Assembly: GCA_965649765.1 (NCBI GenBank)
Contig: OZ287752.1
Coordinates: 496,001 to 560,000, forward strand
Length of the DNA stretch: 64,000 nt
Direction of reading: 5' to 3'
Origin: Bispira polyomma
Lineage: Eukaryota
The position numbers were made by a program, and so were the translations under genes. The first letter of the stretch is position 1, and every line of letters starts with the position of its first letter. Shown here one piece after another: positions 1 to 64,000 of the stretch. Under the pieces are notes generated by a model. That model was not told the origin of the DNA, searched no databases, and was given only the letters and a program-made list of their open reading frames with translations.

Positions 1-91
1 GGCAGTCTGCTGAGTCGAATATTAGCAACTAGTAACAGATTTCTGAAGAACTATTTCTATTGCTATTTGTCTGAATACTCTAAGCTGATTG

Positions 92-712
92 CTGCAATTC
101 ACTTTTCAGGAGTCTCTCAAAGTTTAATTTACGCAAATTACAATGCATTCAAAATAGTGCAGCTAGAATTGTGTCAAACACCAGTCGATACACTAGTATA
201 ACTCCTGTTCTGAAGAAATTGCATTGGCTCCCTGTTGAACAGCGTTCAGTGTTTAAGACAGCTACACCTGTTTATAAGTTTCTCCACACTGGGTTTCCAA
301 AGTATTTTGCCCCATATCTTTCCACTTACAGTAGTTCCTACAATACCAGACGTAGTCAGAGTGGTAGTAATTTCCTTGTTGTTCCGAAGTTCCACCCATC
401 TACTCAAAAGTCGGTTAAACAGTTTGGTCACAGCTTTGCTTTTGATGCTCCCATTGTTTGGAATGGTCTTCCTGATGTGATTCGTGCTTCCCCCTCACTA
501 GCCTGTTTTAGAAAGAAGCTTAAAACCCACTTGTACACTAAAGCATATCCACCTTAGTCTCAATCATCCCCCGGAGCGCTCTATGTTGCTGACCCTTTTT
601 CTGTCCCTTGATTTTGGAAATTGGATAACTATCTTTTGTGCTGGTGCGCCTTAGAGTCCCCTTTGTTAAGGGGAGATTAAGCGCAATAAAAGTCTAATTA
701 CAATTGCAATTA
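92..712 (+). mobile_element. 5'-truncated LINE (CR1/L2-group): RT C-terminus, 3' UTR and (CAATTA)-like tail
   Basis: ORF 171-557 reads SITPVLKKLHWLPV...FRKKLKTHLY, typical of CR1/L2-group ORF2 ends. Near-identical to 48602-49480 once the SINE there is removed. Confidence 0.9.
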
Positions 713-1334
713 AGAGATTTACAAATGTATTTTGAAGATTGTTCTAAGTATCCAGTATTATTTGTAAAACACCTCAAATCATTGATATTTCAAAACACTA
801 GCTTTTCTCTAACTTTAAGCACACTCTCAATGCATTTCAATGCATTTCAACTTTGTAAATATGCAACAGAAGTACAGATGTATTTTGAAGATTGTATTTA
901 GTATTATTTATACAACACCTCGAATCATTAGTCGTTTAAAACATTGTCAAATATTCAAATTCACGAGGTCACAAAGAGCCACAAAATAGTCTTTCACACT
1001 TTCCCATAGCTTCTATGTGGGTCAGCCCTATTTGGACAGTTAACTTTATTTAAAAACATATTACCAAAGAGCCACACAATCGTCCTTCACACTTTTCCAT
1101 AGGTTCTGTAACCGTCAGCCCCCATATGGAGGTCAATAATATTTGACTAATTCATGCTTGAGTGCTCAAGTTTGAAATTCCCTTTGTTGATTTTCATATA
1201 CCTCTTAATCTTTGCTGCAAAATATATCCTATAATACTAAAATCCTATCACAAGAGTAACAACTTTTCTGTATAATAGAGAGTTTTGTACAGAGCCTTTA
1301 AAGGCATGTCTTTCTCCCTTGCTTGTCAGGCAAT

Positions 1335-2598
1335 AATTTAGGCTTTCAAACTTTATGGGCTCTGGCATACCTGTTGGATTACAATTAAACATTCAGCAAT
1401 GGAAACTATTGTTACATGATTACTGGGACAAACAGTTGCTTCAATAGTTTGGCTTTCCTCCAGGTTTCCATAGAGAATGTAAATTAAGTAGTGATACAGA
1501 AAAGCACAAATCAGCTGTGGAATACCCACAGGATGTGGATGCATATATAAATAAGGAAAGAGACATGGAGCCATAATAGGTCCATTTGCAAAAAAAGAAC
1601 AAATTGACACCACTCACCTTTCATGACTACGTTAAAAACGCATTCGAATAATAGGCAAGTGATTATAGACCTTAGTTGGCCCAAAGGTTAATCCGTCAAT
1701 GCAGGGGTAGATAAAGACAGTTATCTTGGGGTGGATTTTAAGCTCAGCTTCCCTAGTATAGATGACTTAAGCCGAGAACTAACAAAACTAGGAAAGGGGG
1801 CATACATATATAAATTGGACGTCAGTCGGGTCTTCCGACTTTTGAAAATCTCTTGATTATGATGTGTTAGGCCTAAATTAGAATGGCAGTTATATAGATA
1901 CTTGCTTACCCTTTGGGAATTGTCATGGCGCACAATTTTTCAACATGTTAGTGATGCAGTGCGTCATGCGTCAACGTGGTTCCAGCGTTATAAATTATTG
2001 TGAAGATTTCTTTGATATGGCACACACCCAACATTGTCAAGCAATCTTTTCAATATTTGCATTAAACCATAGAGAAATTAGGTATAACTATCAGTAACAA
2101 AATGACAGTCATTTCCAGTACACAGGCCATGTGCCTGGAGGTACTTATTATATTGATACTGTTGACTTTACAGTCTCATTACCGTAAGAGAAGCTAAGTC
2201 AAATCAAACAAATGGTCACAGAATGGTAATTAAAAACACACTGCACAAAGAGGGAGTTGCAGTCACAAGTGTGTCAAACCGGCGCATTGTTTCCTCAACA
2301 GGATGCTGGAATCTTCCGGAGGTGTAGCAAATCCGAATATAATTGTACTAACTGATGATTTCAAAAGAGATTTAAAATGGTTTGACAAATTTCTCCCATT
2401 GTATAATGGGGTTCCATGTTTGGACATAAAGTCATAGATTATACTCTCAAATTAGATGCTTGCCTCACTGGGTTATGGGGTAAATGAAGAAGTCTGTTCT
2501 ATTTCTTACCAATACAAATGAACTTTCAAAATTTAGGCATCGTTCCCTTAGAAAAGGTAAACATTGTGGTTGCATTTAAATTGTATCATAACTTTTTG
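1335..2598 (+). mobile_element. Old degenerate DIRS/Ngaro retrotransposon, RT-RNaseH left part
   Basis: Broken frames give QLNIQQWKLLLHDYWDKQLL, RQVIIDLSWPKG, YIYKLDVSRVFR, YIDTCLPFG, LDACLTGL and IVPLEKVNIVVAFKL, collinear with the pol at 6055-7670. Confidence 0.85.
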
Positions 2599-2806
2599 CT
2601 AGGTAAACCCAACAGGGTTAGTAAGTTCAGTGCTGACCATAAATTACATTGTTAAAACTATTCTGGTTATGCTGACCTTTACTAGTGATTGGTCAGCAGT
2701 TGGCCTACTTTCTCTCACATTTGCCACCAATTTCTACCCAACCTCACTTAAATTTAAGAACTTGAAAGGGCAGAACGCCATCTTAAAATCTTTCAAATAT
2801 TTTTAC
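2599..2806 (+). repeat. Split direct repeat A1 (208 bp)
   Basis: CTAGGTAAACC...TTTCAAATATTTTTAC is repeated at 9051-9258 with few substitutions. Confidence 0.93.
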
Positions 2807-3117
2807 ATTTGTTTTTATATTTTACATAACTCTTTATTTGTGTGTCTTTTTATGCATCTTTACATAACCGAGTCTTAATATATGTTGTAGTAAGAGGATG
2901 AGAGCTTACTGGACTGGAAATTAAAGATTGCTGGCACCTGACTGGAGTTATTGTCAAATTGCTTTGACATATGCAAATTTTGCTCTTTCTTTAGGGCTAT
3001 AGTTGAGGGATGTGCTTACTTTGATTCGAAATTTAATACAATTTATTTACAAATTCAAAACAATCTCAACTTAAGATACGCATATACCAAAGCATTTGTG
3101 TATATTTTACTTGCAGA

Positions 3118-4179
3118 ATGGCACCTCGGGTGAATTATGATTGTAGGGTGTGCAAAAGTAGTCACAAAAAGCCCATTAATGACGATTGTCCATTCATAAA
3201 AAAATCTGACACTAATGAACAGAATGACACTACCAGTGCGGCTATTAACTTACGTATTTTAGAAGAATTAAAAGGTCTAAGTGGCCGCATGTCGGCAATG
3301 GAAAAACGTGTTGATCAATCTGAGTGTAGAAACAATCTTGCTAGTGCTCCAGCACTTACTGTGGCCGCTGCTCCTGCAGAATTCTCGACCCCAGCCACAT
3401 TTATGCAGCCGACAGTCCAAGGTACAACTCCGGCGGCGACGGCTCAACCAGTACTCCTGCCAGTTCCAGAGACAGACGATACGCTGGTCCCCACGCTGAC
3501 TACCCTAAGGACGTCAGACTACTTGCAGCAGGCGGTAGATGCTAGACTGCGCGACCTGGCTGGACTCTCTGACAAAGGTAACTGCAAATCTCAACGAGGT
3601 GGGGCTGAAACTGTATGGGTAAAAGGACAGGTGGAATGGCCACAAAATCATATTCTCGGTGGCACAACTAAATCTCGAACAACTTATGACAGCCTTTCGA
3701 TGGCCCAATGGGTCTCGGGTTTTTGCTCTATCGTTAGAGATGAGAATAATGTAGAAACAAAAAATGCAATGTTAGATTATGTTTAAGATCTAATGAAAGA
3801 TTGTCACGACTTTTCGTGGGCAGCTGCAAAAGGCAGCCACGCGGTGTTACTCTGTCGTATGGAGGAAGGTAAAGTTTCGTGGGACGAAACGGCTAAAATT
3901 GATCGTATTAGACGTTCTCATGCACAAAAAGTGGTCAACACTTCAGGTCACTCGAATTATCAGAGTACTAGGCAAAAAGCTAATGAAAAGGGAATTCCCT
4001 GTAAATACTTTCAAAAAGGATCCCGTCCCCAGAAGACTGAACATGAAACCAAAGGTCAGACGTATTTGTACATCTGTGCTACTTGCCTGACTTTTGGGAA
4101 AAGCTTCTCACACCCATCTAGAGACTGTCATAGGAACAAAACTAGTAAATTTGGTGAAAGTAGTGCAAAAACCGAGTAG
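3118..4179 (+). pseudogene. Ngaro gag-like ORF1 with one in-frame stop (3784-3786)
   Basis: ORFs 3118-3786 and 3793-4179 share a frame. N-terminal CxxC..H..C and C-terminal Cys/His clusters (CKYFQKG..H, ICATC..HPSRDC). First ORF of the element. Confidence 0.85.
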
Positions 4180-4196
4180 GGCACTGCAGTACAGCA

Positions 4197-7100
4197 GTGC
4201 CCAAAATTGATAAAAAATATTCTGCTCATATCTCCAGTACACATGTAAATGATCACAAGCAGTATTGTGCTGGTAGAACTGTATATAATGTAAATGTTGC
4301 CAGATGGTGTAGCGACAATTGGAGGGCTGACTGGGCCAGATTTAGCAAGAAATCATATGCTCAGGTAGTAAAAGGAAATAAAAACAATATTCAAAACGGG
4401 GGATTAAGCTTAGGTCAAGGTCAGCCCTCCAAAGGTCGCTCAAATGTACAGAAAAAGTTGTTTCAAAATGTAAAAAGAAAAAATGTAAACAATTGCAAGC
4501 AGTGGACAAAGGTTCCACAAAAGGAGAACCCAAAGCCAATTGTAAAACGTCAAATACCCCATTCAAAAGTAGAGAATAAGGGTCAAACTGACACCTCCAG
4601 TAAAAACAAGGGTGATGTCGACAAGGTAATCTCTACCAAATCAGTGAGGTGTGAGGTCGTGAACAACAATGATATTAAGTGTCAGAATAGATTTACACAC
4701 TTGCCAGCATGTACTGAAACTGAAGCAATTAGTCACATCAGATTCTCAAGTTCAACAGACGATATCCCAAACAATCAGACTGGGGACAAGTATGAACAAG
4801 AGTTACAAGTTAAAAGAAAACATAGGGATGTGGTAGCCAAAGCGGAAAACAACCCTTTGTTTCAAAAATGGAACAAGCAAAATAAAGAGAAATTTGGCTT
4901 CATTCCACTAGGAAATTTAAAACTCCCAAATGAGGTTAAGGCAAGTTTGTTATAATTTGAGTTATATGTTTTGGTTACTAGTTAAGCATTCTATATGTGG
5001 ACATTCTGATGTAGTTCATTTATTTCATGTGTGTTTAAAATGTCATATGTGGTGTACAGACTTGAGGGGTATCAGCTGATGTGTATTAGGTACAATATTA
5101 TTGGAGAACTGTCAGTTATAAAAGTTTAGGGTCCAGTCGCATATATGCAGATACACTATACATTATTGGTAATATGTTGTTGAGGAGTAGTTATGACTTT
5201 TAAACATGTTATTTAGCAGTTGTATTTAATTGTGAGTGTTACTATCACATGTAATTTAGAATTTAGTAGTGTATATTAGACATTGTGGTTTATCACTCAG
5301 GAGTGATTCTACACAGTGTACATTGAGCTTAAGCTATGCTCTGTTCAGAAACTTTGATTCAATATAGTCTAGGTATTCTGTTGAGCGGTTTTGACACAGG
5401 CATACTGTCTAAGGTGTAGAATGGCAAACAGTTTAGTTTAAAAATCAGTGGAGTTTTAGCAGCCAGTGTGGTAGTGTTACCGGGGAAGGAAATGTAACTT
5501 ATACTACAGGAGTGTTTCACTGGTGCTGGCAGTACGCCCTTTATGACTGAACAATTGAGGCTGGTGGTATCATTCATCTTGTTAGTTACACAGAACAACA
5601 GTGTATGGTGATACAGGCAAGATTCAGCATGTTATATCGACTCCGCACAATTCTTCACTGGGACTGTGAGTTATGACTGCATAACAACTTTAGTCAAACT
5701 TGAACTGACAACAACAACGTTACTGTAATACAGCTAACAGCTTGGAAGACATTTCATCAGGAGGACAATAGTCAGGAACTTTGTGAACTATGGTATTGTA
5801 ACATTATTAAAGGTGTATCCTTGGTGAGAGTAATTTATTAATAATCTGGTTTTGAACCTATGATGTAAAGAGAGTTAAAATTTAAGATTGAACACATTTA
5901 ATGTGAGCCACATGTTATTTTGTCTTATCCTTGTAATTCTGAATAAATAGCAATAAGCTTAGTAAAGTTAGAACGCTCTTTTACTATCTTACTATCTACA
6001 AACCACTATACAATCAAAGTGTAACAAAGTTCACACTCAGGTGATCCTCTTGAGTTGCACAAGTTAGTGAGAAAACAAAAATGTCCAAATTTCTTAGGAG
6101 CTCAAATAACAGTGGCTTCTCAGCTGCATGTAGAAGAATGGGAAAAACTATTGGGTGACTATTGGGATACTCAACTGAACCATTTGCTTAAATTTGGATT
6201 TCCCTTAGATTTTAATAGAAATTGTCCCTTAGAAAACAAAGGTGACAACCATAGCTCAGCTATCTAGTTTCAAGAAGACGTTCAAGCTTATCTCAAGGAG
6301 GAAAAAGAGTTCGGAGCAATAATTGGGCCATTCAAAGAACCCCCTTTATCCGAACTACACGTTTCACCATTCATGACTCGGCCTAAACCGGATGCTAAGC
6401 ATAGAAGAGTTATTATTGACCTAAGTTGCCCACAGGGTCGTGCTGTAAATTCAGCCATAGATAGAGACCAATATCTTGACACTCCCTTTATACTTACATT
6501 ACCCACAGTGGATGATGTCACACGTAATGTAATCAAATTAGGCAGAGGTACACTATTGTACAAGCTAGATATCAGTCGCGCCTTTAGGCACGTAAAAATT
6601 GATCCAGCCGACTACGACCTGCTAGGCTTGAGATTAAATGAGTACTATATCGATACATGTCTGCCCTTTGGCTATCGCCACGGCAGCGCCATTTTTCAAC
6701 GCCTCAGCGACGCTATTCGGTTTATCTTGACGTCACAAGGTTATGATGTCATATTGATGACGTCATAGGATATGGAATTTCGGCAAACATTTTCGAAGCT
6801 TTTGAGAAATTGAAAGAAATTTTTCATAAATTAGGTTTTGCTCTCAGTAACAAAAAAGTGGTCGCTCCTAGTACCAAAGTAGTATGCGTAGGCATCCTCA
6901 TCAATACTGAAGATTTTACCGTATCTATCCCAGATAGTAAACTAAATAAGACAAAACATATATGTCACAGTTGGACAACTAAGAAAACATGCACCAAACG
7001 ACAGCTCCAGTCATTCCTGGGTTCATTGTTATACATCTCAAAATGTGTCAAAACGTCACAAGCTTACCTCAATAGAATATTGGACACCCTCAGAGGTGCT

Positions 7101-7670
7101 CAAAATGCTCAGAACATTAAGTTAGATATAAATTTTCACCAGGATCTCAACTGGTTTAATACCTTTCTTACAACATTCAATGGTATGGCCTTCTTTGACC
7201 ACAGACCAGTAACAGACCAGGTACATCTGGATGCATGTTTGCAGGGACTGGGTGCATGTTGTAACAATCAAATTTTTACTAAAGAAATTCCTCTTGGCTA
7301 TAGAGACTACACTATCGTCCACCTGGAGATGATAAATATTTTAGTATCTATTAGGCTTTGGAAAAGTAAATGGTCGGGGAAAAAATTACTTATACACTGT
7401 GATAACCAAGCAGTTGTGTCTATCTTGAACTCAGGAAAGACCTATGATCTTACTCTCACAGCAATGACTGGAAATATTTTCATGGAAGCTGCAAAGGCAG
7501 ATATAGAAATCAGAACGGTTCATATCCTGGGTAAAAGAAACAATATAGCTGATTTACTTTCTAGATGGGCCATTACCACTGACAGGGATAGGAAATTACA
7601 GGAAATACTTCAGAATCCAACATGGTTACAGGTCCATGATGACCTTTTAGAGATAGATTGGTCTATATAG
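4197..7670 (+). pseudogene. Ngaro pol (N-terminal extension + RT + RNase H), disrupted by a solo LTR, a stop at 6265 and a frameshift at the YxDD motif near 6750
   Basis: RVIIDLS, YKLDISRAFRHV, DTCLPFG and shifted IDD (att gat gac, ~6753). RNase H motifs HLDAC, HLEMIN, HCDNQAVV, NNIADLLSR. Removing 4948-6031 joins EVKAS to SHSGDPLELHK in frame. Confidence 0.92.
4948..6026 (+). mobile_element. Solo LTR (1079 bp) of an LTR retrotransposon
   Basis: Termini TGTTATA...TGTAACA. Exact 5-bp TSD AAGTT (4943-4947, 6027-6031). AATAAA at 5942. Excision restores the host frame. Confidence 0.9.
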
Positions 7671-7685
7671 TTCTAACAATTTCAG

Positions 7686-8640
7686 CATCTCCTACCTGGG
7701 TAGGATTGGCAGACAGAGCAGTCACTGGAGCGCATCAGGCCTTTCGTCCTTCCACACAAAAGTCCTACACAGCAATGTTTAGGGTATTTTTAGCATATTG
7801 CTGCTTTCCAAATATTTCTATATATAATATCGTTCCTTCAGTAATTGTAGCCTTTCTGTAGGTCCTAGTAGTTAACAATACCTCTCATACCTCTGTAGCA
7901 AACTATCTCTCAGCGATAAAAGCTAATATGTCACTATATGGGCTTCCAGTCACTGCTTTTGCGGATCAAAGAATTAAGTATTTTCAAAAAGCCCTTGTTT
8001 TACACAAACCTTTTAAGGCAAAAATAAATGGTTTCATTGACGTTGATTTGTTGCAGAAAATAGCACTGGTTTGTGATTCTATGTATATGGGGCAAGTGAA
8101 CAAAGCTGCCTATCTATTAGCATTCTTTTCTTTCTTGCGAATCTCGAATCTAGTTCCCCATTGCAGCAACTGGCTAGGGCTGATATCATTTTCGCCCAGC
8201 CAGGTGCTCACATCATAATTGAATGGACTAAAACCCTTCAGTCGAGAAACACCATTAAGGTGATAAAAATACCCACACTGAAAAATAAAATTATTTGTCC
8301 AGTGACCGCCCTCAAAGTCCTTCTTGCAATAACACCGGGTGATAAAAATTCTCCACTATTCCAAGTGAAAAACGACACTCGATGGCTAACATTAACAGAC
8401 AGCAAAATTCGCAGAAATCTCAAAGATATTTTAGTTAGACTAAACAAAGATCAAGCAAATATAACATTTCACACATTCCGTCGCTCTGGGGCGACCTTAG
8501 CATTTAATGCTCATGTTCCATTACAGGACATACAAAGTCAGGGCATCTGGTCCTCTGATTGTGGCGATATATCACTCAGGACCACTCGGCCTCTGATCAG
8601 GTTGCCCTTGCCCTACAATCTCTCCTCAACCCACTACCTA
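7686..8640 (+). pseudogene. Ngaro tyrosine recombinase (one stop, two frameshifts)
   Basis: AFRPSTQKSY, FFSFLRISNL (catalytic R), WTKT (K), FHTFRRSGAT (HxxR), GIWSSDC, then a shifted RYI carrying the catalytic Tyr. Confidence 0.92.
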
Positions 8641-8658
8641 CTCCCTAGTTGGGCCTTG

Positions 8659-9050
8659 GTGGTTATTGTCTCTTTCACTATAATTTAGTGCATATAAAAT
8701 ATAAATATTTTATCTATTATGGCCACCTTTTAGTCTAGGCCAATTGAAATATGTAATTTTGTTAAGGTTAGCTTAAATTCAAATATGTAAATTGCTTAAG
8801 GTTACCTTAAATTCTGGTAAACTTTAAGTCAAAATTCAAAAATTGTAACCTTAAATTTAGTCGCTTTGAAGTCACCCTTAAGGTGAACTTAGACTAACCT
8901 TAAAGTTCTAACTAAGGTGGCCTTATATCATATTCTAAATATACATTTTAACCCAGTTAACTATATGTGTAGTGATAGGTTAAAAAATATATATCCGAAC
9001 TGCTAGTCTCACTCAAGGTCATCCTCTCAACCTTAGGTCAGGGCACTGTG
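8659..9050 (+). repeat. Split direct repeat B1
   Basis: Matches 10000-10450 except for two segments missing here (59 bp total). Confidence 0.92.
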
Positions 9051-9258
9051 CTAGGTAAACCAAACGGGGTTAGTAAGTTCAGTGCTGACCATAAATTACA
9101 TTGTTAAAACTATTCTGGTTATGCTGACCTTTACTAGTGGTTGGCCAGCAGTTGGCCTACTTTCTCTCACATTTGCCGCCAATTTCTACCCAACCTCACT
9201 TTAATTTAAGAACTTGAAAGGGCAGAACGCCATCTTAAAAACTTTCAAATATTTTTAC
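9051..9258 (+). repeat. Split direct repeat A2
   Basis: Copy of 2599-2806, directly abutting B1. Confidence 0.93.
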
Positions 9259-9999
9259 CCCACCCTCATCCCCAACTACACCTGTAAGGGCTCTTTCTGC
9301 GTCACACCGGGAGCAAGCTTCAACAGGAAGGTTTCTGTCTGGTCCACTTTACACCTCATGCGCAGGGGCGGTGATGTACCGGGGTTGGGTCTTTGACCAG
9401 CAAGCAACATGGCTCTGCTGCAGGCTTTCATCCCTTGGTACAGTGTGGTCCTTTCAGGCTCCTTCCTGTTCGTCTCCGCACTTATAATGGAAATTCCATG
9501 CCTCCTAGGAAGTTTCTCATATTTTAGGAATCAGCCCTTCCAGCCGTGGTTCAAACTTTTCAGCAATTGTATGTCACTATTTTGTTGTCACATGTTGTAT
9601 TTAAATAAAATTGTTGACATATATATCAGAATTTAGACATGGTGTTAACAGTTGTTTGTGTTAGTTTCACTGCAAGTCGAGGAGCCTCACAATGTAAAAC
9701 AAAGTAAATGGTCAAGCAAGCCTATCAGCCAAGCAAGCCTCAAGCAACCAAGCAGCATTTACCTGATATTGTATTTGTGAACAATAAATCTTCTTACTAC
9801 ACATATACAAGGTGCAGGACCTATACTTGATGTTAACGGCTGTATTATTCATCAAAGTAAGGCATAGTGAGATCATGGGTGCTTTGGACTTTAAAAGACA
9901 TTCGTTTACATGCATCCTCTTTGTTATTTTATTAGTTTTTAGTTTTCAGCTAGATACTGTCTCTGTACCATTTTCTTTTAAATCTTTACTCTTGTTAAT

Positions 10000-10450
10000 G
10001 TGGTTATTGTCTCTTTCACTATAATTTAGTGCATATAAAATGTAAATATTTTATCTATTATGGCCACCTTTTAGTCAAAACTTTTACTAACCTTAACTAG
10101 ACGCATGTAAGGCCTAGGCCAATTGAAATATGTAATTTTGTTAAGGTTAGCTTAAATTCTGTTAAACTTAAAGTCTTAACAAATATGTAAATTGCTTAAG
10201 GTTACCTTAAATTCTGGTAAACTTTAAGCCAAAATTCAAAAATGGTAACCTTAAATTTAGTCGCTTTGAAGTCACCCTTAAGGTGAACTTAGACTAACCT
10301 TAAAGTTCTAACTAAGGTGGCCTTATACCATATTCTAAATATACATTTTTACCTAGTTAACTATATGTGTAGTGATAGATTAAAAAATATATATCCCAAC
10401 TGCTAGTCTCACTCAAGGTCATCCTCTCAACCTTAGGTCAGGGCAATGTG
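10000..10450 (+). repeat. Split direct repeat B2 (right terminus)
   Basis: Copy of 8659-9050 ending ...GGTCAGGGCAATGTG. Confidence 0.92.
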
Positions 10451-11250
10451 AAAGGACCCAAAATATAAGTCAAATGCGACAATCAGGCTGTAGTCAGCAT
10501 TCTTAAATCAGGAATGGCAAGAGACCCTTTTCTGGCTGCTTGTACCAGAAATATCTGGTACATGGCTGCTTTGGCAGATGTAGACTTGCAGTATATACAT
10601 GTGTTAGACAAATTAACAGGTTTGCAGATCTATTGCCCAGATGGACTAATTCTGTTAGCAATATCAATGAATTGAATTGTTTGGTTAAAACCCCAGTTTG
10701 GTCGAAAACATCCATAGAGTTATTACATATAGATAATACATAATAGAGAAATATGCTGATATTGAACCTAGATGCTTTGTGTTGTAGGGAAGCATGCGTT
10801 GAAGGGTCTGCAATCTCAAGCATAGAGGAGACTACACACAGCCTTCAGACCAAACACACAGCATTGCTATGAAATGTTGTTTAGAACTTTTGTGGCCTTT
10901 GCTATAAATGTAGCTATGGTTTTAGAAGCCTTGGATGTAAATAGTATCATTTCCTTTCTGGGATTATTGGTAATTAACAAAGTTTTAGTACACATGGTAG
11001 CGAATACGGGGAAATCTTTCAAAATCAATCAACCTCATGTGTTAGTGAAACGCAACATCATGGACATTTTAAAAGCTTATTGTTCAATGAGGAACTATCA
11101 GTAATGCACATGTGTTTAAAGAAATTTTTCTAATGGGATTCTTTGGCTTCTTTAGGTTGTCAAATTTAGCACTCCATGCCCCAAACAAATTTGACCCGGC
11201 CAGGCATTGAAACGGGTGCTGATGTGTTTCTTTTTCAAAAAACCTTGGTA
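10451..11250 (+). mobile_element. Old DIRS/Ngaro element, right part (RNase H end + YR N-terminal half)
   Basis: KGPKI*VKCDNQAVVSILKSG..RDPFLAACTRNIW..ADLLPRW, then AFRPNTQHCYEMLFRTFVAF and GFFRLSNL. Confidence 0.85.
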
Positions 11251-11261
11251 AAACTTTCAGT

Positions 11262-11690
11262 AACTCTTTAAAAAACTACACTGGCTTTCCATTCATTAAC
11301 GAATTTTGTTCAAAATTAACGTTACCACATTTCAGGTTGTATCTACACAACATCCCTCCTACTTCTCTTCCCTTCTCTCTTCCAGTAACCTAAAGAGAGA
11401 CAATAGATTGTCTGTTTATTCTGTTAAACCCTCCAGGAAGGCGAGATCTAGATATTTCTCTATTGCAGCTCCCTTGATATGCAACAGTCATCCAGTCGAC
11501 CTCAGATCATATGACGCACTTATCAGTTTTAGGAAAAAGCTTAAAACATATCTTTTTAACCTGACCTTTCCACGAGTTTTCATCCTGTACACACCTGCAT
11601 CCTTCATTGCAACTTGCTATGTCCATGGATTGCACGATTCAATTACTGATTGGGTTGTTGAGCTTTAGAAGATGCCTAGCATTTGACACA
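11262..11690 (+). mobile_element. LINE 3' fragment (second CR1/L2-group family)
   Basis: LKKLHWL...FSIAAPLICNS..FRKKLKTYLF. 3' end similar to 21825-22412 and 55265-56145. Confidence 0.8.
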
Positions 11691-12326
11691 ATGGCTGCAA
11701 AAGCATCTGTTTTAAAGAACAGGTAAAATAAAAACAGAAGTTTAAAGAAAACATAGAACACATGTGGTTTTGTACTATAAGTAACTCAGTTGGTACTTTT
11801 TTATTGTTTCTTAAACAATAGATATATTGGTAGAATATATTTCCAAGTCTAATTAAACATTTAATTATGTGAAGTGTTATTAAGTGTTGTTATTTAGTAC
11901 AAAACAATATCAACAAAATGTGTTGGTGATGAAATGTAAACATACTAAAAATATTGATGTGCAGTTTCAACAAAATTATAGACATTTAATGAAATATATG
12001 TGTTACAAAGTATGATTAATATGATCATCAAATAGTTTTTGTAATTCAATGTTGTCAGACATTTCATAAGTCTACATTGACAAAGGTTTTGAAATGATCC
12101 CAAAATCCACCTCTCTTTTCTATGAATATTTCCCCACACATTGTCAGAGATACACCTTAAAATGTCACTAATTTATAATTTTTTAGAAATTCACTTTTGC
12201 CATCTTTTAATAAAATGATAAATTGACTTCTTGTTTGCACTGTGAATTATTGTTAACTATTTCGGCTCAATGGCTAAAATAGGTACAATTAATTGCTTGT
12301 GTAGCGTTCCACTTCTACAGTACATC

Positions 12327-12502
12327 TCACAAGTCCTCCAGCCTGGTGCCAGTGTCTGGATCTGTCACCGTCACCTCTGGCCCAAGACTTCCCACCCTGT
12401 ATGGTGGAGGCGCCAGTCTAGAGATTCCTTGTCTGCTGGGGATGTAGGGACTGCGAGGAGGTGGTGGTAACCATGGTGATTTACGAGATGCACTCGGTGG
12501 TC
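12327..12502 (-). CDS. DEG/ENaC exon 22: Pro-rich C-terminus with PPPY, stop codon
   Basis: tttttattag| phase 1. GPPSASRKSPWLPPPPRSPY...APPPYRVG...RLEDL*. Confidence 0.8.
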
Positions 12503-15500
12503 CTAATAAAAACACATTTAAGATAGAATTCCCAACAACAGCATACCATAGCATACTTTAATTAATACTCATAAAAGTAAACATAACAGGTAAGTACATA
12601 GATGTGTCAACAATAGCAAGAGATAACAGGTTGGAAACCCACACAGCAATATAGGGTAGGTGAATCATTTTAACCTAAAATGTCTCATCATGGGCACGCA
12701 TTACAAAAACTGTGAAGTGATTGTATTGATACAAATAAATTTTTGGGTAAAATCTTCCTTTATTTTATCAGTATTTGTGGAGAACTCTGTTACATGATTA
12801 CAGTCATCTCCACGTTCGTATTTGTGTTGTTTTTTATTATCTACTTTTAACATGCTTTATTGATGTGTGGTGTATTCTAAACCGAACCAATTATGTGTTC
12901 TTCAACATAGCCTGGTTGTCATCAGTTGGCAATGACATGTTCACATTTTTCCCAAGAATGTTATCCCACAAATAAATCTCATGGCAATAGTAGCAGTCAA
13001 ACAGACCACCAAAACGACCAGGAGTTGAACAGTTGACGATCAACAGAAGACCATTCAATCACAGGATACTATTGATTCTCCTTTGAGTCAATCTTCTTTG
13101 TTCACTAGTATGAAAAGTCACCCTTTTGATGGGCTCCCCAACTAAGTGATGACTACAACTAGACTCTGGCTATTTTTAAATTATCTGGGATGCTAAAACC
13201 ACCCATCAACTGGCTGAAATAGTCCCAATGTGAAAGATAAATATATACATTTTTCTAACATGTATATATTGTTTTAATCAGGTAGAAATGAAGTCCAACC
13301 ATAATGTTTAAGCATCTGGATCCCAAAAGGAATATTTTTGTGAACGTCCTGAGACTTTATTCTTAGGATCGCCTAAGAATTTGTTACAACGAAAATAAGC
13401 ACTAAAAAAAAATATATTAAAAAAAAAGTCTGACATATTAGTATAACATCATAACTAACTACCTACCCAACATAGTGACCATTATTGTTCTGACTGCCAT
13501 TAAAGTTTTGTTAGTTTTTAACATCGGTTTGAATTGCTTCATTTTTTATCACAAAAGGTCGGAGGTTTTCAGCGTAAATAGCACTGGGTTCCTTCACTGA
13601 TAATCCTGGCCGTCGAGATATGACCAATGCTGTTGAAACCGACGTAAAAACCAAAAAATTTTAAAAATTGTTAACGTTAACACTCCCTGATGAAAACAGA
13701 TGTTAAATACCTTTTTAAGTTTTTTATAATAATAAAAATATGTATATAATCTTTGATTAATTATATTATCTTACTTCATACAAATGATGTAAATTGAAAC
13801 AAAGACCCTGACTAACCTGTACCTGATGTGGTGGGTTTGGCACAACCTTTAAAACAGCCCAGAACAGCGAGGTCTAACAACAGCTCAAAGAATTCAAAGA
13901 ATGAGAGGACAGACAGACCAAACCAGAGACCTACAGCTCCACCTAGGTCAGAGATCAGCTGGTATTCCTGTAAGTATAGAGGTCATACAGATATCAAAAA
14001 TAAATGGTGTTCATCGACCAGAGACCTGAAGCCCTACCTAGGTTAGAGATCAGCTGGTACTCCTGTAATAATGTAAGTAATGCAGATAGATATATTAAAA
14101 ATTAAATAAACTGTGTCTATTAACCTGTCAACCATATGCCACACATTACCCACAAAAACTTATGTCACCTATATTTCATATTTCACTCATCGCATATGTC
14201 ACTTATATAACACCCTCCTCTAACCACATATGTGACCTATATAACACCCACCTCTAAGCACATATATGCCACACTAACTATATATGACACACATCACTCA
14301 CCACATATATGACACACTGACTATTTATGTCACACTTCACTCACCACATATATGCCACACTAACTATATATGATACACTAACTATATATGTCACACATCA
14401 CTTACCACATATGAAGGTTTCTCTATCACTCTCTCCAGATTAAACTCCTTGTAGTAAATATCTAGCTTCAGTAGATTGTCTCTTACACTAAAGTCTGGGT
14501 CCACCTGAAAACCTGGATTGTCTGCCTCCAAATCCTCAAGTACTTTCTCCTAAACATTCGTAAATCAAGCTCCAGGTTTAAAACATATACAAGTCATGCA
14601 CCATTGAATTAAAAAGAACGTTGGAAATATTATTAGTAGTTAATAGTGGGGGGACTTTTGTATGTGTCAGACCTGCCTACCCATTTCACTAAAAGCTTCT
14701 TATAAAATCAAGTAAATGCTGCAGAAATTGTTTTGAAACACTCAAAATGGAAAACAAACCCCTGTATAAATCAAAATGGACTAACATAATAGAAATAAAT
14801 GAGTCTTGTACAATATTTTAGATACTAAAGAATACTTACACAAGGTTAAGATTATGGAGTCTATGTTTATTTATTAATGAGACTCAGAAGGTACCTAGCA
14901 CCTTTTCAGTCTGTGTTTTTTTGTTCCAGAGCTATTGGAAAATGCTAGACAATGGATTAACACAAAACTCAATAATGACATCAAATAAACTAAAGCTGAA
15001 AAAATTCTTGGATATCAAAGTTTTGATAAAAAATTTTGGCCATTAAATTGCATTCTTCTACTTTGTAGATATTATATTTATTGGTGCTCAAAGAAAAAAT
15101 CAAAAGGAAATTAAAGGGAGGCATTTCAAAGAGAAATATGTTTGGGAAATAAAATTTTCTATTCATGAAATGATGGCTACTTTAGCAACAACTTTTTAGT
15201 GGCATTTAGAATCATTAATCTATCTATATTGGTTATGTTGATATATGACTCTAGTGGTGTGTTTTTTCTTTGTTCTAATAAAAGTTAAATATAAATGTAA
15301 AGTCTTACATTATAATTGTTTACTGTGATTTGTTAAATTTAAAAGTATTTGTAATTATATAATCTGCTGGAAACCGAATTCAAGCTTTGTAAACACTCCA
15401 CAAGGAATCAATGAGAGTAATGAGTACTTACTACATGTTTGTCTGAAGGCCACAAGGCAGTAGAGAGATCTGTGATGTAGAAACTGTCACTGAAATAGAC

Positions 15501-18500
15501 CAAAAGTAGAGATGGCTCTCAGTACAGTGCTTACCTTGACCAAGGCCACATAGCGTCAAAAGCTTACCTTTACCAAGCCAACATAGAGTCAAATGCTAAC
15601 CTTTACCAAGCCAACATAGAGTCAAATGCTTACCTTTACCAAGCCAGCATAGAGTCAAATGCTTACCTTTACCAAGCCAGCATAGAGTCAAATGCTTACC
15701 TTTACTAATCCTAGTGACAAACAAACACAACTACCTGGGCAGAAGAAATTAAAAAAGATGGATCTGATATCAAACAGGGATTTAGTATAGACAAAAATGC
15801 ATCTGCTAAAACATACACTATTAAAAACAAAAACACAAAGAAATTTCTTCCTTTAACGAGGTCTTTTTGAATGTGAATGTATGAAGGGTACTAAAGAATC
15901 AATCTATGTTTTGTAATCCGTTAATATAATGTGCAAAGGTAAAAGAGAAATAAACGTCTGTATTTTAATACAAAACCCGTTTTTGAGTAAATTACTTAAC
16001 AATAACACACTAATGTAAATATTACTATTATTTGCTGTTAGTAAGTTTCATAAGACTAAATGACAACTGACCTGCATCTTTGTGGACAGTCACATGACAA
16101 CTGACCAGAAGTGAACTCTTCCTCAACACCTTTGAGGCAGGAAACTGAACACATACAGAAAACAGCTGCAGAAATTGTGTCATTTGTAAAAAGTGTTCAG
16201 GATTTGCTATAGTTTGATTACATTAAGTTGACTTACTAGTGTACACGGATGATCAGTTGTTTTGTACACATATGCTTACATTCCTTGCAAATCTTTGTGA
16301 CACATTTCTTATAAGACCCTTACCGGACCATTTACAACAGCTTTGTATTGATGACAAATGTTCTTTTTATGGGATTCAAAGCTCTATTTCACGTAACTTG
16401 ACTGCTCAAGTTGAACCAAGTAACTCTCATTCCTTAAACTAAAGACACAGATTAGTTAGTAACATGCCCAAGATACTTTCGCAAAGCATATTCATATAAG
16501 ACCACTATTTGATATAATCATCTCTGGACATTTTTACCAACACTTTTAGAATTCCTTTATTTTACACAATCAGATTGTACCATACTCTATCGGCAACCAT
16601 CGAAAACTCGAAATACCGTCCATTGCAGTCCAGAGCCACAATCATAAAATATGATTGGCACTATATATATCAGATTGCAACATTTAGTCATATGACTAAA
16701 ACCGGCAGGACTTAATGATGTCATGGCAAAATTGCATGATATCATTGCATACATTGTGAGGGGGGGGAGGGGGGGGGAGGGGGGGGGGGCGGTTGAAGTG
16801 TTAGGTGGCTTAAAATGTATGGCTTATTATTCTGACAATATGTTATTAAGCTTCACCCGGTACACCAAAGACTAACATGGATTGCAGGCTCAATACAACC
16901 TTTGGTGAGTTTCTTACTCTTAGGCCACGACATATAAACAAGTAAAATCAGTCAAGGCCTGGCTTTGTTTATCGAACCAGCAGGTGCTCACCCTGATCTA
17001 TATCTGTAGATGCACAGGCGGTGAAGTCCCCATCCAGAGCATCTCCAGAAAGGGGATAAAGAGGATCCCCACACCCACACCGGGACACAAGATACTTCTG
17101 GTAGCAAGTCTTTACACAACCCTGCTCACATAAAACATTGTACTACAATTGTTGTTTTCAACATGTGACTCATAAAAAAAGATAATCTATTCTATACAAT
17201 GGATTGTTTTGACAACCCTAGTGAACGATACATAAAATATTGTTTGTACTAAGTAATTCTCACAACCCTTAACAGTTTACTACTGTACTCCACTGGGTAA
17301 TAGTAACATCATCACTTACTGTACTCCACTGGATAATAGTGACATCATCACTTACTGTACTCCACTGGATAATAGTGACATCATCACTTACTGTACTCCA
17401 CTGGATAATAGTGACATCATCACCTACTGTATTCCACTGGATAATAGTGACATCATCACTTACCATACTACTGTACTCAACTGGGTATTAGTGACATCAT
17501 CACTTACTATACTCCACTGGGTAATAGTGACATCATCAATTACTGTACTCCACTGGATAATAGTGACATCATCACTTACTGTACTCCACTGGGTAATAGT
17601 GACATCATCACTTACTGTACTCCACTGGATAATAGACATCATCACTTACTGTACTCCACTAGATAAAAGTGACATCATCACTTACTGTACTCCACTGGAT
17701 AATAGTGACATCATCACTTACTGTACTCCACTGGGTAATAGTGACATCATCACTTACTGTACTCCACTGGGTAATAGTGACATCATCACTTACTGTACTC
17801 CACTGGATAATAGTGACATCATCACTTACTGTACTTCACTGGGTAATAGTAACATCATCACTTACTGTACTCCACTGGATAATAGTGACATCATCACTTA
17901 CTGTACTCCACTGGGTATTAGTGACATCAGCACTTACTGTACTCCACTGGATAATAGTGACATCATCACTTACTGTACTCCACTGGATAATAGTGACATC
18001 ATCACTTACTGTACTCCACTGGGTAATAGTGACATCATCACTTACTGTACTCCACTGGATAATAGTGACATCGTCACTTATTGTACTCCACTGGGTATTA
18101 GTGACATCATCACTTACTGTACTCCACTGGGTAATAGTGACATCATCACTTACTGTACTCCACTGGATAATAGTGACATCATCACTTACTGTACTCCACT
18201 GGGTATTAGTGACATCAGCACCTACTGTACTCCACTGGGTAATAGTAACATCGTCACTAACTCTACCCACTGGGTATTAGTGACATCATCACCTACTGTA
18301 CTCCACTGGATAATAGTGACATTATCACTTACTGTACTCCACTGGATAATAGTGACATCATCACCTACTGTATTCCACTGGATACTAGTGACATCATCAC
18401 TTACCATACTACTGTACTCAACTGGGTTTTAGTGACGTCATCACTTACCATACTACTGTACTCGACTGGGTAGGTCTCGGCAAACACATCCTTCCCTTCG

Positions 18501-21500
18501 CCTGTGTAATCAGTTGTACAGTTGCCATAAGGATGTGATTTCCTCTCCATATCCACCTGTATTTGTAGGGAAAGGAAGAAGTGCCATTACAACGGAATTT
18601 TAATGGATTCCTTAGTTTCTTTGTACTCTAATTCCTTTATTGCAAGTAGCTGAGTGTTTGTACACTCATAGTGAAGTTTTACATTGCAAATTCCAGAATA
18701 GGTACATAATATGCATATTTTACAGTGACATTAAAACATAGAAGTGGTAAAGGTACAATGCCTACTGTCAATGTTTTAGTATACACTTGGCCACCTACAG
18801 GACACACAGACAATATGTACCAGAGCATCCATGTGTATGTTGAGTTGACAACACGATTCAGTTAAAACAAATTACTAAAAATACCATTTTCCTTGATATG
18901 TCAGTATATCGCCTGGCTTTAGACCTGTTGGTGCAGAAAACTTTAGAAAAATATTGTCTAAAGATAGATGTGAGTAATTCGTCATAATCTACAGCTCAAA
19001 GACATGGTTGAATATCGAGTTCAAGAAGTTGGGGTGGAATTTGGATGTTTTATTTTTTGTCAGTGTGAAGGTAGCAAAGGCAAAGAAAACAGCTCTTTTT
19101 GCCACAAGGCGCAGCTTGTCGAACTTACATTAAAAGCTTAGAAAATATTCGGGTTATACCGAGATTTGAATTGGAAAATAAGGGCTTCAAAAAGAGATTT
19201 ACAAAGTTTACTCGGTATACTTATATATTTGCACAAATGTGTCTATCCGGCATGCCTGTTTGTAAACTACATGCTTCAAACTTTGCGTGGTATTAAAAGC
19301 TCTAAACAAATTTACACTGACAAAACTCTTCTGTGGGGACCTTGCTATGCCCATGGACATGGACCCATTCCTAGCATCAATAAAGTGTGTATAATAATAA
19401 TAATTAAGTCGGTGACCACAAACTCACTTTACAGGCCAACAAATAAATGGGTATTTCCTATTGAAGAGGTATAGAATATATATTTGGTGGTTAAATGGCA
19501 TAATGCTAAGCAAGCGGCAAACAAATTGTACAATTTCCACAGTTGAAACACCCAGCTTCGTGTCCGGCATCTTATAAACACTTTCCGAATTGAAGGGGAT
19601 TCACCCTTCTTTGTAATACTAAGTAGATATGGCTTGGTAGCTTTCGTTGCATCGAAAATCAGGAAGACTTTATCAACAGATTTGACTAGATTGCAAATTG
19701 ATTATAAAATATATGGATTCCATGCTTTCAGGCACTCAGAATCTATAATTTCAGGCCCATGGTGGATAGAAGAACCAGGTTATATGGCACTACCAAAAGC
19801 CCACCCCAGAACCAGCAGCTTCCATTGTTAACGTTTTCAAAAAACATATCCGTATAACTTAATTGGTTTTGGGAACTCTTTGTAAATAACTTACAAAACT
19901 AATCTGATAGTGTAACAATCTTAGTTGAATGTTTGAATGTATATTAATAATATACCTCAATGTGGTATTCATTGTGTTATTAATGTTGTTAAATTAGAAT
20001 AAGGTCAATAAATGACTTTTAAGGTTAAGTGTAGATGGAATGGTCAGACCCTGTGAAGGTCGTATGGCTAAAACCAGAACATAGATCTTTACCTCGCAAT
20101 TTTGACTTGTAGATTGCAGAGAATACAGACCGGGGGATAGCTTTTTTATCCTCCTGTGGTGACGTAATTTTTAGTGTGTTATAAGTTTGTATTTGAAGCT
20201 AATGTTTTAAGGTGACAAGTCAGTACCTCTTGTTATATTCTATAGTTTATTCTGGTATATTAGAACTACATACATGCAATAATTATATTTTATAATTGGA
20301 TAATAAAAATAAAACAATGCTCGTTCTCGGATGGTATTGATTTAGAGATAAAATTTTAAAATATGCGTCACTTGGAAAATTTTCCTATTATATTCCATTG
20401 TTTAAAAGATAAGTTTCTGCCCATCAAGTAAAGATATACTTCTGATAAAACTTTCACTTCTAAGTTGGTCAAGTAAAGACTAAACTGTGACAACGCCTGT
20501 TCCCCACCAACCTACAGGCCTACCTGTCTGACACCTATAGAGAGGAGTTGTCCCGGCTGTGCCAGTATACCTAAATCCCGGGGATAGGGCATCATGTTTT
20601 GGGTGTGGAGGACTATACGGGCACCAGCCGGACCTACCAGGAGATCTGTGTACTCTGATTGGTCGACATTGATCATCAGGGACAAGCCTGAAAGGTACAA
20701 AAGTCTTGCAGTCAATTTCAATATTGCTGCTTTTAGGATGCTTTAAATTCTGTTTTGGTGTTAATGTCTTTACAGGTAGGTATTATTTAATGACGGGCAG
20801 TATATTGGTATAGGAAAGAGTAGGTGGTAAAGATTTCTGAGATACAGATGTTTTAGAAGACAAAGAAACGTTAGTTAAAACCATTTTTATCATATAGGTT
20901 TCCACCTAACAAAGTGACTTTTGGGTGTTTACCAAAGCTTTATAAATGACCATAGACAAAAGATGTGAAAACACCAGGGTGAAACGTTTCATTGGTTGTG
21001 TAGTTGATATGGTTGGCCAAGTCCGACCAGGGAGCTGTCAAATTTTGATACCATCTATGAGTCCTTTAATTTTAAGCACTTTATGAAACAATTTAAATTA
21101 ACCAATTTTCGTTCTCCCTGTAAATATAATTTAAATGTGTTCTCTTAATTGTTCTAGTTTTTTTACCATAATCAAATAGCCTACCATATCTCTGTCCAGT
21201 TCTATGCGCTGTAACCGTCTGACGAGTGTTTCCCCAACCTGAGTTGTAAGTGAAACAGTTGCCCAGCAACGGGTCATAGAAATGCTGGAAATCCCTGCAA
21301 ATACCAGATATAACTTTGTGTTGCATAACTAATTACATAGTTCTAAGCAATTTGCATTCTTTCACATTGATTAAAAAACTACACATTTTTTCAGACAGAT
21401 ACTCAGTAGTCTGCAAAACCCTGCCGACAACAAAGGAAAATTGCCTAGATTTACTTTTTTCAAACTGTGTCATGGATTATGCCTTTGCTCATGTCCCATT

Positions 21501-24500
21501 GCTACACCAAATTACATGGTATTTTTTGTGAATTCCAGGTGACAATCAAACCAAGAGAAACAGGTTAACATACGACAAACTTCCTTTACAGAGAAAACTA
21601 GCTAAAATATGACATTTGATGATGAGGTAGTGGACGAAAGGAATGCTTCCGAACAGCATCGTTAACACATCATTTTAGTTTTGAACCTTTTATTTTATCT
21701 TAATCATAAATTCATTATGTCTATTGAAATACACAATTGGTTGTTTAAATATTTTTGTAAAAATAAAAAGAGATTCAAGATTTCAGTTTTGTGAATGATT
21801 TACTGATGCTGATTAGCTGGTTAATTACCCCTTGTTAGCAGCCGTCTTGACTACTGTAACTCTCTTCTGTTCGGAGTAAACAAGTCACACATCAAAAAGC
21901 TCCAGTCCATTCAAAACTACCTATGCAAGGTTGTTTTTCGTCCAGGTTGTCGCACAAACTCCACTCCTTACCACAAAAAACTACACTGGCTGCCCATATT
22001 GCTCTCGTATTTTGTTCAAGATTTACGTTATCACTTTTAAGGCTATAGTCACTTAACAGCCCTCCTACCTTGCTTCCCCTCAATCCTTCAGTAACAGTAA
22101 GAGAGGCAACAGACTGTCTGTTTCTTCGGTCAGACTTTTCAGGAAGGCGGGATCCAGAGCATTCTCCATTGCAGCTCCCTCGTTATAGAACAAACTCCCA
22201 GTTGACCTTAGATCAGTGGATACACTCATCGGTTTTAGGAAAAGCTTTATCTTTTTAACCGTGCCCACCCACCTTAGCTTCTTTGTACATGATCCCACTT
22301 CATTCTTTACAACCTTGCTATGCCCATGGACAATTGGATCAATGATTCTGCTGTTGCGCTTTAGAAGATGCCTGGCATTAATAAAGCGCGTTAACAATTC
22401 ATAATAATAATTTGAATAACAGTTAACGGTAGATTTATATGCAGAGTATAAATTTGAATAGACTACTGTTATAAGTACACATACCTGGCCAGCTCACACA
22501 CTCGCCCTTCATAAGTACAGGACAGAATGAGTTCATTGATCTGGTAACCCATGGCAACTTTGGTGTCCTTCGGGAAAACAATATATATTATTAAGTTGAT
22601 CTATTAAATGTAATCAGCAAGAACAAATTTAGCAGAGAGGGATATCAGTTCAACCAAATCTTTGCATAATACAAGTTCAGATAAGTTCTGAAAACTGGAT
22701 TGGAAAGCCTAAGATCTTCTAGTGAGCTCTACTTCTATAGATTTTGTTAAGCCCCATTATTATTTTTTTTTATTTTTGCCTCAAATAATTAATATATGTT
22801 ACATTTTGTAGAGTACACTATTACAACTGTCTTTAGCTTTGTATCTTATAGTATCCTTTACAGAATAGTAAAAAAAACTTTTTCATGACAATTTTTACTA
22901 AACCTCTTTTAGTGCGGTACTAAAGGCAATTCTGGATGTTGATCACTTTTACCCATGAGCTCTACTATTAGGTGACACAGGAAGTTATGGACTACCCACT
23001 ACCCTGTTGTGAAGAGGATGTTGTACCTGTGTTTCCGTAGACAGAGTTTCTATCACATTTTCCCCCAGCAGAAAGTCATCACTCATTGGATCTGACATAC
23101 AAAAGTCAATATTTCTGCACAATAGTCTTTTGTGATAAATGAAAACTTGAAAATTGCATAGTGCATCCATTATGATTGCAAACCACAGGCTTAAATCATG
23201 TGAAGAAATATCTATATACAGCTTTAATGATTACTGAAATGCAAATATTAATAATACAATAACATGATGTTATACAGCATTAAACGGTTTTCAGCAGCCC
23301 AACATGACATAATATCGGCTAATTGGCGTTAAAGCCCAAAGGTTAAAACACTTGTGATGGAAGGCCTGTGTAAATTGATAAGGGGGTTGTCTGGCGAGAT
23401 ATAAAAATTGTAATGTTGTCATACATTACAATTTTGAAGTACGTTATTATCTTTACTGACCTTCCTCAGGCAGTCTATACTCAATACTAGTGTTTACAGG
23501 ATCTGTCACTATAGAAACAGTAGTTGTTGGCTCTGTTGAAGTGGACATGGCTGTAAAGATATCAATTTAAAGTGATGATTTAAACAGTTAGTCTTGCATA
23601 CGTAATACGTAAGTACACATTTTTAGGTAGATCTAATTGTTTGCTTTTTCAAAGACAGCATTGGATACACAAAATAAACTCCTGTAAACTTACGTTACTG
23701 TACACGATTAGCATGTGCACAACTATGTGGTGGGAGTATCGACTATAATTGATGTCATAATGGCAGATACTACCTGGCTACCTACGGATGTGAGATGAGA
23801 AATTGAATTGAAAAAGAAAACTCTGAACCTATTTTCTGCGATGAGCCTACTTGGCTCTTTAACTTTCTCTGCTCGAGGGCGCTTTTATGGTAGCAACACT
23901 TGTTATGGTTTATGGAGTGTCACTTTGCAACAAAACACTGCCTTAGAGGATATCATATTATTAACTGGGCAATTTAGAAGCTATCATATTCTAACTATTA
24001 CTGTAAATAATAATAAAAGGCTATTTTTAGATTGTGAATATCCCCTTTACCTTCACAGGTCACTACATTCCCTTCCCAAGTACCAACCGCCAAGCTCCGC
24101 CCACCAATACACACCAGTGTATGATTGACAGCTCCATCAGAAAACTGGTACCCTGTGTCACATGTGTAAGTAAGCACCCAGCAGGCAGTACTATTGTCCA
24201 CGGAAACCAGTGTGTTCAGGTAAGCAGGAATATTAGGGCAAAGGGCACCAGCTGAAGAAAATATACACCATATATACACAGTCTTTATAGGTTCTGGCTT
24301 TAATTGGTAGAAACATGTCATTGAAATTTGTGTTCACTGTATTTACTTTCGTTCTTAAGCTATGCCATGGAGGTTATGTTTTTACCTGTGTCTCTTGGTT
24401 TGTTTCTTTTTCACAAAAACTATTAAGTGAAATTTTATTTATATGTAACACCATTCTTTTGATGTACTTATAAATATAAATACTATGTAACATATTGACA

Positions 24501-27500
24501 TTAAAAAGGTATTACAGTGACATAAACAACAACAACTAACCTGATTAATATATCATAAATGTCCCATTCAACTATAGTGCCTTATTATTTGATATAATCT
24601 AACTTAAGCCCTAAAAAGTTAACAAACAGTTCTCGTCCTACCAATGCTAAGGTAATAATACTGCCCACTCTCTTTCGAGATATGTTATATATTTAGATTA
24701 TAGATACTTTCCAGAACTAGCTTAGGAGGAAATACTCCAAATTACACACATTACTCACCTATGTTGACAAATCTTAAATACCAAGTTCAGCACTCAGCAC
24801 CGAGTTTAACCATTTTTAGGGTTATTTCATAAGCTCTTATTAATATAAAAAGCTATATTCACTATCTATATACCACAAATTTAACTAAATTTAATTCCTT
24901 AATTGTTTAACATTGGTTACTGAAGCAATGTTTTTCCTGAATAGTGACTGACCTGTGGCATCTCAGAACTGGTTGGAAGCTATGGGCAGAAATTCGCATT
25001 AAGTCTAGAGTTCGGGCTCTTGTGCTCCCGTTTTGTATTTGGGGTTGATTCGGATAACGAATCCCTGAATATTGGTGTATTTATGACATTATTGGTGTGT
25101 CCAGCTTACCCGTCTATCAAAATAAGTTTTGCTTTCGACATTTGCATACAAATTTGTTGCAATACCTACTAATCCTCAGAGATCGTAAGCTTTTTACACA
25201 ATTAGCTTCCGCCTAATATTGACTGAGATGCACATTTTAAAAGCCTTTAGCCTTTTCCATCTGTAAATATGTAAAGCTACTTTTGAAATGTTTTTTTTCT
25301 GAACTTTCTGAACTAACTTCGCCAGGCTTTGCATGGTCACCTCGTCAGTTCATATTGATACACTTAAACTGTTTGTGGAACAAAATTATTCCCATCCTAA
25401 ACCACTACTGCACATACTCCTACTGTAATCAGTTGTGCTGCTGTGTATACGATAAAACCTAGTGACGTCATCATCACGCACAACATTACTATCACCTAAT
25501 AACGTGGAGATCCTGATACTATAATTTATCACACTAGTATAAACCCACGTGGGCTTCAGTTTTCACTAGTACCCCCCCCCCCCCCTCTTTTTTACTCACA
25601 CATTATATGAGGGCAGTTTGATTTTGTAAATAGATACTAGTGCTGGGTTTACACATAAAAGACTGATCTCATTCACATAGTGGAAGCATAATGACTTCAT
25701 ACATGGTGGATAAGGATAAAATACAAAGACGTGTGAGCCAATTATTATTCACTGACGTGTAGCGGTAGAGAGAGTTTCTTTATTAAAATATCTGTTCAAC
25801 ATTAATTTTGACAAACTACTTAAAAATATTGTACAGGTATACCATCCATGCAAAGTGTCTTATTTGTGTTATATTATTTTGATGCTGCACTCATTTGCAT
25901 GAAAAGAGTAATAATCAGTATCAATTCATAACCCACCTATTTTAAGCTATTTAAAACTCAGTATTACATACAATATTCACCTATCTTGGAGACAGATTCA
26001 ATGGTTGCTGCAGTGAAAAACTCTCCACTCGAATACTCCCCTGGACACAAACTGCTCCACTCCCCATCTGTGCTGTAATATGGAGCATCAAATACAAGCC
26101 AGGCACTGGGGCCTGAAACACATGAAAATAAAACACAGGATGCAAGCCACTGGAGTTGGAAATAAAGGGGAAATAAATGTACTGGGGTCTGAATACAGGG
26201 GAAATAGAGCACATACACGGTACTGGGGTCTGAATATAGGGGAAATAGAACACATACACAGTACTGGGGTCTGAATACAGGGGCAAATAGAGCACATACA
26301 CGGTACTGGGGTCTGAATATAGGGGAAATAGAACACATACACAGTACTGGGGTCTGAATATAGGGGAAATAGAACACATACACAGTACTGGGGTCTGAAT
26401 ACAGGGGAAATAGAACACATACACATTACTGGGGTCTGAATACAGGGGAAATAGAGCACATACACGGTACTGGGGTCTGAATATAGGGGAAATAGAACAC
26501 ATACACAGTGTTGGGGTCTGAATGCAGGGGAAATAGAACACATACACAGTACTGGGGTTTGAATATAGAGGAATTAAAATACCTACACAGTACTGGGGTC
26601 TGAAATATACAGGGGCCGCGGTAGCCTAGTGGTTAGCAAGCATTGCGCTTTACACTCACTGGTCTCTCACCGCGTTCGAATCCTGTCAATGCCTATGTGG
26701 GAGAGGTGGTAGATCCTTACAATGGGCCACTTGTTTTGGTGCAGAACTGTTTTCAGTGATTTTCAGTTTTCAGTGAACTGTTTTCAGTGATTCCTCCAGC
26801 GTTTCCAACTACCGGTCCCAATATAACCTAAACAGGTACTAGAGTGGATTTTAAATATCCAAATTCAATTCAATTCAAGTCTGAAATATACAGGAACTAA
26901 AATACCTACGAGGTACTGGGCCTGAAAAGAAAGACAGTCAAATCAAGGAAACCTAGAATGCCAAAATAATTTTAAATTGCATGCACAAATATTAAGCAGA
27001 TACCAAACAGGTCTGCAAACAAATAGTTAGGTATTAATTGTTCACCATTTAATGTGTCCATGAAACAGGCGAAATACTCAAATGCCACCTAGAAACTAGG
27101 GTCTGAGAATTAGACACCAAATAAGTTTAAAACAAGGAAGAAAGCTAGAATATGCAAAATTCAGAAATGGGCCCTAGGAAAAACTCTATTACATACATGT
27201 GTAATCAACCAGATGCTTATACCTGAAATTGGAAGTAAAATGTCGGAGCACATATCGGGTAATCCAAACAGAGACAAAAAGCGTAGAAAATGAGCAAATG
27301 TTACAGACACCCACTAAACTCACTGATATTTGTTATCGCACTGACCGATTTTGTCTGACCTTATAGTATTATTACATCCTTATCTTGACAGCTGGATGAT
27401 CAGCCTAGCTTACATCCATAAAACAAATGTTATGGTAAAGGTCAGTGATCATTATTGGTGACCTGTTTGTGTCACTTCAGATCCTGGGAGAGTAGTATCT

Positions 27501-30500
27501 TAGTTTGGTGTACAAAGTGGAGATAATGAAGTTTAGACAAAATACAGTCAACCCTCTTCTCATTTTACATTATTCTTTTGGTTCTTATTTGAATTTCTCT
27601 TCTAATAATTGACACGTTAATTTTCTGAACAGTATCATACTCTCCACCAGCATTCAGAAAATAGAGTTTCTATGGAGCATAGAGTGGAGTTGACTGGTGT
27701 ACTATTTACTAATCAATACTTTATGGATCTGCACGTATAAAGAAGTGGCATACAAAATATAAAACAGAGATCATGTACAAACTAGTGGATAGTTGCTAAT
27801 GTGACACAACATTAATATAAAAAGATTATATAACTTTTAAATAATAACTAATAAACTGATAGTATAGAAAATTTAATTTATAATAACCAAATAAATAATA
27901 ACTCTTATACCCACGAGTGGATAAGTCACAAGATAAATATTGAAAGCAAAATTATATATCATTTGATATTCAGACATACCAAGAAAGTGAAACTTGTCAA
28001 ATTATAAAATTTAAACCGCTTCCTTGTTCTGATGCGGATTAACATGAAAAACAGATTAAAAATTGACCATTGACTTTGTATTGTGAAGTCGACCTGAGGT
28101 ACCCGGCTGTGTAAGAACTTTCAGGTATTTTGGCATTCTAGGTGGTTTTAATACTGTACCTTACTTTATGTAAAATAGGCATAAAATATATGTAGCTGTG
28201 TAATATACTAATGTTTTGTTTCTAAATATTCTGAGGACAGCCTGTTGTTTGTGCGAACTATCTCTGAAATAAAGCTATTATTATTTGTATTTTTACATTG
28301 ATATTTTTAAAGCAAAAGCTTTACAAAGTCCTCAGTTGGTACAAATGAAAAACTTTACCTGTGATAACCAGCATTTCTGTTCGGTTCTGCCAGTGAAAGT
28401 CAAGGGTCATTTTGGATGTAACAATATAATTAGCACCAATTTTAGCACAGGATTCATACAACAGCATTGCATCAAAACCTAAAAGAATATAAAGGCCATT
28501 ATATGATTGAGTATGTGTAATGTGAGAATTCGTTTTGTAAGACGTGTAGAATCACTACTACCTTAATTAACAATGCTTCGTGTCTGATATATTCCAACAA
28601 AACTTACTGGATTGTTTTTCTACTTAGTTCTTTGAAATTATACAATGTAATGGTCATTTCATAGTCTTTGTAATTATACAATGTAATGGTCATTTCATAG
28701 TCTTTGTAATTCAAATTTATTAATAAATATCCTACATACTTTAATTAATTTTGTACAAATCGGATAGTAGCAGTGATATTTCAGTATAGAAGAAATATAC
28801 AATATTTATTATAGACATTTGGTTAATGTAATAAAGGTATTACTATATTGCTGTCATAATTGTTATTATTGTTTGAAAACAAAATTAATGTAATCATAAA
28901 ACTCACCCTCTGACAATCATGACAAATACATGAAATACAATTTACAACAACTGTACAAACATGAACAGCATATTTTGCACTACTTACAGTCAGATATGAC
29001 TGACAAGTCCATCTGGCCGCCATATTGGTCTGAGGAAGCAGAACAGTGCAGAGATTTTGTGGTGCTGCCATCTAGGAATGGTCTACTGACGTCACACGTC
29101 ACTTGATAGTATCTGGTACATGCATCACCTAGCAACACAAAAGTCCAACAATATAACCAGATAAACCATGACCAGTGGCCAGACCTTCAAAAAAACTTAC
29201 TTCAGTGAAGTTAATCTTCAGCAACCATTTCTGAAAGTAATTTAGGCTGATCGATATTTTGTTTAATCCATTTTCAATTTACAGAGTAAAGTCTCAGTTG
29301 AACTCTGCATTTCATGTCAATTTTACAGATATAATTAAAATACTACTTTTAAATTTGGTGTACAATTTCTACAAAATATCCTTGAATATTTACCTGATTT
29401 TGAGTTAAGTTGCCCATAGAGTGGACTTGGCTTGCCACACGCATGCTCTAAAACATAAGTTTATAATTAAAAAATAGCATTATGTCACACAGGCTCGTTC
29501 ATTCCTCCTTTAATTGACAATGTATAAGGCTTGGTCATGAATTTTTTTCCTTTTTGGCCTGTTAATAATATGTTGTAGTTTGCTCAACTGTTTTATAGTT
29601 TGGTTATGTCACTGGTCTCATGGTTTGGTCATGTGATTGTTTCATGGCAATTTTTTCATAGTTGGTCACGTGACTTGTGTCATAGATGGGGTCTTAGACC
29701 ATCTTTTCAGATTGTCCCATGTTACTTTGCCCAACACTGTTTCCCCAAATAGTTGTATGTCATGTTGCATTGGTTTCCAAAACCCTTCCCCTCTCTGTAC
29801 CACATGAATGCACTGGCTCAGCCAAGGACAAACAACATCAATGTCAACTGGACCATTAGAACTCGATCATCAATGCTAACTCACACAGTCCTGACAAGTT
29901 AACTAAAAAAACTTCATCTGACATCTCAACAACCTTTGTCTGATAGGCATTGATTCATTTATCATGGGATCAATTTGGAAAATTATTCATTGATAAGATA
30001 AGCAAACTCCAAGGTTCTCAATTCTACCTACTAGCCGTGGGCTTCAAAGTGTCTAGTCTGTTCAAGTTTCACACACTTTTAGAGAATGGTGTTCTCAAAC
30101 TCCTAAAATCCTCTTCTGTCAAACCCTGCAAAACTTGATTTTGTCCCTGCCACGATTGTCTGCATATTCTTATCACTCCTCTTGTTTTAAAATCCCGGAG
30201 GAAAATGAGCTGAAAATTACAGACCTGTTTTCAATCTCAGATTTGTGTCTAAACTGATTGAGGAGATTGTCGCAAAAAAAATCTTTGATCACATTATCAC
30301 GCAAAACTTTACTAACTCAGATCAATCTCCTTTCAGAAATGTTTACTGCACAGAAAGTGCCCTTTCTTCCACCAGTAATGCAATACCTTGGATTTTAATG
30401 AAAATGTTGGCCTCATCCGTGAACCTGGTTTACTAGCTGACAGAGTTAAATAGTGGATCCTAGCTGACTCTCAGAACCCAAAAATTAAAATTAAATGACA

Positions 30501-33500
30501 ACTTATTATCCTCTTTGAATCTACCATACATAGTACCTCAGCCGTTGGTCCTCATGCCTCTTATTTAACCCTTTATACATATCCCCCAGCATTGTTATCT
30601 CCACAAATATTCCCTATTACACTACAAGGGAAACATAGTCTACCTTCTGATGTAAAGCGCCTCAGTGTTACAGTTAAATCTGTCTTTTCATTTGATACTC
30701 ACTCGAATGTAGAGAGTAAATATACTCTCTGTAAAAACCTTTATCATTCCCAGAGTTGTATTTACCTGTTTTATGCATGGTGTCTAATCCTCCGTCCAGT
30801 ACCTGAGAGTTGTATTTACCTGTTTTATATATGGTATCTAACCCTCCATCCAGTACCTAGTATCTAGAGTTGTATTTACCTGTTTTCTACATGGTGTCTA
30901 ACCCTCCGTCCAGTGCCTGATACTTAGAGTTGTATTTACCTGTATTATATATGGTGTCTAACCTTCAGTCCAGTACCTGATACCTAGAGTTGTATTTACC
31001 TGTTTTATATATTGCGTCTAACCCTCCGTCCAGTACCTGGTATCTGGAGTTGTATATACCAGGACACAGAAACAACCGTAACCCTGTCCAGTCGTCTAGA
31101 ACCCAGGCTGGATCACCTACAAACAAAGTACATTGTAAAGCCATTGACTTGTTTGTTTGTCACCAGGGTAACACATACCTACTGAACTGATTGACAAGGA
31201 ATTGGGTGAGGAAAGACAGGAATAGAAAAGACATAACACCATTCGTTTTTTCCCTTGGTGGCACTTTGTTGCCTTGTTATATGTATCCACTTTACTTAAT
31301 GTTAGAGTTAATGTGTAGTTATTTGTACTATCTATCTTTGTTCTGCCAGAATGAACCAACACGTCTTCAAAAGTAGTAATACCTTTTGTTTCATTTATTG
31401 TAGAGAGAGAATTTTTATTCTTTTGAGTTTGACATTACTTTCAACATTTTTGAATTAATCTTTTTGTAGATATATTCTTGGGAAACTACACAGCAACTAT
31501 CGAGACTAAATAGCATGCTTTCCAGTATAAAATTTCGACACTAACAACAAAAAGATTGTGATTCTTGTATAGAATTACAAAGGACAACTGCTATTATTTT
31601 TGCAAGAAAGAAACTGAAACCACATTGACCACTTTTTGCAAAAGCATAAAAACAGCACAAGTAATAACTTTGATAATACATCAGCTTTAATGTTTACTCC
31701 GTCCTAGACACTTTTACATGTAAACACTTCTTTTTGTGTGCCAGTTGACTTAATGAGGCAGTTTTGATAAATTATTTATTGATAATTGTTAAGAAATATA
31801 CACATAACTAAAAGCCTTGTGGGTAAATGACATATATAAAACATCACTATCGTTTATCGTTTACTTCTGTACAAACTGAGAAGGCAAGATTAATTTGAAT
31901 AGAAACCTTTAAAACCTCTATTTTCAAGGTTGCAAATTCAACTCCACTGAACAAACCATGTTTGAAAGCCTGATTTATTCGTGACTGAAGGGACTAGAAC
32001 TTGTTCTATATTTCAGTTACCTGCTATACCCATAGACAGGGTTTGATCTCTGTCTGCACCCAAATCAGCCACAGTATTTGTAAAACTGGTGATGTAAGAC
32101 TTCTGTTTCTCAGCCCCATAGAGATGGACAATGCCTGCCAATGTAGAGGTACAAGTATGTAGGCCAGTTGTAGAGGTACAGGTATGTAGGCCAGTTGTAG
32201 AGGTTCAAGTATGTAGGCCAGTTGTAGAGGTACAGGTATGTAGGTCAGTTGTAGAGGTACAAGTATGTAGGCCAGTTGTAGAGGTACAGGTATGTAGGTC
32301 AGTTGTAGAGGTACAGGTATGTGGGTCAGTTGTAGAGGTACAGGTATGTAGGTCAGTTGTAGAGGTACAGGTATGTAGGCCAGTTGTAGAGGTACAGGTA
32401 TGTAGGTCAGTTCTAGGGTAAAACCGTGATTAGAACCACTTCTATTATCTGAAGATCCAATTTTATTAACACACTTTGTTCTACATGTGCATTGTTTTTT
32501 CTGTACTAGCGCACTCTAAGGTCCATTTGATTAGAAACAATATTTTATCATTTTAAATTAGAACTAGGGTCAATTACAAGTAGGCAGGTAGTGCCTGGTC
32601 GTTGTCAGCTATGGTGGGAATGTTTTGCCAAACAAACAAGTTGTTTAAGTCTCCATGTAACAGTTCTAAGGGTAAAAGTTGTATGTACTGTATAACATAA
32701 CGTCATTCCACAGTCGCACCATATGACAAACTACATTCAAAGTCAACTTCAGGTTTCTCTATAAAATGTAGGTATTAATATGGTGTTTGACAAAGAAGGG
32801 GGTCACCAAACTCAAACAATGACCACTCACAATTTGCAATAGTTACAAAACTTCCAAATTAACTGTACATGACTGTAAATGCTCTATATTTACCATTTGT
32901 CTGTCTCTTTTTCCGCTTTCTGTCACTTGTATAATCACCAGACAAGAGGTCATTGAGAACTTGGCTTCTGTAGAGCTGAGAGCTCTTCACCGGATTGATG
33001 TTACACACAGTTACCGCTGTAATCAAGTGGGGTGTATAGGTCAGAGGGTGTATATGTAGGTTAGATGGTGTATGTATGTCAATGGGTGTATGTATAGGTC
33101 ACATGGTGTATATATATAGGTCAAAGGGTGTGTGTATAGGTCAAATGGTGTATGTATACGTCAAAGGGTGTATATACAGATCAAAGGGTGTATGTATAGG
33201 TCAAAGGGTGTATATATATATAGGTCAAAGGGTGTATATATATAGGTCAAAGGGTGTATATATAGGTCAAAGGGTGTATATCTAGGTCAAAGGGTGTGTT
33301 TATAGGTTAAAGGGTGTAGGTATAGGTCAAAGGGTGTGTTTATAGGTTAAAGGGTGTATGTATATGTCAAAGGGTGTATGTATATGTCAAAGGGTGTATG
33401 TATAAGTCAAAAGCTGTATGTATAGGTCAAATGATGTATATATATATAGGTCAAAGGGTGTATATATAGGTCAAATGGTGTATATATATAGGTCAAATGG

Positions 33501-35273
33501 TGTATATATATAGGTCAAAGGGTGTATATATATAGGTCAAAGGGTGTATGTATAGGTCAAATGGTGTATGTATACGTCAAAAGTGTATATATAGGTCAAA
33601 GGGTGTGTTGTAGGTCAAAGGATATATGTATAGGTCAAAGGGTGTGTGTATATGTCAAAGGGTGTATGTATAGGTCAAATGGTGTATATATATAGGTCAA
33701 AGGGTGTATATATAGGTCAAAGGGTGTATGTATAGATCAAATGGTATATATATACAGGTCAAAGAGTGTGTGTATAGGTCAAATGGTGTATATATATATA
33801 TATATATATATAGGTCAAAGGGTGTATNNNNNNNNNNNNNNNNNNNNNNNNNNNNNNNNNNNNNNNNNNNNNNNNNNNNNNNNNNNNNNNNNNNNNNNNN
33901 NNNNNNNNNNNNNNNNNNNNNNNNNNNNNNNNNNNNNNNNNNNNNNNNNNNNNNNNNNNNNNNNNNNNNNNNNNNNNNNNNNNNNAGAAACTTAAGGAAG
34001 TTACAGTTCATTCAAAACTATCTGTGTAGAGTCGATTTCCATCTGGAGATCCATACTTATGTTTCCATACCTTAACAATTACATTGGCTTCCTATAGTTA
34101 ATATAAAATTTTTAAAATCTATGTACCCACTTTTAAAGCATGTTGTCTCTCAAGAGCCCTCCTACCTTGCTGCTCGAATTTCCTTTAGCAACTTAAAGAG
34201 GGGAAGGAGATTCTGTGTTTTCTGTGTAAAACCTACCAAGAGGGTTTGATCTAGAGCTATCAGGGGGCTTATATACAAGTTAGGGGCTGCATAATACAGT
34301 CAGAGAGTAATATACAGGCAAAAGGGTGTAGGTCAGAGGATGTATATATAGGTCAGACGATGTATATACTTCATATGATGAATATATAGGTCACAGGCGG
34401 ATATATAGGTCACAGGTGGAAATGAACTACCGGTTGAAACTTGTATCGGTTATGCATATAATGTCATTTTTAATTTCAAATATACTGAGTGTAGTGAGTT
34501 TAGACCGAATGCCTTTCTATGAATACCCCTGACATCCTTACATATCTACCTACCTGGAAATACCATGTTATAGCTGTTGACGATCTGCATGTTCACACTG
34601 ACCCTGAACTTCAGGAAAGTGTAAAAAAGACTGTAGACGTGAAAAATCATGGCTCCCAGTACGAGGACATTGATACACAGCCAAAGAGTGACCTTGACTG
34701 GCCCTGGAAGTAAACAAGGGTCAAACAATAATGTGCACAACCAGCGAGTGACCTTCAGAGAGCCTGAAAAACTAGATAGTTGATTTTTCTATTTCCATTT
34801 AATGACCTATGACTGCAACTTTTCCACAGGCTTGTTAAATATTAAGTTAATTAACAATGACCTATGGCTACAGCTTCTCAACTTCACCACAGGCTTGTCA
34901 TATATGTAGTTAATTAACAATGACCTATGACTACAACTTTACCACAGGCTTGTCATATATCAAGTTAATTAACAATGACCTATGACGACAGCTTCACCAC
35001 AGGCTTTTCAAATATCAAGTTAATTAACATGCTTTGAAATATTTTTAAAGACCCCCAAAAGTCGCAAAGATATATATATGAAATAGATATGACCTAGAAC
35101 ATGTAACGCCCACCTCTGGCCTGTGTAACATGGGGTATCCCATGTGCTGTTGTCCCTTCTTTAAACCCGGCCCACAATGACTTGGCTGTAGGTCTTCTGT
35201 TTCCACTGGCTTCTTGCGTCAGGTGATATTCATACAACCTTGACCTTCTTCTCGGCTCTTCCGGTGACGTCAT
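12327..35273 (-). CDS. DEG/ENaC-family amiloride-sensitive channel subunit, 22 coding exons, ~887 aa, with two inserted betagamma-crystallin-like + Sushi modules
   Basis: All introns are GT-AG with matching phases, and exon lengths sum to 2664 nt with no internal stop. Motifs: TTAHGIPH, TM1, FPAVTVCNINP, SCTYEG, GNCFTYNSG, GLSLMIN..AGARIVLH, Cys-rich thumb, ISDLGGAVGLWFGLS (TM2), PPPY. Confidence 0.92.
13817..13967 (-). CDS. DEG/ENaC exon 21: TM2 / selectivity filter
   Basis: EYQLISDLGGAVGLWFGLSVLSFFEFFELLLDL. ttacag| and |gttagt. Confidence 0.93.
14160..14405. repeat. Degenerate minisatellite next to the exon 20 donor
   Basis: Repeated CACATATATG(C/A)CACAC and CTCACCACATAT units. Confidence 0.75.
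14406..14549 (-). CDS. DEG/ENaC exon 20
   Basis: EKVLEDLEAD...RDNLLKLDIYYKEFNLERVIEKPSYV. tttag| and |gtaagt. Confidence 0.92.
15432..15489 (-). CDS. DEG/ENaC exon 19
   Basis: SDSFYITDLSTALWPSDKHV (WPS motif). tttcag| and |gtaagt. Confidence 0.9.
15530..15705. repeat. 33-bp minisatellite, ~5 copies
   Basis: Unit CTTACCTTTACCAAGCCA(A/G)CATAGAGTCAAATG. Confidence 0.9.
16072..16144 (-). CDS. DEG/ENaC exon 18
   Basis: VSCLKGVEEEFTSGQLSCDCPQRC (thumb CxCPxxC). Confidence 0.9.
16992..17121 (-). CDS. DEG/ENaC exon 17
   Basis: GCVKTCYQKYLVSRCGCGDPLYPL...AC (thumb). Confidence 0.92.
17278..18448. repeat. 36-bp minisatellite, ~32 copies, related to the exon 16 end and donor
   Basis: Unit GACATCATCACTTACTGTACTCCACTGG(A/G)TAATAGT. 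Confidence 0.97.
18449..18556 (-). CDS. DEG/ENaC exon 16
   Basis: VDMERKSHPYGNCTTDY...YPVEYSSM. atacag| and |gtaagt. Confidence 0.92.
19100..19850 (+). mobile_element. Highly deleted DIRS/Ngaro relic (RT connection and YR pieces) in intron 15
   Basis: KRDLQSLLGILIYLHKCVYPACLFVNYMLQTLRG, KHPASCPV-like segment and YGFHAFRHS (HxxR). Confidence 0.75.
20524..20687 (-). CDS. DEG/ENaC exon 15
   Basis: GLSLMINVDQSEY...AGARIVLHTQNMMPYPRDLGILAQPGQLLSIGVRQ. Confidence 0.95.
21185..21294 (-). CDS. DEG/ENaC exon 14
   Basis: DFQHFYDPLLGNCFTYNSGW...TGQRYG (family signature). Confidence 0.95.
21825..22412 (+). mobile_element. LINE 3' fragment (CR1/L2-group) with (ATA)n tail
   Basis: LVSSRLDYCNSLLFG, KLQSIQN, KLHWLPI. 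AATAAA then ATAATAATAA. Confidence 0.85.
22485..22567 (-). CDS. DEG/ENaC exon 13
   Basis: DTKVAMGYQINELILSCTYEGRVCELAR. Confidence 0.92.
23027..23091 (-). CDS. DEG/ENaC exon 12
   Basis: DPMSDDFLLGENVIETLSTETQ. Supplies the required phase 1->0 change. Confidence 0.8.
23461..23550 (-). CDS. DEG/ENaC exon 11: Ser/Thr-rich linker
   Basis: AMSTSTEPTTTVSIVTDPVNTSIEYRLPEE. tttacag| and |gtcagt, phase 1-1. Confidence 0.75.
24051..24251 (-). CDS. DEG/ENaC exon 10: Sushi/CCP domain 2
   Basis: LCPNIP...LTYTCDTGYQFSDG...LVC...GTWEGNVVTCE, phase 1-1. Confidence 0.88.
25981..26112 (-). CDS. DEG/ENaC exon 9: betagamma-crystallin-like domain 2, second Greek key
   Basis: GPSAWLVFDAPYYSTDGEWSSLCPGEYSSGEFFTAATIESVSKI, phase 1-1. 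Confidence 0.8.
   Translation of the reverse strand, partial: APVPGLYLMLHITAQMGSGAVCVQGSIRVESFSLQQPLNLSPR
26179..26611. repeat. 41-bp minisatellite, ~10 copies, resembling the exon 9 acceptor
   Basis: Unit GTACTGGGGTCTGAATA(C/T)AGGGGAAATAGA(G/A)CACATACAC(A/G). Confidence 0.95.
26612..26878 (+). mobile_element. tRNA-derived SINE with TSD
   Basis: GGGGCC..GGTAGCCTAGTGG (A box), GTTCGAATCC (B box), (AATTC)n tail. TSD GTCTGAAATATACA at 26598-26611 and 26879-26892. Confidence 0.92.
28359..28478 (-). CDS. DEG/ENaC exon 8: last Cys of Sushi 1 + crystallin-like domain 2, first Greek key
   Basis: CFDAMLLYESCAKIGANYIVTSKMTLDFHWQNRTEMLVIT. cttttag| and |gtaaag, phase 1-1. Confidence 0.78.
28988..29128 (-). 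CDS. DEG/ENaC exon 7: Sushi-like domain 1 body
   Basis: GDACTRYYQVTCDVSRPFLDGSTTKSLHCSASSDQYGGQMDLSVISD(C). |gtaagt. Confidence 0.8.
29394..29447 (-). CDS. DEG/ENaC exon 6: Sushi-like domain 1 start
   Basis: EHACGKPSPLYGQLNSKS. gttttag| and |gtaaat, 54 nt, phase 1-1. Confidence 0.72.
29780..30750 (+). mobile_element. Heavily decayed CR1/L2-group LINE ORF2
   Basis: FIDKISKL, NYRPVFNLRFVSKLIEEIV, QSPFR..CTESAL, FPITLQG remnants. Confidence 0.7.
30751..31058. repeat. 60-bp tandem repeat, ~5 copies, of the exon 5 3' end plus donor
   Basis: Unit GAGTTGTATTTACCTGTTTTATATATGGTGTCTAACCCTCCGTCCAGTACCTGATA... Confidence 0.92.
31000..31116 (-). CDS. DEG/ENaC exon 5: crystallin-like domain 1, second Greek key
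   Basis: GDPAWVLDDWTGLRLFLCPGIYNSRYQVLDGGLDAIYKT. Paralogous to exon 9 (AW..LCPG.Y). Confidence 0.75.
32021..32134 (-). CDS. DEG/ENaC exon 4: crystallin-like domain 1, first Greek key
   Basis: GIVHLYGAEKQKSYITSFTNTVADLGADRDQTLSMGIA. Only the phase-1 frame is open. |gtaact donor. Confidence 0.75.
32142..32415. repeat. 27-bp minisatellite, ~10 copies, abutting the exon 4 acceptor
   Basis: Unit GTAGAGGTACAGGTATGTAGG(C/T)CAGTT. Confidence 0.95.
32894..33016 (-). CDS. DEG/ENaC exon 3 (AVTVCN motif, furin-type site)
   Basis: AVTVCNINPVKSSQLYRSQVLNDLLSGDYTSDRKRKKRQTN. Confidence 0.95.
33030..33827. repeat. ~20-bp minisatellite with variable (TA)n, running into the gap
   Basis: Unit AGGTCAAAGGGTGTATATAT. 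Confidence 0.95.
33828..33985. other. Assembly gap (N run)
   Basis: Run of Ns inside intron 2. Confidence 1.
33986..34260 (+). mobile_element. LINE 3' fragment (second CR1/L2-group family)
   Basis: KLQFIQNYLCRV..LHWLPI. Similar to the reverse complement of 55500-55780. Confidence 0.8.
34554..34703 (-). CDS. DEG/ENaC exon 2: TM1
   Basis: GPVKVTLWLCINVLVLGAMIFHVYSLFYTFLKFRVSVNMQIVNSYNMVFP. An alternative in-frame acceptor lies at 34763. Confidence 0.92.
34800..35030. repeat. ~55-bp tandem repeat, ~4 copies, in intron 1
   Basis: AATGACCTATGAC..CACCACAGGCTTGTCATATATCAAGTTAATTAAC. Confidence 0.85.
35114..35273 (-). CDS. DEG/ENaC exon 1: N-terminus with HG gating motif
   Basis: MTSPEEPRRR...SLWAGFKEGTTAHGIPHVTQAR. 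The start ATG at 35273 is the likely one. Confidence 0.88.
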
Positions 35274-36870
35274 GATGACACAACAACTATCAACTGTTTC
35301 ATATCTAACCACTGCTTGTGTTACCTTTAATAATCCAGATTATTTCATCCCATATACACATTTCTTATGAATTTCATTTTCAAATATCTTGAACACAATC
35401 ATATTACACTAAAAGTCTCATAACCAGCAGTAGACCATGTTGTTTTGTCAATGAGTCTTGATGACAGTACTTTAATACATGTATGTCTGTTAATGTGTTC
35501 TTTATTCAAACCTAAGTTTATATTGTTGCTGTTTGTATATTTAAAATTATGATTAATAAATTCCATTCATCCGTTTTCTATTATTTGTATGCATATTTGT
35601 GTATATGTGTATACATGTGTACATTACATATCAATAAAGTGCGTTAAAATAATAATAATATTATTATCACATATTTTACTAAGCATCTTATAAAATAAAT
35701 AATGTAAAAAATAGAAAACATAAATTGTCAATTTACTGTATGGTTCAATATCAATTTTCAATTTCCCAAAAGACAAAGAATATTTTCAGATATTTTTTAT
35801 AAATCTAACAGTATGAAAAATTTACAGTTTGAAAAAGAAACCTAATTCATGAAATAAATTTGATAATTATTAAAAAATAGTTTTACCCACAATTATTTCA
35901 CTGATATGCACAAAACAAACTCGTTTTACCCACAATGACTTCAGTGATATCCACAAAACAGTACTGAGGTCTCTGTAGAGTGAAGAGTATTTAAATTTTA
36001 CATGAGTTTATGACTTCATATTCAGAAATCTGTCAAACTTGTCAGCAATTACAACACACTAAGGTTTGACACGTCTTATTGATGTTTACAACCTTGATTG
36101 TTTTGTCTTTCTTTACAGTTTATATAACAATAACTACATATCCTGCACCTGTTCCCCCCTCACATGCCCCCACTCAGTCCTTGTCAAAGGGTTTGTGTTT
36201 ACATAAAGAAACTCAGTCTTTGAACAGGGACTTGTAGCCAGAGATCCAGACTTGTACTTAACATGGAGCAGTCCATGAATCATTTGGAAGTAATTAAGTC
36301 CTGGATATCCAGAGTTATTACAGCCTATTGGCGTGTGACCTCATTGATCTCAGGAGAGGAAGGCAATCATATAATAACACTTAATGTAGATGTTTTATCC
36401 TCAGCTCCCAAAATTGTGAGATAACAGATAATAGATTGGGAATGGATGTCAATTACATGTCAGTTATTTCAATGAATCGTGGAGATTGATAGGTTTAATG
36501 TTGTATTAATTTTCTATGGTATTCAATGGCAACCATAAACCAGCAGAAACTCGTTTGGTTTCATAAGTTAATATGTCACACATGTCAATACAAACTTGTG
36601 GGCCTTTCAATACACAAGTGGCTTGTGTGATTTGTATTTATTTATTTACTTACTTTGGTAAGTGATATGCAAATTTATAATTTCTATAATAACATCTCAA
36701 AATCAACAGACCTTGTTTGCACGATCCAGAATTCAGGAAAAATCCTTACTTCATTTAAGCATAATAATTATCAATCGAGCATAGTCCAAATGAAGGTCTA
36801 CTATACTCCAAACCAATTAAACAGAAAACTTGTACTCAGATTTATACATCATTCAATCCTTTGTCCACTC

Positions 36871-37125
36871 TACATATAATGACCACAGTGCTATACCAGG
36901 AGTACCATATGATATACAGTATACATATAATGACCACAGTGCTATATCAGGAGTACCATATGATATACAGTATACATATAATGACCACAGTGCTATATCA
37001 GGAGTACCATATGATATACAGTATACATATAATGACCACAGTGCTATATCAGGAGTACCATATGATATACAGTATACATATAATGACCACAGTGCTATAC
37101 CAGGAGTACCACATGATATACAGTA
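36871..37125. repeat. 51-bp minisatellite, 5 copies
   Basis: Unit TACATATAATGACCACAGTGCTATA(C/T)CAGGAGTACCATATGATATACAGTA. Confidence 0.95.
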
Positions 37126-38044
37126 TAAAGACACATAATAAGTTCAGACATCAGAGTCTTCTAGAAGCTGTTAAAATTAGATCAAGAGTAAAAGGTTAAA
37201 CCCTTTCAGTGAACTTGGTTGGCAGCTGATTAGTTAGTGTTTTCCATATATTCACAGAGACAACTTCACCTAGGACGACACGTTTTTAGCTTACTAGTAT
37301 AAACAAACTGGGAAATAAACAAATAAATCAATAAACTGTGAAATAAATCAATAAACAGAGAAATAAACAAATGAACAAATAACTGAATATTATGGTCATT
37401 GGTACAATCTGTTTTCTGATTTTCAGTTCACCCCTGGTATCATGTGACATTCCACTTTGAAATGAATTCCACAGTGATATTCATTCTTGTTTCCCATAAG
37501 TTAGTCACTACATCTACCAATACTCTAAATATACATCTGTCGGTTAGAGGTAGCTAACTATTGCTACACTATAAATTGTCCGGGTGAACTCAAACTTGCA
37601 GGGTATCACAAAAACTCACATGTCTTATCTTTCCCGTCAAACATTTCAAACAACCTTTTTATAATAGACATTTCAGACAATGTCAGTCTGATATGTTGTT
37701 CTAATTACAAGGGGACCCATTAGATATCTTTGTTCTGAGTGAACTCACTTAAATCTATCTAAATCTGACATCAGTGGATTTATCAGTAAAGACTTTACAT
37801 GTTAAAACAATATGTACATGTTTTAATTAAGGATTATTATAAGACTGATTTTCTTGACCTCCACAATACCAACTCACTGTGTAAATTTCCCCTAGTAACT
37901 GTCAGCAACCTGATCACGTGATATCTCATGTCAGGTAAAGATCAAGCCCGGCCTTCTTATTAGTATTGGTTTCTTGGAAACACTGAAGCGTGTAGAGCTG
38001 TATTAAGTCGGTAATTAACAACCCTTTTATGTACAACAATGAAG

Positions 38045-38400
38045 TCAGTAAGAAACAGTGGGGGTTGTGACTAAACAGGACTGCTAGTTAAACACACAGA
38101 TAGCCACTCTTATAAATACACACCCACACAAACACACATACACCCACTCACACAAACACACATACACTCACAAACTCGCCCTCAGTAAGAAACAGTGGAA
38201 TTTGAGACTGAAGAGGACTGCTAGTTAAACACAAAGATAGCCACACTTATAAATACATACACCCACCCACTCACACAGACACTCACACATATACACCCAC
38301 ACATAGACACTCACACACAGACACTTACACATACATCCACATACACACACTCACACACACTCACGCACACACAGACACTCACACACATACACAAACTCAA
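38045..38400. repeat. Duplicated ~75-bp segment, each copy followed by a (CA)-rich microsatellite
   Basis: TCAGTAAGAAACAGTGG...TATAAATACA at 38045 and 38182. Confidence 0.85.
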
Positions 38401-39049
38401 ATACTTTACATAAAAGTTCAGTGCAATTTTTCACAATTCGTTGTTATAATTTTAAATACAAGTTTCCTCTGGGAGTTTAGTGTTCAATATCTCAATAGAA
38501 GTAATTCCTGGTGAAAGGCATAACTAAAAGTAACTCCTCGTAAATTTTTTTATAATTTTAATATACAATAAAAGAAGGCCTCGGTGACTAGATGTGACAT
38601 ATTTATTGCCAGTCTTAACAAGCTGGACTTGTGGGACTTTCTTTGGATGCCTTTTTTGCTTAATGGGCAACTCTTTTGTTGGTAAAATGTTACAAAGGAA
38701 ATAATCTCAATAAATGAAGTTTCCTTGTCAATAAATTGGGTGTGTGTTTTGATCGTGTTCTACTCCCCACTCTCAATAACAAAGCACATTTATTACCATG
38801 AAAAACTCATTGGCATTTCTTGTTTATCAGTGACAAACATGCCAACATATCATTAAGATGCCCTCTTTTTCCCTTTTGAACTCCTTTGGCTCCGTTTAAT
38901 TCGATATATTATGAAACCTCATTATTTAGTTTTCTGTTCATTAATCAGGTTGTAAACTATCTGTCTGTCTGTGAGTTAAAGAGTTATTGACTTTTAGGGC
39001 AAGTCAATGGAAAATAACACGACTATCAAGTTAGCCTTGTATGATCTGT

Positions 39050-39183
39050 ATACATAACATTGGGGGCATTAGTGAACTATATAACATTGGGGCATTAGTG
39101 AACTACATAACATTGGGGCATTAGTGAACTACATAACATTGGGGCATTAGTGAACTATATAACATTGGAGCATTAGTGAACTG
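39050..39183. repeat. Short minisatellite, ~5 copies
   Basis: ATAACATTGGGGCATTAGTGAACTA(C/T). Confidence 0.9.
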
Positions 39184-39432
39184 GACCAAGCCCCATTTCA
39201 TATTGACAACTGCTAATTTAAACAAAATTTTGGGCTGATAGGGTGTTAAAAGTATTAGCAGCAAATTATTGTCATTCCACCCACCAGATAGAGTGATATG
39301 CTGTATGCTGTGTATAGGATTATTACATATTATTAAATATTGCTTCTCATATAATACTATTGTTGTGTAAAATGTATATTCAATACGTATAAAATTTTAG
39401 TAGTATTAGCAATAATTGTTTAATTCTGAATG

Positions 39433-39605
39433 AGGGGCCCCAGTGGTCTAGTGGTACGAATACCTGCTTCACAATCACTGGTCTCTCACTGGTGTGGGCC
39501 CTGTTTGTTCTTTCATGTGATCAATGTTGTGGGTTTACGGTGCTTAAATCTGGTCATTGTGATATAACCTAAGGGACTTAAAAACACAACTAAACTCAAA
39601 TAAAT
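39433..39605 (+). mobile_element. Degenerate tRNA-derived SINE
   Basis: GGGGCCCCAGTGGTCTAGTGG..GCTTCACAATCACTGGTCTCTCAC head shared with the other SINEs. Confidence 0.7.
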
Positions 39606-39749
39606 CTCAACTCGTTGACTTCTCCATAACACACAGTTAGATTTATCATTACCTAACAAAAGACAGCTTATGGGGTTCACTGGGTCACTTCCCTTCAGCT
39701 TGAATCAGTGACATGGGAAGGTTGTGGTGAAAGGCCCATGGTGCTCCGA

Positions 39750-40260
39750 CTCGCTGATTATATAGTTTGGGATCAAAGGTAAGGAACTGTTATCTCTTCT
39801 TTAAATGTTTTCTAGAAACCTTATAAAATCAGCTATCAAGATTCAACCATTGTGATTTAAAAATTCTAAACAAGGAGTCAAAATACCCGCTATCACTTTT
39901 ATGCAGTCACTTTTGACCCTGATTTCTCCTTCAAAAACATGTTGTAAACTTCTGTTGACCCTGCTACTGCAACACTCGTGACTTCTGTAGGGTGTGTCGA
40001 CACCTAACTCTAGAAAATCCTGTGGTCGTTTCAAAATTCCATGTGGCAAAGCTACATGCTTACTACAATTCACTGCTGTATACTTATGGCAACGGACAGG
40101 TACAAATAAACAAGATGCAGAAAATTCAAAACAATCTATGCAGAATTGTATGCCATGCTGGTCGGTGCTCCCATACAGCTGCTTTGCTTCAAAAGTTGCA
40201 CGGGCTACCGATTAAGTTCTATATCAAATCTTTAAAAAAGTACGCCAACTTCTCTTCTAA
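39750..40260 (+). mobile_element. Decayed CR1/L2-group LINE fragment
   Basis: YYNSLLY, KMQKIQNNLCRIV, LLQKLHGLPI. Confidence 0.65.
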
Positions 40261-40496
40261 GTTGTCGCAGGTCAAGATTTAAAATTACAGGACAGAAGTA
40301 TTTAAAGGTAGAGAAAGATTGCGGATAAAATGTTTCTTTTGTTCTAAGTTATATACTACTAGGTTTATATACAGTTGAGTTTGTGTAATGGCATAAGGTC
40401 ACCTTAGGGTAATGTGTATGATCACCTTAGCACAAGGTGTTAAGGCCACATTAGTTTCTGTTTCAAGATTACTTAATTTGAGATGAATTTTGAGAT

Positions 40497-41157
40497 TTAT
40501 ATGATAGTTCCACTTACAAGCGCTCTCGGGAGAATGGACCCATTTTTGAGGTCAGGGTGGACGGAACGAAAAAATTAATAAATTTAATATTTTGGGAGGG
40601 AAAATGAAAGTGTGGGGAGACCTTTTCGATCTAATTGCATTCCATTTTCACTGAACACCGACCACGATTGACCTTGAAGTCTGTACTTAAACTCCCCGGG
40701 CCTCCCCGACCCCAATTAGGATTGACCGTATCGGCGATAGGATCTGGCGGATCTATGCACCTCGTCTCTCATGATCGTACAACTAATAATCCAGGTAGGG
40801 ACTGCTAGGCAAAATACCTGACAATATGGTTTTATATTCTTCCACACTACCCCGATTTCGCCCCTGACCTATATGCTTGAACGGGTGGTCAGTGATAGGA
40901 CAGGCCTAAAGTGACATAAGACCTATCAGACAGAACAAAATGACAATCCAATCGAACATTTTCAGCGATATCGACCTTCCTGATTTTACGGTCCAAGGAG
41001 CTTGTCTTGGGGACTTTTTGACAATATCAAACATGTTTAAAATCCTTGCCGACCACCACGTTTAGCCCATTTTGGCTCTCGACCTATACAGACACGCCTC
41101 AAACCTCAAAATTAAAAAGGTCGGGGACCAAATCACCTGAGTGGAACCACCATATAA
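40497..41157. mobile_element. Non-autonomous DNA transposon (MITE, possibly Harbinger-type)
   Basis: Inverted termini TTATATGATAGTTCCACT ... AGTGGAACCACCATATAA. Non-coding interior rich in CGACC/GGTCG motifs. Confidence 0.7.
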
Positions 41158-41939
41158 GCACAATTTAAAACTTGGAGGAGTACATTATGTACTAGGTAAA
41201 TACTAGGTGACCTTGTTTACAAAGACAGTAATCGTACAGTTACTAATATTTACTAATATTTGAATTTATGATGAAATATATACTTCACTGACAAATGTAA
41301 TGTGTCAGCTCACCAAACACCATGCAAATAGCAAAATCAATTGTTGTTTAGATACATTTTAATATAACTATCAGCCGAAAATAGCTGAGTGCTACTTGTC
41401 CTTTTTGTATACAAATGGAGCTGGCTGTAGATATTGTTGAATGCCCCGCCCTGACTGTGTTTGGAGCTGCACTAACTTTAACACTACGTTTTCTAGTTTT
41501 GTCACTTGTAGTTTAGGGATGGACTCTACCGACTGCTCTTCTAGCTTTTAAACTGATTTGTCTTTTCAAGCTGCCATTTACGGTGCATCAGCCAAGTTCC
41601 TGTTTGACACAAAACATTTTAGAGAATTTCCTGGAAACTGTATAGTTGTTAAGTCTTTGTAGGAACTGTTGTCTCTGATCTATACAAATGCAATTTAGCG
41701 TTGCTTCACCCCTAAAAGTCATCTCGGGTAACAAAATGGTATTTTTTATAACTAACTACTTAGCAGGAAGTAAATTTTATTGGTTAGGTTTAGGTAAAAG
41801 AGAAGTATACATTAAAACTTTTATTGAAATTAAAGTTTTTTATTAGTTCAAATTATATTTTAAATTCATATCTTCTTCGAACTCATACAGTTCAAGTACA
41901 TGACGCAAAGTTCAGTGTGTTAATGTTGTAAATCACAGA

Positions 41940-44900
41940 TATTTTAAATTTTTTTATTTAAGCCATTTTTCACAAACAAAAAAACGTTACACAATTACTC
42001 AACAGAGACGACCACACTAAACATTGCAAAAAAAAACACAAGGAAAAGACATCCCCATTCGCCTACATGATTTTTAAGACACTGATGTTGAAAATATTTT
42101 ATACCATTTATAAATTGTTGTATATTTTGCCATATAACTTTCATTTTTACTTTCTTTAATTGAACATTGATATCAGCTATACCTTTAAGATACATTTGAC
42201 AGTCCTTCCAATAGGGTTCTTTAGTATTTATTTTACAATCATAGATGAACTTCTTGATGTACAGAATCAAACAATTAAATTATTTTCCATAGCTAATATA
42301 ATTTAGATTTTTCAGTCCAAAACCTGCATTAGATCCATTTTAGTCAATACTATATTTAGTTTCATCACATGATTGTAAACATGAACAAAATTTAACCAAA
42401 CATTTTTTACAAAACAACAGTATAACAAATGTCCAATATCTTGCACCTCTTCTGCAGATTGCACAAATTATAAGTGCTGAAGTTTGATTTTTTTTATTTT
42501 AAATAGTTTTTCTGTTGCAATATATTTGTATAGTATTTTATACTGAAATTCATTAATATTATTCCCTACTCTAATCACCAAAGGTAATGTGCATATATTG
42601 GGCCAGTCATTTTCTTTCAATTCATATTTACCTGCATAAAAAAGTTTGGCATTACAATTTATCCTACACCTGTTTACATACTCCTAGTTTACCTTTTTTT
42701 ATGTTAATGAATATATTAATGTATATCTACCATCGCAACATAAAATAGAAGTTGCAAAGTTACCTGTATGTGTAAGATTTTTAAAATCTATAGTATTTAT
42801 TTATGCTTTTGGAATGCTATCGATTATACCTCGCCAGAGGATATAATTTCCTTTAGTAACACCACAATTTAGTCAAAAATTGTCAGGTTTTAATTTACCT
42901 GATTTGTTTAAAAGGTCTGTAAGTGCCCATAAAGCAGCTGCTAATTGTTTGTTCACTTTGTGATATTTACCACCCCACAAAAATTCAAAAATAATTTCAT
43001 TTATTTTCTTGACAATGACATCTGGTATATGCAATACTGTGGCTGGGAAGCTAAATTTAGATACTCCAAATGACTTGGATTTGGTAATATCAAGAAAAAA
43101 TGAACACCTGGATATAACTAGACCTATAGCTGACACTTTGATATCAGACCATTTTTCCATTCTATCATGTGTTGATTTTCCAAAAACAGATCATGTGTAT
43201 AAGACTATATCATACAGGAATATTAGAACCATCAACATAACTGAGTTTAGGAAAGATATCAAATCATCAGAGCTGATCACACAACAGGAAACAGAACTTG
43301 AAAATTTGGTTCATCAGTACAATAAATGTTTAGCTGAGTTGCTTAAGAAACATGCTCCAATACTAATGAAAAATTTGTCCACCAATTTAAAAGTCCTGTG
43401 GTTTGACAGTAACATAAAAAATCAGAAAAGGATGCAGAAGAGCTGAAAGGAAGTGGTTAAATACTAGACAACAGTCAGACCTGGATAAGTACAAATCCTG
43501 CAGGAACAGTGTGCATAGAACTATTGATAAAACTAAATCAAGCTACTACACAAATATAATAAATGCTGACACCAGTAAAAATAGATTGTTCAAAATTGTA
43601 GATTCTATAAATAGCAGGCAAAAAGAAACTCCCATGCCATCGGATGTAAAATCGGATGATCTACCAAGTGGATTCAGCAACTACTTTAAAACAAAAATCG
43701 ACAACATCAGGAAGGCTTTTGAAGAAAATACAACATTTAGTGAGTTGGATGGAGAGACAGACTCAAAGTTGTGTCAGTTTGAAACACAATCTGAGGAGAC
43801 AATCAGTAAACTGATAAAAATCAACTCAAACAAGAAATGCATCTTAAATCCTATCCACATTATTAAAAGAATGTGTGTTAGAACTTTCCCCAGTAATAAC
43901 CAAAATTATCAACATGTCCATCAAGTCTTCAACAGTGCCAGTGGAATTTAAGCAAGCTGTGGCTACCTCTCTTGTCAAAAAAATGAAGGCAAAATTAGAG
44001 TACAAAAACTATAGACCAGTGTCAAACCTTCCATATGTCACAAAAGTACTAGAGAAGGTTACAGCGTGTCAACTGAAGGAATACAAGCAGAAAAATAGTC
44101 TGAATGAACCATTACAATCTGCCTATAAGCACTCTCACTCCACCCAGACAGCTCTGTTGAAAGTCTTCAATGACATTCTCAAAAATGGATAATGAAGAAC
44201 ACTTTTAGACTTGTCACACAGTCGATCATAAAATACTTGTAAGTCGTCTGAGAAGCTGTTTTGGAATCACAGAAGAAGCGATCAAGTGGATACAATCATA
44301 TTTAAATGATAGAACTCAGAAAGTCATTGTAAATGGTATGGAGAGTTCTCCACAGCTGCTGGAGTACTGTGTGCCTCAAGGCTCAGTGTTGGGGCCTTTG
44401 TTTTATTCAGACTATGCTGGACCACTGGGTGAACTTTTGCGCTCTTTGGACTTCAACTTTCATCTTTATGCAGATGGCTCCCAACTGATTACATCAATAC
44501 CTGGTAGTACCCTGACTGATCCACCAACAGTTGTGAATGCAGTCCAAAATGGAGTAAAACAAGTTGGAGAATGGATGAAACGAAACAAACTAAAATTAAA
44601 TAAAGATAAAACTGAATCTATAGTATTTGGCACCACACATCGACTAAAAAGCTCATAATAAACTCTTTTCAGTGATACTATCTTGAGATCAACTTCAGCA
44701 AGGAATCTAGGAGTGACTGGACCATTACTTAAATATGAGTTCCCATGTTGCATCCATATGTCAAGCTTGCCTCTATCGAAAATTCAACAGTTTCTTACCA
44801 AAGAGGCTACCAAAACCTTGGTCCATGCCACAATCATTTCATAGTTGGATTACTGTGACTCACTGCTTTACGGCATTAATCAGTACCTAATTGCTAAACT

Positions 44901-47100
44901 TTAGAGAGTTTAAAATGCAGCGGCTAGATTGATCATGCATTGTCACAATACAACACATACTTCGCCAATTCTAAAAAAGCTACACTGGTTGCCAATCAGG
45001 AGAGAATTAATTTCAGTGTGGTAGTCCATGTGTTTAAAGCTATTCATTGTCAAGCACCACAATATAACAGCAACCTGCTTTCTTACGATGAAAAATCTAG
45101 AACCACTCGATCCAGTGGAAAGGGCCTCTTAAAAATACCAAAATGGAACAATAAAACATGTGGTAGAAGAAGTTTCTCAGTAGCGAGACCAAATGAATGG
45201 AACAAACTTCCACTTTACATCAGACAAAAAGAGTTACTAAAAGATTTTAAAAAAGGAACTCACCTATTCAGAAAATCCTATTAGAAATGTTATGTTTTTT
45301 ATTGCACTACGTTAGACTCATGTAACTGAAATGTTTAATATGTTTTACAACTGATATGTTTTATATTTCATATTTAACCTAATTACTACTGTTAAATAGT
45401 TTAAATTGTAAAGCACATAGAGCATGGTGTTTGATGGTTTTGCACTCTAGAATATTTCTACATACATATATACATACTTGATAATGAGCTCTTTCCCAAA
45501 CAGCGACAACCTTGTCATTTTCAGATGTTAAACTGATTTTTTATCTTGAACAATTTTTTGGAAAAATTGGAATCTTTCTTTAGTTTTGAACCAAAAATGT
45601 GTTCAAAATCTTTTATAATTTCAAATATCTGTTTTACTGATTTTAAATTAATTACAGAGCAGGTCATATCATCGGCATATAGAAAATATTTTCGATTTTT
45701 TTGTACACAACACAAAACCATCTATTTCTTTACAAATTCTTTTTTCATTTGCTAAAAACTTAATACATATAATGAATAAATATGGTGACAGAGGGTCATC
45801 TTGTCTTATTCCTCTTTCAAGATTAAAATATGTAGTTGTTTTTCCATTATTATTAGAAATATTATTATCAAAGATTTTAATCTATCATCTAAACTGTAGT
45901 CAAAAATTCATACTTTACAGAGTTTATGCAAAAATTTCCATTGAATGCTGTCAAATGCATTTTCAAAGTCAATAAATAGCAAAATTCCTTCTAAATTGTT
46001 CACTTTTATGTAGTCCATCAAATCTGGAATAATTTTGATACTATCAAATATGTTTCTCCCTCCAACAAAACCTGTTGTCTTCATTTATAACATATGGTAA
46101 AACATCTTTCCATCGCCAAGAGAGTGCCTTCGATATATACATCCAATAACGAGATTGGACTCCAATTTTGAATTTTTTATCTACATTTATCTTTTTTTTC
46201 AATCAATGTAATAATTGGTTGTCCCTGAGACACAGAAAGTTCACCAAATTCGAAAGCATAGTTTAAAGAATCAGTAACATAAACTCCAACCAAATGCCAT
46301 TTTTTTAACAAAATTCAACTAGTAGGGTGTCATAACTAGTATTGTTATCTTTAAATGTACTTAGGTCTTGTTTACACTCGCATAAAGTTAATTTTTCTTC
46401 ACAAATATTTTGCAGATAGTTTGTCAATCTTTGTGTTTTACTTTCAATAATGAAATAGTTTCCCTAAATGAGCTTATCATTCAATTTTCTAATACCCTAT
46501 AGTTTTTGGTAATAATTTTGTTCTAAAAGATAATTTCCTCCAGATCTGTCGTTAAAGTACCTTCAGGTCTCTCTTATTTTCGAATATGTTTTTTGACATA
46601 ATTATTTTTTTAGAAAAAAACACCAGGCATGATATCAGCCATTGTAACTATATCTTGAATATTGGTTGAAGTTATCCAGAAGTCTAACCTATATTGAATG
46701 ATTTGGCCATTTTATAACCATGTAAACTTGTTACTAACAGGGTTTAATATTCTGCAAATATCTTGCATGTCATATTGTACTTTAATTTCGTTTCAAAATT
46801 CATGGGACTTTATTTTAACCTCATTATTACCACCCCGTTTATCTAAGCATACATTTTGTATCACATTCCAATCTCCTCATATTTTTTTGTATCTGAAGGG
46901 CAACACTAAAATCTTGCAAAAACGCAACTTGATATTTTTCCTTATCTGGGGCATATATGTTGATAACTGTATATCGTTTAAAGTCAAAACACATATAATG
47001 AACCTTCCATCTTTATCTATATAACAACTCGTATCAATACCTCTTTTGAATCATACGATTACCCCTTTGCTATGGCTTGTACCATGAGCATAAATGACAC
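41940..47100 (-). mobile_element. Decayed L1/Tx1-like LINE ORF2 (endonuclease + RT), split by another LINE
   Basis: Minus strand: AHGTSHSKGVIV (~47080), RGIRQDDPLSPYLFI (~45800), LYADDMTC (~45670), LSLFGKELIIK|SFGVSKF..KINEIIFEFLWGG, KKFIYDCK. Confidence 0.82.
43078..45475 (+). mobile_element. 5'-truncated CR1/L2-group LINE with (TACA)n tail, nested in the Tx1-like LINE
   Basis: DLVISR..SDHF, NYRPVSNLP, QSAYK.HST.TALL, VPQGSVLGP, HLYADG, LKLNKDKTE. Flanking ACTTG repeat. Confidence 0.9.
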
Positions 47101-47164
47101 TATTATAGACATACTTGCTTGTATATATCCTTTCAGGCGCTAATATGAAAGAACTTGGTGAAGG

Positions 47165-49481
47165 GCCAAGAATCCATTAAACAGAAGCCGACTTTGTCGC
47201 CAGATTGCTCGGTGCAATGTACTTATTAACAAGGATAAGTCGTATTATAGCAAACTTATCTCTGACAATAGTCACAACTCCAGGAAGCTATGGCACGAAC
47301 TGCGCAAGACCCTTAATATGGATACCAATGTGGCACTCCCGTCCCATGATTCTGATAATTCACTAGCTGATAAGCTTGCTTCCTTTTTTTCGGACAAAAT
47401 TAAGAGAATTAGAGATACTTTTGTTGTTTCTGGAACTAAAATTGATGTTCATCCTCTTTCTGATCCCCCAGAAATTACTGCCTTTACCAGAGTCTCTGAA
47501 GACGATGTTAGTATAATAATAAGTAACTCGCCTATAAAATCCTGCATGTTGGATCCATGGCCAACATCTCTTATTAAAGAATGCAGTGATATATTACTAC
47601 CATCCATTACAAAGCTTGTAAACTGCTCACTTACTGAGGGACATGTACCTGATGGTTTTAAAACAGCTGTGGTTACTCCTCTTATTAAGAAGGCTTCTCT
47701 TCCAGTTGATGACCTAAAGAATTATCACCTGTATCTGGTCTTAGTTTCGTATCAAAACTGGTTGAACGTGTGGTTGCTAGGCAACTGTTAGATCACATCT
47801 TTTTTCACGACTTAGAAAACCCATACAAGTCTGCATATAAAACAGGTCATTCGATAGAGACAGTACTTCTGTCTATAAAAAATGAAGTTCACATATCTTT
47901 GTCAAGAGGGGAACCTACTGCCCTGGTATTGCTCGACCTCTCTGCTGCCTTTGACACCATTGATCATTCAACGCTTCCCTTGGTTTGGAGTTACGGGCTC
48001 TGTTCTTAAATGGTTCACTTCCTACTTAACTGATCGTTATCAGTCGATAAAAATTGGCTCTACTTTGTCCGATCTTTGTAAACTCTTGTTTGGTGTTCCT
48101 CAAGGTTCTGTTTTGGGCCCTCTGTTCTTCTCATTATACACTGCCCTCTCTCAGATTGGTTATTGGCAAATACACAGGAATTAAGTTTCATTTTTATGCA
48201 GATGATACCCAAATTTATGTGCACCTATCCCACAAGGACACATCTACTGCCTTTGAACAGTTGAACAGGTGCCTTGATGATGTGAAAGAGTGGATGTCAA
48301 CTGACAAACTCAAACTTAATCCTGACAAGACTGAGTTCATAATCTTTGGCTCAAAACAACAGAGGGATAAGTTGAAAGCATTGTTTCCGGTTGACAACCT
48401 GGGTAGCCCTTTCAGTCCAGCTGATTCTGTCAAGAACCTGGGTGTATGGTTTGACTCTGACTTTTCTTTCTCTAAACATGTTCAGAGTGTCTGCAAAAGC
48501 TGTTTTGTGCAACTCTGGGACTTTAGACGTATCAGACGGTTTCTCACCTATGATGCTTCTATACTTGTGGTGAATGCTTTTGTCAGTAGTAGACTGGATT
48601 ACTGCAATTCGCTTTTCAGGAGTCACTCAAAGTTTAATTTACACAAATTACAATGCATTCAAAATAGTCCAGCTAGAATTGTGTCAAACACCAGTCGATA
48701 CACCAGTATAACTCCTGTTCTTAAGAAATTGCATTGGCTCCCTGTTGAACAGAGTTCAGTGTTTAAGACAGCTACACTTGTTTATAAGTTTCTTCACACT
48801 GGGTTTCCAAAGTATTTTGCCCCATATCTTTCCACTTACAACAGTTCCTACAATACCAGATGTAGTCAGAGTGGTAGTAACTTCCTTGTTGTTCCGAAGT
48901 TCCACCCATCTACTCAAAAGTCGGTTAAACAGTTTGGTCCCAGCTTTGCTTTTGATGCTCCCATTGTTTGGAGGGGCCACGGTGGCCTAGTGGTTAGCAA
49001 GCATTGCGCTTCACAATCACTGGTCTCTCTGGGAGTTCGAATCCCATCGATGCCTATTTGGGAAAGGTGGTAGTTTCTTACTGTGGGCCGCTGGTTTCAG
49101 TGCAGAACCTTGACCAACTGTATGCAGTATTTCCTCCAGCGTTTCCAACTACCCATCCCAATATAACCTACTAAAAGGTACTAGAGTAGACGTTAAATAT
49201 CCAAATTCAAAAACCCATTGTTTGGAATGCTCTTCCTGATGTGATTCGTGCTTCCCCCTCACTAGCCTGTTTTAGAAAGCAGCTTAAAACCCACTTGTAC
49301 ACTGAAGCATATCCACCTTAGTGTCAATCATCACCGGCGCGCTCTATGTTGCTTACTCTTTTTCTGTCCCTTGATTTTGGAAATTGGATAACTGTCTTTT
49401 GTGCTGGTGCGCCTTAGAGTCCCCTTTGTTAAGGGGAGATTAAGCGCAATAAAAGTCTACTTACAATTACCATTACAATTA
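47165..49481 (+). mobile_element. 5'-truncated CR1/L2-group LINE (same family as 92-712), frameshifted RT
   Basis: KSCMLDPWPT, LLDLSAAFDTIDH, GVPQGSVLGP, FYADDTQ, SSRLDYCNS. (CAATTA)-like tail. Confidence 0.93.
48973..49213 (+). mobile_element. tRNA-derived SINE inserted in the LINE
   Basis: A and B boxes. 13-bp TSD CCCATTGTTTGGA. The empty site is visible in the copy at 450-462. Confidence 0.95.
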
Positions 49482-49937
49482 TATATCACAGATATAGTAT
49501 ATAGATAGTCTGACTTAAGGCTAGAGTTTTTCAGAAAATCCCATTTGGTTTGGCATTAAAAAATATCTACACATTTGATTTAGTATTGAAATGTACACAG
49601 ATTGATACTTAGCTCATCCATCTACCATTGTCTAATATTCAAATGATAATTAAGATTTTCTTTACTACTCAAGTACAGCAACCAGCACATGACACTGTTA
49701 TTTCCCTGAGAGTGGTATGTTTACATCACGTGATGCAATGTCTCACGAGAGTACAGTTAGATAACCTGCTTAGGATTAAGTTAAATCTGGGCAAATGTCT
49801 CAGCTAGCTTTGTAAATACCAATTGAAGACAAATCTTAGCTAAGACACAATACTAAAGTTTAGACTAAGTTAAGACTAAGATATTTTGTAAATGCCGCCC
49901 CTGGTCTCCCTCATGCTGATACCAAACAAAGGTCCTC

Positions 49938-50582
49938 TGTTATGTAAGGAGTGTGTTACCAAGGTACTTCTACAAGTCCGAGTTATCTAAGGAGTGTTTT
50001 ACCCAGGTTCTTCTACAAGTCTATGTTATCTAACGAGTGTGTAACCCAGGTACTTCTACAAGCCTCAGTTATCTAACGAGTGTGTTACCCAGGTACTTCT
50101 ACAAGTCACAGTTATCTAAGGAGTGTTTTACCCAGGTACTTCTACAAGTCTATGTTATCTAACGAGTGTGTAACCCAGGTACTTCTACAAGTCTTAGTTC
50201 TCTAAGGAGTGTGTTACCCAGGTACTTCTACAAGTCTTAGTTCTCTAAGGAGTGTGTTACCCAGGTACTTCTACAAGTCTTAGTTATCTAAGGAGTGTGT
50301 TACCTAAGTACTTCTACAAGTCCGAGTTATCTAAGGAGTGTGTTACCCAGGTACTTCTACAAGTCTCTGTTATCTAAGGAGTGTGTTACCTAAGTACTTC
50401 TACAAGTCTCTGTTATCTAAGGAGTGTGTTACCCAGGTACTTCTACAAGTCTCTGCTATCTAAGGAGTGTGTTACCCAGGTACTTCTACAAGTCTCTGCT
50501 ATCTAAGGAGTGTGTTACCCAGGTACTTCTACAAGTCACAGTTATCTAAGGAGTGTGTTACCCAGGTACTTCTACAAGTCTC
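49938..50582. repeat. 43-bp minisatellite, ~15 copies
   Basis: Unit GTTATCTAAGGAGTGTGTTACCCAGGTACTTCTACAAGTCTCT. Confidence 0.96.
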
Positions 50583-51270
50583 TACATTTCAATTGCTGAC
50601 ATGATAGGAAGCAGATACTGACATGCATGCATCTGAAAAAAGGCTATTTAATAGGGTACTCCAGGACATAGTGCCATGGTTACATCCAGGATTACACTAC
50701 TGATCCGAGTGAACTCGTGGATCCAAGTTTGGTTTTCCATATTTACAAAGAGCATTGCATCTTCTTGGCTTGTATTTGTCAAAGGTCGTGTTATTACCTG
50801 TAGTTATTTTTATATTCACATCGATATAACCCCCAGAAAATCTCCCTGGACTAATAACAAAATCCACGTTATTACTAAGAAAACCCAGCTATGAGTTGGA
50901 TGCTGTTTTCACTTCTCACAACACACACCATAAACATAATGCACTCCCACAATGCACCGTCGTCTTTAAGAAGTGCAACATTGTATAATACATTCCTATA
51001 CATATGGAAGTTGTGCCGAATATAGAACACATACGCCATAGAATACTTTTATCAAACTATCCAAGAGACCCAAACAAGTGGTCTATTTTTAATTCCTACC
51101 TTTGACTAATTCTTAAACAACTCTGTTCACTGAATTCACAAAGCGTTGATGAAAGTGAGGTTTAGATTCTTTGTTTATTTGGTGTGGTTCAGTTAATTGT
51201 TCATTATTAACATAGTTCCACAGATACTGATCTGATATATTATACAGATGTCTACTACTTTTTCATCCTT

Positions 51271-52852
51271 GGGGCCGAGGTGGCCTAGTGGTTAGCAAGC
51301 ATTTCGCTTCACGATCACTGGTCTCTCACCTCTGAGATTGGCCGGGGTGGGTTCAAATTTCGTCAATGCCTATGTGGGACAGTCCCCATGTTTGAAAAGT
51401 AAGGTCACACAATGCAAGATTTTCTAAAGCTATTTCTGCAGAAGGTAAGGCCTAGGTATATTAAGTGTGATGTTTGATGAAAGACAGGTAGTAAAAGATT
51501 AGGTTTGAGGTTTTAGTGTTGTACATGTTAGTAATATTTACAATGTTACATAAAATATTAAAATATAATGCTTAAAATTTTGACATTTTTAACAAATTTT
51601 TAAGCCCCCTACTAAAGGGTACTAAATCATAACAAGGATAGGTCTAGCCATAAGCAATAACACAGGACTAGCCTCACAATTATAATATAAATGATTGTAC
51701 TACATAAATAGTCAGATACACCATTAAACACTATGGATATATAAATCCCATACACTAAAAGAAACTTTAACCAGTAAAATAATTCATACAAATTGTAAGT
51801 TTTAAAAGAACCACACACTTGTGCTTGCATTTAACGCTGTTTCAACTTTTAACCAGCTCTAGTTTGCCATAAATCATTACGTTTGATAGCGTTTTCTGAT
51901 GTGAGTGATGTACTTCACCCAACTTTCACACTCTATGAGGGTCGCCATAAGCGTTCCATAAATCTACATTTTTAACGTTCCCTGCCAAGTATTTTTACAC
52001 CTTAACTTTGTCATAAACCACAAATCACATATGTAGTCTAATGTCATTTGTTAATGTCTACCCCTAGCATACGTTTTCCTGAATAGAGTCTAAAACAATT
52101 TTAGTTACAAATGTGTCATTTATTTCTTAGACATTCTTGAAACCTGGTACCACAAGGTTGAAGTTGTATAAATTTTTGTAAATTTCCTTATTTACCAGTA
52201 CTTGTCCAGGTTGGAACCAAGGGACTTGGACACCCCCGCCTAGCAGGGGTAGGTCCAGCCTCTCAGAGCCCCTATTCTACCCTGGCACCCCAGTGGTTTG
52301 CTCAGGGGGAGGATTACAGCAGACTGGACCCCCCCCACACACACACACACACACACACGGCCCAAGGTTCGACCTACCCAGATCTAACTGGGATTGTAAC
52401 CTTATAAGTCCATTCTGATCTAGTGCCATGGAAGAACCTTATTCCTAGCTGTGGTAAAGGGGGAGGTGGTGGGATGCTTAAAATATTTTCTGTTGCTTCC
52501 ATGTCATTAGCAAATTTCAATATGGAATCCCTTCAAAAAGCGGGAATTAAGCTACAAGTCGCATAATCTGATTGGTCAGTTTGTGGATGGACAGACAAAA
52601 TTGTTAAGCATAGTTATGTGTAGTTCACACATTTAAGGTAGAGGTATAAACTTTGCTATGAGGACTGAATCATTAGTGCCCTAAAGTGTCCTACTAGTTA
52701 AAGGAAGTAGTTCCTTACTGTGGGCCTCTGGTTTCAGTGCAGAACCTTGATCAACTGTATGCAGTGTTTCCTCCAGCATTTCCAACTACCCGTCCCAATA
52801 TAACCTAAACAGTTACTAGAGTGGACGTTAAATATCCCAATTCAAATTCAAA
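51271..52852 (+). mobile_element. tRNA-derived SINE split by a ~1.3-kb insertion (51380-52700)
   Basis: Head 51271-51379 ends GCCTATGTGGGA, and the body resumes AAGGAAGTAGTTCCTTAC at ~52701. Partial TSD TACTTTT(T)CAT. Confidence 0.85.
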
Positions 52853-54321
52853 ATACTTTTCATTTTTACATACACCAAATGTCAGAACATTAATAATTAA
52901 TAGTTGTAACATGTTTTCCTTGGAATCTTTTGTATGCGATATTTAATGTTAGAAAGGTTTTAAAAAATACTTATATATCAGATAAAGAGTATATAGTGAT
53001 ACCTTAATTGTTAAAGAGCTTTGTGATAAGCCTGTGTGAATATAAGGTGAGCTTAGGTGGCTTCATATGACACATAGTTTTGAATGGCTCACAAATGTAG
53101 GGGCTATAATGAAGTGTACTCCTGAGAATAAGCAGGCCACAGCAATTACTATGGAAGGGACTAGGCATGCCACTTTATCAAATGATTCATACTAGTTGAT
53201 GTTGATGGATATGTAGTGTTTGGCAAATCAGGATTTATGGGTCGTTTAGCTTTGATTATTCTGCAGAACTTAGAACACCACCTGGAACATACATTATGGC
53301 CGACAAGGGATTATTTTGCAACAACAATGTAATGGTTACACTCAGACATGGAAATAACCTCCCAGACGATACGGTAGAGAGGTTGACAGCTAACTGTAAA
53401 ATTACTACTTCCAGCATGGAACATAATTGAACCAACATAAGCGAGTAATATTTTCATCACAATTGAGGTATACAAATTGTGAAAGTTTTATTGACTAGTC
53501 AGATCTATTTGTACTATCCCGATACGTTTGATACATCAGTGTATATGTAGGATTATGCTTTAGTAATAAGCTCTACATGTTAGGCTCACCAGGTATATGT
53601 ATCTGGCCTACATTATATTTTAGAAGTCAATTGATCGAGGCAATGTATGTTTAGTGTGTAGTGTATCAGTGTGACCTCTGTTTGACTCTGACCTTAAAAA
53701 TATTGCACAGCTTATGCTTCAGAATGGTAAAAGTCCTTTAAAATATTGCACAGCTTATGCTTGATAATGGTAAAAGTAATTTAAAATATAGCACTTGAGA
53801 ATGGTAAAGTTCCTATTTGCCTTTCAGGCTGGGTTATGGCATGGCCTTAGTTAGAGCATAGATTTAAATTGGAGTTGAATATTTCAGTTCATGGCTGCAA
53901 AGTTTCAGTATCTCTGACACTATTTTATATTTCTTTCGTATATAATTGCAGAAAATGAGCAAGTTTGAGTCTATGAAGAACACCAAACAAAGGAGCTTAA
54001 AGTCTACCAATTGGAATACATCAATACATGAGGAAATAAAACATTGTTCCTGTCATAGCTAATGTTCTAACAGTCCTGTTTTTTTCTAGGATTATTACCC
54101 TTTGTAATACAAGAGCAACTATATTAATTTATGTTGAATGGAAGTGACTGATTCCCTATTACAATTAAACGAATGAGCAATTAAGTTAACATTACTGGAT
54201 ATATTTGAATTACTACATTTAAATTGAATAAAAACAGGCAAGTCATCAACCAATAAATGTAAGTATCTAGAGTGTGTTTGAAATGTTAAACAATATATGC
54301 ATACCTTTTCTCCATTCATTG

Positions 54322-54527
54322 TACTCACCTCTGGAGATCGAATGGTCGCGAGTTCGCCTCCTGTCGATGTCTATGTAGAAAAGGTGGTAGTTCCTTACTG
54401 TAGACAGCTGGTTTCAGTTCAGAACCTTGATCAACTGTATGCAACGTTTCCTCCAGCGTTCGTACTATCCGTCCAAATATAACCAAACTAAAGGTATTAC
54501 AGTGGACGTTAAAAATTCAAATTCCAT
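54322..54527 (+). mobile_element. 5'-eroded SINE of the same family
   Basis: GGTGGTAGTTCCTTACTG..GAACCTTGATCAACTGTATGC..GTGGACGTTAAA. Confidence 0.8.
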
Positions 54528-54959
54528 TCACTGTAAAAAAGTGACATAAAACTACTTTCAAAATCCTATAAGACACTTTGATATAATGTCATATAGAAAC
54601 TTTTATATAAGATATACATTATTTTAACATGGGAATACATATATATATTTAGTATACTGTGAAGCGATACTCTAACTTTGTTTATAACTTCATTAATGTC
54701 CAATCCATTTAAATTAGAGCCTATAACATGACCTTATTGTACAGCTTTATCTGGTCTTTTTATAAAGACACTGTTGTGTTAAACTTAAGTTATTAGTAGA
54801 GTTATCTTTATGAGTGATGAAATGTCAGTATCGGTAAGAACTTGTATCATCAGTTGTTTGCCAAAAGGAGATAAACCTTGAGAATTTTTGGAGAATTAGC
54901 GTCTGATCACTTTGCTTTCAGTCCTATATAAACTTGCCTCTGCAACAATTACAACCCGT

Positions 54960-57228
54960 TTAAAGAAGGTACTAAATAAAGAAAGTATTAAATAAAGAAG
55001 GTACTAATCAAAGAAAGTACTAAATAATAAAGAAGGTATTAAATAAAGAAGGTACTAAATAATAAAGAAGGTATTAAATAAAGAACGTACTAAATAAAGA
55101 AAGTACTAAATAAAGAAGGTACTAATCAAAGAAAGTACTGAATAATAAAGAAGGTATTAAATAAAGAAGGTACTGAATAAAGAAGGTATTAAATAAAAAA
55201 GGTACTAAATAAAGAAGGTATTAAATAAATAAGGTACTAAATGAAGAACGCATTGCATTGTATTGTACATTTTTAACGCACCTTATTAATGCTAGGCATC
55301 TTCTGAGGCGCAACATCAGAAAAATTAGCCAATAGAAAAATGAAAAAACATAGCCAGGTCGTAAGGATGGATGTGTCAGCACCCAGGAAGAGGACTATGG
55401 CGGATAGGCGAGTCTGAAGAGGTAGGTTTGAAGTTTTTTCCTAAAACCAGAAAGTGTATCGAGCAGTCCAAGTTCAACTGGAAGACTGTTCCATAACATA
55501 AAGAGGGTGACCGAGAAGGCTCTAGATCCAACCCTCTTGGGGGGTTTCTTAGAGGAATCAGAGAGTCTTTTTCCCTTTTAAAGCTGCTAAAGGAGAGCTT
55601 AGTAGCGAGGTAGTGAGGCTGTTGAGAGACGACAGCTTTAAAAATGGTTATGTGCATTTTGAACAGGATTCGATAGTGAATAGGAAGCCAGTGAAGTTTC
55701 TTGAGGTATGAAGTGACATCAGTACGAATTTCCAAACGAAAGATGACTCTACATAGATAGTTTTGAATGGACTTGTTAATGTGGGACTTATTGGCTCCAT
55801 ACAGAAGACAATTACAGTAGTCAAGGCGGCTATTTACAAGAGCATTGGCCACAGTGATAGCAGTATCTAGTCACAGATAATTTCTGATTCTTTTGAGGTT
55901 CCGAATGTGATAGTAACAAAAGCGGCGGATGCTGTTAATGTGAGGAAGAAATGAAAAAGCAGGTTCGATAGTGACACCTATGTTTTTGACCTGGTCTGAA
56001 GGTTGAATCTCATTGCCCTGTAGTGTGATTGGGAAAAGTGATCTTAAGTATTCACTGTGTTTCTTATTTCCAATTAGGATGAATTCAGTTTTGTCAGGGT
56101 TTAGTTTCAGTTGGAGTAGTTCATCCACGCCTGAACTAAGGGGAGAGGTATAAAATAAAGAAGGTATTAAATAAAAAAGTTATTAAATAAAGAAGGTATT
56201 AAATGATGAAAGTACTAATTAAATAAAGTACTAAATAAAAAATGTACTATATAATAAAGAAGGTATTAAATAAAGAATGTACTAAATAAAGAAAGTATGA
56301 AAGAAAGAAGGTATTAAATAAAAAAGGTACTAAATAAAGAAGGTATTAAATAAAGAAAGTATTAAATAAAGAATGTATTAAATAAAGAATGTACTAAATA
56401 ATGAATGTACTAAATAATAAAGAGGATATTAAATAAAGAAGGTATTAAATAAAGAAGGTATTAAATGAAGAAGGTATTAAATAAAGAAGGTATTAAATAA
56501 AAAATGTACTAAATAAAGAAGGTACTAAATAAGGAAGGTATTAAATAAAGAAGGTACTTAATAAAGAAGGTACTAAATAAAAAGGTATTAAATAAAAAAA
56601 GGTACTAAATAAAGAAGGTACTAAATGAAGAAGGTATTAAATAAGGAAGGTACTAAATAAAGAAGGAATTAAATAAAGAAAGTATTAAATAAAGAATGTA
56701 TTAAATAAAGAATGTACTAAATATAGAATGTACTAAATAATAAAGAGGGTATTAAATAAAGAAGGTATTAAATAAAGAAGGTATTAAATAAAAAGGTACT
56801 AAATAAAGAAGGTACTTAATAAAGAAGGTATTAAATAAAGAAGGTATTAAATAAAAGAGGTACTAAATAAAGAAGGTACTAAATAAAGAAGGTATTAAAT
56901 AAAGAAGGTATTAAATAAAGAAGGTACTAAATCAAGTAGGTACTTAATAAAGAAGGTACTAAATAAAAAAGTATTAAATAAAGAAGGTACTAAATAAAGT
57001 AGGTATTAAATAAAGAAGGTATTAAATAAGGAAGGTACTAAATAAAGAAGGTATTAAATAAAAAAGGTACTAAATAAAGAAGGTACTTAATACAGAAGGT
57101 ACGTAATACAGAAGGTACTTAATACAGAATGTGGTAAATTTAATACAGAATGTATTAACTGAAGAAGGTATTTAATACAGAATGTATTAAATAAAGAAGG
57201 TACTAAATGAAGAAGGTACTAAATAAAT
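54960..57228. repeat. 16-bp minisatellite array interrupted by a LINE
   Basis: Unit TAAATAAAGAAGGTA(C/T) at 54960-55250 and 56150-57228. Confidence 0.95.
55265..56145 (-). mobile_element. LINE 3' portion (second CR1/L2-group family)
   Basis: LKLNPDKTEFILIG, ANALVNSRLDYCN, LKKLHWLPI. Confidence 0.9.
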
Positions 57229-57720
57229 CCCAAACATGGTTTATCAGTGGAAGGTTTATTGGGGAGAGTACAAGACATATCATGCATCATTTGAAGAAAA
57301 ACGAAAAATACAGGATCTACTTATGCTTGTTGACTTCAAAAAAGAGTTTGACTCTGTCTCATGGGTTTTTCTGTCAGGAATAGTTTCTGCAAATGGATCA
57401 AGTTCTTAAGCAATAATATAAAGACAATAATAATATCAGGTTTCTTGTTTAAGTTTTTTGACATGCAGAGGGGTTGTAGACAAGGAGAACCTATAGCTTG
57501 ATATTTATTTTATTATGTGCAGAAGGTTTATTTCTTATGGTTTATAATAACATAAGCATTAAAAGAATTATAATTAATAAACATTATTATAAAATCACAC
57601 AGTTTGCTGATAAAACCAAAATAATGTGGCTATGGAAACAAAGCAATAACTAGAATATTTTAAAATTAAATGACGTTTAAAAATATTCCTGGCTAAATTT
57701 GATATAAAGGGATATCCTTG
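57225..57720 (+). mobile_element. L1/Tx1-like RT fragment
   Basis: GFISGRFIGE, LLMLVDFKKEFDSVSW, QRGCRQGEPI, ITQFAD. Confidence 0.78.
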
Positions 57721-58440
57721 TGACAAACCAATCCTTCCTCTGTATTTGAAATCATTTCTTAATTCTAATAACGATAGTGGTAACAGAATGACTTCAAAAT
57801 TTACCGGATCAGAAAATATTTAATTGTTTCTGTTTTATCGAAGTTCATTTAGCACCATTAAAGCACAACTGATAGGTTTTATTACTTTTCTGGCTTAACA
57901 TGCAAATAGTAATTTTAGCACCTTTAAAATCGGAAAGCTTTTAGGTTTAACCCATTAATTAATAGATGCAGAATTAATAAAAGAATGTCCTTTTCTTTGT
58001 AAGCCATATTTATTTCAGTTGTTAGGCAATTGATGACACCACCCGAATCCACCTACAGAAAAAAGATTAAAAGAATTTATTGTAGTATATTATCTCTCTG
58101 CTGCTTTAAACTGATTCATTGGTGGTATAGTTTAATAGGCTGCTGTATTATAACTACAAATCTTAATCTGCAAACCTACAGTAATGTAACATTTACAAAA
58201 AGCAAGAAACTGTGAGGGGACATTAATTCTAGCACTCTTTCAGTTATTTAGGTGTGTACTCCTAACTCTCTTATGTGCTCTTACAATTTTCCACAGCAAG
58301 ATATTGACATAAACCCTGACGGGCATAGATACCAGCATGCAATATGTCAAAGCCAAACCTATTTGAATTAAAGAAACTAAGTATTATATTACTATCTAAA
58401 GGTATGTACTCTACTGTGTGAAATTTTTCTTCAATGATCT

Positions 58441-61062
58441 TTAAAATTCACACAGCCATAAAGAGCGCTTAACGAGCAGCTGCGACGTAAAAACTTAGAT
58501 AGGTTGCTGGAAGTCTTTTGTTATCTTTAAATTCCCTTGCTTTCGATTCGTGGAGGTTGCTAGAGGTTGGGCTAGATCCTTGATGATCTTTAAAAGGTTC
58601 CACTCGTGAAAAGGTTACTTTATTTACAAGTGATTCTTCTCTATGATCCATGTGGTTGCTGAAGGTCTTTGTTTGATCTCCTACTGGTCTGCAATAGGTT
58701 CTTTAGAACGTGCCTCTTCTGTGCCGGAAGTTTTCACAGGTTTTTGGTTGTCTTTAACTGGTTTTTGATATTTTTAATCGGTAACTCATCTTAAATATGT
58801 CGCCCACCAGTCTGAAGATGTCAGCAAGACGGCTAGTAATCCCTAATCGGTTGTGCAAACAATCCCGGAGCAGACACATCACCTGTTGCCGACATGTCTA
58901 GCATCAAAAGAAAATCCCTGACGGGTATTCATTGATCTTCATTCAGTCTCTAACCAGTCTGCCACTAATCCTCAAGTGGACTTGCTACCACTCACCACTT
59001 ATCGCCGACCAATCAAATTATCAGAGAACGCTGTTCTATTATTTGAAAAGCCCTGCCCACCCGTCGGCGACCAATCAGAAACCTCTCGCAGAGCAACTAA
59101 AGACCAAAAAAAGACTGGTCTGCGATAGGTCTCACAGGGTATAAATCGGGGGTCTTTGCTATTCGGCGATCAGTTTCATGAAGTCTTTAGGTGTACGCGG
59201 ACGTTTTCTACCACTGGATATTATAGATTTTGAGTTGTTTTTACTGTTTAAAACTGTTATTTGGATAAGATAATGCCTCCTAAAGTGATTACTAAAAAGG
59301 GGAGGGGAAGAAGAAGGGAGACTCTGAGGAACTTCTTCTGTCTCAGGAACCCATGTTTCAGGAAGAAACTGAGTTGGCTGGGGCTGTGTTAAAGATTACT
59401 GAAGCCAATATCACAGCTGAGGGTGACAATACTGGCACCATTGTACCATAGGCTCAATCAAGACACAGCTCTAACTGAGGGAGGACCTACCACTGTTACT
59501 ACACAGACTGAAACCACTCTGGTGAAGGGGATATTTGCCTCACTGACCAAATGTCTGAAGAGCAAGAGCAGCAATTGGTGGACTTCTTTCCGGCACGGCC
59601 TTAGTTCTACGACCAGTCACTGAGGGACTTCAAGAACAGGGCCAAGAACTCTCAGTGCTGGCCAAACAAGGAGAAATTATGGGGCTCACTGATAAGTTGC
59701 ATTTATATCTAACTAAAATTGTGACTGTATATATTTCAGTTTGACCAATGTGTAATTATGTAATTCACTTCAGCATAAAAATATCAAATTACTGTCACTA
59801 AATTTTTTTTATATAATTTTTTTATCCGGCTTGTTTCTAGTAATAACTTACATTACTGTATAATTCAAATTGTGGATGCATGTATTTCAACTTTAGATTG
59901 GTTAAGATTGTATTTAATTTTAAGAATGTTTACAAATGTTATTTTCCGGCTTCTTGCTAGTAATAACTTAATGTATGATAATGTATAATTAATACCTAAT
60001 TTAATTTTAAGAAAGTTGTCAAATGTCAAATGTTATTCTCCGGGTTATTGCTACTAATAACTTACATTAACGTATAATTAATACCTAATTACAAGTGTAA
60101 TTGCATGTGTTTTAGCTTAACAGTATTATTGGAATGACCAGTAACCAGTAATTATGTACTGTAACCTGCGATCAGGTGCAGGTGTCTGCGGCCAACAACC
60201 CCAGAAGGTCCTCCTGCCACTGGATTGGGCTGGAGTCGGAAGGTTTCACAGCCCAGCAGTGGGATACTTTTATGCAGGAGACCTTTCAGGCCATGATGAG
60301 GCAAAAGACGGCCAACCGGCCACCTATACAGCGGCCGTCACCCCAACATGTCTTCTCACAGCCTATAGTGCAGCCTGCCTCTGCACCGCCTGGCCAACAT
60401 TGAGAACGCCTGGCCTACATTGAGACCATCCACACCACCAAATATCTGGTCCCCACCCATACCAAAGAACCAACAGCACAACCTATCACAGAGCAGTTTT
60501 GGGACACTGAACACTTCTGGCATATTGGACATGCTGGACAGCTACCAAGGCCCCCAGAGGACATCTCAAAATCAGCCCACTTGAACGACTGAGGCTGGCA
60601 CTGTAGATGTGGTGACGTACATGTATGCGGGTGACCAGAGTAGTGGTGGCCAGGAACAGCAGTAGGCGGGGGACATTGGTGGTAGTGTGACTGTTATGGG
60701 GTTGAGGTGGGGAGGGTAGTGGGAACTGTGCACTTTGGGCATTTGTGACAATTCTGACTGTGACCTATGCATGTATGTTATATTAAGGTGGATGTTATTT
60801 TGTTAAATAAATTAATTTTATGTTATTTACAGGCTTTTCTTACTTGAAATATATTATTGTATTTAACATTTCAAAATTAAACTTGTTCATATTTGTCGAC
60901 TGGTCTTACAGCAAACTTGCAACTGGTCATAATCGGTGACGGAAATTCCAGTGTGACTGCCACTAAAAATTAGTAAGACCTGGGTCTTTGGTCTCATACA
61001 GTCTTAATAATAATTACGTTTTAGATGGTCTTTAGGAGCTCTTAACCTGTATAATTAGGGCT
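58441..61062 (+). mobile_element. Decayed PIF/Harbinger-like transposon derivative carrying a MADF/Myb-like pseudogene
   Basis: Imperfect ~45-bp inverted termini (AATTCACACAG..AAGAGCGCTTAACGAGCAGCT..ACGTAA versus the reverse complement of 61015-61062). Right end GGGCT|TAA. MSEEQEQQLVDFFPARP*FYDQSLRDFKNRAK at ~59552-59646. Confidence 0.62.
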
Positions 61063-62033
61063 TAAGTCTTGTGATTTTGAGTAGCTGATGGTGCAAAGAG
61101 CCATGCCAACATTATGAACTTTAAAATAGTTGTAGATTTTTGAGATGATCCAGTTGGTACATAGACAAAGATCCAACTTTACAACTCCGCTAGCATAAAA
61201 AAATAATGTCAATGTCTTAGAAATGTTTTGGCGGCCAAAATTTCCTTACTCTTAAGTTTATTACAGTCAGTCCGTTTGGCTTTAGTGTGATATTGATTAA
61301 TGATGGTAAAAAATATCAACTGCGCTATTTGTGCTATGGGTCAGGAAGGTCAAAATGATATTTTTGAAATTTTTTGCCCTATCACTTGTAATGTATGTTG
61401 GAAAGTCGTCTGAGTTACTTTACTCTGAGAGGAGAGATCTTCTTTTGCTTTTTGTTTCACTCGTTGTCCATGTTTCAGTAGACCATGTCTGCCTAGCCTT
61501 AGAAGTCACATGTAAGGTGACAGACTGTGTACCACCAGACAAGTAGGACCAAAACCACTGAAGACCTCCAGATTGTTTGGAATGACATGTTCTCGGAGCT
61601 GTTCTGAAACTGCTTTGTGAAGCACCAGTTACATATTGTTTAGATTTAAGATGTATTCTTGGCTTACCTTACAATGAATCCATTGGATGGCAGTGACAGC
61701 TTTGAAAGTGTCCATAACAGAGACATTGTTTTTGAATGACCAGCAGGCTCCAGAACATATACACAATTCTCATGAAAGTCAATGCCAAACAGTTTAACAA
61801 TACAAAAACCTTGAAAATTGGTTGATTGACAAATCATAAAATGGTGTGATCTTGGAATGTGGTAACTCTTAACGCATATTTTGATAAAATTCGGTCTTTA
61901 GAAATGACACATACCCAAACTTTGGCATAGTTTTATTTTTTGTCGTAAATGAAAGTTTTACAAACAAAATGGAACTAAAATTTATATATACAAGATAAGG
62001 TAAACGATATACCATAAAAAAGAGAGACATAAA

Positions 62034-62990
62034 GTTAATTAGCACAAACAGACTGAATCATAAAATCTGTGTAAGATCTGGTAGGCATAAATACAGGTGT
62101 ACATGTCAACTATAAAGGTGTCTAAGATCTGGAAGGTATAAATACAGGTGTACATGTCAACTATACAGGTATGTAAGATCTGTTGGGTACAAATACAGGT
62201 GTACATGTCAACTATAAAGGTGTGTAAGATCTGGTAGGTATAAATACAGGTGTACATGTCAACTATAAAGGTGTCTAAGATCTGGAAGGTATAAATACAG
62301 GTGTACATGTCAACTATACAGGTATGCAGGATCTGTTGGGTACAAATACAGGTGTACATGTCAACTATAAAGGTGTGTAAGATCTGGTAGGTATAAATAC
62401 AGGTGTACATGTCAACTATACAGGTGTGTAAGATCTGGTAGGTATAAATACAGGTGTACATTTCAACAATAAAGGTGTGTAAGATCTGGTAGGTATAAAT
62501 ACAGGTGTACATGTCAACTATACAGGTGTGTGAGGTCTTGTAGGTGCAAATACAGGTATCCAGTTAATTAGCACAAACAGACTGAATCATAAAATGAATT
62601 TCTGACACAGAAAGGGCTTTCCTAAGACGATGAGTGGGTAGATACATTATATAAACTATAAAGGTGTGTAAGATGGAATGTGGTAACTCAAATACAGGTG
62701 TACATGTCAACTATACAGGTGTGTAAGATCTTGTAGGTATAAATACAGGTGTACATGTCAACTATACAGGTGTGTAAGATCTGGTAGGTATAAATACAGG
62801 TGTACATGTCAACTATACAGATGTGTAAGATCTGGTAGGTATAAATACAGGTGTACATGTCATCTATTAAGGTGTGTAAGATCTGGTAGGTATAAATACA
62901 GGTGTACATGTCAACTATACAGGTGTGTGAGGTTTTGTAGGTGCAAATACAGGTATCCAGTTAATTAGCACAAACCGACTGAATCATAAC
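62034..62990. repeat. 51-bp minisatellite in two blocks bounded by a 30-bp motif present three times
   Basis: Unit ATAAATACAGGTGTACATGTCAACTATA(A/C)AGGTGTGTAAGATCTGGTAGGT. GTTAATTAGCACAAAC(A/C)GACTGAATCATAA at ~62034, 62563 and 62960. Confidence 0.95.
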
Positions 62991-64000
62991 TCAGTGCACC
63001 ATTTCACACAGACATTTGGAGTATTATACAACTTCTACAAATAGTAAGTTTTCTCAATAACTGACAATTAACCAATATAGGCATATCTTTTGAGTGAGTC
63101 ACAAAGTGGCACAACTTTGTGAGACACTTACTTCATAAATAAAGAACATCAAAGATTAGATCTATGCATTCTGGAAACCTGGAAACTAATAGTTTACAAC
63201 ACAACTTGAAGTCCCTATACAATTCACTTGATAACGTTAGATTTAAGCTACAATACATATATTTATGCTCTCCTCCCCCCCCCCCCCCCCCCCTCTTATA
63301 TTGATTTCCCCAACTAAAACGTTGTCCAAACTTTAACGTACTTGATCCAAACATTGGTACTTAATCCTTTACACGCCTGAGTCCCCCCCCCCACCCCCAC
63401 CTCCCCCCCCCCCCCCCCATTTGGTGAAGACACACATACATATATCTGAACTGTGTTGTTGTTTGATGTCAATACTATCAGGATCTCAGTGATATTATCT
63501 AATAGTATATATCTTCCTTTAGTGGTGGCGGGATAAGCTTTAAGATATCATTGTAATTCAGATATGGAGGGATATTAAGATGTCGTGGTTTAATATTTCA
63601 GCACTAAAGGACGAGTGTGGGGTCTGTGGTTATTACTTACTATTATTAATTTCTATAATGTAGAAAAGAAAACTTTCACAGGGAACTATTTTGACTTATT
63701 TTTGCTGATATGAGTTTTAATTAATACCGAGAGAAAGTTTACTTTAATGACTAGATCGTAGCCAATAATCAACAAATATTTCCAGTGAAGTTTTGCTGTG
63801 GCAAATATGTTTTATATTGATTATTTAGTATATATATATATTTTTTTTTATTATTTATCCAGAGTACACACTAAATTAGTGTATACAATTATATACTCGA
63901 AATATATATCTAATATATATATTTATTATAATGTATAATCAGTTTGACATCTATGGAGGAGATCATGTTTGTCCCTGTCTTAGTTGGGTATTAGGTGTCT

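Follow-up and report, generated by a model that had tools for sequence, protein, structure and literature searches.

Conserved splice sites predict a Gag-YR fusion in Ngaro-like retrotransposons of Bispira polyomma

Ngaro-like retrotransposons of Bispira polyomma and their relatives probably express their recombinase (YR) through splicing that drops the C-terminal half of Gag together with pol, giving a predicted Gag(N)-YR fusion. Comparative evidence strongly supports the central proposal of a preliminary description of this DNA, namely that the N-terminal half of Gag is spliced to YR and pol is skipped. The alignment of copies that it had named beforehand as a check recovered the acceptor in 36 of 36 clusters and the donor in 23 of 23 clusters with gag. 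The window, i.e., the whole analysed stretch of 64,000 nt, contains a decayed Ngaro-like element (the young element, 2597-10448) lying within an older Ngaro-like element (Table 1).

Table 1. Features of the two nested elements in the window.
Feature	Positions	Strand	Basis or remark
Older element's pol, upstream half, cut by the young element	1340..2596	+	tblastn
A1 repeat (5' split direct repeat)	2597..2806	+	97% match to 9049-9258; intact relatives share the layout
Acceptor-like AG about 120 nt upstream of the gag ATG, for which a search gave no partner donor	2993..2994	+	Best-scoring leader AG in 6/10 leaders scored
Acceptor-like AG one base ahead of the gag ATG (3118)	3115..3116	+	Distance to ATG variable among families, not phase-locked
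gag ORF, cut short by a stop at 3784-3786 in the window copy	3118..4179	+	Sequence reading, Gag model
Predicted phase-1 donor, exon end 3577, GT 3578-3579	3575..3583	+	15/15 aligned copies; 23/23 clusters; 95/110 copies
pol (RT, RNase H; no methyltransferase match), broken here, inside the predicted intron	4164..7670	+	Pfam on L072
Predicted -1 frameshift signal between gag and pol, made up of an A-rich heptamer (altered at one base here), the gag stop and a hairpin	4167..4202	+	Kept in both clades
Private 1.08-kb insertion	4948..6026		Missing from siblings; contigs from three runs contain the joint 4942-6027
Predicted phase-1 acceptor before YR, AG at 7684-7685, 15 nt past the pol stop	7672..7685	+	Comparative
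YR frame; no start codon ahead of the SAM-like domain; stop and frameshifts in the window copy	7686..8648	+	Pfam on intact relative
B1-A2 repeats, junction folds as a hairpin	8659..9258	+	Repeat comparison, folding
B2 repeat, closing the young element at its 3' end	10000..10448	+	Repeat comparison
Older element's pol C-terminal end	10450..10743	+	tblastn, comparison with relatives
Older element: in-frame ATG (10772) within a pyrimidine stretch, predicted phase-1 acceptor AG 10786-10787	10772..10787	+	Comparative
Older element's YR N-terminus, decayed	10788..11005	+	Sequence comparison

Nested architecture and class assignment

In tblastn with the older pol, the match stops at about residue 744 and picks up at residue 743 at position 10454, on the other side of the young element. 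Both window copies are defective, carrying stops, frameshifts and a 1.08-kb insertion in pol, and since gag of the older copy is absent from the window, the donor of the older element was examined in its relatives only. In the intact relative L072, Pfam identified RVT_1, RT_RNaseH, Phage_int_SAM and Phage_integrase, giving the order gag, RT/RNase H and YR, all on one strand. The split direct repeats A1 ... B1-A2 ... B2 are present both in the window and in L072, where their identities are 100% and 99.7%. The pol of L072 terminates about 35 aa past the last RNase H-like match, with no methyltransferase domain found after RNase H at E 0.1, and no hydrolase ORF was found downstream of YR (longest open frame 71 aa).

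The repeat layout A1-ORFs-B1-A2-B2 is described for Ngaro-like elements of the DIRS order (PMC9210276, PMC8547959, PMC3783388, PMC6681497). Repeat layout, gene order and the lack of a methyltransferase match suggest that the window elements are Ngaro-like; the tree covered the elements collected in this analysis. Membership of the PAT-like group was rejected because, despite the split direct repeats, no methyltransferase domain was found, such a domain being reported for DIRS and PAT in PMC7192593. DIRS1-like membership, which implies terminal repeats in inverted orientation plus an internal complementary region, was rejected because the repeats here are direct. According to PMC7192593 and PMC5633606, Dictyostelium DIRS-1 is likewise a YR retrotransposon with three ORFs that inserts into itself, as the young element has done, but it differs in having inverted repeats, a methyltransferase and overlapping ORF2 and ORF3. 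The preliminary description had cited splicing of DIRS-1 as established; however, native splicing was not found in the passages retrieved from these two papers, where every mention of splicing refers to a marker intron introduced artificially.

Conserved donor and acceptor sites

Recomputed coordinates agree with those first described for the donor GT at 3578 and for the AGs at 7684-7685 and 10786-10787, each of the latter lying 53 nt upstream of the AFRP motif in phase 1 to the YR frame. The claim that both acceptors lie exactly 18 codons before AFRP is correct for the window copies, but it does not represent a conserved match. The spacing in the subfamily of the young element is 56 nt (19 codons), and the window copy alone among 8 carries a 3-nt deletion, so its identity with the older copy is accidental, whereas 53 nt is a trait of the older element's clade (9/9 clusters).

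A phase-1 YAG lies 44-71 nt upstream of the YR motif in every one of the 36 families (clusters at 85% nucleotide identity, 9 of them from metagenome contigs), among which YR identity ranges from 18 to 96%. Counted by element, it is present in 47/51 in-genome and 9/9 metagenome copies. Among the 36 family representatives, 42 YAG sites located 40-60 nt upstream of the motif are in phase 1, compared with 2 and 3 in the other phases, a bias that is not due to chance. T is found at -6 in 35/36 clusters and at -5 in 31/36, and C or T at -3 in all 36. In the YR proteins of other assemblies, the residue pair expected from a phase-1 YAG-G occurs in 30 of the 35 that reach position -19, with other offsets giving 0-35%. 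In the 9 distant elements, the acceptor shows a clear pyrimidine tract and takes rank 1-7 when all AGs at the locus are compared; many in-genome acceptors are weak, ranking 5-110 of about 160-300 AGs by a generic scoring table.

The donor GT follows 460 nt of gag (153 codons plus one base, i.e., phase 1). An AG/GTA donor is located on one gag glycine in all 23 in-genome families with gag, and a scripted count recovered it in 42/44 in-genome elements with gag, one of the misses being an anchoring failure. The codon preceding the donor varies (K, A, T, Q, S), yet its third base is always A. Gags from other assemblies (120 examined, 113 anchored) have donor-compatible flanking residues in 72/72 of those with this glycine. 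The distant elements L184 and L187 have no donor at the homologous place and a candidate farther downstream. Conserved in matching phase, the donor and acceptor consensus sequences are those of a GT-AG spliceosomal intron.

The Gag model and sequence assign a Cys/His motif, a coiled coil, a linker and a helix to the N-terminal half, and a helical domain and zinc fingers to the C-terminal half; the Pfam CCCH match is weak (E 0.047). In the model, the predicted donor would fall just past the helix at 161-177 and ahead of the next Gag domain. As to a retroviral or LTR-type capsid fold in ORF1, fold searches with the whole Gag model were uninformative, since the coiled coil dominated the matches, the best of which had Z 5.1 and rmsd 2.3 with 47 aligned. 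In the old clade, the donor is one codon farther from this helix and the acceptor one codon closer to the YR motif, so that the joined spacing between helix and motif is 25 codons in both clades, a compensation that represents one evolutionary event.

Ahead of gag, the acceptor-like AG noted in the preliminary description is present one base before the ATG, but the distance varies and no conserved partner donor was found when leaders were compared across families. GT sites near the 5' end of the element were rejected as leader donors, as the old clade does not retain them and their position is within the terminal hairpin.

Expression model and alternative routes to YR

In the proposed model, the phase-1 donor in the middle of gag would be joined to the phase-1 acceptor just past the pol stop, and the spliced RNA would encode YR preceded in frame by the N-terminal 135-180 residues of Gag. 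RNA left unspliced would act as the genome and as the template for Gag, and also for Gag-Pol by a predicted -1 frameshift; the gag/pol hairpin has z values of -5.3 in the window and -4.4 in an intact relative. We infer that splicing occurs, that it pairs these two sites, and that the fused protein is the functional recombinase. More speculatively, the coiled coil and helix of Gag could pack YR into particles or direct it to targets. ORF1 of Ngaro has been linked to integration-site choice (PMC8547959), a link for which a Gag half that aims the recombinase would account.

The route in print is a programmed -1 ribosomal frameshift at the end of pol (Poulter and Butler 2015, as quoted in PMC13003380). 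YR does lie in the -1 frame in the window's subfamily and in about half of the clusters, occasionally with a short overlap, and a signal of this kind seems to operate at gag/pol in the same elements. However, the remaining clusters, fully open elements included, have YR in frame 0 or +1 (L072, L128 and L180 have frames 0, -1 and +1, respectively), and no slippery heptamer is conserved within 160 nt of the YR motif, with none in the window's subfamily, whereas the gag/pol signal is kept in both clades. With three frames among open elements and no conserved slippery site, the sequences indicate that this frameshift cannot be general, and it is very unlikely to be how YR is reached. A variable YR frame relative to RT-RH, in frame or shifted, is likewise described for fungal Ngaro elements (PMC3783388). 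Read-through of the pol stop codon is highly improbable: in about 10 clusters, as well as in the young family of high copy number, YR is in frame past the stop, and pol follows a gag TGA in frame in three distant elements, so the group may use read-through, but this route is inapplicable to the -1 and +1 families, the frame-0 families L119 and L121 have a second stop ahead of YR, and the pol stop varies among TAG, TAA and TGA in no common context.

Alternatively, a genuine acceptor might be paired with a 5' leader exon or serve in trans-splicing, with YR starting from its own ATG (the upstream ATG of the old clade or an internal Met) and the gag donor used otherwise, which we consider unlikely. 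The preliminary description had stated that the YR frame lacks an ATG, which applies to the young element but not to the older one, where an in-frame ATG lies five codons upstream of the AG. Such an ATG is present upstream of the acceptor in 8/9 old-clade clusters (7 scored, the eighth read separately), most of which also have a second phase-1 AG 21 nt upstream of the acceptor; thus YR could start unaided in the old clade. The leader, too, has acceptor-like sites, without a conserved donor. However, this ATG is ATA in some copies and missing from the similar motif of L182, no ATG is conserved in other clades, the internal Met falls within the SAM-like domain, where some families have V, L or F in its place, and the phase lock observed at the two sites would be superfluous for a leader splice. 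That the sites are by-products of protein conservation, unused in splicing, is extremely improbable. The donor overlaps a conserved glycine in a coding region and in-genome acceptors are weak, but the synonymous base fixed at the donor has no counterpart in 36 other conserved Gly columns (0/36), and the acceptor, despite its position in a non-coding spacer whose length is free (from 6 to more than 40 nt past the pol stop), retains TT(T/G)YAG and its phase down to 18% protein identity.

Spliced products were sought in several data sets. No donor-to-acceptor joint was found among the joints listed for three runs against the window element and L072; judging from size and even cover, these runs look like genomic DNA. 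Three pattern searches for a genomic copy with the exact intron removed gave 0 matches, and among 110 loci read downstream, taken from the best 150 pre-donor matches, none continued into the YR start, both being weak negatives. Fused Gag and YR were absent from 240 proteins, from 148 further Gag-N matches (0/148, a weak negative) and from a region search, and no report of a spliced Gag-YR RNA was found in the literature searched.

Comparable systems and implications

Retroviral env and foamy-virus pol are expressed from spliced subgenomic RNAs, and in plant Ty1/Copia elements, alternative splicing of the genomic RNA gives a short Gag-only RNA. As in the retroviral cases, the predicted intron here spans most of pol, and sites of less than optimal strength would keep spliced and unspliced RNA in balance. 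However, the product would be an integration enzyme whose fusion partner is a large structured piece of Gag instead of a short leader, and pol is apparently reached through a frameshift. The proposal shares with Ty1/Copia the setting of protein output by alternative splicing of retrotransposon genomic RNA, but the splice here would bypass RT to access the final ORF.

Splicing onto Gag, which the evidence favours, would be a different route from the ribosomal frameshift that has been proposed for Ngaro-like elements. With less confidence, we regard it as fairly probable that, across an animal Ngaro lineage broad enough to include YR identities down to 18-30%, a spliced Gag(N)-YR fusion is the only form in which the recombinase is made, with one RNA giving Gag, frameshifted Gag-Pol and spliced Gag-YR and the Gag half packing and aiming YR, in place of the frameshift model. 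Exact donor and acceptor positions are given here for a young family in which many open copies are nearly identical; in L072 the predicted junction would link 2407 to 5518, equivalent to 3577 and 7686 in the window. If the model is true, the working recombinase would be about 150 residues longer than annotated, which is relevant to biochemistry on YR; particle assembly and target choice would be tied to the enzyme, and a retrovirus-like three-way expression plan would exist in a separate order of retroelements.

Structure and genomic setting of the nested elements

The window, which lies in the 1.04-Gb Bispira polyomma genome (75 contigs), carries a tyrosine-recombinase (YR) retrotransposon that has decayed. 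Its genes and split direct repeats run in the order A1, gag, pol, YR, B1, A2 and B2, and it is Ngaro-like as judged by structure. A related young family (e.g., L072) shares ~78% nucleotide identity with this element and has many near-identical copies, in which three frames, 375, 840 and 333 codons long, are open. In L072, Pfam searches recognised RT and RNase H together with integrase SAM-like and integrase domains, and returned no methyltransferase domain. The young element interrupts pol of an older, distant element: the match to that element ends at pol residue ~744 and restarts at 743 past the insertion. Pieces of YR elements also adjoin other loci (L072, L169, L172, L174 and L186), which suggests self-targeting or clustering. 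A 1.08-kb insertion in pol, found in the window copy alone, is probably another repeat because its coverage in contigs is deeper than that of its flanks. In addition, an inverted repeat at the B-A junction folds as a hairpin (z -4.3); both of its arms are altered together in the old clade (L164 and L165), and the junction may serve as a single-stranded recombination substrate for YR. Conserved CCAAT-like and YY1-like motifs in repeat A suggest that transcription is driven from within the element and begins close to the A1 end, through an internal promoter.

Features of the window (window coordinates)
Feature	Position	Remark
Older element, pieces	1340-2596; 10450-11005	Ngaro-like
A1 repeat, young element	2597-2806	
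Conserved motifs, repeat A	2686-2790	
Acceptor-like sites	2993-2994; 3115-3116	in 520-nt leader
gag donor GT	3578-3579	phase 1
gag/pol signal	4167-4202	frameshift-like (-1), in both clades
pol insertion	4948-6026	
YR acceptor AG, young	7684-7685	phase 1
B1 repeat, young element	8659-9048	
B-A junction	9035-9095	
A2 repeat, young element	9049-9258	
B2 repeat, young element	10000-10448	
YR acceptor AG, old	10786-10787	phase 1
Tandem arrays	17161-18430; 15521-15744	36-nt and 33-nt units
Related pol, short piece	19142-19474	43% identity
Non-LTR reverse transcriptase-like fragments	84-557; 42964-44658; 47162-49073; 55376-55870	judged by eye

Conserved predicted splice sites in gag and before YR

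The gag donor, the two YR acceptors and an AG before the gag ATG all occur at the positions and in the phases given in the preliminary description, and the sites proved conserved across family copies. One and the same gag glycine carries AG|GTA in 42/44 gag-bearing elements and in all 23 of their clusters (85% nucleotide identity); the GT is present in 15/15 aligned copies and, where ranking located the donor, places 1-8 among 100-320 GT sites. At the copy level, the donor is kept in 95/110, and the remaining copies show point changes or local deletions. The codon before the donor is variable, with its final base always A. The third base of the donor glycine column is T in 14 rows and G in two, which we infer to be misaligned old-clade rows; in 36 further columns of conserved glycine, the third base is never fixed. 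Where Gag proteins of other assemblies have the donor glycine, its flanking residues are donor-compatible in 72/72 cases. Among distant metagenome elements, one has a donor at the homologous place, and two more distant ones lack it and have a candidate further downstream instead. In the structure predicted for Gag (mean pLDDT 75, pTM 0.47), the donor position separates helix 161-177 from the following domain, and the part that would be retained contains a Cys/His motif together with a long helix (38-75) resembling coiled coils.

The acceptor was assessed in elements that have a YR N-terminus, 51 of them in-genome and 9 from metagenomes, representing 27 and 9 clusters. The metagenome set derives from 12 loci, out of 26, that were inspected for this terminus; all 12 had a phase-1 YAG, and three near-duplicates were then removed. 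In-genome, 47/51 elements carry a phase-1 YAG 50, 53 or 56 nt before the YR motif, and fellow cluster members of the exceptions (L069, L080, L172 and L173) retain it. Across 36 representatives, which leave out seven copies with decay or local deletions (including the window copy), YAGs 40-60 nt upstream, counted regardless of phase, number 42 in phase 1 versus 2 and 3 in the two remaining ones. With the AG chosen from the phase-1 distances, T occupies -6 in 35/36 and -5 in 31/36, and C/T occupies -3 in 36/36, at inter-cluster YR identities as low as 18%. Among YR proteins from other assemblies (120 examined, 75 anchored), 30 of the 35 reaching position -19 have the residue pair expected from such an acceptor.

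The AG-to-AFRP spacing, described as exactly equal in the young and old elements, is 56 nt in the young subfamily and 53 nt in the window copy alone (1/8), through a 3-nt deletion. In the old clade, the distance from the Gag helix to the donor is one codon longer and that from the acceptor to the YR motif one codon shorter, so the joined spacing stays 25 codons in both clades. Most old-clade clusters (L161-L177) have a second phase-1 AG 21 nt 5' of the main acceptor, 74 nt before the YR motif and just before an in-frame ATG. When rated with a generic scoring table, many of the in-genome acceptors are weak, which counts against splicing. By analogy with retroviruses, weak sites would arguably be anticipated where part of an element's RNA has to stay unspliced.

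Alternative routes to YR expression

Poulter and Butler (2015), as quoted in a passage of PMC13003380, proposed a -1 frameshift where pol and YR overlap. However, the pol stop and the AG are separated by anything between 6 nt and more than 40 nt, YR occurs in all three frames (one each in the fully open L072, L128 and L180), and a conserved slippery heptamer was not found at pol/YR, whereas gag/pol in the same elements has a conserved A-rich heptamer, gag stop and hairpin (z -4.4 to -5.3). In three distant metagenome elements, unlike in both clades, gag ends with a TGA and pol follows in the same frame. Read-through of the pol stop is compatible with frame-0 families alone. The best alternative is that old-clade YR starts from its own upstream ATG: the preliminary description saw no ATG upstream in the YR frame, which fails for the old element, where one lies five codons before the AG. 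This ATG is nevertheless missing in some copies and absent outside the clade, and the surrounding bases vary in a splice-motif-like rather than codon-like manner; the old clade could use both routes.

A genomic copy with the predicted intron removed was not found in genome pattern searches or in 110 loci read downstream of the donor. In a decayed element (L174:7991-9107), gag is directly joined to YR at gag residue ~280; the join lies away from the splice sites, and it was rejected as a spliced copy and assigned to ordinary deletion. No conserved donor was found for the leader acceptor-like sites, which might pair with a non-canonical donor or be trans-spliced.

Proposed expression model

Judged from sequence, the sites are real and conserved, and the predicted Gag-YR splice is well supported. 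Unspliced RNA would serve as the genome and be translated to Gag, and to Gag-Pol through the predicted -1 frameshift, while a spliced RNA ~3.1 kb shorter would encode the putative Gag(N)-YR fusion protein. The excerpts of the literature consulted contain no report of such a splice, and DIRS-1, cited earlier as an established precedent, does not provide one in the splicing passages of two papers, which treat solely an artificial marker intron. As a speculation, the Gag half may act in packaging or targeting, which would fit the report, in the portion of PMC8547959 concerned, that ORF1 loss in Cafeteria accompanies altered Ngaro integration sites.

Follow-up and report, generated by a model that had tools for sequence, protein, structure and literature searches.

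The results of our analysis support a real excess of tandem arrays at the exon–intron junctions of Bispira polyomma, of 2.0- to 2.7-fold, which is a genome-wide property and is seen only when the origins of the arrays are counted. Judging from their sequences, the repeats belong to a type that is already known, the "mirage" minisatellites of amphioxus, the features of which we meet again here. The arrays probably represent duplications of splice junctions that were born locally and are likely neutral, their excess then deriving from longer survival and growth and not from mutation aimed at exon edges.

Junction Arrays within a Predicted Channel Gene

The window, a stretch of 64,000 nucleotides of contig OZ287752.1, contains on its minus strand a gene (12327..35273) predicted to belong to the DEG/ENaC (amiloride-sensitive channel) family, with an inserted Sushi-domain exon. 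The gene model was predicted from sequence and is set by coordinates; it comprises 22 coding exons running from 35273 to 12327, with GT-AG introns and 866 stop-free codons, and its exons are numbered as in the first-pass annotation. Scanning of 18 exon translations yielded matches to the Pfam ASC profile for exons 2, 3, 15, 17, 20, and 21, ordered along the profile (that of exon 21 alone lying above the curated cut-off), together with a Sushi match for exon 10. Since six exons match ASC in profile order and one matches Sushi, the host is read as a DEG/ENaC-family channel gene on the basis of its predicted translation; a homologue search with exon 15 returned no match at E ≤ 0.001.

To test for junction copies, we compared a 36-mer from each of the 42 junctions, by alignment, with its own intron and with 300 foreign introns; splice sites were scored in bits with weights trained on 313 dynein introns. 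Five of the 42 junctions outscore all 300 foreign introns, namely the donors of exons 5, 16, and 20 and the acceptors of exons 9 and 21. The first-pass annotation had described repeated copying of junctions along the whole gene, which holds for these five clear edges and for a decayed one at exon 2, but not for exons 3 and 4, whose arrays contain no junction, nor for exon 18, in which the matching partner is exonic. Its reports of a 60 bp unit in about five copies at the exon 5 donor, a 41 bp unit in about ten copies at the exon 9 acceptor, and copies of both the exon 20 donor and the exon 21 acceptor are all borne out.

The donor mirage of exon 5 (30752..31060, minus strand; 36-mer test, TRF, site scores, and DNA contigs) has a 60-nt unit in ~5 copies and presents four decoy donors with scores equal to that of the authentic site (10.7 bits), an in-frame stop lying within every extension. 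That of exon 16 (17281..18471, minus strand; 36-mer test, TRF, site scores, and genome search) is longer, with ~31 copies in which a 44-nt founder unit, present in three copies whose donor is exact, counting the authentic one, is accompanied by ~28 shortened units of 36 nt. The authentic donor (9.5 bits) is repeated in two further copies only, and the remaining copies score 4–5.6 bits; this long run of weaker donors is explained by the 36-nt unit being the founder minus 8 nt, the missing part including the last exon bases. The earlier description of 36 bp in ~32 copies is therefore right as to copy number and derivation from the junction, but the unit that it names lacks these 8 nt and most of its copies are not exact donors. 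The exon 20 donor mirage (14193..14415, minus strand; 36-mer test, site scores, and alignment) has a 43-nt period, with decoy donors at +61 and +104 that score 8.0 bits versus 8.7 for the authentic site, each copy carrying only ~9 exon bases. At the exon 18 donor (16060..16105, minus strand; alignment), the reported 13 bp copy is indeed present as an exact 13-nt match, of a kind seen in just 2 of 631 other donors. The matching site, however, is found 33 nt upstream within the exon, so that there is no intronic decoy. A 33-nt array of 5.4 copies in intron 18 (15528..15705, minus strand; TRF, site scores, genome search, and alignment), absent from the first-pass list, contains five strong donor-like sites, the first two of 11.3 bits, that do not derive from a coding junction; intron 18 also holds a candidate micro-exon of 11 nt.

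Among acceptors, the mirage of exon 9 (26099..26609, minus strand; TRF, 36-mer test, site scores, and alignment) has ~10.5 copies of a 41-nt unit, with about ten decoy AGs of 7–8 bits versus 11.0 for the authentic site; two of them, at 117 and 282 nt upstream, keep the frame open. By alignment, the inner units match at 91%, and the authentic end unit is diverged (25/41). Within this array lies a high-copy interspersed element, likely a SINE (26612..26868; contigs and alignment), flanked by direct repeats of 16 nt (26598 and 26879). Beyond it, a far copy of the acceptor (26900..26948, minus strand; site scores and alignment) retains 33/49 identity and scores 12.3 bits, higher than the authentic site. 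Given this stronger copy on the far side of an inserted element with its direct repeat, part of the exon 9 array is older than the insertion. The exon 21 acceptor is contained in a two-copy duplication of 95 nt (13896..14085, minus strand; 36-mer test, site scores, and alignment) with 65/95 identity, whose decoy AG scores 9.5 bits versus 9.6 for the authentic site and is out of frame, with stops. The 60 bp copy previously noted at the exon 2 acceptor (34656..34775, minus strand; 36-mer test, site scores, and alignment) is present, but it is old and borderline: identity is 34/60, and one of the 300 foreign introns reaches an equal score. Its decoy AG, 60 nt upstream, scores 8.5 bits versus 11.9 for the authentic site and is in frame and open, adding 20 residues if used.

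The arrays near exons 3 and 4 are of a different kind. A 20-nt array of 39 copies interrupted by a stretch of N (33035..33827, minus strand; TRF and alignment), with further copies at 34329–34416, ends 18 nt before the exon 3 acceptor, and a 27-nt array of 10 copies (32142..32420, minus strand; TRF and alignment) ends 7 nt before that of exon 4; the consensus units of both are devoid of sense-strand AG. The statement that arrays abut these two acceptors is correct to within those distances, but neither array has a junction inside and abutting arrays occur at background level: in the three nearest bins, arrays merely abutting acceptors number 6 versus 5.2, 10 versus 8.7, and 8 versus 13.2 expected.

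In a search of the source genome (1.035 Gb in 75 contigs) in which very common words were skipped, the 36-, 41-, and 33-nt arrays matched their own locus only, and just four cross-matching pairs were found among 164 units. These results agree with the earlier view that the units are unrelated to each other and arose locally, and lead us to reject a dispersed satellite or a transposon-borne repeat family as their source. Contigs from three sequencing runs reach across the array of exon 5 and the region of exons 20 and 21, and contigs from two of these runs across the exon 2 duplication, with no differences from the assembly. The runs represent at most two samples of one study, possibly the assembly's own source; an assembly artefact is rejected for these features on the agreement of the bridging contigs, which is not independent of the source sample.

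Excess of Array Origins at Junctions

Comparison genes were picked by Pfam family, blind to repeats, and comprised 20 dynein heavy-chain loci and 20 myosin loci, annotated with a spliced aligner versus reference proteins. Introns were kept only if found with two references and flanked by good scores, a filter that 480 of the 641 dynein introns of the first pass survived; myosins contributed 151 introns from 18 loci, a single member of a trio of near-identical paralogues being retained, and held-out dynein stretches another 196. The resulting 827 introns cover two gene families, 38 genes, and ~0.9 Mb of intron. Arrays were defined as merged TRF rows with a period of at least 10. Two nulls were applied: one of origins, in which each founder unit is placed evenly within its collapsed host intron, and one of coverage, which compares the share of junctions spanned with the share of intron bases lying in arrays.

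Counted by origins, 151 of the 464 arrays in the 827 introns cross a junction (82 at donors and 69 at acceptors) versus 56.6 expected, a 2.7-fold excess that becomes 2.1-fold (71.3 expected) with a larger founder footprint. The excess is present in dyneins (91/250 versus 36.1 expected, 18 of 20 genes lying above expectation) as well as in myosins (25/106 versus 7.2), and was predicted beforehand for the held-out dynein stretches (35/108 versus 13.3). Six end-to-end simulations recovered 54–70 junction arrays of ~256 detected (~24%), versus 147 of 306 observed (48%). Equivalent results are obtained independently of TRF, with outer-end units found at 10.7% of junctions versus 2.5–3.3% at 100–300 nt inside the intron, and, in a second such test, 14.4% and 11.4% versus 1–4%. 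The excess is sharp, being limited to units that begin in the exon, from which the arrays extend into the intron, and arrays starting 10–200 nt into the intron are not enriched.

Plain coverage gives the opposite answer, since arrays span 151 of 1654 junctions (9.1%) but occupy 13.3% of intron bases. The first-pass annotation had proposed a genome-wide comparison of repeats and junctions, with coverage relative to the high background density of minisatellites as the yardstick; on that yardstick there is no excess, although the enrichment itself is found by array origins (151/464 versus 56.6–71.3). The coverage null hides the excess because only an end unit can cover a junction, whereas interior coverage counts every added copy. 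What is new is a controlled count, which puts the excess of array origins at exon edges at two- to three-fold, together with the finding that coverage and origins give opposite answers.

Several trivial sources of the excess were considered and rejected. Although the window is situated 0.5 Mb into a contig of 88 Mb, a chromosome-end effect does not account for the pattern, as loci near ends show 21 arrays versus 8.7 expected and the others 95 versus 34.6. GC content or dilution by transposons is not the whole cause: 26% of the bases in dynein introns have a match at another locus, and GC weighting together with repeat masking leaves a 1.84-fold excess in dyneins. Creeping of TRF edges is dismissed by the unchanged ratio when 8 or 12 exon bases are required, and by the simulations. 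The host gene itself is ordinary for its genome, and the pattern is not special to it: TRF arrays crossing its junctions number 2 versus 1.3 expected (p = 0.40), and the sensitive alignment test gives 4 of its 42 junctions versus 167 of 1220 elsewhere (p = 0.65). The earlier observation of copied junctions is largely sound, but this gene by itself shows no enrichment.

Decoy Splice Sites

In dyneins, 322 of 344 donor copies keep their GT and 184 of 199 acceptor copies their AG, a rate similar to that of adjacent exon bases, and the decoys score within 1 bit of the authentic site in 257 and 115 of these copies, respectively. The banks of decoy sites that had been anticipated thus appear to be present by their sequence, and the listing of host-gene decoys agrees; most of the latter shift the frame or contain a stop. 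A selective loss of decoy GT and AG is rejected, the sites being mostly intact. GT identity in the copies is 0.945 versus 0.87 at other positions, but GT/AG identity is no higher than that of nearby exon bases. Multiples of three are not overrepresented among unit lengths, and at acceptors they are fewer (14/69, p = 0.02 uncorrected). Arrays interior to introns show no sense-strand bias of splice motifs, either for donors (11 versus 6, p = 0.30) or acceptors (15 versus 14). This pattern of conservation suggests that decoy GT and AG are neither purged nor clearly protected, with little selection in either direction.

Relation to Known Systems

Tandem copies of intron–exon boundaries, called "mirages," have been described in amphioxus for Adh3, the globins BflGb6 and BflGb9, troponin C, and PGBD5 (PMC3087553, PMC3902484). 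In the available portions of these reports, they show length instability, give no aberrant mRNA and leave splicing undisturbed, and their mechanism is called unclear (PMC3087553, PMC3902484). As far as those portions go, the arrays of the two organisms share local tandem copying of boundaries, at both donors and acceptors, with units of tens to ~150 nt, many of which keep AG or GT, as well as unstable copy number. In amphioxus, inner units are alike and the boundary unit escapes homogenisation; the exon 9 array has such alike inner units and a diverged end unit. In our data, units span an exon–intron boundary of the host gene at 5 of 42 junctions, three of them donors and two acceptors, so that 5' and 3' boundaries are both copied; many but not all units keep AG or GT, according to the dynein counts given above and to the host-gene listing; and length instability is seen between myosin paralogues (12, 24, and 16.8 copies), not from the host gene. 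The amphioxus accounts, in the same portions, concern single genes, whereas here the frequency (~9% of junctions) and the excess have been counted. The host, an invertebrate, also differs in its genome of 1.035 Gb, those of lancelets being about half as large. A dynein search and a comparison of myosins place it no more closely than as invertebrate-like, the myosins showing 0.56–0.64 identity to those of arthropods, molluscs, and a priapulid versus 0.51–0.54 to those of fishes.

In intron 7 of human F7, the first unit of a 37-bp VNTR overlaps the donor, identical pseudo-sites come after it, and the most upstream site is reported to be chosen (PMC1557585). This arrangement, as described in the part of that report available, is like that of exons 5 and 16 here; F7, however, is one human locus with experiments, whereas acceptors and genome-wide frequency are also covered here. 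The Rogers model, as outlined in a later paper, proposes intron gain via tandem duplication of AG/GT-containing sequence (PMC3087553). By that outline it has in common with our arrays the duplication of splice-signal sequence, and the 13-nt match of exon 18 has the orientation of the model, the intron start copying the exon; our arrays, in contrast, lengthen existing introns. Human splicing-associated tandem repeats (spl-TRs) are described, in the available part of the source, as altering splicing by their length near splice sites, for instance by shifting the branch site (PMC10078293). According to this description, they bind proteins or change spacing, whereas the arrays reported here copy the junction itself.

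Full-text searches of a literature collection that covers few subscription journals yielded no genome-scale count of junction-spanning arrays and no report of mirages beyond lancelets. Mirages have so far been described from a handful of genes, their origin being called unclear, and in the source genome ~9% of junctions carry an array (11–14% by the more sensitive alignment test). Among these junctions are numerous natural instances in which identical splice sites compete. The arrays may lead gene prediction astray, and a count of this kind opens the question of aimed mutation or longer survival to a test.

Probable Survival and Growth of Junction Duplications

The excess depends on the age and size of the arrays. 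It is lacking in young two-copy duplications (6 versus 5.3 expected; 38 arrays, ratio 1.13, interval 0.42–2.46), and present in older two-copy duplications (21 versus 10.4) and in multi-copy arrays (120 versus 37.6); the thresholds of age and copy number were picked after the first data had been seen, and the same order is found within the held-out set. Because young two-copy duplications, albeit a small class, show no excess, the data favour a survivor type of effect over targeted mutation, the two possibilities that the first-pass annotation had left side by side; a two-fold bias at birth is still compatible with so few cases. The main rival holds that mutation aims at exon edges, where lesions linked to transcription or to splicing, through paused polymerase, R-loops, or nucleosome edges, would raise the birth or expansion of duplications, selection then removing those that are wholly exonic. 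We regard this as rather unlikely, even if it would accommodate the restriction of the excess to units starting inside the exon, its presence at both edges of dynein exons (44 donors and 47 acceptors), the 1.84-fold remainder after GC weighting and masking, the excess among high-identity multi-copy arrays (27 versus 10.4), and a very recent acceptor duplication of 78 nt carried by one member of a trio of myosin paralogues. The flat count of young duplications speaks against it, as does that of units shorter than 25 nt (4 versus 3.3). A bolder form of this idea, in which exon edges are hotspots of duplication and expansion through a coupling of splicing or exon chromatin to DNA damage and repair, and about one junction in ten is amplified into intact decoys, seems to us unlikely; if true, the genome would constitute a thousand-locus test of spliceosome choice among identical sites.

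It is very improbable that there is no true preference and that a minisatellite-rich genome simply meets its junctions by chance. Such an explanation would suit the coverage of junctions, which at 9.1% is below the 13.3% of intron bases, the flat profile of TRF-free coverage (10–14%), and the lack of enrichment in the host gene alone (p = 0.40), but coverage tallies every added copy while the junction can be reached by the end unit only, and origin counts, which contradict it for this genome, give 2.0- to 2.7-fold with three different nulls, all three data sets showing the excess. Equally, we find it improbable that the arrays are kept for use, as spare or tunable splice sites serving alternative isoforms or decay-coupled regulation. 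The many decoys within 1 bit of the authentic site (257/344 and 115/199), the open and in-frame decoys of exon 2 and exon 9 (the latter 117 and 282 nt upstream), and the slightly higher identity of GT in the copies (0.945 over 0.87) could be taken in this sense; yet most decoys in the host gene shift the frame or hit a stop, unit lengths divisible by three are not enriched (14/69 at acceptors, p = 0.02 uncorrected), GT/AG identity does not exceed that of neighbouring exon bases, and copy number differs two-fold between near-identical paralogues.

Under the preferred reading, that of longer survival and growth, short duplications would arise roughly evenly along genes, and those wholly within exons would be purged by selection. 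A duplication spanning a junction, by comparison, would keep one complete and well-placed site, the first donor or the last acceptor, and its exon-anchored end unit presumably would be neither deletable nor free to drift; intron interiors, in contrast, would turn over via deletion and transposon insertion. Anchored seeds would then persist longer, and more of them might expand by slippage or unequal exchange, aided by higher GC; the decoys would be mostly ignored, or their products cleared by nonsense-mediated decay. The excess climbs with intron length, from 2.0- to 3.0- and 4.2-fold, as expected if young DNA dilutes the interiors, and GC-rich interior units carry more copies (rho 0.32, p = 0.0003). 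In a test of whether the anchor is frozen, identity was 0.915 on the exon side versus 0.854 on the intron side (n = 47, p = 0.10), in the expected direction but not significant. A requirement of acceptor units for their own branch point, with at least 20 nt of intron, had been predicted as a sign of selection; it was initially indicated by 47/51 acceptors versus 35/65 donors but did not recur in the held-out set (11/18 versus 12/17, p = 0.72), which counts against this reading.

The arrays are active, and their copy number shifts fast: one donor array differs in copy number, as given above, across three myosin paralogues that are 98–99% identical, one of which carries the new acceptor duplication. 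The balance between donor and acceptor arrays also differs by family, being 44/47 in dyneins versus 21/4 in myosins (p = 0.001).

Array Dynamics in Dynein and Myosin Genes

Of the 69 acceptor arrays in the pooled sample of dynein and myosin introns, 14 have a period divisible by three, which is fewer than expected (p = 0.02 without correction); the deficit might stem from the harm caused by in-frame decoys, namely splice-site copies that keep the reading frame and escape decay. The largest mirage of the sample, i.e. a minisatellite whose unit copies an exon-intron junction together with its splice signals, copies a donor: its 41-nt unit recurs approximately 158 times and takes up 6.4 kb of a dynein intron (loci L014 and L034; contig C1, ~24.43 Mb). 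Three myosin gene copies that are 98-99% identical (loci L112-L120) lie on three chromosomes (C11:4.16-4.19 Mb, C8:1.21-1.24 Mb and C13:27.29-27.32 Mb) and differ mainly in minisatellite copy number, offering a natural series for the study of array dynamics.

The Inserted Region of the Channel and Related Genes

Exons 4-9 of the host gene (window 25981-32134) encode about 200 residues inserted in the extracellular part of the channel, upstream of the Sushi exon. Every one of these exons starts in phase 1, as do the exons of shuffled modules, and the five scanned gave no Pfam match. Elsewhere in the same genome, single-exon DEG/ENaC genes form a large family with dozens of uninterrupted matches, and seven copies with identical scores are spaced by ~13.3 kb at C12:5.79-5.87 Mb.

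Other Arrays and Remnants in the Window

Several further arrays of the window carry or adjoin splice-like sites. The 51-nt array at 62068-62954 (~17 copies) has 19 strong donor-like sites on the plus strand; no exon was identified for it, and it is possibly the mirage of an unannotated exon. The 27-nt array adjoining exon 4 (32142-32420) contains 11 strong donor-like sites antisense to the gene. On the minus strand, a 43-nt array of 15 copies (49935-50633) immediately follows a moderate acceptor-like site at 50633 and could adjoin a non-coding 5' exon. The assembled length of the 20-nt array of intron 2 may not be its true length, because a stretch of 158 N (33828-33985) interrupts it.

In intron 18 (15528-15711, minus strand), an AG lies 11 nt upstream of the first strong donor of the 33-nt array. 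The two sites would delimit a putative micro-exon of 11 nt, its donor amplified into the array; since its inclusion would shift the frame, this candidate would be a poison exon or a relic, unless it arose by chance.

The regions 3100-8700 and 43000-49300 hold remnants which, judged by eye, we take to resemble a tyrosine-recombinase retrotransposon, together with several presumably LINE-like reverse transcriptase pieces.
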